From: Phoronis australis
Taxonomy: Eukaryota > Animalia > Phoronida
Assembly: GCA_002633005.1 (NCBI GenBank)
Contig: NMRA01000394.1
Span: forward strand, 186,001 to 250,000
Length of the DNA stretch: 64,000 nucleotides
Direction: 5' to 3'
Under the pieces are notes generated by a model, which saw only the letters and a list, made by a program, of their open reading frames with translations, had not been told where the DNA came from and did no database searches. Positions 1 through 64,000 of this stretch are shown here, piece by piece (position 1 is the stretch's first letter; each line of letters begins with the position of its first letter). Made by a program: the position numbers and the translations under genes.

Positions 1-804
1 TCGCCCGAGGGGTGTTAGACCCGAGGGTGATAATTCTCCAAAATACAAGAGGGCTCTTGATAAGGTGATAAGGAGGATAACGACTGAGAACACGTAATAA
101 TCTATTTATACCACATACTGAACGAGAAACATTGCACTGAATCGATCTACTTTTCTCGACTCGCCTCGGCTTTGTTACCACTTTCTATGTCAGAGGCCCG
201 GGGTGGGAGGTCGTGACCTATTAAGAAGAGCCGAGCTATTTTTGTCAAATAATGCTTTTACTCAAAACCAATTGAAAACTTAAACAAAACAGAAATAAAG
301 TGAATCTATAAATTAAGGTTTAGCAAATATTATAGCTTACTAAACAGTTTATCACGCTAATCTTCGACCATGAAAATATTATATGCTAAAGTAGGTTACC
401 ACTGGCAACTGAGTATAATGCTCAAGTCCAAGGATCCCGACGACACGAAATGGAGATCAATGATTTACAGGTCAAGTGATAGAACATAAGAGGAAATTTT
501 TACTGAATTAAAATATCGTTTTAATGGAAATTATGCGTCTTGTTTTCCATAGCGTATAAATATCGGTACAATACCCTTTGTTGAACATGCAATCGTTGCA
601 CGTGCTCATTTAGGTATTCTATTTTCACGCTCGATGACGTCAGCCGCTGAGAGGTGCAGTGGTAAAGCCTACGACCCGAAACTCTTCCGGCCAGCGCTCG
701 AAACCGGCCTCGGTTCCCGCAAAAATGTTATCTCACTCGTGAGATAACCAAATGGGTTAATATACGGTTGTACTGGCCATTTGATGCTAATAATGTGGTA
801 TAAA
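1..804 (+). mobile_element. Unclassified non-autonomous element, copy 1 (truncated by the window start), with an internal tRNA-like segment
   Basis: Colinear with 45960-46689. Inverted repeat TTTATACCACAT (105-116) / ATGTGGTATAAA (793-804). tRNA-like A/B-box segment at 646-715. Confidence 0.8.
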
Positions 805-3800
805 GTAACTTATTTACTAAGTTTATGATTAGCCATCAAGGTACAGTAGATATCAATCGCTAAAAAATTGCCCCTCAGTAGTCAGGTTTGTCCCCAAATC
901 CACGTCGATTGCATTCTCCTCAATATGAAACACAAGCTAGCTTTCATGAAGATACGCCAAATAATTTGTACTTAGCAACATTGGAAAAATGTAAAGCATA
1001 CAACATTGCCACCAGGAGGCACTTTGGAGCAGGAACCGTCCGATAGCCTGCACTATTTCTTGTCAAAAATAGACTTGCCAAATTCTACAAATGTCCTACA
1101 CAAGAGTTCATAAGATGCAGTTGCAGGCGCAAAGACGAAACGAAAATGCCACTCCTAGAAGCAGGATTCGGAAACGTAAGAAACTCATGGACAGTCGTCA
1201 TCTTCCCACAAGGAACACATTTACAAGCTTTCATCGTCGTCTTTAGCACGGTTTGGGCTATTGAGAGATGGACAGTAAAAGCGGCTACTAGGATTCATTG
1301 AATACTTCGAATCTATCTGAAAAGGAAAAGGTGGTGTCTTTTCCTTAACAGACATCCATTTCCAAATTTCATAAAATCCGTCCAACTCCGACGACACAAA
1401 AGAAAATGTTAAAAATGCACAAAAATTAACTAGGGAGCTCAGCGATAGTCGGATTTGTTCGAAAGTCGTCGCCATCTGTTGCCAATTTCATAGAAACCCA
1501 AAAAATTGCCACCAGAAGGAGTCACGGTAGTCGCAATTGTCCAAAATCATCACCAGCCCTCCTCTTCCCATTAGGAATTCTGTACAAATTTACATAACCG
1601 TCCTCAGTGTAATTTGACGGACTCGAAAACAGTAACATGTTGAATCCACCAGATAACAAGAAAGCAGTTTCGTCTCAATAGATACCTGCTAAATTTCACG
1701 AATGTCCGTCAAGGAAATACAAATATACAGGAGAAAACATGAAAAAAATAAAATTGGGGATACTCCAGTATTCAGGTGCGTTTGAAAATTGCTCACGCCG
1801 TCCTAGATATGACAGAGACACACATCTGTAAATTCTCACGAAGCTTCATCCAGGTTCTTTTGAGAAATACTGCTGCGGACGCCGGACAGACGGAAGGGTA
1901 CATAAAATCATAAAAACTTTATGACATTTGATTTAGTTGTTCTCTTAAGTTCAAATTAATAACTAAAAGTAGTTTGTCACTGAATAATAATGCTACAATA
2001 GTGTTCCGTTAGACTGCATTTCTCCCTGTTTTTTTAACCTAGTTATTCAGAAAAATTGGTCGTTTCAACAATAATTCACATATGTCTAGCAAAATTTATT
2101 ATATTTATTGTCAGGGAACTTCAGATACGAAATATACACCAAGCTGCAAAAAATATTTAGCAGAACCACATTTAACCGCATGGAAACTTGTTTACTTCTT
2201 ATCAGTCAGTGGTCAAAGATTATAGAGCTGTCACTCAAATCGAATTTCCCAGCAGGCATAGACCAGTTCCATATGTACCCTCGGTCCTTTCATTCACCAA
2301 GTCGCAATAATATGGAGTCAACGAAGTGTACATATAGGAAACAAAGTCAAAAAGCAGTTTTGACATTGAAGGAGTTGTGCTTCAGCAAGCAATTCGGCCG
2401 AATGCATCGACTTCGAATCGCCTCACGGTCTCTTTGTTACTTTTTTCACGAACAAAGCAAGTTGTGAAAAAGGATGAATTCATTGATTTGATCAGTAATT
2501 TGACATTTTGCTGTTTTTATCTCATGTTCACGGCGCGCTTTAGCAACCGACTCGATTTATGTTTCGATTTCGTGCTTGGTTTAGCATCAGTTTCCCCTGA
2601 GAGTGGTGTGTATCACAATGAACTGTTGACCTCCTGAACAGCTGACCCTCCCTTGACCTAGCTTGGCTCGAGGCATATTTACAAAAGTAAAACGTTTTAG
2701 TGATAATTAAGTTAATTACGCACTGCACATTCAGTTGACAATGCGAGAGAATGCTCAAATAGCGAACATGGTTAAGGCATGTAAAGTTGACCAAAAACAA
2801 GCTTTCACCGAATTTAGCGATAACTGTCACAATTTGAAGACTCGCAACGTTTTCTGCTTTTTCTCGGCTTCGCCAAATAGATCAAATTTGACCTTAGGAA
2901 CACAAGTTCTAGAAAACTACAAGGGGAATTTAACTAAAACTATCGAATTTCAATATCTTCCATCTATCTAAGAAACAAGATTTTCTTTTTAAACGCCTAG
3001 TAGTTTTTGAGGACCGTGAGATACATGAATACGGTTGCTATTTTTACAAAAATTCTTACGTTTTGCCATAATTTGGCATAGAAACAAAAAATGAGTAGTC
3101 GCAAATCCCTAAAAGCGTTTTCATGTAAATTGTGAAATTTCCATTTAAACGGTTTTCATTAAAATCCACCAAGGGGTTAGTTTGCTGTTGATGTACCTGC
3201 TGAAAATGAAATATTGACTTTAAAAAGGTGTTAACGTAATACTAATAAAGGCACCAAATAAAGGTTGAGATAACCTCATTACTATGTCCAAGCAACCCCG
3301 AGTAGATGTTAAATGATTTGGAAAGTTTTAAATATGCATCAGAGTAATATCGAAGGATTTTTGGCGATCGTTCACCTGATGACATCTTCCTACATGTACA
3401 TGTAAAAATACTTAATCCTGTCACGTGCACAAATAATCAGGAAAAATAACTTGTTCATTCTAAAGAACTCAAGGAAAATGTCATCGTTGAGTGGCGTGAC
3501 TGTCCGATTTCGAATAAAAATCCCTAAGCGCAATTGTTGTAAGTTCAGGGAGAACATCGTTAAGAAAATTGAAGGTTTTCCTACGCAATTTTTACCTTCT
3601 TGGGAAAACAAAACAAGTTTAGCATGTAAGGACAATTATGAGATCGATTTTATAAGCGTAAAAGACATTATTCTATATGATGATCCCTGAAGCACCGAAA
3701 CAGTTTAACGCTGCTACACAGACGTTACCTGCCAAATTTTTAATTCATCCTACTCGAAGTTGGAGAAGTGGTCTTAACTTGTTCCTATTAGGATGATTTT

Positions 3801-4285
3801 TGTGCTTGGAATAACCGGTTGGTGCCCGCCGAGTCGAGTTTTGTAGTTGTGTTTGGTGTCTAGTAGATAACTAACTGTCAGTTGTTTCCAAAACCGGTTC
3901 GAATTTGAGATATGAACAATTCAAAGCAAGTAGTAAACAGTTAAGTGGTCAAAAGCAAAATCTGGCCTCATTTTGGACAACATGTAGGTTCATTAAACAG
4001 CAGCGTCGGTTTTTCTGCTAATTTTCCAAGGATTCAGTTTTGGGTTAGTCACAATCGAACCTGGGAGTAATTGGTCCTAGGGTGGAACCGTTTAAATTTT
4101 GGCGAAAATGGCAGATCGAGAGGTTGGATAGGGTGCAGTGTCCGAAGCTTGTGAGACCAGGTACGGGACTGGGAGTTGGGGGTGACTCGCGAGCATATCA
4201 AATAACTACGCTCCCAAACTTTGTAAAACTTACGGTCCATTATTCTGTGAAGGAACTGCAACTTTCACTTATTTGTTCACCTTAC

Positions 4286-4551
4286 CAATTAACGGAACTG
4301 CAGCCGAGTTTGGCGGCATCGTTTCCGCCACCAACAGCAGAAATACGGTCAATGAGAGCATGCACGTGACTAGCAGCGATACTTTCTCTCCTGAGTCTGG
4401 TGGAAGGAGAAACCCCATGGCGGTAGTAGCGATGATTACAACACACGGTAGCAGTAAGTTGAATATATAGAACAGCGGCCGTCTCCGCATGATAATCGAG
4501 AAGGTCAAGATCGGGTATGGCTCAGGGCAACAGCCGTAGAATTGCACCTTT
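4286..4551 (-). CDS. nAChR alpha subunit, exon 6 (266 bp): loop [10 protein letters not shown]1, GEK cation-selectivity motif, M2, M2-M3 loop to VPLIG
   Basis: Largely overlaps ORF 4269..4547. Acceptor ttgttttAG|A, donor G|GTaagg. Vicinal Cys-Cys defines an alpha subunit. The phase-1 intron after VPLI is typical of alpha7/alpha9/alpha10 genes. M3/M4 exons were not found in 1-4285. Confidence 0.97.
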
Positions 4552-5324
4552 CTAAAACAAAACAGAATATAGGCGCCACGTTATTGTTAGTTTCTGTTCC
4601 AATTCACTTCTAACAGCATAAATCTCCTGAAGAACATATCTGGATTAGGTTTATAGTGATTACAAGGAAATGAGTCGCAGGGAGAGAACAAGGGAGGATT
4701 TCAAGTTAATGTTAAATAATTCATCCATCCATGCCTTTCAGCAGTTCCTTTATGATTCCATTCGTTGGACTAATTCATATTAAACACTGCTCTCATTTAT
4801 TTGTTAACTTTGTTATGTCCATTAACTTGAGTGTATTTCGCCGGGAAGCATGCGAAGACTACCCCTGGGAAATCAACATGTTAAGCAGGTATCACAAAAC
4901 ATAACTGAGCCAATGAATTGAATCAATTGTCAATGAAATAATGTCAATAGGGAAGACCAGAGACTGTAACGAGTTGACCGTTTACGCTTAATTACTGATC
5001 ATTAGAACGAAAATTAAGTGAGTTATGAAAACGTGCGTTTGCTACAGAACTTTTAATAGTTTCAAATATATATAAAGGGGGGCGGAAATATGCTTTTATT
5101 AAATCTACGAATGCATGAGTTAAAATAAAAACTATGTTGTTATGTGCATACACATGTACAATGCATTTATTCGAACCGTTGCAGATGAGTTGTCAAAAGA
5201 GAACCCCTCAAGTTAAGGAAATCGTGAATTACCACATCTGGAAGTAAATTAAATGATTTCCGGCAAAACATTTAGAGAACTAATCCATGGATTACTGGTA
5301 ACATTTTTCAGAAAACCACGCAAA

Positions 5325-5680
5325 AGGATACCAAACCCAATTTGTCCTATAAACAAATACATGTAGCAAATACGACATTCTCGTCCAATTCCATGAAACA
5401 AAATAATGCTCTATAACCCTCAACCGTATACCCCCAAAAACTTGGAGGAAATTTTGAAAATGCTTAGTCGAAGTCTACAAAAAGGGCAAGCGTCACCTAA
5501 GCTTGCGAGGAATTGCAAGGAAACTTGGAGAAAGACCACCCGCAAAGAATCATAACAACCAATCTGTGATACAGAGAGTATTGCGCTTTTAGTTGATTAC
5601 TGCTTTTATCTTCCACGATTGGCCAAATGATGCATTGGCAGGTGACAGAACGAGGATTGGATGAAATCATTAAAACAGGT
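5325..5680 (+). repeat. Partial copy (one arm plus spacer) of the foldback element at 25790-26465
   Basis: Shared colinear blocks: TACCAAACCC, AAATAATGCTCT, GGCAAGCGTSACCTA, AAAGACCACCC, AGAACGAGGATTGG. Confidence 0.75.
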
Positions 5681-7010
5681 TTTGTGTAGTATACTTTTCA
5701 CCAAGGCCATGCCCTCCCAGTTAATCATATCTACACAGGTCTGCCCTCAAATTCGACTGCACAACTTTCGCCACAAAAATCGCTAGTAGCGTGACACCTT
5801 CCGGTCGGCATCCCTTATATATACCCCGTGGTTCACTCTTGTTGACAAGGTGACCTAATTAGCGTGCCAAAAGATATACGTAGCACGCTCGAGAGTCAAC
5901 GGGACACAATTTCATTTCCATTTAGCCCCGAAAAAATCTCATTGGACTAGCATCAGTCCAGCAAAACGTGCACTAGATTGGCCTTGGTCGTCTACCTACC
6001 CAAGTGATTTTGGTTATTTTAATTCAGGCAACGATTTCGAATCGATCGTGAAAATTCCGGAAATATCTGAAAACCAAATTATTACTATCCATCCAATAGA
6101 AAGTGTTCTAGGACGACGGACCGAAAGAAAATAACGATGGTTTGTTTAGTCTTGAGTTCGGTTGCTGCTTGAGACACAAAATTGGGTGGACTCTGGTCAG
6201 CAGACATCGCACTCACATGATGGAGTCTCCCAACATCCTTAGGTACACATATGCTGTATACTCATACCTAAGATTGATCCCTCCGGAACATTTGCTTTGG
6301 ACTCGGTGTGTATGTCACTGATTTTTCGAATACTGTCGATTAGTATATGAACGGCATTTATTGCGAACGTCAATTCATTAGTAAGACGTAACGAAATTGT
6401 TACCAGTATCTAACGTTACAGCTTATGTTATCTTTAAGTCATATACATGTATTAACCACGTTGAGACATCAATTTAACCGTAGACACTGGCACGTAAATC
6501 GGGTAAAAATCAATGCCTCGTCAACTTCTGTTACTATTCAGACCCAGTGACGTCATACAAACTGCACACTCGATAATTATTAACGGATACAGCGGCCGAC
6601 GAAGGTAAAAGCACTATAATATAGGCGTACATTAGCGTGCTTGGAATTTAGATATTCCCTAAAAATTAATTGCACCAGCTTTCAACAAGTGCCATTAAAA
6701 ATAGACCTGTAATTTGCCATAAAAACAACAAAACCAATAACGTATCACAGTCCACAAGAATTACACGAGAGGACGACGACCGGAAAGACCCACGTTCCTA
6801 GCGATAGTAAAAGTTCTCTGGTGCATTTTGCTAATTTGCAGATACAGTCACCACTGGGCTGCCGCAGCAATGACTATTTGCAATGATTTATCTAACTGGG
6901 CCTCGGACGAACTTTTTCTTTTGGATATCATTGATGAATAGGTGGCGTCGCGAGCATTTAATTGTAAACCATCGATCAAATATTATGGACCTATAACTGG
7001 AACAACTTAA

Positions 7011-7754
7011 GGGGAGACGCGATATTTGTTGTGTCTTGTCTGCCAGGTAGATACTGCAGAAATACTGTGATCATCGATTTGTCGTATATCTCAACATTGT
7101 TTCCTCTTGCTGTTTGTAAATTCATATTTATTAGCTTTTGTTGGTAAACCATCTTCAGTTTGCTCGAAGTTTTGAATTTTGAAGAACTCCAATGTCCAAA
7201 TTATTATAAAAAACACATTCGGTTGGAACTTTTCAACCCATTCTCCTGTTTGTGAGGGCAAGAATTACACGATGATCACTACTTAAATAGTGATACCTTT
7301 TGGCAATCAGCAGCTTCTCTGAAAATCCATAAGTCAAAACCGAACATCTAGTAAACTCTGTTGATTTTGTGTTGACGCAGTCTAAACTAGAGAAATATTC
7401 TCCAACAGGATAATATTTTAGAAAGGGTGCCATTGCAAACTGTTCATACATTTTCTAGAGTTAGCAAAATTGAACCCTGTACATATCAGCAATTTCGAAT
7501 CTGAAAAGATCGACGAAAACGTAAACCTCAGCTAAATCCTTTAATTCTTTGTGAGTCAATACTTCACACTGTTAGCAAGACTGATTATTCCGTACATTGT
7601 TATGTAATTTGACAAACGTTACACGCTCTGATATGTGAAACTGTATCAGTACTCGAGATAATGTGCAAGTGCCGAACGTGAAACATTAGAGTTAAATCGT
7701 TGAGCAACTTTAATTGCATTTGAAAGAAAATCGAATCATCGATTGCGGTAGGCC
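7011..7754. mobile_element. Possible Kolobok-like non-autonomous element
   Basis: TTAA|GG...CC|TTAA boundaries with a short imperfect TIR (GGGGAGACGC vs GGCCTACCGC). Single copy in the window. Confidence 0.4.
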
Positions 7755-9118
7755 TTAAATAATCAACTGAATAGTACAAAGAATGGATAAAACAAACACA
7801 TTTCCAGCTGAAGATACACGTCGATGCACCTGTACAAGAAAGCGGCTTTCACGCTTAGTACCAATCTGTTGACACAAACGTAAATGTGCAAAGCCTTTGA
7901 GCAAAAGTATCTTTTCCCAAAAAGTAATATTTCCAGTGTAGGGTCATGGACCTAAATATGCGCATACACTATGAGAAGCTCCCGTGGCAAGGTGACACTG
8001 GTGGCCTAATTGTTTTAAGAAGAAGTTTTGAAAGAAGAGTGAAGCTTTATCTTCTTTAAGTGACATTGTCGACAAGAAAAGTGATTCTCTGTGATGAACC
8101 TCAGCGGAATCGAATTTGCAACGGGGGTAAAGTGAATGACAGACAATTTTATAGCTCCTGTCAAAGCCTGAGAGTTCAGCACATTGAACATCAATCCCAA
8201 AACCGCGTTTCTGGCGGTAAAACTGACATCGTTCCTATAATGAAAGCATTCAAGTAAATATAAAAAAAAACAATTTAGAATGAAAAAACACGACTGGGTT
8301 CGTTTCCTAGTAGAATATAGGAAACTGTATGCGGTAGCAATTATAGATTGTTTAAGTGTAAAATAATGTTACCCTTGAAGGCGTTGTTGGTCATTTTGAT
8401 ATGTTTTGTTTATCCCAAGGACTTCCTGACTCTTGTTATTGGAATTTTATATGAACGGAATTAATTATAACCACATATATGTCATTGCAGACAGTGAGCA
8501 CCGTCTCTAGCCGGCTCAATAGAGACGGTGTAGTTCCTATAGGAGCTTCATCCACCGGAAGGTTTTCGGCGAATGATGCCTCCCACCGACTAAGTCACGT
8601 TGTTATAAATAGGTCTACCGTATCGTCACAGAGAGACACCTTAGGAGATATGGCGTCATACATGTACCACCTGCCGTGCGCAATGTTATAAATGACCAGA
8701 TACCGATTTTGGGAAGTGAACGAAGCACTGCTCAAAGAAAAAGTTTGATAACGGGGGGAGTATTTGTTTGAGTAGGAAGAAATGAAAGACATCGACGGCC
8801 TCCTAAGGTTTCCCTTTATTAGCATAAGTTATTTAGAACAACGTGACTTTGATGTATTAGTCAGTGTGAGGCATAATTCGCCGAAAATGTTCCGCCTTAT
8901 GAACCGCCTATACGTGTAGGAGCTACACCGTCTCTATTGAGCAAGCTAGAGTAGGTGGTCACTGTCCAGCGTCATTACTCAAGTCAAAACTAAACGACAT
9001 ATTCCTCAGCGCATTATATTATGATCAATCAAGCGTTAAACCAGTTGTTCATTTGAAATACACAATGTTTCGCAGAGACTCGCATGAGTTGATTTTTCTC
9101 TATGCATTAAATTCTCAC

Positions 9119-9391
9119 CTTGTCACCGGCACATCATAAATTGACCACTCTCCGTTGTTGTTAAATGAGCTGATATCTCCCGTGGCTGACCGATTTTGGA
9201 GGTCCAACTGTAATCCGTGCTGTGTCCAAGAACCCAGGGTAAGATTGCAGATTTGCTGGTCGTAGGGGAATTCGTCTATGTCTAAGTTGCAGGCGCTGGA
9301 GAGAGGTACAGGTGCCAACCACATCACGGACCCGTCAGGATAAAACGATACACTGTAGTCAAGCATTGGGGTCATTCCAATTTGTCCAACG
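9119..9391 (-). CDS. nAChR alpha subunit, exon 5 (273 bp): Cys-loop CNLDIDEFPYDQQIC, loop B GSWTQHG, NGEW
   Basis: Lies within ORF 9115..9423. Acceptor taatttcAG|C, donor AG|GTgaga. C-x13-C signature. Phase 2/2, compatible with both neighbouring exons. Confidence 0.97.
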
Positions 9392-9806
9392 CTGAAATTA
9401 TTGAGATAAAGGCATTTAGACAAATTGACGATAGGAGAGCATACAATTTCTACATTCTATCCATCTAGAGTTAAACCACTTAGAGGATAGTGTGGGAGAC
9501 AACATGTGAAAAAACCGCCAAATTCGCCATTCGTCCACAGTGAGGAATCTTTATTGTGGCGCTGTTTTGGTCAGAACGGACAGTGCCAAGAGCGCTGCAA
9601 GCTCTGAGACAATTTGTCGCTAGTAAACATATACCCAGGGGACAATACTTCTGCTAGGCGTATTGCTGAAACAATTGTATCTGACCCATATACACCTCGA
9701 ATAGCACATGCAGGAGCCACAAGGTTGATTGTTCCTCAAAACCCGCTTCCAGACAGTGAAATTCTGACTTAATGTATACTCGGATCACATACTGACTGTA
9801 ACGCTA

Positions 9807-11500
9807 TGATGGGCCGTTGGGAGAAAGTGTCGCCGTAAATCTGCGTGCGTAAATGAATTCTTCTTATTAGGACGTAAATTAATTATTTGCGATGTAAATT
9901 AGATTTTGTAGCGTAAAGTAATTTATTATGGCGTAAAATAATGAGATTTATGGCACTCTGACAAAAATCCTATTATTTGGGCAAATACCGTTATACAGCC
10001 CTTCATGCTTCATATCCAACCCCTGGTTAGTTCCTACCAAGTCCGATGGTTGCACTGTTTGTTCTTTCTCTCCAGCTTACTGTTGGCCCAGCCTCAAGCA
10101 ACAGTACATTCACTCGTAAGTTTTCCTAATTAGACAAGTTTATCTCTTGTAATTAAGGAACAGATCTGGTTCCTTCTGTGAAATATTTATTTGTAGAGCT
10201 GTGACCCTGAAATTGCCAATACAACTTAAAATATTTATTATTCTTGTTGTTTTATTTGTCCCCAATAATTACTTTACGCCGCACAAATTTACTTTACGCC
10301 GTGAAATATCGTGTGTTAATTCTTGTTAGAGACGTAAAGTAATTATTAAGAGGCTGGTGTAAATTACTTATTCCCGGCATACAGTAGTTATCTGCGGCCT
10401 AAAGCAATTATATGCGGCGTAAAGTAATTATATTCAGCGTATTATAACGACGTAAAGTATATGTTTACGGAGTAATTTAACGGCGTAAAGTAATTATTTG
10501 CGGCATAACTTAACAGTGTAAGGTGATTTTTTGAGTTGAAAAGTATTTTTGCGACATACAGTAATTTTTGCGGCATAAAGTTGTGATAGTTGTATATTTC
10601 ATATGTTTTAGAAATTATTCATGTTTGCAAAATATCAGAGTTTGCGGTGTCACCGTTAGACCATTGGTCACTGCTTGATAGTTAGGTTGTTTTTGGGGGC
10701 CAAATCTCAAGCAGAAGATGCATTAGTAACTGGTTCGAACCGGTTCTGTGTTCTGCTAAATAGAGGCACTGTTTTTTACTCCATTATAGTTTCTGCAGTG
10801 TATGGGGAATGTTGTATATCGGAGTTCCTATTTGCCATGTTAGGGGAGATTTGTAATTTACAAGCTATTGAGCTTGTTAGTAGTTATATGAGAAACATAC
10901 TGTATATATAAATTTGAGTCCAGTCGGTTGTGCTTTCTATATTTTACCATAAAATGCAGTCGGTTTCTGATGATTTTGTTTGTAAGGGTGTCGTACGGCG
11001 GCCATGTTGTTCCGTTTGGATGTGGCTCTTTTTGATGAAGAATTTAACTACATGAAGTGTGTTGTTTACTGTAACCTTATTATAGTGATCCACTGTTGAC
11101 GCTTAAGTAATATGGACCATTTCACATTTCAGTTCACTGAATATCTTTAATCGAAAGACCGTCGAAAAGCATCTAATTCACAATTATTTAGTAAGTGTTT
11201 GCTTATTGTTGTTTATCCATGTACAGTTACCTAGGATGTGTAATTTGTTTTGTAATATAGATGGATTGCTAATCAACTGTGTCTCCGAACTAATAATGTA
11301 GCAAACGTACAAGTATGTAAATGATACACTGTAGGTTTCAAACTGGTTCTATTCCATTGTAAAAGTTGTTTGTTGTTACGGGGTTGAACTCCGCGAATTA
11401 ATAATTTGCTAAAGCTACCGACAGTCTATATCGAGCCCCGTTACAAAGCAAATATTTGCGGCGTAATTTTACGGCGACATTTCCCGCCAACGGCCATTCA
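9807..11500. mobile_element. ~1.7-kb non-autonomous TIR element with internal ~20-bp tandem arrays (Mutator/foldback-like)
   Basis: Inverted termini of about 35 bp: TGATGGGCCGTTGGGAGAAAGTGTCGCCGTAAA / TTTACGGCGACATTTCCCGCCAACGGCCATTCA. The flanks TGTAACGCTA and TGCAACGTTA match at 8/10, as a decayed TSD would. GCGGCGTAAAGTAATTAT-like units occupy 9830-9950 and 10260-10580. Confidence 0.75.
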
Positions 11501-12208
11501 TGCAACGTTAACGTTTGCGCCTAGCACAACTGCTGCCAACACAGATGCAACACTGTGGACGTTCGCAAGGGTCACTTTTCCTGGAGCTTTGTTGGAGGTT
11601 TGAGTTAACCCCCGCGTTTTCGCTAACATTTCTAGAGCCAGACCGCTTACTTCAAGTACAGGGATAAGAGACCTTCGTTCTGTCGCTACCCTTTTATGGC
11701 AGAGAATGAGCCTGTTTTGACATCAATTGGAAGCGATTCGGGTGGTAAGGAAACAAAATAACTCCTGTCGAACCCCCCCCCCCCCCTTCNNNNATACACA
11801 GTGTTCAGCGAGAATGTTTCTCTTCTTGTGACTTTACTTTCATAATGCAGTGTGCAGTTATCCGGGAGTGAAACCCAACCCTCACGAAGGACAAGCAATC
11901 TCCCAACTCACCACAATAGGACTCTTACCACGCACAAAAACCTTACAACATAACCTTAACTCCAATCACACCAGACGCCCTTGCATGTACCACAGACAAT
12001 TTTTGAGCAAGTGTTCGAAAGAACATTACATAAAACTAGATCGGGCACTTTGGTCTCTAGCGCTATGTTTTGTCGTATCAAACACAGGTATAGCTGGTGT
12101 TCAGGTTCCGTGGCTATTTGCGTGAGGTAAGAGTTTCTTAGATTTGCAGTAGTGGTGAAGTGCTGTGGTACAAGTTGGTTTCCAGCCGTGCCTAACATAA
12201 GACCTTAC

Positions 12209-12318
12209 TCATTGTAAAGTGTGACGTCAGGTGTCCACACTTTCCTAGGCGACAAAAACAACGAAGAAACGCCACCGTAATTTGCGGGGTCCCAACGAAA
12301 ATATTCATCCGTCCAGTA
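12209..12318 (-). CDS. nAChR alpha subunit, exon 4 (110 bp): YWTDEYFRWDPANYGGVSSLFLSPRKVWTPDVTLYN(D)
   Basis: tttttcAG|TAC...GA|GTaagg. Contains W.D..x.W.P..YGG and W.PD..LYN (loop A). The 110-bp size matches the conserved nAChR exon. Confidence 0.96.
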
Positions 12319-13808
12319 CTGAAAAAAATCAAGCAAATTAGACATGAGGTGTTACCGACAGCCAAGAGCCAGAGATGTGTTGTTCCAGTTTATGGCATAT
12401 CCTCAGTGATAACTATGCTATTTTCTTAGCTTTTGAGACCTGCACAATCACAAACTAGACCTTTAATAGGAGTTTCCATGTACACGTTCATGTGAACTTA
12501 GAGTACATGAAAGGACAAAGCTGAACAACAACACTGAGCAAACGTGAGCTCTGTTGCTTCAAAAACGACGGCTACAACGCGACTATTAAAACTGGGGAGG
12601 TAGATTGCTATTCGTAACTGTCACTAAAATCTAGTCTCTTTTACTTATCCCGTTCTGTCTGTCAAGGTTGTTCACTCACCAATCAACCAATTATGAGGCT
12701 ATTGGTTGGCATTACAAACATCGTAGTAACATTCAATGTAGATTGAACAGTGTATAAACAAATGTGTACACGTGGGCACACGTTTATATGTTCTTGATAG
12801 GTAAAGAGAGCCTATTCCTACACAACTCTCCATGATTCCAACGGATATCTCTTTCTGACAAACGAATCTCCTCCATGCATGATAGGACAACCTTCATACT
12901 GCTAAACTGCTTATTTTTTGTTTTTTAGAGTAATGGAATGTACGTCTTACACTCTAGCAATGAAGAGGATTTCAGTGCATTCTCGTTCCATTGGGCATTG
13001 CGGAAATAACCAGTCCAGTGTTACCAATCTTCCCAATATACACATGCATATACATATTCATATACTGGCTGTACTTCGGTAGCAAATTTTTCAATATGCA
13101 AACTTGATTAAATACACGACACTTGTCGTTAGTAACAGTCTTTATTCCGTTCCGTTCGTATCTTTGGAATAAAGTTCGACACTCAACAGAAAATGGGTGA
13201 AACAACTGACCAAGAGACATGATTATAAGACTCGCGATATTCTGAAACATACTTGTTTCATTCTCAAGTGTAAATAAAATGACACAGTTAATACCACGAC
13301 AGAGTAAAAGCTGGAGACATACATGTACACAGTGGGACACGACAGGTGTGAAATACTGCGAGTACTTCAAAAATCGTGAATGTTGTGATATTTCATGAAC
13401 ATTCTTTCACATGGCAAAGTGAATAACTTTGTAGTAGACGTTGCGAGATGGTACTTTCGTCAAGAATTGTTTGGCGAGCTCTTCAAGGTGTGTGATTTGG
13501 AGCAATGATTAGCCGTGTTTCGTAGAGCAAGGTACATTAAAGTATACTTGCAAGAAAATCAAATGCATTTCAAGCGAAGCACGTTATCACACTAGAGATA
13601 CACACTCGCATGTGTCTAGCGTCTACGGGACGCACCCCAAAAGTAAAAAAACTTTGTTAAAACGGGTCGCACAACTGCACCCTCTGGAAAGTACCTTCCG
13701 TCATGTTATTTTTTTGTTTAAAAAGAAGATACGCTGCAGTGATTGAACCCAGCTATTACTCAAATATTCATACGCCACAATATACTAAAAACAAGTAGGC
13801 CTACTTAC

Positions 13809-13853
13809 CAGCCTCATCCACACCATAGATTTTAATATTTGATTCTTTTCGTC
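13809..13853 (-). CDS. nAChR alpha subunit, exon 3 (45 bp): DEKNQILKSMVWMRL (loop D Trp)
   Basis: ttttcAG|GAC...CTG|GTaagt. The DEKNQ motif and 45-bp phase 0/0 size are hallmarks of nAChR genes. Confidence 0.95.
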
Positions 13854-14478
13854 CTGAAAATTAAAACATTATTACAAAGTCAGAAGTGTTTACAACACGC
13901 GATATTCCCGAACGTATACTTATTATTGTTAGCAATAACAAAAAATACATTTACACACAAATTCAATATATCATTGAACATCAAGTAATAATGGACAGCT
14001 TGATGACCCAACTTTTTCATCTATTTTCTCGGCCCCTCTCTAACTATTACGTAAATCCAGTTACTGGTAATTCCTTAAAAATCAATACAGAGCCGAACGT
14101 TCAAAAGTTCGAAATGTATCGTTTATTTTAAACGTTTTGTGACGCACATCTAACATATGAATAACTAATGCAGAGCCATAAATACTCATGCGGTACGTAT
14201 ATTGTGCGCAAAACTATTTATGTTGCTGCAAATAGCTGCAATTATAATGCAGTCCCCATGCCAAGAGTATTAAGAAGGCACACCGTGCAACATGCCAGTC
14301 GCATGGCTGTCGCACACCCCCCACAAGTGCTAAGCTTATCCCGCTCAGCTGCGTTGTGTCTGCACTTCAAGGACACTTAATACATGAACTTCCAAGCTGT
14401 CCCTGTCACAGTTGTGGGTGTTCTATCTTTAAAAAGTAGCACTGACGTTCCATTCATATGCAGTCTTACGCTCAATAA

Positions 14479-14726
14479 CACGTGCCTAATATGTAGGGGG
14501 AATTAATTTTTCGGTATGCGGACCTTTTACTGCAAAAAACCAACGAGGATTAAAAAAAAAATGGGCCACTAGGTTCAGGCCTGCGAATTGTGCATCCGCG
14601 CCGAATTCCTATGGACTTTGTGGACTTTTGTCTCGTTTGCTCGGACATTTTTTTCATTGAGGTGGATTTTTATCCCAATTCGCCAAATTGGGGGGCTCTT
14701 TCGAGCAACCCGTGGGTGCGCCCATG
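14479..14726 (+). mobile_element. ~250-bp MITE family A, copy 1
   Basis: Core GGCCACTAGGTTCAGGCCTRCGAATTGTGCATCYGCGCCGA is shared with 16286-16540 (inverted) and 53733-53980. Terminus GGGTGCGCCCATG. The left end is degraded, so the start is approximate. Confidence 0.82.
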
Positions 14727-15599
14727 AGTATCCACTCCATGAGCATCTCAACCTTGTGAGTAAGTGGTATTTACGCTGACAAGATCACAGACCCAGTACT
14801 CTTGATAGTTTTAGCCATGCACAAAACTATGCTGCGTACGTTGTTACACAGGGCATCTCTTGAAGATAATCAGCACAACAACGGTTTAGCAGCGTGACAA
14901 TATGCTTTGCGTTAATGAGGATTCGTGCAACCATACATGGTAATACGCCGAGTTACAGGTTAGATTTTTTGGCCCCATATGTTGCAGAGTAGGTACCTGT
15001 ATACATGAAACGAGGTATGAACGAACTCATAGCGAATGTCGACGTAATGCACGAATTTGTATTGAAATAGTAACGATGCTGTCGGCAGGACATTGCGCTT
15101 TTTTGTAACTTATTACAGACGTGCGCGTAGTGTGTATACCAGTACACTTGCCGAAATTCAAGGTACGACCGAGTTTTGGTGTCAGTATCGATGGTGAATT
15201 CCAAACACTCCGGGCTGAATAGAGTTCCCGAGGATGCTACGCCTAGTCTGCGACAGGCTAAACCATACGATTGTTCTCATACAAAACCAACATGACATCC
15301 TACGTCTGCAGCTTCATCACATGTGTGAATGTAAAATAATATGGCATGGGAGAAGGCTAATGTTGGAGCTCCTAAGTTAGGATACAAGAGCCTGTCTCAA
15401 CCTCCTGTGCATGACATTGTCATGTATGATGAGCTGATGATGATAGTGTGACGAAAACCTACCAAGACATGACCCTTCGTGCGACAGCCAATAGAACCAG
15501 GTGCCGTAGATGGAAAACACATTGCCTGTTGCTGTCCTTGGTTCCATATATAATAATAATAATATGTGCCCTTCTGTCTTATCTTACTTTTTGCCACTG

Positions 15600-16000
15600 T
15601 TGACACGGACTGTAGTATTCCCTGGGAAGATGTTGGCGGCTTGGGATCTTTACACGAGACCCGGGCTTTCAATGACAGTGATCTTGAGGATTGCATAGAG
15701 TATGGTATCGTCGGTTCCTCGCCCATTTCCAGTAACTTCGAAGACAATCCATATTTAATCATTGAATACGATGCTTTTTCCCTTAGGATTACCCTGATGA
15801 ATCCTTACAGTCGCGTTGGGTAGAAGCAGAGAAGAGATAATCTTTGATATAGTTATGTCTTTGTCATCCTCACCAACGGGTTCCGCGCAACATGTGTCAT
15901 CATTTACAGCTTGGTACGTCCTGGTACCTAGCGCTTAAGAACCAAGTGCTGGAACTGGCGGAGGATGGATACCATGGTGCATGGAAGAAGAATCCCAGCC
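15600..16000 (+). pseudogene. Possible highly degraded Ty3/Gypsy pol fragment (RT-RNaseH connection and integrase zinc-finger start)
   Basis: TRAF...SSPISSNFEDNPYLIIEYDAF resembles AF..LK..L.S.PVL..FD....II.TDAS. VLVPS/LKNQVLELAEDGYHG resembles VVP..LR..VL..AH.GH.G. Judged by eye only. Confidence 0.3.
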
Positions 16001-16285
16001 TGTAAGATTCCGTTGAATCTGCTGGTCCCTACAGAACCTCCGGGTAAGGAGAAATACATAAAAGCAGACTCTAGGCATGATGACATGAAATAGTTTGTTC
16101 GCGGGAAGGGCCACACTCCCAAGCATATGTGTTTTTATAAATCAATGTGCTTGTCTAGATGTCTACTTGGATTTCTTTAATTAACCGGTGGTTCCGACAG
16201 CTCAGCGAACTTGAGCGATTGCATACATTGCACTGGATGTGAGTTCCGGTCAGAATAGAGTTCTTTTCAGGCTTACAGTAAATAG

Positions 16286-16540
16286 CATGGGCGCACCCGG
16301 GGGATCGAACAAGCCCCCCAATTTGGCGTACTGGGCAAAACGGTATGCCTCAATGAAACAAAAAGTCCGAGGAAACGACACAAAAGAACACAAGGTTCTC
16401 AGGAATTCGGCGCGGATGCACAATTCGTAGGCCTGAACCTAGTGGCCGTGTTTTTTTTAGTCCTCATTGATTTTTTCAGTAAAAGGTCCGCATAACGAAA
16501 CATTGGAGCCCTCCTATATTTTAGGCTGGGTGTGCGCATG
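16286..16540 (-). mobile_element. MITE family A, copy 2, with 5-bp TSD AATAG
   Basis: TIRs CATGGGCGCACCC / GGGTGTGCGCATG, with AATAG immediately on both sides. Confidence 0.87.
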
Positions 16541-17644
16541 AATAGGTCACGTGATATTATCAACGTTTGCCATGCGAGTGTCTAATAATTCATATCTACA
16601 CTATGTCAATGCCCTGATTTATAACAGCAGGTTCATATTAAAGGATACTTCAGTAATATCGCTGTTATCTTGAGACGTTGTGTTTTGCACGATAGCGAGT
16701 GTCAAATGTTTTGAGAAGTTATGAGCTGGGACTATAGATCGAGCTTTGGCAGTACATTTCGAGGTGAACATATGTAGTTAACTACTGAAGGTTATCACAA
16801 TCATTGTATAACAAACTTCTTATACTTTTCAAGGGAGTGAAACTGCCTTTTAACCCCTCATAACCTTGCCACTGCGCTACGCGCTTGTCTTTTTCTATTT
16901 ACCATGCCAAAGCTCCGACGGAGAAAATTCAGTGAGTGACTTCGATTCTAATTCAACTATCATGTAATGTCACCGAAGCATGTTTTATCAACAAATGTCG
17001 GGATCGATATGGTAAGCGTACAATCCATTAAGCATAACACCATCGCGACAAGATAACGTGCCAAAACATATGACGGTAACATGAATTTTTGACGACAAAG
17101 CTTCAAACATCTGATTAAATGATGTCTCAGATAAAATGCGTGTAATACTGGTCACCCTTGCTCCTTTAATTCATGCGTCATTGTCCCTGAGTATGTTTGT
17201 GGTTACATCTTTACCAAGAACCAAACTCCTAAATGAGTTTGCAAGTATTTATTGTCGATCCGTAAAACACCCTTGATACATGTAATCCCAGAATCTTACC
17301 TAATGAATAAATGTTTTTGTGTTCTAAACACACGGCTATCGGAATATTCGGATTGGTGGTTTAGGGAAGAGAGAAAAAACATTAATAGTTCAAATAATTT
17401 TTAATGTTATGTAGCCAAATGACACTGAAATGGCGCGCAAAAAATATCACTCTAACACAAAACAAAGCTCCCATAATTGGCGTTACTGGTGACTATTGTG
17501 GGCCTATTCTTTCCAGGGCTAGTGGTGGGGTGTCAGATCATTTTAATGACACCAACATGCCAGAAGGAGCCAGGCAAGTTGAGGTTTCGAAGTTCTGCTG
17601 TTTGCATAGCATTATTTCTTGCTACTATTACTACCTTTCGGTTT

Positions 17645-18078
17645 ACAGCTGGCACTGTTGTTGCTACAGCTGGCACTGTTGTTGCTACAGCTAGCACTGC
17701 TGTTGCTACAGCTGGCTCTGCTGTTGCTACAGCTGGCACTGTCGTTGATGCTGCTACTGCTGGTACTGATGCTACAGCTGATATTGAAGCTGCTACAGCT
17801 GGTACTGATGTGGATTCAGCTGGTATTGGTGTTGCTACAGCCGGCACTGATGTTATTACAGTTGGTACTAGTTTTGCTACAACTGGTATCCGTACTGCTA
17901 CAGCTGGCACTGTTGTTGCTACATCTGGTCTTGATGCTACTACAGCTGGTCTAGATGCTGCTACAGCTTGTAATGGTGTTGCTACAGATGGTACTTATGC
18001 TGCTGCAGCTGGTACTCATGTTGCTACAGCAGGCACTGCTGTTGCAAACAGCTGTCATTGATGCTGCTGCGGATGGTA
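17645..18078. repeat. 21-bp minisatellite, left part (consensus GCTACAGCTGGYACTGWTGTT)
   Basis: Directly visible tandem units. They explain the overlapping low-complexity ORFs 17477, 17533 and 17619. Confidence 0.92.
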
Positions 18079-18884
18079 CACATAGTGTACCTAAATATCG
18101 GACAGGACCTAAATAGCCACGTTTTTAAAAAATCTTACCTGAATCACAATCTGAGAAATAAATGGCATCATTTTTGTTCCGCTGTAACGTATACAATGTC
18201 CGGCACTGTCTCGTTTTTATAGCGTTATCTCGTTTTGATTTCGCCCAGAAACGGTGCATATTAAACCCAAAAGTCGGTCTAAAATGAACAGTTGCGTAGA
18301 GCAGTTATAAAAGCATAAAATGAAATCCTTTTCCACAATGAAACCATCTCAATGAACACACAATACGCCTTTGATGTTTTCATTTGTTTTTAAGCTCAAG
18401 TCAAACTCTGGCCGCGCACGTGGGTGAGTCATATCAAGAAAGTATACATAGATAGACTAAAAACTGCAGTGGTATTGCATGTGGTCTGCACTGACTCGTC
18501 GAAACAAGGTGGTGCTGTTATCATATCACATTGCATTAAAATTTTGTTGCGAACAAGGATTTGTTTTAGCAGCAAATATAGCAAAACACACGAGGTGAAA
18601 TTTGGCGCCAATGTGCCTGCTGCCATTTCTTGGTTAGTCAGTTTTCCGCGGTGTGGCGTATGTGGAAACATGGTTTCCGATAATTAGGTTCTTCGTGGGT
18701 TTGCTACTTGTGCTTTTTAATATCAGTTAGAACATAAATGTGGCTTCCGGTGACAAGACATAGTAAAAGAGCAATTCCGTAAAAGCAAGTCTTTATTTCA
18801 ATAAGGAATTTACAACAGACAGTAGTTTTTCGAACTAAATATGCAGAATGAGCCGAAATGTCCGATATTTAGGTCGCCTGACTG
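18079..18884. mobile_element. Non-autonomous Tc1/mariner-type element (MITE, ~806 bp) inserted in the 21-bp minisatellite
   Basis: CA...TG ends and a 16-bp perfect inverted repeat ACCTAAATATCGGACA / TGTCCGATATTTAGGT. TA is duplicated at 18077-78 and 18885-86. Removing the element restores the host repeat unit GGT ACT GAT GTT GCT ACA. Confidence 0.85.
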
Positions 18885-19395
18885 TACTGATGTTGCTACA
18901 GCTGGTATTGATGCCACTACAGCTGACACTGGTGTTTATACAGTTGGCACTGACGTGGGTACAGCGGTTACTGATGTTGCTTTTGCTGGTGCTGGTGTTG
19001 CTACACCAGGTACTGTTGTTGGAACAGCTGGCAAGGCTGTCGCTACAGCTGGTAAGGTATGGCTACAGCTGGAACTGGCGTTCCTACAGCTTGCACTGAT
19101 GTTACTATAGTGTGGTTATACATGTCACTAATACTGCTCTTACTGATACTGCCTGTTGCTACACCTGGCACTGTTGTTGCTACACCTGGTACTGTTGTTG
19201 CTACACCTGGTACTGTTGTTGCTACACCTGGTACTGTTGTTGCTACACCTGGAACTATTTTTGTTACACCTGGTACTGTTGTTACTACATCTTACAGCTT
19301 AAATTGGGCTTGGAACAGCTGGCACCACTGTTGCTGGTATGGAGGTGGCTACATCTGCTACTGCTGTTGCTACAGCTGGTACTGCCGTGGCTACT
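18885..19395. repeat. 21-bp minisatellite, right part (includes near-perfect GCTACACCTGGTACTGTTGTT units at about 19155-19285)
   Basis: Directly visible tandem units in the same register as the left part. Confidence 0.92.
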
Positions 19396-19959
19396 CCACT
19401 GGCTGGTATTACGGATAGTGCTGTGTGTTGAGCGCACCACCTCTACACCAGCCTTGCCTTCATGTTCGTCACTGGAAGAAGCGCACTGGTTTGTTTGGAC
19501 AGTTTATTCTACGGGAGGGTGTTTTACCACCTGCAACGTTGCCTCCACGACTACCGCTAGCAGGTTTAGGCGAAGGAGTAGGAGCAGGACATTTTCGAGA
19601 ATCTGAAGGACTTCAGCATCAGAGGCCAAGGCCTGCACAGAAAGTAGGTCGCACACGTTTCGTGCGACTCGTGATAATATGCACGCTATGGAATCAGCAC
19701 CGGTTATGTGAATCATACAGATCTGAAACCTAATTAATACGACGGGTTGATGCTTTGGTCTTGTCGGTGGTGGAACAAGCATGTCGTCTCAGCAATTTGG
19801 GATAGTCAAATACGTTAAACATGCGCACTGCCCACGCAACCATTATCAGCAAGAAAATATTGTCAAGGACTGTAGATGTATAACACGTATTACTCACACG
19901 CAACGGGTAATGAAAAATAATTGCAGGCGGTCTGATACACGTTGTACCAGACATACGCA

Positions 19960-20147
19960 GGCGTGCATGTGGACCCATTGCACTGGTCACCTGGAACCAT
20001 TTTATGCTTTATTAACATATAGTTAAAACCGAGCTCAGGGGATAGAAACTTGACTCAAGGGTTTAGCAATGGGACCCAGTGGAATTCGAACCCACGACCT
20101 AGAGTAAAGAAAGCAGGCACATATCACACTAGGCCACACCGCCTCCC
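19960..20147 (-). mobile_element. tRNA-derived SINE (5' head and core-like region)
   Basis: The minus strand reads GGGAGGCGGTG-TGGCCTAGTG (A box)...GGTTCGAATTCC (B box), then CCCTTGAGTCAAGT, which resembles the conserved SINE core motif. The 3' boundary is approximate. Confidence 0.7.
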
Positions 20148-21510
20148 CTCACGCAACGGGTACACTGAATTTGTAATTCATGCAGTACATATGCTTCGCC
20201 CATAAGGAAAAGTAGGGGGAAAATGTCGACGTTTTCAGTGTAAGGAAATTTTTAAAATGTTCTAATGTGGATCTCCCAAGGATTTAATACTGTACGTATT
20301 GATTTGTCTTCGCGATTTTTACTTAAATGGTCTCACATGTGACTGGCTTGCATTATCCCATTTTTCAACTGATATTCAGCGGCTATTTTTTTCTCTCCGA
20401 AGCATGGTTTGTGCAGCATGAAATACATTAAACACCCCAATTGCTTGTGCAAGACGACGGTCATCCACCAAATTTGCCGGTCAAAAATATTTGTTGAACG
20501 AATACTAGTATATTGTAGTTAAAGTATATTCAAATGTCATTATTTTTCTTTTTTTTTCTTTCTAAAATAAGAGGAGAAGGAAGACTCGCTAATTTAATTG
20601 TTTTCTAGTATTCGCTGGTGATGAGGATAATTACTGTCATTTGGGACCCTGGTGTCCGTTTCTTACGATCTCCATTTCTCGTTGTCCGCAACCGAGTGTT
20701 TAATCTTGTGTATGCAAGCATGTAATTCCGAATTCTCAGCCGCTAACCTTCTTCTGGGAGCTGTACTTCCAGGAATCAACCTGGAAAGCATTGTTCTATC
20801 ACCAGAATCCGATGATCATCGACTTGAGAACAAACCAATCGTGACACGCGGTTACTGGCCGGAGATTTCCAACCAACACCACAAAGCGCTCATGGGCGCC
20901 TTTTCCTTAAAGTAAGGTAAAGAACAGCGCCCGTGCATGAGCACGTAACCTTGCAAAGGTTACAATTATTGAAGAATCGCCCGGCGTGTAGCTATCGCAT
21001 GCAGTCGTTTCATAAAAAAACAGAATGACGGAAAAGTAGCGGCACAGTTTTAATCAGTTAATTTTCCAATAATACATGCATTACGTATTACTTATTGGTT
21101 GTAGCGTAAAGACCAACAGGCATTAATCCCCGAGGGAAATTCTAAGTCCGTATACAGCACGCATCGTCTTCGCTAACAGTTCAGTGCTCTCTCATGTAAC
21201 GCCTCAGTGACTCATTGATTTTGGGCCGGTCTCAGACACACTCGGCCGAGTGTCTCGATAACCGACTACGGGCAAGACTTTTAATTTTTTGTTTCATCGA
21301 AAGACACTAAATAAAATTATACACGTGACTGCACACAAATCGCGTGATAGCTTATGAAGGGCCATTTGGATACATGTACATGAACGCATCAAAAATTCCT
21401 TGAACTAAATCCAGTTAGGAATACGAACTCGCCCTAAAGTCGCTGGGCAACTCAAAAGAGTTATCTGCATGCATTCAGAAATTTCGATTAATAACGGTTG
21501 AGTAGCCTAC

Positions 21511-21650
21511 CATATCGATGATTTGGTTGAGAGCTATTCCCACTTTCACCGTCACAGTATGTGAAGCATTGAGCACCGGTCGAACTGAGCTATCGTACGA
21601 GGCTGTTATGTTTCGAAGTAAGTTGTACTCGCCCGTAGAGCAAAGCATTG
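21511..21650 (-). CDS. Nicotinic acetylcholine receptor alpha subunit (alpha7/9/10-like), coding exon 2 (140 bp): xMLCSTGEYNLLRNITASYDSSVRPVLNASHTVTVKVGIALNQIIDM
   Basis: Hand translation of the minus strand. Acceptor attctttcAG, donor ATG|GTaggc. Contains the N-terminal helix and the RPV motif of Cys-loop receptors. The 140-bp size and phase 1 to phase 0 boundaries match the conserved nAChR exon 2. Not in the ORF track. Confidence 0.93.
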
Positions 21651-22992
21651 CTGAAAGAATAAAAGTGGGACTCGTTAAACATTCCCTCTGTTACAGGTGC
21701 GCATATGTAAGTATGGTGGGTCATAGGTATATCACATGGCGAAGGAATGATGTTTGGACCATGCGATAGACTTTGAGTGTGCTTTGATACCGATTCCCGT
21801 CCTAACTCAGCTTGAACATCGAAACGTCGTTCTGCGGATTGCCTTATTTTGCTAACACGTTTTTACAAATCATCCACACTTAGTTTATTAAGTATGATAT
21901 TTTGAGCAATGTTAATTTGTTCCATGAAAATGTAATTGATGACAATAAGAACTCCTCCAACTGGAAGTTTGAAGCTGCAAGCCGATCAGAGTAATCCGTG
22001 TGAAGCTGCAAGCCGATCCGAGTAACCAGTGTTGGAGTGTTCTCATGCTTTTTGTTCTGATAATTTTGCGTAGTAGTCTTCATACACTGACATTTTAACT
22101 AAGGTTATGTAGGACTCAAAAAAGGTCCAAAATAGGTTAACTGTAACATCATATCTTATCATGTCTTACCTTATTCAAATGGAACTGTTAGATACGTCTT
22201 CGGAACATATATAACAAAGTAAATTTGGGCATGTTCTTGATACCGTTGTTAATTGCAATCAATGTATTAAATTTTACTAATAGGCATGGTCACGTGGTCC
22301 AACTAAAGGCAGGTTGGTAAAAAGCTTAAAAATCACATTCACCAGCATTTTTACTTTCAGAAAATATATTACTTTCAAGTGTGTTTATTAAATGATATAA
22401 GAAATGCAGATATTTGGTTATATCAACGACTTGTCGATAAATTCCCACATGTACATAACCTGAAAATACGTCACAAACAATGAGAAATGGATGCAATGCA
22501 TTTGTTTGCACAGCAACCACAGTAAAGTAATTAAGATGATCAAACCTACTCACATGTATCACGGGTGATTCTTTTGAATTTTAGGTCACATTTTAGTTAT
22601 TGGACTTAATTGTAGTAGTTCTTTTAATCGGACTAATGGTACTTTTTGACGTTGTTATAAGTACCATATAGGCTTAGAAGTACACCTTAGGAGGCAGTCG
22701 ATGTCTTTAATTCCTTCCAACTCGAACAAAAACTCAGGTTATCTAACTTTTTCTTCGAGCAGTCCTTCGATTAGTTCCAAAAATCGGAAACTGACCATTC
22801 TTAACACTGCGCGGGGCGGGTGTATGACGTCATATCCTCTGACGAGCGCTGTGTAAAAATTTTGTTTTGTCGCGACAGTAAAACAGTAAAAAGTAAAATC
22901 TGCCGCTCAAAATACCCAGCTGGCACACAGTTGATGCGTGTTTAGTGTAAGTGCATTATCGGAAAATTCAAACGCTGCATGTTCATACTTAC

Positions 22993-23028
22993 GTAAACAT
23001 ATCAACATTATCAAGATACATTTTTCAT
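22993..23028 (-). other. Weak candidate signal-peptide exon for the nAChR gene. In frame only from the ATG at 23008 (MLICL-P); MKKCILIMLICL-P if the A5 run at 23021-23025 were A6
   Basis: Strong phase-1 donor TTAC|GTAAGT about 1.3 kb upstream of exon 2, preceded by a hydrophobic stretch. The natural-looking upstream ATG is 1 nt out of frame. Confidence 0.25.
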
Positions 23029-24282
23029 TGTATACATTTCATTGATTCGGATGATCTTTGTTTTTACAGCTGCAGATAATGTCCTTGAGTCAAGTTTTAT
23101 GGAAAAAACTGAGGACTCCGATAGAGTTCACCTCGTGAGAAATAAGTGAAGCCTACTGTTATCTTCTTTATACAGTCGTGAAGCTAAAATATTATTCAAG
23201 GCAAGCATGACTGACCTGGTCAACAAGTTCTACTCGACTGGCGAAGCACTACTGTACTAAGCAACACCACTACCCGCCATCATTTTTGGCATCATATGGC
23301 GGGAAAATTAGAAATTGTGACAAATTTTACTTTGAAAACCCAGTTCAAAAATATTTCACAAGTGCTGGTTCACTTAGAATCTGTGATAAACATTCTAAGT
23401 GCACTGCAAACGATGCGAAATCCCGAAAAATAAAGGTACATGTACCCCAGAGAGAACATTGTTATCTCACGAGCCCTTCCATATTTCTAACAGGCACGCT
23501 CTGAAGCACACGAAATAGTTGTCAACGCGATGCCCCTCGGCAGGTTAGACAGGAACTACTACAGTCCCCATGGGCCTATGTTTTAATTTCGACACGTGTA
23601 CTTTAACGGGCGGTAGGCCATATCCGGTAACCGTATGGAAGGTTTTCACCTCGTCAAAAATACATTTTACAATAAAAATATGCTTACTTTCTTCAGCGAT
23701 CTTTTCTGGTTTTATACATAACTTCGATGAAGTATGTCTACGGTAATTACATTTAAGAGGACTTTGGTGAAGAATTTCATCTCCACTTTTTCGTTGTCTT
23801 TGACTTTTTCATCGTGTGCGATAACCACAAAGTATTTCAATTGACCTACCACCAGGATTTTGAGTGACGGCTTAACTGACTATTTAGAACGCAGCATTCT
23901 TGACACAACTTCGTTTCTAAGCCGCCTTGTTACCCGACAAACAACACGTTGCCGGTTATAACTTATTGTTTGTTAGTCGACCTTAAGCTAGGGGGCGGAA
24001 CTTGCGATAGGTCAATTGCCGTCACGCGAGTTAGGCAAGAACAAGGGCGACACTGATCAAAGCCCTTGAACTGGTGTGCGGCACTTGCAAAAAGAGCATG
24101 GTACCCCGTACAATTTGTAAGATTTGTGTCTCTTGTTTAACTTTGAGTTTGTCAGCATGCAGGATTTCTGGAAATTTCCTAAAAATAGCACCCGGCAAGG
24201 GAAGCTCGACTGAACTGCGATGAATTTTACGGATATGTTCAATTTATATTGACTTAATTGTATCCAGAGTTATGATACCTGT

Positions 24283-25261
24283 CAGTGGCGGATCTAGGAT
24301 ATCACAAGGGGGGACAACATTTTTTCCAGCTGTAACCATTTGCGCAAACCACGATTGTAGATGAGCATAGCACCGAATGGGGGGAGGTCGGAAATTTTTC
24401 TGTTTTTCCTCTAACTATCAAGCATTTTCCTTGATACCTGAAGTATTATCCTAGAAAAAAATGCAAAAAAAAAACACGGAGAACGTGTCAAACAGGAAAA
24501 ACTGCCAGTACCACAGACTCGAAGTCACGACCTGGCGGATAGAGTGCGCGTGCTTTACCACTACGTCACCACGATTTAACTACTACCATTATTCTAAGAG
24601 ACCTACTTGTTTAAGGTCCACAGCATTTGCGCACGAAACCTACTTCTTTTTGTAATGCTTATTACACGTTTTATATTTTGTGCAATCGGTTCTTAACAAA
24701 TTTGTTGTATTTAAAATAGTCTTCAAATCCCCAAAAGACCAAATCTGTTTTTCGTGTTGGCAATAATGACGGGGTTGCTTTGGAAATCGTGTTAACTTAA
24801 GGTTTGATAAAGAGAGAATTATGAATTTCTGAGTGATTCACTAAGGTTTCGATTAAAATTCACATATTACCAGCAGCTTCTGTTTTTTCATCGTCGCTCA
24901 GGTTCCATTTTCTTTAAGAATTCAAGTATATTTTGTTCATTGCACAGTGGAGCAGACGACGGAAACGGAGTCGTATTGCGCAGCGCCACTGCCAGTCGCC
25001 TGGGATATCGCGGGAGAGCCTACACTTAGGCATAGTTCCGTTACGAATGAGCCGTTTTCCGAATTTGGCACTTGAATTTGGATCTGAGCCCTCCCCCAAA
25101 CACTAAAACTGCACACATTTAAATCTCGTTTCATCCGTATAATTTTAATTACCGGGAATTATTAATAAACTCAACATGTCCCTACGCTCTTGCCGTTTTA
25201 TTTTTTGCGGCAGCCAAGGGAGGGGGGTGGCGGGCACCCTGCCCCCCTAAATCCGTCTATG
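24283..25261. mobile_element. G-rich-TIR MITE containing a nested segment with a tRNA-like motif
   Basis: TIRs CAGTGGCGGATCTAGG / CCTAAATCCGTCTATG. Flanks CCTGT and CATGT match at 4/5. Minus-strand A/B-box-like segment at 24503-24574. Confidence 0.65.
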
Positions 25262-25789
25262 CATGTACATTGTATGTGTTAATGAAAACTCAATATGAAT
25301 ACACGCATGTTTCGTTCGATGTTATTCACTGCATTTTGAGATGAGTAACTTTTCTGAGGGTACACGTTCGCCGGCACGCACGGCAACGAACTGACTAAAA
25401 ATACAGTGTGTATGTACCGCCATGCATGCTTCATTCGATCGATGTCAATCGCTGTATGTTGAGATGACCAACTTGGTGGTGAAAAATCGCCCGTGTACAG
25501 TATGCCTTCGGCAATGTAATTACCTAACGAGACTTTCAGGCGTGAATGCAACCGAAGGGGAAATTTACCTTGATCATAGAACTCTAGTGCTCGGTTGCAT
25601 AAAATAGTCCCAAATAGCGATTCAATCAGAGTTCCCTAAATTGTTTGCGTATTTGTGTGGCGTTCTGTACTCACAGACTTTATAGCTTTCTGTCATTTTA
25701 TATTTATTATGAGTTCCTCTTTGACTAATGACGTAATTCTGTGTAACTAAAAACTGAGCCTTTTATCAAGTTATAGTAATTAGGGACTT

Positions 25790-26465
25790 CGTCCTTGCAA
25801 GTTAAAAGTATACCAAACCCAGTTTTGCCCTATTAACAGACACTGAAAACGACTTTCCTATCCAGTTCTTTGAAACCAAATAATGCTCTGTAACGTCTCG
25901 ACATGCATCTAAAATTTCGGAGAAAATTAGAAAACTCCTTACAAATTCTGCTAAAGAGGCAAGCGTGACCTACGCTTTTAGCGAGTTACGCGGCATTTGT
26001 GGGAAAAGACCACCCACCAAGGACCATAATGTCCAATTCCTGAGATAGGGGGTATGAAGTCTTAGTTGATTCCTGATTTACATTTCAAGATTGACGCCAA
26101 TAATGCATCGGCAAGTGAGAGAACGAGGATTGGTTGAAATCATCAAAATAAAAATATTGGGCTCAGAATACTTTTTAAGAAAGGAATCAATTGAAAATTC
26201 ATACACCCCACGTCACAGTTTAAACAAAATGGTCCTTGGTGGGTGGAATTTTCCCACGGTTGCCGTGCAATTCGCAAAAAGCGTAGGTCACGCTTGCCTG
26301 TTTAGCAAACTTTATAAGGAGTGTTCAAGTTTTTAGAAAACTTTTGAGAGCTGTCAATGGTTACAGTGTATTATTTCGTTTCAGACAACTAGATAGGGAG
26401 TCATTTTCAATATCTGTCAATAGGCCAGATCCGGCTTTGGTATCCTTTTAAAAATGCAAGAACGT
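25790..26465. mobile_element. Foldback/MITE-like element with imperfect inverted arms of about 280 bp
   Basis: Left-arm GGCAAGCGTGACCTACGCTTTT and CCACCCACCAAGGACCAT are mirrored by AAAAGCGTAGGTCACGCTTGCC and ATGGTCCTTGGTGGGTGG. Further copies at about 5325 and 53280. Confidence 0.8.
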
Positions 26466-27499
26466 ACTTAGTTTTTCGCATTCATAAGACATGCAGGCAT
26501 GAAATCAAGGGTACCCGGACGTTGTTTTCGGTATAGGTACACTACTCAGCGCATCTAATAACCGAAGTATCGTTTACTTTTGAATGCAAAACAATAGAAA
26601 TTAAACCTGGGTTCGAAATTTTAGATATTTTCGGAGTATTGAAGCTTCGGAGTAGTAAACTTTTAGAATAGTGGGCTATTCCCATTTCCAGCGATTTTTC
26701 AAAGTAACACGCAAAAATACAACCAGATAAAAATTTCGTCATGTCATTCTCAGAATAAAAAACTCCGTCCGCATTCACGCACCCAGCCGGAAAATTAGGG
26801 GGCTAGAATTTTTGAGTATGTGGACTTTTTATTAAAAAACGGGATACGTTTAGAGCTACGAATTTACCAAATGAGTACCTGTAAAAGTCTTGAACGAATT
26901 GAATGTGATATTCTTTAGATTTGTATGGCAGTCTCGTAATAAAATTAAACGAACTACGGCAAGTTTAGGACTAGAACAAGAAGACTATGGCCCGTAGATA
27001 TCTTGATTGCCCTGTTTCTAAAAATGGTTTCCCGTTCTTAAAGAATTTCGCCTCATTTGGAGAAGACTTTATTAAGTCAAAGTTAAGTTACTCTAATTGA
27101 TAATTCATTACATCAAGAAAAGGGCTGTGCAGCACTGAAATATGTGAAGGCCCGTAGGAAGGCAAATATTGTTGGGGGGCACAAACCATTTCGACGTCGC
27201 CAAATAACTCCCCCTTCGCCCCCGTCCTCCCTATGCCACCATGTTTTTACCGAATTTCGCACGTGGGGAGGCACATTGGCGGTTGTAGGGGGTCAAGAGG
27301 GCATGACCCCCCCTAAAATTTTCAGGCCAGATTCCATTTGGCAGTTCAGAGGTGCCAATTTCTGACTGGCAAAAACCCTGGCTGATACTCTGCCCTGACC
27401 CCCCCCCCCTCCCAACTCAAAATCCTGGATCCGTCTCTGGGACCATTCCGGGGATCCAGCCATTAAGAGTTGAGTAACAGTGGACCAACACGGAGAGTA

Positions 27500-27700
27500 T
27501 GAATGGGCCTAGGACCAGTACACTGACCTGTAGCGAGGAGCTGCCTCAAGTAGCTACTGTATAGCTAAGATCTAACAGTGTGAAAATACGAAATTAACGA
27601 TGAACCAAAGCTAGTTGCTGGTCAGCTCAACTATAGTATGGTTCACTTGAGGCAGGCAGCTCGTACCGGCCGTCTGCACTCGTTCTAAGGTCAAGATTCG
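27500..27700. repeat. ~200-bp imperfect palindrome (small MITE-like)
   Basis: CTGCCTCAAGT is mirrored by ACTTGAGGCAG, with degenerate complementarity extending both ways. Confidence 0.55.
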
Positions 27701-30187
27701 TTTTGTTGTGATCCAGTTTAGGGAATTTTTTATTTTATTATGGTCATTCTTTGAAATTTTCGAAAAGGTGAAGCCCCGAAGTCCCTGGTATAGTGCCCTT
27801 GGGGCTGTTTCAAAATCCCTAATTGAAACGCGACCGGTAGTTCAGTTTTTGGTGGCTGGGGATAAGGATAGTGTGTCCCAAAATGTAACACTTCCTGAAC
27901 GCCTGCAGTTCAAATTCAGTTCTTGTGGTTATCACTGAGGGTCTGCGCGGCCTACTGCATGGCAACGTCTTATTTTTAACGTGGATACGTCAGTCATGGC
28001 GTGCATGCGAATCAGGGAAAGCAATCAATTCAGTTTTGAAGAACAAAAATTCATTACTCAATAATACTGGTAACTAAAAACACCAAGGAATTGTGAAGAC
28101 AACCTTTCCAAGAAATGAGTTTGATTTTATTTAGTTAAGGATTTTTAAAACGTTTTTTCTATCTACATTTTGTGTTTACGAATTTCATCAATGCCTTTGA
28201 GAGTTATTTTAGATATGCAAAAATCGTCTAAGTGTACTTTATTATTTTGGGATCGGATAATAGAGTTTTTCCAACTTCAAAAAGTAAATCAGAAACCAAC
28301 GAATTTGTTTATCAAACAGGAATGTTATGCGCAATTTCCGCATGCATGCTCGCGGACTTTTGACGGGTAACCGGGGGAATATGGGAGATGGCGTATTCGT
28401 ATTAAGGTCCCTATAACGGTTCACGATTTTAAACTTGAACTGCACGGACAAAAAAACTTTGAAATCTTTGTTAATCATAGTGACATTTCTTTGAGTACCC
28501 TTTTCGACATGTACACGATCGTTACAAATAGTAGCTTAGACAGCAGTGTTTTCCACAAGTGGGAATTCCTTACAAACAACTCATAGTAACCAGTTTCAAA
28601 AGAGATACTATTCTTGTGATACTACGGGAAACAGTAAAATTATTTTATAACTAACCATTGGAAATAATCCTTTTGTGTAATTCACAAGTAGTGGTCTTCA
28701 CCTTCTTCAAAATCCCACCCTTTCGAAGGCGGCAATCCTACTGTATTTTTTCAAATTTTTGGTTGTTTGGGTCGAATGGCTGGGCTGTACAAGAATCTTT
28801 TGTTTTTGATGAATTTGGAATTCTAACTTCCCTCGTGAATACTTGGCAGTATCGGATTTACATACAGGGGTTAGTGCGCTATTCTATATTTATGGTCATT
28901 ACCATGGATATAGAGTGTCTACCTATGTACCGCTAATCTGTATTGATGGTCATGGCAATGGATTTAACGTGTCTATATATTTAGTATATTTAGTGAACTA
29001 TTCTATATTATGGTCAAGACCACGGATTTAGTTTGTCTGTATTTATGTAGCGAGCTACGACAATTAGTATAACCAAAAAATAGGAAATAGAGCATGTACT
29101 TCGACTAACAAGTGGGTGAGACGAACTCTTTATAGAATATTTTTTCTATTTGGATTTGATATGTCTTACACCTTGAAGCTTGTAATGCACCAAGGCCAGT
29201 CAATGAATGTATATTGTGTTTATTGAAATACCTTTAGGCAATCATTATTTTAGCAGAATTATTAAAGTTTGACTTGTGGCAAAATTGCGTGGATGTTCTT
29301 ATTGACATCATTTAGCATTTAATTCCAAAATTCAATGCGTCAACACCACGGATATTTGTCAAGTTTTATATACGTAAAACCCGTTTGGTTGCAACAACTA
29401 ACTACACATTGGTTCTAGAACGTTCTAATGTTTCAATTACGTTTAGCAACTAAAAGAGACGAAACGTGATGTAATTACAGAAATTCATCAGCAGTAATAG
29501 AATGGTTGCTGGACGCGATTGAAGTGGAACCCTCTGGTACAGCACTTCGGGGCGGCAGGTGGCACCAGTGGATTATTAATCAAAATGCGTTTGCCTGACT
29601 TACTTGAATGAATCTATGTAATATTTCTTCTGCTAAAATGTTTAGTGCCGATCATCACGAATTGTCGTGTCGCCTCTCCCTCCCTCCTCCTCCCCTCCGG
29701 GGAGGGTTCCGATGTTCACAGAAGTCCGTGCGCGTGACTTTTGCATACTTCTGTGCTAGTTCAAGGGCTTAGTTTTGCCCGTTATATTTACCGTCAATCT
29801 TAATGGAATTGTACGTAACAAAATAGACACTGTGTACTGTTCGTCTTCTTCACTGTCTTAATCATATTTTCTATACTTAGAATAAGTAATGCTTATGCAA
29901 AAATCTTGCACCCCAATTTTGGTAGATATGAATTCTGATGAGGCTGATCATCGATCACATATACATGTATCAGTCTGATCATCGTTTACAACATTATTCT
30001 TAGGATCGTTTTTGGTCAGTGACAAGAATTCGTATAAATTACTAGGGCTGATGAAAAAACTTAGATCTTATATTACACCATTCGTTAATATTAATTCTTA
30101 TCAACATCTTATAACATTCTTAGAAATAGTCGAAATTAATCTATTTTAAAGAATCGTTCGTAATAAATTTTATCAACCATAATTGAT

Positions 30188-30322
30188 TGTGTGCACTTCT
30201 CGTGCACGCGCAGACATAGTGCGTGTGTACACTTGTCGTGCACGCGCAGACATAGTGCCTGTGACATCTTGTGCACGCGTAGATAAGTATAGTGCTTGTG
30301 TACACTTGTCCTGCAAGCGCAG
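30188..30322. repeat. ~35-bp tandem repeat, about 4 units
   Basis: Repeated GTGTACACTTGTCGTGCACGCGCAGACATAGTGC. Confidence 0.85.
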
Positions 30323-31215
30323 GTAAACATGTATATAGAGGGACAAAGGGACATTTACCCCGAACCGCTCCACCGAGAGAGGGCACCATCTGAAATGAGA
30401 CGCCATAAGATGAAAGGCTAAACATCATTAAGCTTGGAAAAAGTGGCAGTTCATTCCACCGTCGTGTGGTCCCAAGACGATGCAGGGAGTGACCTCCTTC
30501 AACATGAGAGCACGATTTCACAAAAAAAAACAGGAAAACAGAGGTAATCGATTCCAACATTGGGCCCTCTCTCCGTGAGCGGTCCCTTAAGAATTTGTCA
30601 ATAAAACACAAAAAGTGGCCACTTGAATGTTATCAATGACCTCCTTCAAGGGCGAGGCTCCTAAATATGAAAAAATCTATATTTTCAAATATCAGGAAAT
30701 GCGCAGCAATTGATGTTATCTGTTGGGTCATCAAATTTTCTCATGTGATTTACAATTTCGAGAAAACAAAATAAAGCGAAAGTTGTCTCCGTTATCCCAT
30801 GTCAGAGAGGGGCCTCTGGAAAAATATGGTTTTGCACTCGCAAAATTGACTTATTGAATTTAAACATCCAGTAAATTAGTACGCTCCGCAAAAGCTTCGC
30901 TTTACAAATTTTCTCGATTTTTCGAAATATATGTGTGCGTTTAGACGACCTGTGCTGCAAAAGCGAAGACCCTAACGACAGTGTCCTGTTCAGAGTCCTC
31001 AAAAAGTAAACCATGCACTGATGCAAATTTGTTAAATGTTCTCTTGAATTTTCTCTGTTATCCGTTTTTCGCAGTCTTTCTTTTCTGGACTGTCCCTGGC
31101 ACAACGCCTATGTCGGTTGCCACGGTTAACCTAGACGCCTGAAAATGTTTGAGGCCCGGGAGCCCGTGCCACCCCCCGACCCCCACCACCCCTTCCCCCG
31201 CCACCCCTTCCCCCG

Positions 31216-31298
31216 CGTCCTACGGCCCTGAATTGGAATGCTATAGCCTCCAGTCCCGTCCTACGGCCCTGAAGTGGAAGGCTATAGCCTCCAGTCCC
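31216..31298. repeat. 41-bp tandem duplication spanning the end of a G/C-rich MITE and its flank
   Basis: CGTCCTACGGCCCTGAAKTGGAAKGCTATAGCCTCCAGTCC occurs twice. Confidence 0.8.
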
Positions 31299-34200
31299 TA
31301 TGGTGTGCCGCCCATGCCAGATTATTTTTCAAAAAAGGACATTAAACGTCTTTAACGACAATCCCATAACCTGACACTGGATAATTACAATACACAAAAT
31401 CGGCGACAATGAAGCATGAATCATGGTGAAATGCCCAACGTTCGACTAAGAGTTACACTTACCTTATCTCAGACTACACTTCAACAGTTGTCTGGAGCTT
31501 TTTAATAAAAGTCTTCGGTTTCTTAGGTGAATGTGCTTTTCTTTTGCTTATTATCTCAAAATTTTTTGAGAGGCCTAAAACCGTAGACCTCTGGGTTCCA
31601 CCACGTGACTGCAGTTAAATTTTCTAGGACAGTCACTCAGCGACGTAATAAGATTATGAAGTATGTAAAAAGCGTAAAAATTTCCACAGGTCGCGGATCG
31701 AGGGGGTCGTGTATCGTGGTTCGTGAGTCAAGGGGGTTGGGGGGGGGGTTAGAATAATCCAATCCCCACAGCTTGGTGGAGGGAGGCGGTGAGTCGATTA
31801 AAGGCAGTATAGCCAATGGAAATTGATTATTGCGTCACCTGACAATAACAAATTTCTTTTGTTGGCTAGTTCCCACAGTGTGTACTACCTTTACGCCGAT
31901 CACTGCCAACCTGAGTGTTAAAGATCTGAGAGTTTTGCTTGCTGTGTGTGGTTATCGAGCTGTGAGCAGAGCTCTTGAAGACAGCTGCAGCTCACAGCCA
32001 CTCCTCTGCGCTAACCCGTAAGAAACCGACTTCTTACCTAACATCTGTAACACCAATCCCCTATAGATTGCTATTATAACAACTCTGCGCAAACATAGTG
32101 CATTGTTATTTCATGACGAAATAACAGATGACGACTACAACAAATTTCAGGTAACTGAAAAGAAATCAAGAGTTCAAATAGACACTGGCTTTTAATTATT
32201 TCTAATTAGCGTTTATCCAACATACCCAGTATTGATTGCTATAGAATATCAATTGTTATGAAATGCATATTTTTTATCTTAAACACTTAGAATTACTCTC
32301 AGTACTTAGAGGTACTGAATTTGTCGCAGATATTTATGTTCGACATATGCTCTGAAAAAGAGGTAGTGCGTTCCAAGTTCCGATTCCAGAGTTCAAAAAT
32401 GAAACTGTGAATAGATAAAATGGGCCCTGTATTATTACTTCGGAAAAGTACAGTACAAAGCAAGATTGAGGGTAAACACTGAGACATTATGTAAGGTTTA
32501 GGAAGATGAAATGAACAAACGCCAATTGTAGCAGTTTAAACATCACAGAGGTCGGTAGCAAAATTGTAAACGTCAGACAAAGCTAGTTGAACTGAACGTT
32601 TGAGTTTACAAAAAAGGTCATTCCTAAACTCACGTAACAATCAGCAGCCAGTGCCGGATTCGACTATATCCAGGTGCAGGCATGTGACATAATAAACCCC
32701 CTAAAACGTTACGTGTGATTTAAGCGAGATTGCAACACTGTGTACATGTAGACGTACTGCGTGTAGGCTTGAACGAATTACACTTCGACGAGCGTGGGCC
32801 TCGGATGTTCGGATCTTGAGTTTTAGTGGAGGGGCGACTGAGGTTTAGAAGGGGTCAGCAACAGGCAGCAGGGGAGAGTCATATTCTCTTTTAAACGTCG
32901 ACTGTGTGCAAGTGCACATATCTTCCACCATAGAAAATGTAGATCCTCTCGAGTTGTGGGTGTAAAATAGCCTTGGCGCAAAGCTGTATAATAAATATAC
33001 AGCTCTGCGCGGATGTGAGTAAAAATCTGACCAGATACAAAATATGTGTCATTAAAACTAACACTCGTCCTTGAGAAAACTAAATTAGTTACCGGTGTTG
33101 GAAAAAACGGCGTTCTGCCATTATTTTACTGCTAAAATTGTGGTGCGATCTTTTGCGTTGGCTTTTGGTGCCATGAAATATTGCGTCACCTATTGGCAGT
33201 TTCTTTTTTGGCAGATTTTTCAAGCAACTGTTGTTCTTTCACGAGGTTGCGTACACACCACAGCAAATTATCGGAACTATTTTTACTTCATTAAAAGTTT
33301 TCAGAATTTTGATTCCGGCAAACCGAAAAACGGCTATACCGGGCAAGGTGAGCGTCCTCTATATGTTGATACAAGGTTCATGAAGAAGTGGTGAGCAGAA
33401 CTACACGAGCTGTGTGCAAGTTTGAAGTCTGCTCAACCCACAGTGATACATGTGCCTGGCTGTATGTTGATAGTTTTCATACAGCTAGCAGGCTGGGTAG
33501 GTGTAAAACGTCCTTTTAATATACATTTCGAGAATCTCTCGCTTACAGTCGTCACCGCTCTGATTCCCTTAACCCTAGACAACTTTTACGATGCCTCTTC
33601 AGCACGCCTTTTGTATTGATGTAGATCTGAGCTATTTGAGTGGTAAGGTAATAGCTAGCATTACTGTCTCAACAATGATTGTTCTTAGTACCCCCAAATC
33701 GGTTTTCTCTGACATTTGCAGAGTTACAGGCTGCAACTCTGGAGAGTAGTTTTAACTTAGTACATTATAAATATTACAAAATGACTAAAATGTTAACTTG
33801 TGTTTAAGTCTTCACAATGGGGCCACTTCCCAAAGAAACGATATGTTTCATATTGGTTTTCGTTATGTAATTTGTAATGCCCACTTGTTTGCAAATATGG
33901 TAACAACCAAACTGAAGATTTGGAATCTGTTGACAATTTCGGTGGCGCTGACTATATAACTATTCTAGCTGTTTGTAAGTAATAAAAAATTAAAAGTGGG
34001 CGCAAGTTAAGTACAACTGTTTCCTGGTCAAAAATCTGATTAAACGAGATTGAAAGAATATTAAAAATGAATCCATGTGATATTATTAACACTGATCAGC
34101 GTTTGTATATCCACCGAGTATATCAATACGCGCGGTGGTTTATCTTCAATCGTACCCAACAGTTGTAGCTTTTAGTTACATGTATTAGTTCATCGATTTT

Positions 34201-35283
34201 TAAAAACCGAAAACCGTACTTGGTTGCTTTTTTCCAGCTGAATACCGCTTTGGTGTTGTTTTAGCGAAAATTAGTGGTTAATGCATTTTGAAAGTTCGCC
34301 ATTATGTACAGTCAGAGATGTTTAATACACATTATGGTTGGGTAATTACACTTAATTGGGTCTTGCTCGCATCGGGCAATGCGGTCATCACAACACTGTA
34401 CCTGACCTCGGCGTCGCGCTCCCTTTGATCCTCGTAAAAGCCGCTCAGAAGGACGAGCGGTGAAAATTCCCGCATATCTTTAGAAATGCGTGACTTCCTT
34501 GTAAGCGCATTATTCACGGTATGTCCCAATTTTTTAACCAAAGTTCCGCAAATTAGGCTGCCGTCGTCATGGTTATGCATAACACGAGGCATCAGCCTCG
34601 CATTCATCATCAATGGAGCTTTTTTGCATGTACATTCAACCATGTTGCTTTTCGACATAAATTGGAAGAGACAATATTTGTGCGGAGTGCGACAATCTAT
34701 TGTAGGAACAGTGTTGTGGCACTTACACTGTATTGTCTACTAAGAGGGGATACTGTGTGCTGGTCCTACACTCAACTCATGTTGAAACCCGGATGACTCT
34801 AAAATGATGGTCTTGGATGCATACACTGGCGCAATCGGCAAGAGTACTAGTGTCGAGTGCGACGGTACATGTAACACCATGATTGTTCCCCCCCGCTCAC
34901 TCATTTCCTGACCAACTCACTACTGGGCAACTGAGAAAATGAGTGACCTAGACGATATCATGAGCAGAGCACCGTAGGGGGGTGGGGGCTATAAACTCCA
35001 ACTGTTTTCAGTACTGCGCCGCCCATGAATATAGAATGGTATAAATCCTACTCGAGACAAGTAACCCCCACCCCCGTCGTTCTAAGTTTAGTTAGCTCAC
35101 CCAAGACCTTGCCACACCAAAATTATCGCACCCCACCATCATACGAGTGTGGGGAAAATACCCACACGATGATACCTTGGAGGGCAAAATGACTTATCCG
35201 GGACACTTTCAGTTAGCAATAGTTGCATTTACACTGGAGACTGATGTCACGGAGCAACTTACACGGAGCACCTGACCTGCTGT

Positions 35284-35285
<2 letters not shown>

Positions 35286-35320
<35 letters not shown>

Positions 35321-35349
35321 NNNGTGTGTGTGTGTGTGTGTGTGTGTGT
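35286..35349. repeat. (GT)n microsatellite containing an assembly gap
   Basis: Direct observation; nnn at 35321-35323. Confidence 0.98.
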
Positions 35350-38349
35350 TTGTAAAAACGACTGGCACGAGCAAGTTCACACAGCAGCGGCCATTCCTTG
35401 ACACCGGTTTGAGAGGTAGAGCAATTTTAAGTACACAGGGCGCCCTTAACTCAGGGTGGCACCCTAGCCTCAGGGCATTTTCTAGTCCCTAGAATTTAAA
35501 TACAGGTCGTTTGAGGAATTTGGTGACTAAAAATCTGCCAGGAAAGTGATTTACTTGTGTTTGAATGAGAAGTTTTTTAGCCGTGACCCACCTTCCATGC
35601 CAAATGGTGGTTGTCGCTTGCTTCCAACCCCTGTCGCCTGCTGACTGAGGAAACAGGTGCAATTTCAGGTGGCTGTCAGACAGATCGAAATAACGAAAAA
35701 AGTAGCTGGTAAGGGGCGTACTACAGTGTATAACCACATTTTTAGAATCTAGAGAATACGAGAATTCTGAATCTGTCGTCAGATTTTTTTCCAGCATTTG
35801 CATGGAAGTAGTAAATTTGGGGAGAAAACTGTCAAATTTGGTGTCTTTTGGTCCTTTTTTGTTTGCCGGTATATTTTTCCTGATGTGAATTAGCCGATTA
35901 AAAATCTGTAGTAGAATTAAGTTTCAGTTATCATGAGTAGTGCTTTTGAGTTGCAGGGGAACGCAAAAAACATTATGTTTTGTTCAGACTCTCGGTAAGG
36001 ACGTGGGATGAGGACTCGTGTCCACTTGGGTGTGTGGGGCCAGCCCAAAACCCTGTTGTAACTGTTCTGTGCTCCCTAGACAGGGCGGAAATGGTCATAT
36101 TTCACTGCGCTTGCGCAGTTATAGCGTACGTACGGGTAATCCGCTGGCGTTCCACGTGGTTTGGACGCTCGCTATTGTTTATCCGTGTTTGCGCAGGCAA
36201 TCTTGTGTAAGTGACTAATACTGATCCATTGTACGAGTTAATGTCCTGTAAATGCGACTTAAGTGGAGCAAGTCGCGCCGTAACAACTGACAAGGTGACA
36301 ACTGCCTCTCGTGTAATTCGTCGGAGCTCCCGTTGTTCGGAGAGCTGATGCATTAATTGATATTCGATATGATCGACATGCATCAGGACCTACCTAAAGA
36401 CTAACACTCCCAAAAACCTCTCTTTGAAGACGGCACTTCTTGAATTGTAAACAGTACCATTAACGCCTTTACAACTAATAGTAAAATAGTCTATAACTAG
36501 TGCTTTATTGTTACCAGCATAGGCACTCTTACATCTGATAATATTTCATCATGTTGCTGTCATTAATATTATCCTAATCATCGTTACCACAAATGGTTCT
36601 GAATGGGCTCAACTAAAACTTGAAATTAATGACAATATTATTCGCTATATAACTGATACCATGGTTTGATGAACTTAACTGAATTATTAACATCGTCGTT
36701 CATGGTTTTTTGTCATTTTCTTTAAATTATATATTCATGAAAGTGTACAGTTACCTGATTTCCATTACCTTATTGGGACATGATGTGTGTTCGACGAGGT
36801 GTGATTTTTGGTTTAAAAGTAAAGCCGGGCTTAATGACTTTTATTTTGGGTTATCTAGGTCTAATGTTTTGAATACAATGCAGGGCATAGACTAATTTCC
36901 AGCTTGGCAGAAATCATGGCAAATGGTCTCATTGGCATAGGTGGAACATGTAATTTTAATGAGTCTCGGAACTCCCTGCCATAATTTTACTCACCTCACG
37001 CACGCTATAGTCAATTAAGGTTGAGTAATTCTGACATCAACGTACAGGTATTTCCCTTGACAAAAAAAAACTTAAGAACAGACACAGTTCCCATAGGTCA
37101 GTTCAGTGCAATCTATAGCCACCGAATAAGATTTCAATGAGTTGCCCGGAGTAACTGCCCCTAATCAATGCGCCAATGTCAAATATTCGAGAGGAGAAGA
37201 ACATAAAATTGAAATTGGTGGAGAAAACCAAAGAGCATATTTTACGCGAAGCACATCGGCATGATGACATGGGGTAGAAACAATCAAAAATGAGACTACG
37301 TTAAAATTTAAACAACACAAGCATTCATCGAAGACGGAAAATTTTGCGAATTATAGAAACTAATGTTCTCGGTGGTTTTATAAGGAGACGAAAGAGGTTT
37401 CTGGGGTAAAGTGATGTCGGGGTTGGGTTGCTACTGGCGTCGACCGGAGTGCAGGAGGAGGAAAAGTTGTTGTCGACTGGAGGGCGGCAAAACTGGTGTT
37501 GAACTCGAGGGAAAGCTTGGTGGGGGCGGAGTTGAACCTGAAGTCGACAGGGGAAGATTGAGTTCATATTTTTTACTCTCTCCCATTACCACGCAGGTTA
37601 AATATAAATTATGCAAATACAGTAATTCAATTTCGAATTTGGCAGAAATAAACAAAAAGAAATGAATGTTTTTTTTTCTAAGCGCCAACTACATAGAGTT
37701 GTTAAATGCGCCGCAAGATAATTAGGTCATTCGCAAAAATCCCGTCTAAATCCTACTTCACAATGGATCCATAATAACAACAATACCTGGTATATAAAAC
37801 AGAACAGCGAAAACCACAGCTTGTCTCGTCCAGCACAACATCTCAAAGCCGAGTGCCGACGACGTACTCATTAGTAAATTATATTTAGGATTCCGAACAA
37901 TCGATTTCTCATGGGAAACGAGAAATCACAACCAGGTAACGGCACTTACTTTGCTACTAACAATTGTATGTCTTTCCAATTGCATGTTGCCTGTGTCAAT
38001 TGGAAATTTGTCACACAGGAAACCGTTTAACATTACAATATCATGCTGTCATTGATGTATCATGGAAGCTATTAACGAAGGATGTAGCCAAGTTCAACAG
38101 CATATCAGGTATATTTACGTCAGCATATTTATCGACAAGATACGTTTTGTTATCTGTATTTATGAAAGTGCAATTAAAATATTATGAATAAGATCACCGA
38201 CCGTAGTTGAAACATTCATCAATACAGGAAAGCATCAACTATTGAACAACGAAGACCAGTCACGAAAATGTTGGCAACAGGGTAGGGTTGGAATGAGTGG
38301 CAATCTGGGTCACTTGCAATTTATATCAGTTTCGACCTGAGGGAGGACT

Positions 38350-38440
38350 CATCCATCATCAGAATCATCATCATCGACATAATTATCATCGTCATCATCA
38401 TCACCATCCACCATCATAACCAATCACCATCGACATCGTC
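38350..38440. repeat. Degenerate (CAT)n trinucleotide repeat
   Basis: Runs of CATCATCAT/CACCAT. Confidence 0.75.
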
Positions 38441-39031
38441 GTAAAATTTAAAATGAATTTTCCACAACAGATTGAAATACAATAAATAAAATTCGAAATT
38501 AAACATATGTTGGTATCAAAAGATAATGATCTAAGACAAGACAAGATATACATGTAAATAAAGGAAAAGGGAAAATGACGATATCAAATATATTACATTT
38601 ACATTAGGAATAATGTTGCAACGTACTGGATACTTGCATGCCACTCAAATTGTTAATTCCAGTCAATCAAAGGGCGGGAAAATGAAAACTTTAATATCGT
38701 CCACAACATCGGCTCACAAACATCGGTTGCTTATGAAAGCCTTAAGGTAACGTGTTAGCGAGTTTGGTGCTCTGACACTGCGGACGTGAAATGTAAAAGT
38801 ATGAGTTAGACCTCACGATGGGCAGAATGCACGTACGAGAATACACATTAACATTCACATTCCTAATTGTATAACAAATATTTCGTTCTTTACATCTGCT
38901 TTGATATAGGCTAAAAGTAAAATACGTGGAACATATGTTGGTGACAGCACAGGGGCTTTTGACTTCCAGAAATTGGACCTCCCCGACATAACCTGCATAC
39001 CGGGATTGTCTGTAGATAATCCCACCCGACG

Positions 39032-39088
39032 AAACGCTCATGGGTGTTTATCGAAAAAATTTTGCCGAATAAACACCCATGGGCGTTT
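39032..39088. repeat. Short inverted repeat / hairpin
   Basis: AAACGCTCATGGGTGTTTAT ... ATAAACACCCATGGGCGTTT, 19/20 complementary. Confidence 0.8.
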
Positions 39089-39590
39089 AATTGGTGTTAA
39101 ACTTCTGGTGTCAAGTGTCCAGATTGTGGGGCATTTATTCGGAAAATGGACTCTTAAAATGCCCACTCAGCGTCAACTTTTTGTCACATATTAAATTTTG
39201 TGGACCATCTACCATTTATAAAAATAAATAAGATGTTGGTGAACTATGGATTTATTAACATAAAATTTAAAAACACAGTTTTAAGTAAAAAATATCAAAG
39301 TCAGCAAAGTCACGACTTTCAGTTTGCACGCTTCCTTTTCCAAATAAACGTCCAGTCTTTATTTGGTATTACTAAAAATTTAAATTTTCTGAATACACGG
39401 ACATTCCCGGTACCCATCGCTGAATATGACTTTACGTGATGTAAGCCTAGAAAATGCCGAAATAATTATGCATGGGTGTCGCACATTACTTAGGTACATG
39501 AGTTCATATAGATATTCAAATTCACTCGAATTACAGTTGTATAGACAATAGTGCCATTCTAAATATAAATATATACACAAAATCTACAGA

Positions 39591-39709
39591 GAGTGGCGTT
39601 GATGAATTAATATCCCACCAGACATTACTCCGCGTATCGACCGAGACCGAAGGCAGAGGTCGATACGCGGAGTAATGTCGGCTGGGATATTACTACATCT
39701 ACGCCAATC
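39591..39709. repeat. Long DNA hairpin heading a dispersed element (related half-copy at 51099-51310)
   Basis: 22-bp perfect stem at 39621-39642 / 39658-39679, with imperfect extension to about 50 bp per arm. Confidence 0.85.
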
Positions 39710-42577
39710 GAGGTACGTTTTGTATTTATCCAATACGCAACAAATTCCAAAGTTTCTTTCATTTTTTCGCCAGATTTTTCAAATACCCACTCGAGACTGT
39801 TCACGTGGCGGATCACATCCTATACGTGTTTACTTGCGCACTAGGTTGCAAGTTTTCTCTAGAAAAAGAAACAGTTTTAAATGTAATTATTCATTACTTG
39901 AATACAGATAACCAAGATGAAAGCAACGGTAACTGCGCATTGAATTTGTAACGTCCCCTGAAAATAGTTATATAATAACAATATTTCATATTGTAGTTAC
40001 CGCGGAATCGGCGCCTGTGTTGCAGACGACTATGTAGCAATTGAAAACTGAGACAGAACTGTCATATAATTAACAATCCTGTTCCGGATGTTACGATTGA
40101 GACCCGATTGCGTGTTGAGTGTTACTCACACTGTTAAAATTGCATTACTTTAAATTATTTTCCGAAAGGTTGATGATCGAACCGGCTATCGACGTCGAGT
40201 CGACATTCACCCACCTTATGAACTTTCCATGACAGAGGTCGCTGCTGAAGTAGTGCGGCAGGTGAATACGGAAAACATTATTACATGGCCGTATATCCCT
40301 CGACTGATTCAACGCGTATGGGATAAACAACATTAATACACCGCACATGCCTTGATGATCAAGACCAAGAAGTATCATATCTCAAATACACAAATATAAA
40401 GGACACTTATTTTTCTCTGTTGCCTTCACCATCATGCCCTTGAACAACCCAACTATAAATTAACTTTGAACTACACTTCACGTATCTGTCTGAAAAACAC
40501 CAATAGTGGGTCACATTCCCCTGTATAAGAGTTTCACTGCAGTGCTAGAGTTTGTTTTACGTAGTGATGAAGAATAAACAGATAAACATGAAGTCAAACA
40601 TCCCTTCCAAAATTAGACCGCTTCTGTCCCTGGTCCATAACCGGGTCTTTAAATGTTAAAACTAATGTTATTGTTGCAAGAGCTTGAGATGTCCCAGTGG
40701 GTCAGGCTTGATTGGTGCAATTCCAACTAGCATATTAAGGTATAGACAATATGAAAACAGCTTTAAGTAAAAGGTAGTGATTCGTCTGCACAGTGTTCGC
40801 TTCATGTGTGCGGAATTGTTCCGATATACCGTACACGATTTCACAGTGCTACGAAGTTACATTAATTATAGTAAAAATACCTTGATCTGCAGAAAAAAAC
40901 GAAATATCAATTTCTCCCGAGCCCAAAAGTCATTTCAAAACTGAGCAAAAACCCGTTAAGAACAATTATTTCGGTGTATGTGGTCTAAATAAATGCTTGG
41001 TTTTGTCTTAATAAGATGCTCGATTTTAAAAGGGCACTCCATGACGTGTTGATTGGAGGAATGCGTTCGCTAACGGCTTGATCAGCTACATGCAAGGTGT
41101 GCATCAGTGACTGTCACATTCCATGCATTCCACGTTGGCGTAAAATCTTCATCTTAGCAAAGCTTATTTTTTCACTTAATGTGAAAATTAGGTGCGAGGT
41201 GCGTAAACGCGACCGGCGGTCCTCTTTGAATGGATTAACTTTGTCAAGTGAATGTGGCCAACCGGATATGCTCCAACAACATGACCATCAGCCGCTGAGA
41301 GCCAGCGTTAGGTGACATTTTAAAAGTTTGTGGTATGTTACCTCTTACCCAGTGACTAGTAGATCAATGCCCAAGCGACCAATGCACTGTCTGACAGCAC
41401 TCAGGATGACACTAGCCAAGTAATAAGTTCGACTAAAATTGGTGAATAAAGATCGCACATATCAACAAAAACAATTGTAAGTATTCCTCGTGTTTGAAGG
41501 TGGTTGTTTTCATGCATAATGTTGAAACTTAGGCATAGTTGAGAAACACAGCAAAGATAGGAATTTGTGGACGAAAATAAATGTTTATTTCGCTTCGCAT
41601 AGAACTTTTACAAATTTTTGGCATACGCTTGTAACTATTGATTGCTGCACGGCATGTATGTCCCAATCGATGCGAGTTCATCACGCACAGTGGTTTCATT
41701 GATAGATATACTTTGAGATGTCGATACAGTTTTGCCATTTCCGAAACTTGGTTTTTCTCCCAAAAGGTGTCGCTTGCATGTTTCAGGTTTCTGGTCCTGA
41801 GCAAAGATCAGTTCACTGCAAAACATTAGCTTGCACTTAGGCGAAAAAAATTCACTTCTGAGTCGGAAACATTGAATTATTCAATCTCACAACACCACAC
41901 CCCATCTTCACCGACCAATCTCTATACGTTAGCCAAGCCTCAGACCACAATCGTGAGGCACTGTCTCTCTTTTCACTCGGGCGATTTTGCGAGGTCTATC
42001 GACAGCTCGGTTCCTGTTTTTGATGCCAGTGTATACATTTACCTCATTCACATATGAATGAACAATATAATTACAGTGTGATTGCGATGCCCTTATTACC
42101 TTTTGTTACATGCTGACATTCAACTAAATATGAGCTGGAATTACTGCACACGTTCGTTACTAAGAATTAAATTTGATCACTAGTTTAAATGTCAAAAAAT
42201 ACTTTTAATTTTGACTTTCCTTTATAGTCACTGAAGCACATTATCTAAACCGGGAGTTTGTGCATGTAGTCACGTGGCGGGAACTTATTTTTAACAATTT
42301 TTGCTCGAAAGTTGCAAATTGAGTTAGTTCGCTTTGTGGGTTTGCTGTGAGGATTTTTAGACTTTTTAGTCAGACAAAATGGATGCCAGAATGAAACGGC
42401 TTACAAAATTTCCACCGAATTGTTAATTTTCATTTTGGCTGTAGATTTTTTAAAATTTATTAAAAGTAAAATTTTAGGGATTAACGTAAGACACTGAAGA
42501 AATGTCCAAATTTGGCTACATTCAAAAGTGATATCTCAAAAATAGCTGATCGGATTGATACATGTATGAATCTTTCA

Positions 42578-42679
42578 GATGTCGTGGTTTATGCTGTGGT
42601 CTCATATACGATATTGTGGTCTATGCAGTGTTATCCTATGCGATATCGTGGTCTATGTAGTGTTATCCTATGCGATGTC
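42578..42679. repeat. 33-bp tandem repeat, about 3 units
   Basis: Repeated GATATYGTGGTCTATGYAGTGTTATCCTATGC. Confidence 0.8.
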
Positions 42680-45600
42680 AGAAATTGTTTTATGAGTGCT
42701 CCACTTTTGCACGAGGTGCTATAAATCAGGACTTGCACGATTTTCAGAAAAACAATGCACGAAATGAAAACGAAATAATAACAGTAACAACGTCTTCGAG
42801 ATTTCATCTTGATCATTAATATCATTTGAAATTCGGTTATGGTATTGATACTTTTGTCTTGCTACCAGTGAACATTTTTTCGCTAATTTTTATAAAAATA
42901 TGTGATCATATCAAAGACAGATTGTCAAAAATGTACAGGATTTCCACTTTGATAAAATAAATTCTTTTACTGGTTTAAAATAAATTATCTTGTAGACATT
43001 TGGATTGTACAGACACGTCGATAAGGTCTTACAAAACCTTAAAAATCCATACACCCGGTTGTAGTTGACTAAAAACGAAAAAGTCGAATTAGGAGCAATT
43101 TTGACACCTATAAAATAGGTCTCGTAATATTCTTCACTGTGTGAGAAGGTTCCGTTTCTGTTACCAAGTATAATCTCATGCCTTAGAGTTTATCGTGTCG
43201 GTCAAACCTAAAATTGGGGATTTGAAAACAGCGCACGTCGCAAAGCCTGAGACTTGAGTTACCGAGTCATTTGTCAATCATTCAAGACCGAATGAGCACG
43301 TAAATGTTTTTGAACCCAAAGCGCTTCAGTTAAGATTTAGACATTGACAGCATTCTTGTTTATAAGTGATTATTTATTATTTAGACCTCTCTGGTAATTA
43401 ATTTTGCATGTGGTGTTTTAATTTTTCTTGCATTTTGAAGTGGTTTGTGTGACCTATAGTAACCTGGGTCAGAGATTGGTGCCTTCGCTAAGTTTTAAAC
43501 AATTTGTCTAAATATTAGTTTCACGCAAACACCAATCTTTGTAATACACTATATTGGCAAAAACTGACTCAGCCGTATGCGTACGTGTATCCGCGAATGA
43601 AGAGAAAGACTAAGTACGCGTAAGAGCGGCCAGGAAATTTATTTGCCGTGATAACTTATTTTCCGTGATACAGGCAATTTTCCAATATTGTTGCAACAGA
43701 GTAATAATAGAATTCCCACGAATAGTGACAATGTGTACTGTATTGGGATGGTTTACAACCACGGAATAGCTTTCGAAAATACATGGCGTCTCGAAATGCA
43801 TGCAGCCCATGCCATTGCTCAGAATTCTTCCGATATTGATGGTCTTGTTTTATAATAGAGAGGCGGCCATCGAAACCAGTAATCGTTAATCAAAATGTCT
43901 TTGACGACGGAAGAGTGGTATTATTTTTGGCATTATCTATCTAGAATGAGTTAAAGACGAGACTTTTGCACGAAGTTCAACTTTAACAGATGTGTTCGGA
44001 AAAGCCATAGTCATTGTTGGGTTTCAAAATTATGGTTAAAAACGGAAAGCAACCTTAACAAGTAATAAGGAAGGCCAACATTACGCAAGATCTTAACTGT
44101 ACCATTTTTGGACAATGTGGGTGTAATAGGTAGGCCAAACGTTTTCCGTAAAAGATAACCTAGAGCTAGACGCGACCGCAACAAGATCAATTTATAAATA
44201 TTGCGATTAGCACACACTTGTGTAGCCGTGATAAAATGTTCTTACCAGCAGAAGTGTGTTTACAGTATTACCGACGCACCGAAATTATACCATCATGTAT
44301 TGTTGCCTCATTTCCATGAGCAAAGCATGTCATAAAAACAACAAAAGTTAAATTGATAGTCAGGCAATACCATAAATTTAAGTGGGTTATAAATGTTCCA
44401 CCATCGATAGTGCTCAAACAGGATTTTATGCTCGAAAGGCAATAGCGTCATTCACTGTCTAGTAAAGTATGAGCGTCAACGGTATTTTACGTCGGTAATG
44501 TAAAACTGTAATAGCCCCCACTCTTTCGGAATACATAGCTGTTGAACTTCTCTTCTTTTCCGTTATTCACACTGTACATTGAACTAGTTTTGGAACGTCG
44601 GGCACATTGTTACAGGTCATGTTGGAAATCGTCGAGGTGTATGGTCGTCGAAACGTTTCCGATTTCTGCCGTTTAAAAGCGCTGGAATTGAAAGGCATCT
44701 TCAAGAAAGGAGATTCTGTTCGATTCAAAATAAACCCTACATTTACACTTCCTCCATCACTCATTTCAGTTTGTTTGCGTAAAGCGCTACCTCTTGAAAG
44801 TTCGACCAGCCAATCAGACACGCCGGTGTAAAAAAATTCCCGAGGAAGATTAAATGATACCTGCGTGTTCTCTGCCACCTAGCGACGCGCACTGAACCAG
44901 AGAGATCAAGCAGATGCATGTGTAACCTCGTTTTTAAATCCGGTAGTCGGAAGTGTGCATGATTGTGATTATGGACTATTGATCATCTAGTTGGGTGCTT
45001 TTCGATTGTGCTTGTACCTAGGCAACCCCTCCAAGGCTCACAGCGAGTACAAGCATTTTGACATAGGATCTAGCAATAACATGATTACTAGAAAAACAGC
45101 TGGATTTTGTAAAACTAGAAAATGATCGGCAAAAATTAACACCACTGAAAGACAAAAAGTACGAAAAACAACATTTGTTCTCACGAACTGACTTTGCAGA
45201 TTGAGAAACTTTAATTGTAGCTGAAACGGTTCTAGTGACCCCGAATTCCTTTCTAAAACACTCATTTGAAAACAGTGTTGCCAAACTACGAATGCAATTT
45301 TTTTTCAGTTATCAACATTTATTATCAGTTACCAGAATTCAACATTAATTTTCAAAACCCAATATCACAATACGGGTACGGGGGGGCAGCTAGGGGTTGG
45401 TGACCGCCGTGCTCGATCCAGTTTCAAGTTGTATTGCTACAATGGTCCTGGATCCACCTCTGTCTATAATTATTCGAGCTCTCTCAGATCTTGATTCGCA
45501 AAGAAAAACTTTGCAGGGACAGAAATCTTTTCGGAAGTGAGGATGTCAGAGTGGAAGTTGTGGTAGACTCACATTGTTCATCACTCCCCAGCTAAACTTG

Positions 45601-45703
45601 ATTGCCGATGGATGGTAACTATTTCGGTAACAGGCCTTGGATGCCTACCCCGATCTAAATAACAACGATGAAGCATTAGAAACGGTATCTAGTAGTTGGC
45701 CGA

Positions 45704-45716
45704 TGCCACCTAGCGG
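45704..45716 (-). promoter_or_regulatory. CTCF-like motif CCGCTAGGTGGCA
   Basis: Close match to the bilaterian CTCF core CCRCYAGRKGGCR. Motif match only. Confidence 0.4.
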
Positions 45717-45959
45717 CTAATTTCATGGCAATCATCAACACCGTAGACCATATTGAAAGTGGTAATCAAAAACTATGAGAAATAATTATGCTTTCGTTGG
45801 GTTTAGCAAAGGTAGTAGTAACAGGAAAAATGAACCCGTGTTCCAAACTTATCTGATTGATAAACTTTGGCAGAGCGATAAATATAGATAAACTTGGCCT
45901 TACAAGTTTACGTTCAATATGGAATTTTAGCCTGCCCAGTTAAGATAATATGAAGATAT

Positions 45960-46689
45960 ATGTAGATCATTACATCCCCCGTAATCTAGAGCCCGAGTGG
46001 ATTTTGGATAATTCTCCAAAATCTACGAAAGCTCTAGAAAAGGGGGATAACGATTGAGAAAATGTAATAATCTATTTATACCACATACTGAAAGAGGAAC
46101 TTTGCAATTAATCGATCTACATGTACCTTTCTCGAATCGCCTCGGCTGTAACTACTTTCTATGTCAGAGGTCCGGGGTCGGAGGTCGTGACCTTTTAAGA
46201 AATTCCGAGCTATTTTTGTCAAGTAATGCTTTATTCAAAACCAATTGAAAATTTAAACAAAAGGTTTAGCAACTATTATAGCTTACTACATATTTTATTA
46301 CGCCAAGCTTCAACCGGGAAAATATCGTCTGCTAAAGTAGGTAACTGACTATAATACTCAAGTCAAAGGATCCCGACGACACGATACCGACATTCTAATT
46401 GGAGATCGTTGATTTACAAGAGAGAGAACACGAGACAAAAAAATCGCTGAATTAAAATATCGTTTTTATGGAAATTATGCGTCTTATTTTTCATAGCGTA
46501 TAAATGTCGGTACAGTGCCTTTTGTTGAACATGCGATTGTTTCGCGTGCTCATTTAAGTATTCTATTTTCACTTTCGATGACGTCAGCTGCTGAGTGGTG
46601 TAGTGAGAAATTCGGCGACCTGAAACTCTTGAGGCCCGGGTTCGAAACCGGTCTCAGTTTCCTATTCGACGCTAATATTGTGGTATAAA
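45960..46689 (+). mobile_element. Unclassified non-autonomous element, copy 2
   Basis: Colinear with 1-804. 5' hairpin arms TAGATCATTACAT / ATGTAATAATCTA, inverted repeat at 46075-46085 / 46679-46689, B-box GGTTCGAAACC at 46639. Confidence 0.8.
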
Positions 46690-48605
46690 ACAGCTTCATT
46701 CAAACCAGATTTTTTCCTGCCTTCACTTTTCTGTCCTTCACGCTATATCTTTGTAATTACCTATGTGTGAAGCATTGTTATTTTGTTTCTGACCAACAGT
46801 CATTTACTTCCCAATGTTGATTTTTAGGAAAATTCTTACAGTGGCCATGAAAAGGGATAAAAATCGCCAGAAACTCGTACCATTATTTAGGCACACTTTG
46901 TCCTGAAAAATGAATCGGAGGTGGTGTCACACATTCAAAATCCACGCCAACGTAATACATCGACAATTGTAATTACAAGAAAACGCAATATAACCATTAC
47001 GCTACCGGCACCCTCCCTTGCGCCCGTCCCGTGACCTCAAGCCAGCTTACCCACTCGAGTAGACAATACAAGAGATCAAATCACTCACCTAGATGATATC
47101 TGAGAGAATATTCGCCCGAGAGGTGGCGCGCCCACACTACTACTGCCTTCTCCAGAGGAGTTGGAACCACTAAACACTACAATTTCATGTGGTGCCAGGC
47201 CGCCAGTTCGCGTGAGACTTTGCGTTAATGGATCTTAACGCTGGGCAAAAATTCACTTTGACAGACGCAAACTCCATTTTAGTTTAAATATCTAACAGCT
47301 ATGAAATTTATTTCAACTTGCTCCGTACACAAACGAGAAACGGTTTCTGAGCTTGATGTTGGGACCTGTACTGTGTATGAATCGACCCGCCTTGACAAAG
47401 CAATTTTGCTAGTGCAAATGCATACCAATATCACCACTGTGAGTGGTGTAAATCAAAACACATTTTGACTGAAGGCGGGCTGAAATGAGATGTGATTGTA
47501 ATTGATGAAGGCAAATTGGGCAATGGTAATCTTTGACCATTATACCATTATTATTTGTGTTCAACATCTGAACTACTTTTGGACTACGTATAGTTACAAC
47601 AACTGTTCAGTCTCAGTTTTTATACAGTAACCAAACTGTAACATTACAGGATTAAGTAAAACAATATTATTTTGTTTTATGAGATACATAGTGGTATATA
47701 CATGTAGACATTCTTGATAGCATTTTGAAAAGCTGCTCTGTTTTAATCAAAGTGGTGACAATGAGGGAATGTTAAACGCACTAGCGCGTTATGTCGACTT
47801 AACACCGAACACAAACCTTACTATTCATAGGCTATAAAAAACGTTAAACAGTTTAAATGTTTAGAAAATAAATGTGCCAACGATAATAGATTGAGAGGCA
47901 ATAAAAATGCGAAACAATGGTAAATTTTAAGTCATAATAACAACTACCAGACGTTGAAAGACATGACGTAATTGTTGGCGGCGCTTACTGAAATCACAAG
48001 TGCAATATTACTATGTTTGCTTCATCAAATTGTTTTACATTAAAATTAGTTTTTTATGTGAAAAATCGTAAATACAATGTGAAAATTCAGCGGAGTTTCA
48101 GGGGCACGCCTAAGCGAATGATTGGACAAATACGTTGTGCATGTACTGTTTGTATAGCTTCGAATGATTTACGCCGAGAATGCCGACAGCGGATATCAGT
48201 TTTTCAAAAACAGCCTAATGATACTATATAAATAGAAAAAGGTAGGAATAATTGACAAACTCTTCACTAAAGTTGTTCCTAATTACCGAACAGTGTAAAC
48301 AGAACAATGCATTTTTAAACAAAAAATCTAAGAACTTGTGTAGGTTTATTCTTTTTGCCGCAGTTATTGATTTTTCTGGCGTAACACAAGGTTTATGGAT
48401 CGGTATTGTTCGTTTGAGTCGTTTGGTTACGAACATTTGTAGTATTGACGCCTTGACGGAGGCCTATTAAGACTTAAACGGACAATGGACAAGGTTGGAC
48501 GTACTCGCTGGGATTTTGGTCAGTGGTACCAGTTTTGCTTCCCATAAAAATTAGCGTTGGGAACGCGTAAACTATTGCTCAGGCCGAATCCAGATAGGTA
48601 TCGCC

Positions 48606-48675
48606 ATGAACCTGTTCTCTTCAACTTCTATTGGCCTCGTCTTGTGGTGGACTATGTTAGCTGCTGTTTTTCAAG
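48606..48675 (+). CDS. Probable first coding exon of a secreted or membrane protein: signal peptide MNLFSSTSIGLVLWWTMLAAVFQ(G/A)
   Basis: Kozak-like tcgccATGa, 23 codons with a hydrophobic core, and a strong phase-1 donor CAAG|GTAAGA. No downstream plus-strand exon was recognised in the window. Confidence 0.6.
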
Positions 48676-51600
48676 GTAAGATATCTTAGTCAGTACATAT
48701 AGACAGGTGTATGGCGAAGGGTGAATGTTTCAATATAGCGGGTTTCTTTGATCATTAGGGGTTTGGCTCAGTCAATTCCCTGCTAGTGCAAGTAAGAGAA
48801 ATAAATTAAGATCCAGTTCGCCATGCAGACTTCACAGACACTTTTATCCACGTGTAAGGTTTCGATACCTATTTCTTTGCTCAAACTGCAAAAGAACACA
48901 ATTTGACAGTCTCTTTTTTGACCACCGTAACTCGATACAGAAGTCAAAGTTGTGCTATCAGCGTCTAGTTTCTCGACCTGGCTGGCTGCAACGTCAACCC
49001 GCGCATATGTGCGAGTTCGCATATTAAATATTTGTTTAATACGTGCGCAAGTGTGAAAGCCAAACTAATATTTTTGGAATAGTTGTGCATCGAAAACTGG
49101 TGTACGCACGACTTCGTTTTCATATTTCTTTGTCGGCACAATTTGTATACGTGAGATTAGAAGATGTTGTCTCGTAAAATCTTTTATTTTCTGAATCTCG
49201 GCGCTTTAACAATATCCCTGAAAACGAAAGAAAAATATCGTGTGTGATTTATAGGCGTGTAAATATTTAGAGGCGCCAATAGTTTATTCTGGTTCAAGAA
49301 ACCTTGTTTTCTAGTAATCTCTGACAAATGACGACGTTGCCTCTGTCTGTCTAACGATGGGGATATTTCATTTAAGGATATGACAGAAAGTTGCCTAAAC
49401 GTGTTCAGAGCATTATCTATCAGAGATGGCTGGTCGAATTCAGGTGGAATTTTCAGTTACCTTACAAAGTTCTCTAAAGCTCTGTACACTTTAGCATGAG
49501 ATGTCATCAAATTTGGCCCTGTCAGGATTTTAAAAAACGTTCAAATGATGCATAAATCTAAAGCAAAGAAAACTTTGAAAATTGTAATAGCGTTTTTTTT
49601 TAATTTTTCACCATGAGGCCACCTATATTAATAAAGGTGCCCCGCTCTTCGACCGCCTTTCCGCGAGGCCCTCTATGTCAATATGGAGGGCCTCGCTTTT
49701 GACGCCCGAAATTTAATTTTATGCCTATTTCATTTTAATACGAATAAGTCAGTTTAAATAATAAGCTGTTACAAGCTTATCGTTCAGCTCCCACATAACC
49801 CTTATTCTTATTCACCCACTGCCCACTATATTTCCAACAAGGTCAGATATAACTTCCATTTTGTAATAGCTTTGCTTGGAATAATAAAATTGATGGTAAA
49901 AACAGCTTTGCTCAAACGTTGTCTTTGGCACAGTTTGTTATTAGAATATTCTACTCCCTCTAGTGGTGTAAATAACGAGTACAAAAACGCACAAAACCTA
50001 GTTCATTTACCTCATCCAGACATCATAACGAACAGGTGTAAATTATAGCTTAGCTGTGCTGCATGTCCAGGGTAGCCAGCTCGTAGTTGGTAAACAAATA
50101 GGTGGAAGGGATGTATCTATCGGAGTATAATCTTTCGTCAACTTGGCGAGAGTTCGCGTGAGCGTGTTCAGTTTCGTGTCATTATGCCCCATTCAGTCCC
50201 AGTCATTGGATCGCCTCTTGCTGTAAAAAGCAATTATGAGTTCCCAAAAAATCAGAAGTTTAAATTGGTCTCCAGTCAAAATTCCAACCGTGTTAAGTCT
50301 GTGGGTAATGCAGCTTGTCTCATTCGACTCCATTTTGGCTTCACCGTCATCAGGGTCTCGTTTCAAATTGCCAGCACATGTGCCCTCCCTGGTTTTAATC
50401 CGGTCAATCTTAGATATTGCGATGGCTGTTGATCTGGTTTAGTGGGAACGCTGACAATTCGTCACGGTTACTTACCTTAATTAACTGGCTCTTGGCAATG
50501 AGAAGGCAGTCTATTATTATTGGCATTAAAATTTCTTGCTTACCGGCGCCTCCATACACCATGGGCCAACTTAGAGTTATTTCGCTATTTTCCCAAAAGG
50601 AAATGGTGTCAGTGAAGGAAGGAACAGTAAGGAATGTTGATTTTGTGTTTCCTGTACCATCAGCTAAGTACTTGATTTCATGGTTTGCTTAATAACCGTC
50701 ACCGCCAGTACAGAGACCTTGGTGGTTGCTGCATGACGGTGACATCGTTCGTGTCGTTGACACTGGTGCGCTCAAAACTGAAGCTGGAATGATCGACTGA
50801 CTGATTTAACTACGACTGTCCACAAAATAATATAATACAACAAAACACAAGACAACATGCAATAAAATACGTACAATGAAACAGATAAAACTATGGAAGA
50901 AGTAAAACTTAAAATAAAAAGGATAATCGATGTACGTAAATAACTAGTTTCATCGTGGTCCGATCTATATATGAAGTTTATTAGTAAAGTAATAATGATA
51001 ACAAAAAGTTAAATGATGAATAGGTGCATAAATACATGTATACATGAAAATACAAATAAAAATATACCATTACGAAACCAATAAATAATTAGGTCTCAGT
51101 CGATACGCGTAACAGTGTCTCGAGGGATACTATTTCATATACTCCACTCTAGGTATGTTTTGTATTTATTCCATACACTTCGAATTCTAAGATTCTTTTG
51201 TTTTTTTTCCGCAGGTTTGTTTTTAATACTGTACCCACCTTATTTCGGGTGATTGTGGAAATGAACACATAATTATTGGTGGCTGATGAGATGTGATCCC
51301 CGTGTAAGGTTAAAGAATGTGCACGATGTGTGCACTCAAAACATTTCGAGTTCCTGAAGCATTGTAGGAAAGGTGTAAAATCAAAACTTGAAATAAATTT
51401 TTCAATTGATGGAATTTGAAAATCTATCTTTTACAAACGCAATGAGCGAAAAACTGTGGAATCGCAGTGCAAACTCATTTCCAAAACATGAAAACATTTC
51501 AAAACGTAAAGTTCCGTGAAGTGTTCCAATATAAGAAGTTGGTGTCGAATACATTGTGGACACTCAGTGCCAGGTTTTCTCCCGAGACGAGTGACCCGAG

Positions 51601-53279
51601 TTTTGTCTACTAAGGTCGGGTGCGATCATCCTTGGCTGGCGCCAGCACTTCAGTTTTTGAGCCCCATCCCTCAGCGGGATATCGTAAATATGCGTTTCAG
51701 ATGTTCAATTTGATATTGGATATTTATTGTTAAATTCATAATTCGCGCTTGCACAGACGCGACAAAGTTGCGTTTGGCTGTGCCTAAGCGAAATACGTTG
51801 TTGCAACTTGACTACCCAGAAATTTTACTTTGTGTAATTTAACTAGCCAAACACCATGATCCAGACAAATGCAGTTCTTTTGGCATCAGGAGAAAAATTG
51901 GCTATTTTTTACCGTTATCGAACGAATAATTCAAACTTCATTCAGGTTTTTTAATCATACTCGTTGAGCACGCTCCTAAAAAATATTTCCCGAAAATAAC
52001 TTCAAAGATCTTTGATTGCTCCTCGATAATACTGCTTAGCATTCTAGCCTCACACTTTTGAGCCGCCTGTCAATGCCTTGGTAATTCTAACTTCCGTCAC
52101 AATGTTTCCGCCATTTGTCATTTTAACGCCAATCAGGGCGCATTTCACCCGCTTTAACTGGCTAAAAACTGGAAACCGAATAAGTTGTCGACTCTCATGC
52201 AATCAGTCTCATGACATTCCCCATCGTGTAAATATTCCCCGTCCGTTACTATCCAAAACACTCAAACCACCAGTGGTTCAAGAAAACGAATTTTATGAGG
52301 TTCATAGTGTAAATCGTACGCTATCAGTTCACCCACGTCTGAAATGTTGAAACGTTATCAGATTGCCCATGTGCGCGTTTCAGATTGTGTGTCGGTGTAT
52401 CAAAGAATCACCGGGCTGGACGACACAGCAACTGAGCTCCTCCATGCATTGTACATGTACGTAATCTGTCATTAACGTGGCCTGAATCATGCGAGAGGGG
52501 GGGAGCAAGAAACGTCGTTTAGTTTATATTACATGTACATATTAACATGACTGGGTGATCAACAAAGGCATATACCGTTGACCACCAAAAAGTATAAGAA
52601 TGCAACTGCATATTAATAAGGAATTATAATTAAAACGATAGTAATAACACTAGAAAATATATTGCATTAGAATACAGTACAGTACAGTAGCGTAAAATAT
52701 AATACTTATTTATATAACTGAATGCAAGTTCTACCAAAAATTACATAACATCTCCCAAGAAACCAAACGTTTAAACACCATATAATTACATGGTTCGGGA
52801 ATGGTAACCATATTGCGAAGACGCATTGCAATCTAGTACGTTGCGTTGTGGTACTTGGTGGAAATGGAAACATGTTATTCGTGAAAGTAAAAATGGGCCT
52901 CGTTATGCCTCAAGACATATATCATAGTTGATTAAAATTCTCATCATGAAAATGAGTTTTGTTTTCCTTATTACATGTGATTGTTTCTGTGTGAGCCAAG
53001 TTTAATGACTAATTTTTAATATTTCTTAAGGATTGTAATCGGAACTACATGTATGTTCTTGACAAATGTCTCGAAAAGAATAAGACAGACAAATGAGCAT
53101 CTTAAATGCTTTCAAATTTGGTAAATAACTGTTGCCGGTTTTTTAATTGAGTGAAGTGTAAGCGAAGCTGTTGAGAACTTATAGCAACAATAGCGAATAC
53201 GAAGTAGTACCTTGTGACGTCACTGCTTGTGAGTTTCGTGGTCCTCAGCATCAACAGTGAGCTAATCTCCCAAGGTGTG

Positions 53280-53705
53280 GAATGTCCAAACTGTGACACG
53301 GGGTGTATGAATTTTTAATTGATTCCTTCCATAAAAAGGATACTAAACCCTGTTTTGATGATTTCAACCAATCCTCGTCCTCTCACCTACTGACGAATCC
53401 TTGGCGTCAGGGATCAACTATAAATTCATACCCACTGTCTCACCAATTGAACAGTATGGTCCTTGGTGGGTGTTTTTTCCCACAGATGCCGGGTAACTCG
53501 CTAGAAGCGTAGGCCACGCGTGTCCCTTCAGCAGAGTTTTCTAATTTTCTTTAAAACTTTTAAAGATTGTCGAGTCGTTACAGAGGATCATTTTGTTTCA
53601 GAGAAATGGATAGGAAAGTCGTTTTTAGTATCTTTTAATAGGCCAAAACCTGGTTTGTTTGGATGATTGACGCCAGTGATGCATTAGCAAGTGACAGAAC
53701 GAGTA
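53280..53705 (-). repeat. Rearranged, reverse-oriented copy of the foldback element
   Basis: TGATGATTTCAACCAATCCTCGT, ATGGTCCTTGGTGGGTG and GGATAGGAAAGTCGTTTT are reverse complements of blocks in 25810-26150. Confidence 0.75.
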
Positions 53706-53732
53706 TTTAGTTGGTGGAAGTCGTCAAAGGAG

Positions 53733-53980
53733 CATGCACGCACCCAGATAGGGGAGGCTGAAATTTCTTAATATGGGGACCTATTACTGCAGAAAATTAA
53801 CGAGGACTAAAAACACGGGGCCACCAGGTTCAGGCCTACGAATTGTGCATCTGCGCCGATTTCCTGTATCCTTTGTGGACTTTTGTGTCGTTTACTCGGA
53901 CTTTTTTTCACTGAGGCGGACCTTTTGCCCAATTCACCAAATCGGAGGGGCTCCCCGAGCCTCCCCTGGGTGCGCCAATC
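53733..53980 (+). mobile_element. MITE family A, copy 3, with 5-bp TSD AGGAG
   Basis: TIRs CATGCACGCACCCAG / CTGGGTGCGCCAATC, with AGGAG immediately on both sides. Confidence 0.85.
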
Positions 53981-55720
53981 AGGAGGGTGTCCTTTTTGAG
54001 AATATGAAATAGGGATATTGATGAATTATGAGCTACGTTACATTCATCAAATCCATGTCAAGATCGCATCATTTCACAGCGCAACTGAGTTAGTTTAGCC
54101 GGTGAGGGCCGCTGCGCCTCAGCCTCACCCGACGGAACCTCGCGCACAGCCGGTCGAAACTATATACATGTAGTCAGAACTAGAAGACCACCCTGTCCCT
54201 TTCAGTCTTCACAAAATCATAGAGTCCCATTCAGTCTTCGTAGAACAGCCGTTGGTCGCCGCAGCTCTGACCTGTGCCCCAGATGTTGTCCTTGCTTGAG
54301 AATGAGTCGTTAGTTAGATCCAAGAATGGCGATTGGAAGTGATTGCAATTGAGAACTGAGCTCATTTGTAAACAATGTACTCAATGTTTTAAGACAATTC
54401 AACTCTTACACACCCTTTGGATACTACATGATGGATACAAATGCAATACTTTATTCATGTCAGTTCCACCTCATTAGCAGACAATGGATTGTTCTGAAAC
54501 CTCCTCGACCCTCTCGAACCCCACACCCCTTGACCCCTTTGACCCACAAACCCCTGACCGTTCATTAAATGCTTACGACAAGCCTCTACACTTGTCACGA
54601 TCAGCTGTCATTTTATTCGCTCTGAAGCTGTGGCAAGTGACCAGTTCTTTGCCAAGACCCGACTGAACTAGTTAAGACTTGTTTAAATGCCGCAAGTGAT
54701 CCAAATCGAAAATCGGAACGGTGGTTTGTTGTCGCTTTGGACTATATAGGCTGCCTCTAGCCGCGTAAAGAGGTCCCATATGAAACTTGTCGATAATCGG
54801 TACAAACTGGAACTCTGAAAGCACTACCGAAATTAGTACGTTTCATGCCGAGATAAAAAGTGGGAGTATTTTGTATCCCATAAAAATCATAGCTGCATTT
54901 GAAATATCGGTACACAACTAAGGCCTCTTTCCTAGTGAAGCATTTAGCTAAGTTCAATCATCGAGATGTGGGAATTCTGTTTAGGCATCCTGGACATTAT
55001 TAAAAATCTTCCCCCTACAAGGGTACCGAGGCACGCTCAATTAAATTTCAATTGCTTGTACAGATCTCATAGCTTTGCGCAACAAAGAACGACACAAGAC
55101 ATAGAACAAAGGACATTGTGCAATCAATAAGACTTATGGAAGAAAGTTCTTCATGCACAATCTTCTTATGGAATTCATGAATTGAATTCCAATACCTGCA
55201 ACCAATCGATGTCCGATGTGCATACTCTAACTTTGAATCAAGATTTGTCGGAATCCTGGCATTGCCGGATTGCGATCGATCATTACGTAGACCTGATGAC
55301 GTGATGCAATGATCCGGCACTGGTGGGGTTGACATTATCCTGACTGTCTCAATTTAATAAAGGAATGAATGCAATAATTCCTTCGTAAAAGAACTCCAGT
55401 GCTCATGAATTACAAATAGGACCCGGGGTGTAATTATCATACTCGAAATACAGCTCGAAAATATTTTTATTTTTGTCATTTTCTATTCTACGTTAGTGCA
55501 AACTCAAGATAAGTTTCAATAGTTGTTTCGTCGGATACACATCAATCAATTTTGCAAACTTGGACGAGAAACTCGTATGGATCAAAAATTACCTAAGCTA
55601 GCACAGACACACTGACACTTATCTCGATTTCATGGAAAAGTAGAACAGAAAATCCAACGAATAATTTCGAGTTCAGATTTCGAGTTCAAAGATTAGACCC
55701 CGACCCTAGATGTTCATGTA

Positions 55721-57205
55721 TCAGGTGTCCTATAGGGTGCCATCGACAAGTTTACAAAGTACCACAGAGAAATACAAAAGATTATGGAAGTACTGTGTAA
55801 TTCAAACCAGCAGGGTGAAAAATACAATGGCAGTGTGACTTTCATCGTTTCAATCTGTGCTGGCATCTGTCAGTCAAAAAATGCCTGCCTGGGTCTCAGT
55901 TATGTTGTTTGTTATTGTCAGGTATGTATCCAAACCCGATCTGTCAATTATTTCCCTTTGTAAGGATGATTTTGAATGAAAGAGATCAAATTACTATTGA
56001 AGCGTGTTTCAAGGAGAAAGGGTGGGGCCAAAGAAGGTTCGTAAGCGGGTTCCCTGGAAAAGAGTGGAGTTGTGTCACTGTAAATAGACTTAATGCTAAA
56101 ATACGCAACACAAAGTCTGTTGTGCGTACATGTAAAAGTGGCACTGGGAGACCCAAGACTGCATGTTTGAAAGAAAATGATGATCGCGTTGAGGAATTGA
56201 TTCAATCACAGGAGGTCAACCAGGGAATCACAAATCTCTGAGAGAGGTCGCAAGCGAGCAAGTCTGCTGTGCAAAGAATGGCGAAAACACTGGAGCTAAG
56301 CACTTCAAAAGAATGTGGGTATGGGTACATGTATGTTAGAAGGACAAGAAAAACTCTATACTATTCAGCCACTCAGATGTGAAAAGAATCGTTTTCACTG
56401 ATAAAAAATATGTTACGCTATTTTTAGTCAGTTATAAGTTTAATAAGACATATACGCTAGAAATAGTTGAAATCGCCAAAACAATCATGTTTATGGGAAA
56501 TAAAAAGGAGAAATGGCAGCCTTCTCGACTCTGTTATGAGATTTACAGATTTCCTTAAAAAGTAATGGTATCCGCTGGAGTAGCCCGAGAAGGAAGAACA
56601 AACATTCATTTTATTGAATCCAACGTTAACAGTGGACTTTACATGCAGTTATTGGATGAAAATCTCCTGGATTGCAGGCGACTTTATCCTGGAAACAGCG
56701 TGTTCCAGCAAGATGAGGTTCCTTTACACAAGAGAAAGATATCCCCAGTTTACATCAAAATTCATTAAAAGGATGAATGGCATCCGATCAGTCTTGACTG
56801 CAGTTCAATCGACTATGCCATGTGGGACTCTCTGAAGACGAAAATTTACCGTCGAATGAGAGAAGAATTGAGCGAGCAGGGCTTAATAGACAGGACAATT
56901 ACATGTATGTCAATGGAAGAAATGTCGATGGAAGACATACGGAAAAACATTTCAGGTTGGAAGAATCGGCTTCGTGTAGTCGTGGGGGAAATCGAGGCCG
57001 CATTGATCATAGACTGACATAATCGTCAGTTTTCCTTTGATATTTTATTTGTGGCAACAATTTTTTAATTTGACAGGACTCCCGTAATTGGACACATTTG
57101 TTGGTGATATCCTAAGATTTATCTGTAAGAATTTTTTAAAAAATCAGTTTATTTGTTGCTGAGAAATTACTTGTCAAAAACTGACTATTTTTAGGACACC
57201 TGATG
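55721..57205 (+). mobile_element. Decayed Tc1/mariner-superfamily DNA transposon (DD37D/maT-like)
   Basis: Terminal inverted repeat TCAGGTGTCCTA (55721) / TAGGACACCTGA (57192-57203), flanked by TA dinucleotides and enclosing a broken transposase. Confidence 0.88.
55966..57017 (+). pseudogene. Frameshifted transposase pseudogene
   Basis: HTH region plus GRPK, then IVFTD (first Asp), VMVSAGV, FQQDEVPLH (second Asp) and EWHPISLDCSSIDYAMW (degenerate WPPxSPDLNPxDYxxW, third Asp), spread over several frames with stops. Confidence 0.88.
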
Positions 57206-60200
57206 TATGCAATTTCTGTTTTTGACGTGAATACTACCAGCATATCTGCTTGTCATGTGATTAAACCTGTCATATAAACTTCCTTGCTGACTGGCATGTT
57301 TAATAAAAATGACTGTCAAGCGATTGTCAGTTCCCATGAACTATGAAAAACGAGCAGAGTTTTTAAGAGCTCCCAAGGTCCTCATAATAAGAAATTCCCT
57401 GCACTAGTTGTCAAGATCTTACAGTCTTCGTTAAAAAACATGTAACGTGTTATTAATAATCAAATAGTCCCCAGTGACAGCAGTGAATAAAAAACGAACC
57501 TCCTACTAACGGCGATTTACAAAACGGGAGCACAAGTTTTAGGAGTAAACATGTACATGTAGTTAATCTAGAATATTCTCCTTTCGCCCAGACCTCGGCC
57601 CATCGGACTGATTTACTTTCTGTTGAGAATTGAACTTTTCAAATAATATGTCATTTCTCAACTGAATTCAAAGGTAATTTGGAAACTGATGCGCTTGATT
57701 TCACAAGAGGCATCGTGGCGATAACTTAAGCGCAAAAAAATGACGCTTCTCGCTCTCAAGTCAGCATTTATTTATCGTTGTTTTCTAGTTTACGAATAGG
57801 TTATCGAATACTAGGTCTTACCAAAACCAAACCACAGCATCTTTACAACCAATTGGGCCTCTTAAGATACGTAAGCCCCTCGTATACATGCAAACTGTGA
57901 TCACGAGCTTCGCTTATAGTGCATGGCGAAATCTCGCGAAAATTTGCGGGATCTCGTTGTTCTTGCTAGAAACTATCTATACGGAAGGCAGACTTGTAGA
58001 TTGTTTCAAAACATGGACATGTTTGTTTAATATAAGAAATGATTGAGCAGGTGTTAGCACGCTTGAATGCGTCATATTTTTAGTATCATTTCACAATCTG
58101 CTGTATTTGGATTGTTACAACTGAATGTTTCGATGTACTGTAAATAAATGAGGGTATAACAAGCGTTATGTTACTGTCATCATTAGCCTTTCTTCCGTCG
58201 ACTGTGGTTATTACCGCCACTGTTTTTTGGCTAATGGCAGTTTTGTTTAATGGTAAGTTAGTGTATATTATTCTAGTTAAGTGCATTACAATTTCAATGT
58301 GATAGACGATAAAAATGCAAAATACATAGTTCGGTTAGATTCCTTTAAAATCCCAAAGAGTATCCGGGCGTGTGAGGATAAAACTAATTATACACGACGG
58401 GAACTCTCAGAAAGGTCCTTTTGTCTGTCACACGCTAAACACGAGTACAAATTAGATTTCAATGCGTGTGAAATGATAGTCCTTACAAGATTTCCAAACA
58501 TATTTTTGGGGATCACAGCACAAAATAGTCTTTGCCCAGACATTATATTTTCGTTGATTTTGATTTAAATATCACATGCCAGAGCGATTATTGTTGACTA
58601 CAACATGACAAGCTTTCAGCGCACATGTATCTTTGAGAGACACACTTGTAAGCGGTGTCTAAAGTTTAACTGTTTCTATTTTCTTCACGTCACCACGGCT
58701 AATTATTCACGATTGGTTACGTGTCAATTGACAGCGTGGTCAAAGATATAGCGTAATAGTTTGCAACTTGTGAAATTGAATTGATTTGAGGTAGAAACAC
58801 TATTTGCATTCCCGATTAATTAATAACGCTTTGTCAATATTCGTGTTTTCCCCACACGTCTCTGTTCATACTCATAGCCTCTATTGTTTGCAATGCATGT
58901 ACGGTAGTGATTGTATCTCACACTCACACCCAATGACGTCCTCTGTATACTAATATCACAGATGTCTGAGCCTCTGGCAGCCATATTCGCTTATTATGAG
59001 ACCCGTGTATGCTTTTCTTGGACAATAATCGACTGTAAACAACATTTATGCATCTAAATTTAACACGAGGTCTAGCTGTTGTTGTTTTACAATAGTTTCC
59101 AGTCACATTCACTGTGCCTCATAGAAGGTGGCCAGCCAGATAGCTGTATGAAGACTGTAGTCAAAATATTTAGTATACAGTTTTGCGCCAAGACTACATA
59201 GAAGGTTGTTATTAAGACAACCGTGAAAACAATTGGAGTGGAACACTCTATGACTAACAGTTTTCAAATATATTTATCTAACTTGGTGGCCATCTTCCTC
59301 CAAATTTAACAATTTGCCCGTTTTTTGAGAAAATACTTTTCTGTTTTATAATGTTTCTCAAGACTCCTTGTAAATACATTTTAGTGTATAGATAGGCAGC
59401 GGTTAGACAGGAAATAGGTGGCCCAATCCAATCTCACCGCTGCCTATCAATATGAAACTTACTGGCCAATATCAAAATTGCTCATAATTTCCAAAATGAA
59501 TCGTATAATTTGTTGCTTTCTCGTTGCCAGGAAGACAAAATCTAGAGACGCATCCAGTTTACAGTTCTATGGTCTAATATGGGCACTTCTTAAAAACGTG
59601 TGTTAAAATTTCTTGAACTTCTTCACAAAAAGTATACACAGGATAAGTTGAGATTCCTGTTTCAAATAAATAAGAGTTTGTGCTGAGCATTCTATGGTCC
59701 ATTCTATATTGAAGCCACGTCTTGAGAGAAATCCGTTATAATTATTTGAATAAACAATTACCCAACATACAGCAGCGTCACTTTTGCGCTCAGACGTCTA
59801 CTTATAATGCGATTTTGGTAATCTACGGTGCAAGCCAAAAAAGGTGTCGCATGCTTATATTTCGCTTGCTTTCATCTTTCAACGACGAATCAAGTCATCC
59901 CTCACGCTCATATCCTTGACCTAAAGACCTCAGATATAAATGTCTTCGTGCGATCGTAATTTCGACGTGTCCAGGCTAACATCGAAAGTGTAAAACTAAG
60001 TCGTACATGTTACCCTAGAATTGCGTATCAAACATATTAACCTGCTTAAGTCGAAACTGCGATCGCGTGAACACATTTATCTGCAGAAATAACACGGCAC
60101 AGAAATCAAGCCCTTCAAAAGAACTTATTCACTCGAAGATTCAACTTGTTACTATTCACTTGTCACTCTGCTATTCGTATTTTTGTGAATTCGCTGAATA

Positions 60201-63200
60201 AAGCATTATCTTGGCTGACTGAGTACATGACGTCATAAGGTAAAAACTGAGATCAGAAGATGGCAGACGATTTGAGTCGTCGTTGCTAGAGAAAGGTAAA
60301 AAGAGGCAAAATACAACTGTGAGACCGTTCTCGGTTTCCTAAACTTGTGAAGGGGATTTGATTTGGCTAGTTCTAACACAATAAACAAGAATTTCCCTCC
60401 CATTCTTTCGGTTTATGTCCAGGCCTTCATCTATGTTTAAGAGCTGAGTATTGGCTAATACAAATCATACCTTATCATTCCAAGATTTGAGTATTGGTTT
60501 GATTTCCACCTTAGTACATGTAGGTGTGTCGCACTGTATAGATTGTTGAAATACTCAAAATCTTAGTAATTCTCGATTTTCGGAGCAGTACTAAGGAAAG
60601 CGTGACCACCAATGATTAGTGAGAAATGTATCGAGTCATTTTGCAAGAACTACTAGAAAATCGTTACCTAACTACCTAGTTAAAATAGTCAAACATTACA
60701 GAACCTTGACTCCACGCCTTGATACCTACATGTAGAGTAACATAGCTATTCACTGCCGGCAAATTTTCTAAAATTGTAATCTTTAACTGAATATCATTTG
60801 ATTTAAAAAGCCTGTTACACTTCATTCCCTCCAAGAGGCACGTTTATGTAGGTGCGTGTGTCGGCTTGCTTACGGAATCAACACGTACCCAAAATCGTGA
60901 GTTATGGGGATGATCGGGGGCTTTTCCAAAAATACGTAAAGAAATTCTGCATCGCGTGTATTTTTTATATTTGCATTTGTATATGCAAAAATCAACGAAA
61001 GTTCGAGTATTAGACGCAGTGGAGTACTTTTCGTTCTTGTACACTTTATCAGTTTGTCTGCACAGGAATGCGAAATTGGACTTCAAAGTATGTTGCATGC
61101 TTCTAATTCACTGGGCGGGCATTAAAATTCAAAGCGAGGCTCACTGCGATAAGTAAACAGAGCGGAAGTTGACGTTGCGTGAGTTAAAATGGCTGGTCTT
61201 TCGAGTCCAACCTGGATATTAAATCTTAAAAATGGGTCAATAATTAACCGCAGAGACGTAGAGAAATGCATCGGAGAACAAGTCAATGAACCAAAGAGGT
61301 GTCTGACGAAAGGATATTTTTTTCGGAAAACTTGGTTCGAAACATGAAAAGTATAAATTACGGCGATCGTATTACAAGATTAGGTATATGATGAATGCGG
61401 GATTACGTTTCTTCTTGTAAATTGTTGATAAACATGCTTTCTACACAAACCAGGTCATCTGGTCGTATTTTTGACAAGCTGAAGGTATATTTGACAGCGG
61501 TGGTTCATCACATTTTGCTGTTATGTGCAAGTCACATCTGTTTAATTTGTTGATTAAGAATATTAACATCAAGCATAGCCAAGGTCCTGCAGAGTTGGGG
61601 ACTACCGGGACTAACAACTGAGTTGTCTTTAACCTGCAAGAATGACTGGTGTTATAACTATTATTTTTAGTAAAATATAAACTAGGCTGGTAATTGAAGC
61701 TAAAATTTATTTGACTATTTGGTTTTAATAATTCTTACATCTATTTCATGTGTTCGGTTTCAAATATCAATCTGGACCAAGATGAATTTTAAAATTAAAA
61801 CACCTAGTTTGTTCGTTCAAAGCGTGACCTGAAAAAATAACCCATCTCGTTTTAGAGCTCAATTTTAATTACCTGGATAGAACAAACATAATTATCACGT
61901 TCCTTCAGAGGCCTCGTTCATCCGGAGGGAAAGGTGCCTGTGCCTTCTGAGACGGGAATTTTTCGCCAAATGAGGAGGAAATTCTACCTCCCGATCACCA
62001 TCAGTAGCACCCCCGCCCTTTTGCAAGCTCTGTCTCAAGTAGCATTTTGTGCTCTTTCAAATTGTCACCCGTGTAGTTACGTGATTTGAACTTCGGGGGG
62101 AAATTTTCAATCACTGTAGGAGAATTTGTAGGCCTCGTGAGGGGAATTTCGCGTGATTTTTCAATAATTTTGATAGGAGAGTAGGGCCGATATTCGGCCC
62201 CAAAATCGAGGAATTGTGGCTGTCCTTTTTGAAAACAAATGCATCATGTTTCAGCCCTTAGTCATGAAAGCACAGCCTGGCTGGACGAAGATTCACCTGT
62301 CGTTGCCATGCTCGACAACCGAGATGCGACAAAATGTGATAAAATTTTCGAAAACATTTATAAATTTTACCTGGAAATATTTTCTTCGGCGCGGCGTATG
62401 GCAACGACCCACAATGCTTTCGAATCTCAACGTCTTTAGGGATTGTAAAAAAGACAGTTGAATGTCCGTAATTTTTTATCGCCATTTGAACAACGGTGAA
62501 CACAACTAAGCCGATTAGCCATTGTAGCTGTAGTAGTGAGCATCGTTTTGGAGTGCACTTCTTGTCTACGTGAATTAGCTGTATAAATATGGGGCAATGA
62601 GTACGTTCTCGCACTAAAAATAGAAATAAAGCCAGAGTATTAATGATTTACCAACCAAATCTGTGTCTCGATAATACGTGCATCATCTCACAGCGTTACA
62701 CGGTATATCCGCTTCGTCTCGACCTCAGCCACCAGCCCCAGTACCACGAGCACCACAGGGTCGAAATTAAATGTAGTAGGATGCCCAGTCACTTTCAGTT
62801 TTTCTTAATACTAAATAGCTCAATATACAATACCATATGTATGTCAGGTCGGCAGACATCCACGACGGGTAGTGAAATTTTGGAGTTGTTAACGCTCGTA
62901 GTAGTGAACATTCGAGTAATGAACTTTCGACGTTATAACTTGGCTCGATCATTTAACAATTACCGCCGGTAGATCATTCTGCGGCAGTTACCAGAGAACC
63001 GCTGATAACGTTTAAAGGAGATGGTCCTATTGATAACGAATTAAGACTGGACGTTTTACGAGATAGGCATGTTTTTCAGATTTAAATTGTCAGTTTCTAG
63101 TTTCATGAATTGAGGCAACCTTGTTTTCTTTCTTAGTTCTTTTGAAAAGTGACTCCGGTTACAATCACACTCAAACGCACATTTTGATAATAACAATATA

Positions 63201-64000
63201 CGCTCACTAAACACTAGAAAATGTATGTAACTTACCGCAATGCGACACTGCTTCTAATCTCGCGATGGCGGTTCAACTATGACGCCATTAAATATCAACT
63301 TCGACATTGCAATGTACGAGAAAGAATGGCTTCATTATTCTATGTCAGAAATAGGGAACTGCTGAATTAGAGGCCAATAGCGCCTTCTGTCAGTGGGGTT
63401 TTCCTTTCAGTCTTTGGGGATCACCTCCAACAAAACTGGCTTGTATAGCTGCTCTTCAGATACAGCATTTGTCAGCAGACGGCAGAGCAAACAAAGTTGG
63501 TGAAATGTATTCCAGCTGTTGTATAGCTTCTTAATTGATAATTGATATTATTTGAATTATCTTATGAACAATAGCCAAACTACCTTATTTGGAAGATGAT
63601 TAATTCAAACTGCTCGAGCATCTAGTTTTCCGTGGGTCTTTGTTGGAAATTAACTCATCATTCTGCTTTCTGACAACTGGGAAAGTTACAAAAGCAAGAC
63701 GATACGCCGTAATGCCTTTACACTGGCGACGCCAAACTGCGCACATTTCCACATCAACGAGAAACTTTCGAACCTTGCTCCAAGTCAACAAATATGCAAT
63801 CGCTTTTTTGCAAAATGCATTTCAATGGGAACGTGCGCTGATGTTCGTCGTGCGAAATGACGTAATTTCGCACAAGGGCATTGGACATCGTTCCAGTTAA
63901 TCAAAAAAGTGGAAATAAACTCATAGTTTTACAAACAAATTACATGCTCTAAAGCATGAGTTGTAGTCTGTTATGACAACAGCATTCACATCAATAATTA

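What the first reader, a model, noticed from the sequence alone, without database searches (positions are those of the whole stretch)
3391..60734. Window saturated with TACATGTA octamers, several demonstrably 6-bp insertions at TA sites (mass Tc1/mariner-type excision footprints)
Seen: at least 28 exact TACATGTA copies counted by eye, starting at 3391, 3397, 5358, 6444, 8659, 13320, 17277, 21371, 23437, 29962, 32743, 34177, 34866, 38549, 42559, 46118, 47699, 51033, 52452, 52530, 53046, 54165, 56127, 56326, 56900, 57554, 60515 and 60727. About 2 are expected if the window is roughly 62% AT (rough hand estimate). Internal controls show insertion rather than substitution. The repeat copy at 141 reads GATC-TA-CTTTTCTCGA, while its sister at 46111 reads GATC-TA-CATG-TA-CCTTTCTCGA. 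The repeat copy at 5348-5376 is exactly CATGTA longer than its three homologous arms near 25831, 26400 and 53618. Established: Tc1/Tc3-type elements with CA...TG ends duplicate TA and can leave a TA-CA-TG-TA footprint after excision and end-joining. Inference: about one scar per 2.3 kb, far more than resident elements, points to a hyperactive insert-and-excise process that leaves a stereotyped, frame-preserving +6 bp mutation carrying a new ATG across the genome.
Basis: partly seen in the sequence, partly recalled or inferred. Interest (0 to 1): 0.85.

Follow-up and report, generated by a model that had tools for sequence, protein, structure and literature searches.

The report
Transposon exit scars at TA sites
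The eight-letter word TACATGTA is about fifteen times too common in this animal DNA and, where older copies allow a comparison, is mostly a six-letter insertion at a TA site, most likely the scar left each time a cut-and-paste jumping gene (not found here) left that site.

Summary
Observation confirmed: 28 TACATGTA at the stated places against 1.5-2.1 expected. Six sites could be compared with homologues. Two are clean CATGTA insertions at a single ancestral TA (46118, 56127), two add six bases less exactly (5358, 56900), one adds seven (8659) and one is complex (56326). None arose by substitution. Flanks resemble the AT-alternating target of Tc1-like elements (p about 4e-4). Excision footprints are therefore likely (0.8). 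The common Tc1/Tc3 scars TACATA/TATGTA show no excess (44 vs 43). No donor element and no polymorphic site was found. Slow accumulation (one fixed scar per ~300 substitutions) would suffice, so hyperactivity is not needed. The octamer-only spectrum fits an element with CAT ends whose 3-base overhangs pair through AT (inferred). Related transposons with CCG ends in metagenome loci sit with TA-CCG-TA and TA-CCGG-TA insertions. The scan reported this motif before in other genomes. My searches found no paper describing it as mass scars in animals.

The parts
3391..3404 (.). Two overlapping octamers (TA-CATG-TA-CATG-TA), a chained scar
   Evidence: no homologue to compare
5358..5365 (.). Octamer in a repeat arm; six bases longer than three sister arms
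   Evidence: 6-column gap against 3 of 3 arms, with adjacent substitutions
6444..6451 (.). Octamer (nAChR intron)
   Evidence: not compared
8659..8666 (.). Octamer in a repeat; net seven bases longer than its one sister, which has a single TA
13320..13327 (.). Octamer (nAChR intron)
   Evidence: not compared
17277..17284 (.). Octamer (nAChR intron)
   Evidence: not compared
21371..21378 (.). Octamer followed by a partial second unit (nAChR intron)
23437..23444 (.). Octamer
   Evidence: not compared
29962..29969 (.). Octamer
   Evidence: not compared
32743..32750 (.). Octamer
   Evidence: not compared
34177..34184 (.). Octamer
   Evidence: not compared
34866..34873 (.). Octamer
   Evidence: not compared
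38549..38556 (.). Octamer
   Evidence: not compared
42559..42566 (.). Octamer in low-copy DNA
46118..46125 (.). Clean CATGTA insertion at a single TA in a very high-copy repeat
   Evidence: sister at 144; consensus of the loose ends of 3835 reads of run X5 has one TA (agreement 0.88)
47699..47706 (.). Octamer in single-copy DNA
51033..51040 (.). Octamer followed by TACATGAA
52452..52459 (.). Octamer in single-copy DNA
52530..52537 (.). Octamer in single-copy DNA
53046..53053 (.). Octamer in single-copy DNA
54165..54172 (.). Octamer
   Evidence: no row for it shown
56127..56134 (.). Clean CATGTA insertion at a single TA in the dead transposase gene (two extra codons)
   Evidence: 126 of 141 covering homologues show +2 residues here; family consensus of 55 reads (X5) and 6 contigs (X1) has one TA
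56326..56333 (.). Octamer at a complex rearrangement in the dead transposase: 15 family bases replaced by 10; origin ambiguous
   Evidence: loose-end consensus of 7 contigs of X4; protein test confounded by a frameshift
56900..56907 (.). Octamer adding two codons in the dead transposase
   Evidence: +2 residues in 5 of 7 covering homologues, +4 and +1 in the other two
57554..57561 (.). Octamer preceded by a partial unit (chained)
60515..60522 (.). Octamer
   Evidence: no row for it shown
60727..60734 (.). Octamer
   Evidence: no row for it shown
55721..57203 (+). Dead DD37D-type IS630-Tc1-mariner transposon that hosts three octamers; serves as a control, probably not the donor (ends TCAGG...CCTGA)
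   Evidence: its closest intact relative P0001 has 37 residues between the second and third D; end consensus is blurred (agreement 0.6)
18077..18886 (.). 810-bp inverted-repeat element between two TA, inserted in a 21-bp array; right end CTG-TA, left tip degraded; the only resident CA...TG element recognised
45974..46662 (.). Very high-copy repeat that hosts site 46118 (X5 depth about 2900 against 2-3 in single-copy bins)

Best explanation
The octamers are six-base insertions at TA that are most likely excision scars of a TA-targeting cut-and-paste transposon of the IS630-Tc1-mariner kind, which was not found in this window. Steps: (1) the element inserts at a TA in AT-alternating DNA and duplicates it (flank signal shown; cause inferred); (2) it is cut out a few bases inside its ends, leaving 3' overhangs on both flanks (established for the superfamily); (3) end-joining keeps part of the ends, giving TA-CATG-TA (product shown, route inferred). 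I commit to ends reading CAT...ATG and 3-base overhangs: their last two bases, AT, pair with each other, while a full 3-base overlap would be all mismatch, so only the octamer would form (inferred; about 0.45 absolute, against 0.3 for CA ends with 2-base overhangs and 0.05 for CATG ends). (4) Scars are small, would be nearly neutral in introns and repeats, and pile up slowly; a scar restores TA sites, so chains can grow (inferred).
For: 28 vs 1.5-2.1 expected. Ancestral single TA at 46118 (3835 reads) and 56127 (55 reads, 6 contigs; 126 of 141 proteins). +2 codons at 56900 in 5 of 7 proteins. 6-column gap at 5358. The same hexamer sits in unrelated flanks with no CATG in the ancestral state. 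Flanks: TATAT identity 111 of 270 positions vs 84.6 at random TA (p 4e-4), purine-pyrimidine alternation 168 of 270 vs 136.5 (p 5e-5); 377 other TA-N4-TA words do not show it; ZB and SB prefer ATATATAT (PMC7913693, passage). Spectrum: no excess of TACATA/TATGTA (44 vs 43-47) or TACATTA/TAATGTA (10 vs 14-15). Outside control: in 39 metagenome loci a DD37D family has CCGGG ends, and both (2 of 2) private 6-base insertions are TA-palindrome-TA, one TA-CCGG-TA, plus one TA-CCG-TA. There TAGGCCTA (15 vs 0.4) and TAGGCTA/TAGCCTA (15 vs 5) are enriched but TAGGTA/TACCTA is not (22 vs 21), as 3-base overhangs predict.
Against: No donor with CAT or CATG ends in the window (2329 end pairs scored), and no genome was held to search. 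No allele with a full element and no polymorphic site seen. Only 6 of 28 sites could be compared, and only 2 are clean at nucleotide level. In tested systems TACATGTA is a rare product (Tc1: PMC3520976 passage citing Eide and Anderson 1988; not among the eight SB footprints of bioRxiv 10.1101/659086). In rice only 8 of 94 excisions were perfect and most were messy (PMC4423477, passage). The one-mismatch excess lies in the outer TA positions, not the core (core 19 vs 17-18), which plain neutral decay does not predict. The CCGG evidence is single events (TACCGGTA 2 vs 0.7, not significant). The flank scores were chosen after seeing the flank counts.
Confidence: 0.8

Rival explanations
1. Variant of the best explanation: ordinary CA-ended Tc1/Tc3/pogo-type elements leave 2-base overhangs, and this host's germline repair fills in both instead of overlapping them, giving TA-CA-TG-TA.
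For: CA...TG ends are present in the window (18077-18886). TACAGTA/TACTGTA are mildly raised (21 vs 11-13; 19 after collapsing one tandem run, p 0.02-0.06). taCATGta is a recorded rare Tc1 footprint (PMC3520976, passage).
Against: Predicts TACATA/TATGTA as well (78% for Tc1), but their excess is at most 11-15 (upper 95% bound) against 26 excess octamers. It needs a repair bias that has not been shown.
Confidence: 0.3
2. A non-excision process writes the hexamer: for example abortive transposase attack on TA with reversal, or a break-repair route that adds a fixed palindrome at AT-alternating DNA.
For: No donor found. Scars far outnumber recognised resident TA elements (26 excess against 2). 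The product is unusually uniform.
Against: No such process is known to me (recall). The outside loci pair CCG ends with CCG and CCGG inserts.
Confidence: 0.12
3. A transcription-factor site kept by selection (Irx-type homeodomain, or MYB as in Phytophthora).
For: TACATGTA is bound by PsMyb37 (PMC11134190, abstract and passages) and is cited as the preferred Irx site (PMC3520976, passage).
Against: The sites are insertions, lie in a dead transposase and in high-copy repeats, and are spread evenly (KS p 0.18). Later use of some scars as binding sites is not excluded.
Confidence: 0.04
4. Mutational by-product: CpG decay of TACGCGTA, or slippage in purine-pyrimidine microsatellites.
For: The word alternates pyrimidine and purine and lies in alternating flanks. 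4 of 56 ends adjoin another CATG against 0.3 expected.
Against: Sibling decay products TATGCATA, TATGTGTA and TACACATA are at background (1, 0, 2). CpG observed/expected is 0.94. Ancestral sites hold no CATG to duplicate. Slippage may explain only the chained copies.
Confidence: 0.02

Closest known systems
Tc1/Tc3 excision footprints of C. elegans (bioRxiv 10.1101/2022.08.01.502254, passages; PMC3520976, passage citing Eide and Anderson 1988, which I could not read)
   Same: Insertion at TA, TA duplicated, terminal CA/TG bases kept; taCATGta is a recorded rare product.
   Different: There TACATA/TATGTA dominate; here they show no excess and the octamer is the only clear product, fixed at 0.4 per kb.
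Sleeping Beauty and ZB footprints (PMC6943129, PMC7913693, PMC5224488, PMC8151067, bioRxiv 10.1101/659086; passages)
   Same: 3' overhangs repaired by end-joining; footprints equal to the terminal 2-4 bases; ATATATAT target preference as in the flanks here.
   Different: Canonical scars are the 7-mers TACAGTA/TACTGTA, only mildly raised here.
Minos six-base footprint (recalled; lead from earlier finding e1-7787227; primary paper seen only as a reference in PMC6943129)
   Same: Six bases added at TA.
   Different: By recall its core is not a palindrome and comes in two forms; not tested here.
Phytophthora promoter motif-1 / M93 / AM-20 (PMC3520976, PMC3597505, PMC11134190; passages)
   Same: Identical word, very abundant; its sibling M94 is TACCGGTA.
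   Different: Treated there as a transcription-factor site, with the footprint idea dismissed on abundance; here it is shown to be an insertion. The oomycete origin was not tested by me.

Membership tests
IS630-Tc1-mariner excision footprint | Ancestral state is a single TA; derived state has TA on both sides of added bases | tested here: met
   Clean at 46118 and 56127, compatible at 5358, 56900, 8659, ambiguous at 56326; 22 of 28 not comparable
IS630-Tc1-mariner excision footprint | Flanks carry the AT-alternating target preference | tested here: met
   p 4e-4 and 5e-5 against random TA; absent at 377 other TA-N4-TA words
IS630-Tc1-mariner excision footprint | Added bases equal the termini of a resident element family | tested here: inconclusive
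   One CA...TG element; none with CAT ends; the resident DD37D family ends in CCTGA-TA by a blurred consensus; no genome held
IS630-Tc1-mariner excision footprint | An allele or orthologue carries the full element at the same TA | not testable with these tools
   Only one other sample, at 2-3x depth, with most rows hidden by repeats
Canonical Tc1/Tc3 footprint spectrum | TACATA/TATGTA are the main products | tested here: not met
   44 vs 43-47 expected
Canonical Sleeping Beauty footprint spectrum | TACAGTA/TACTGTA are the main products | tested here: not met
   Excess about 8-10 against 26 for the octamer; flank score not significant
Selected transcription-factor site (Irx, MYB) | Arises by substitution and is conserved in regulatory DNA | tested here: not met
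   Insertions in dead repeats; even spread; binding itself not testable

The most novel reading that the evidence does not exclude
One rule explains a family of over-represented eukaryotic DNA words. Transposons that cut three bases inside their ends leave a TA-palindrome-TA octamer whenever the last two overhang bases are self-complementary (CAT gives TACATGTA, CCG gives TACCGGTA, GGC gives TAGGCCTA), and leave a 7-mer as well only if the first and third bases pair. Such scars are then a dominant class of small insertions in many invertebrates, a fossil count of past jumps, and the source of ready-made Irx/MYB-type binding sites such as Phytophthora M93 and M94.
Probability: 0.3. Interest if true: 0.7.

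Novelty: new variant of a known kind. Interest (0 to 1): 0.45.

Why it matters
Excision footprints are known from laboratory mobilisation, one site at a time. Here they appear as the most frequent 8-mer of a natural animal sequence, on about 0.6% of TA sites. If they are scars, they record germline excision repaired by end-joining, give a dated count of past transposition that outlasts the elements, and warn that a top 'motif' in motif scans may be mutational. The overhang rule makes a sharp prediction of the donor's ends. The interest is tempered because the mechanism class is known, the donor is missing, and this scan has already reported the pattern in several other genomes.

Tried and rejected
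No whole genome is held, so no genome-wide count or donor search. Searches for TA-CA and TA-CAT inverted-repeat ends in the window gave one credible element and no CAT-ended one. The resident DD37D fossil was considered as donor because its right end reads CACCTGATG-TA; the family's read consensus ends CCTGA-TA (agreement 0.6) and TATCGATA occurs 0 times, so it was set aside, not excluded. Polymorphism: runs X1-X4 are one sample, possibly the source of the window; X1's listed long pieces show no gaps, which is not independent. X5 is too shallow, and high-copy repeats crowded out the rows. P0001 found no relatives in viral or prokaryote contigs. The first nAChR exon search found nothing; the second gave 55-69% hits across many animal phyla, so no taxon was assigned. 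Nucleotide alignment of the fossil to the metagenome loci was too distant to inform. TACAGTGTA/TACACTGTA (5 vs 1) did not stand out among 2772 words and lack the flank signal. Site 56326 might be native His-Val coding beside other indels; unresolved. Eide and Anderson 1988 is not held.
Full report
Setting. The window is animal DNA, 40% GC, with exons of a nicotinic acetylcholine receptor subunit on the minus strand at about 21663-21469, 13853-13809, 12348-12202, 9378-9118 and 4553-4284. No genome is held. Five runs were listed for the stretch: four of one sample and one shallow Hi-C run of another.

The observation. TACATGTA occurs 28 times at exactly the listed places and is the commonest 8-mer. 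With the motif masked, Markov orders 1-5 expect 1.5-2.1. It is the strongest of 2772 TA-N(1-6)-TA words. The sites are spread without significant clustering (KS p 0.18). Four of 56 ends adjoin another CATG against 0.3 expected, so short chains exist.

Insertion or substitution. Six of 28 sites could be compared. At 46118, in a repeat of roughly a thousand copies (depth about 2900 against 2-3), the sister at 144 and the consensus of 3835 reads have a single TA. Three sites lie in a dead DD37D-type transposon at 55721-57203. At 56127, 126 of 141 covering homologous proteins lack exactly two residues there, and 55 reads and 6 contigs of the family show one TA. At 56900, 5 of 7 homologues lack two residues; the others differ by 4 and 1. 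At 56326, 15 family bases are replaced by 10 (7 contigs), and the origin is ambiguous. At 5358 a 6-column gap opens against 3 of 3 arms, with neighbouring substitutions. At 8659 the one sister is 7 bases shorter and has one TA. None of the six shows the word arising by substitution in colinear sequence. The ancestral states hold no CATG, so the hexamer is not copied from its flanks.

Target signature. Read outward from the TA and pooled over both sides of 27 sites, the flanks favour T/C, A, T, A, T. TATAT identity is 111 of 270 against 84.6 (p 4e-4), and purine-pyrimidine alternation is 168 against 136.5 (p 5e-5). The 377 other TA-N4-TA words average no higher than background. Single positions are only marginal (p 0.016-0.06 at three of eight), and the scores were chosen after seeing the counts. 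ZB and Sleeping Beauty prefer ATATATAT (PMC7913693, passage).

Which geometry. Tc1/mariner elements are cut a few bases inside the non-transferred strand, and end-joining leaves the terminal 2-4 bases (PMC6943129, passage). Tc1 leaves TATGTA or TACATA 78% of the time (bioRxiv 10.1101/2022.08.01.502254, passage). taCATGta is called rare (PMC3520976, passage) and is not among the eight SB footprints (bioRxiv 10.1101/659086, passages). In the window TACATA/TATGTA number 44 against 43-47, TACATTA/TAATGTA 10 against 14-15, and TACAGTA/TACTGTA 21 against 11-13 (weaker after collapsing a tandem run). So the canonical spectra are not met. An element with CAT ends and 3-base overhangs would give only the octamer, because the last two bases pair and a full overlap does not. 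This is inference.

An outside control bears on it. The closest intact relative of the fossil (P0001) brought in 39 metagenome loci, whose elements begin TA-CCGGGTGG in 20 of 22 ends listed. Among insertions private to one locus against three or more partners, both 6-base cases are TA-palindrome-TA (TA-GGCC-TA at L006:401 against a 98% identical sister; TA-CCGG-TA at L016:652), and one of six 5-base cases is TA-CCG-TA (L004:722). In the 86 kb of non-redundant sequence TAGGCCTA is 15 against 0.4, TAGGCTA/TAGCCTA 15 against 5, and TAGGTA/TACCTA 22 against 21, which is the pattern that GGC ends with 3-base overhangs predict. Against this: TACCGGTA (2 vs 0.7) and TACCGTA/TACGGTA (4 vs 5) are not enriched there, no GGC-ended donor was sought, and TACATA/TATGTA is raised in those loci (71 vs 48-55) without TACATGTA (3 vs 1.7).

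The donor. Not found. The window holds one CA...TG element between two TA (18077-18886) and no CAT-ended pair among 2329 scored. The fossil's family appears to end CCTGA-TA (blurred consensus), and its predicted scar TATCGATA is absent.

Rate. One-mismatch neighbours number 52 against 36-39, a ratio to perfect copies of about 0.5-0.6 (95% range about 0-1.2). This allows a mean decay of about 6-7% or a steady state. At steady state one fixed scar per about 300 substitutions maintains 0.4 per kb. A burst is possible but not required. The excess lies in the outer TA positions rather than the core, which is unexplained. Polymorphism was not testable.

Rivals. CpG decay and slippage fail because sibling words are at background and CpG is not depleted. 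A selected binding site (PsMyb37, PMC11134190, abstract and passages; Irx as cited in PMC3520976) does not explain insertions in dead repeats, though later use of scars is open. A non-excision writer remains at about 0.12. In rice most excisions are imprecise (8 of 94 perfect; PMC4423477, passages), so the uniformity here needs the pairing route or a repair bias.

What is in print. Ten searches (listings, with passages read in PMC11134190, PMC3520976, PMC2872659, PMC3597505, PMC5224488, PMC8151067, PMC4423477, PMC7913693, PMC6943129 and two preprints) found the word as a Phytophthora promoter motif (M93; its sibling M94 is TACCGGTA) and as a rare Tc1 footprint. None of the listings described mass fixed scars in an animal. 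The library lacks most subscription papers, I saw only part of the longer result lists (40 of 425), and no supplements were read. This scan's index holds 62 findings with the word in at least 7 genomes, several read as the same scars in urchin, coral and mollusc DNA, and 10 on TAGGCCTA. These are unchecked notes and not independent support.

Verdict. A real feature: six-base insertions at TA, likely transposon excision scars (0.8). It is a new variant of a known kind, with the donor missing and the end geometry inferred. Interest 0.45.

Noticed in passing
window 4284-21663 (-): Five exons of a nicotinic acetylcholine receptor alpha-type subunit (alpha-7/9/10-like hits, 55-69% identity); six octamers lie in its introns.
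   Followed up: partly
window 17477-19400: 21-bp coding-like array (period 21, about 20 copies in the first block) reading as a long Thr/Ala/Gly/Val-rich frame on the plus strand, split by the 810-bp TA-flanked element.
   Followed up: partly
window 18077-18089: The left tip of the 810-bp element reads TA-CAC-ATA-GTG-TA, itself a TA-bounded near-palindrome, in place of the ten bases expected from the right end.
   Followed up: no
window 55713-55720 and 57204-57207: The dead DD37D element's left TA is the second TA of a one-mismatch octamer, and its right end is followed by TG-TA; it may have landed in an older scar, or its tips have mutated.
   Followed up: partly
L006:401, L016:652, L004:722, L013:4515: In other hosts' DNA: clean TA-GGCC-TA, TA-CCGG-TA and TA-CCG-TA insertions, and a chained TAGGCCTAGGCCTA; TAGGCCTA is about 30-fold enriched in these loci.
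   Followed up: yes
window 29-718 and 45974-46662: Very high-copy repeat with a hairpin near one end and a tRNA-like stretch at the other (by eye; ARAGORN did not call it); also other high-copy repeats at 44656-45319, 53288-53951 and 61256-61900.
   Followed up: no
window 52673-52689: Tandem TACAG run (TACAG three times, then TA), possibly a chain of 7-mer-type scars or slippage.
   Followed up: no
window 20071-20163 (-): ARAGORN calls one tRNA-Thr(AGT) of 93 bases, inside an nAChR intron; may be a pseudogene or false call.
   Followed up: no
window 14484-16526, 25790-26464, 8490-8966, 39571-39729: Further inverted-repeat elements without recognisable TA-CA ends; families not identified.
   Followed up: partly
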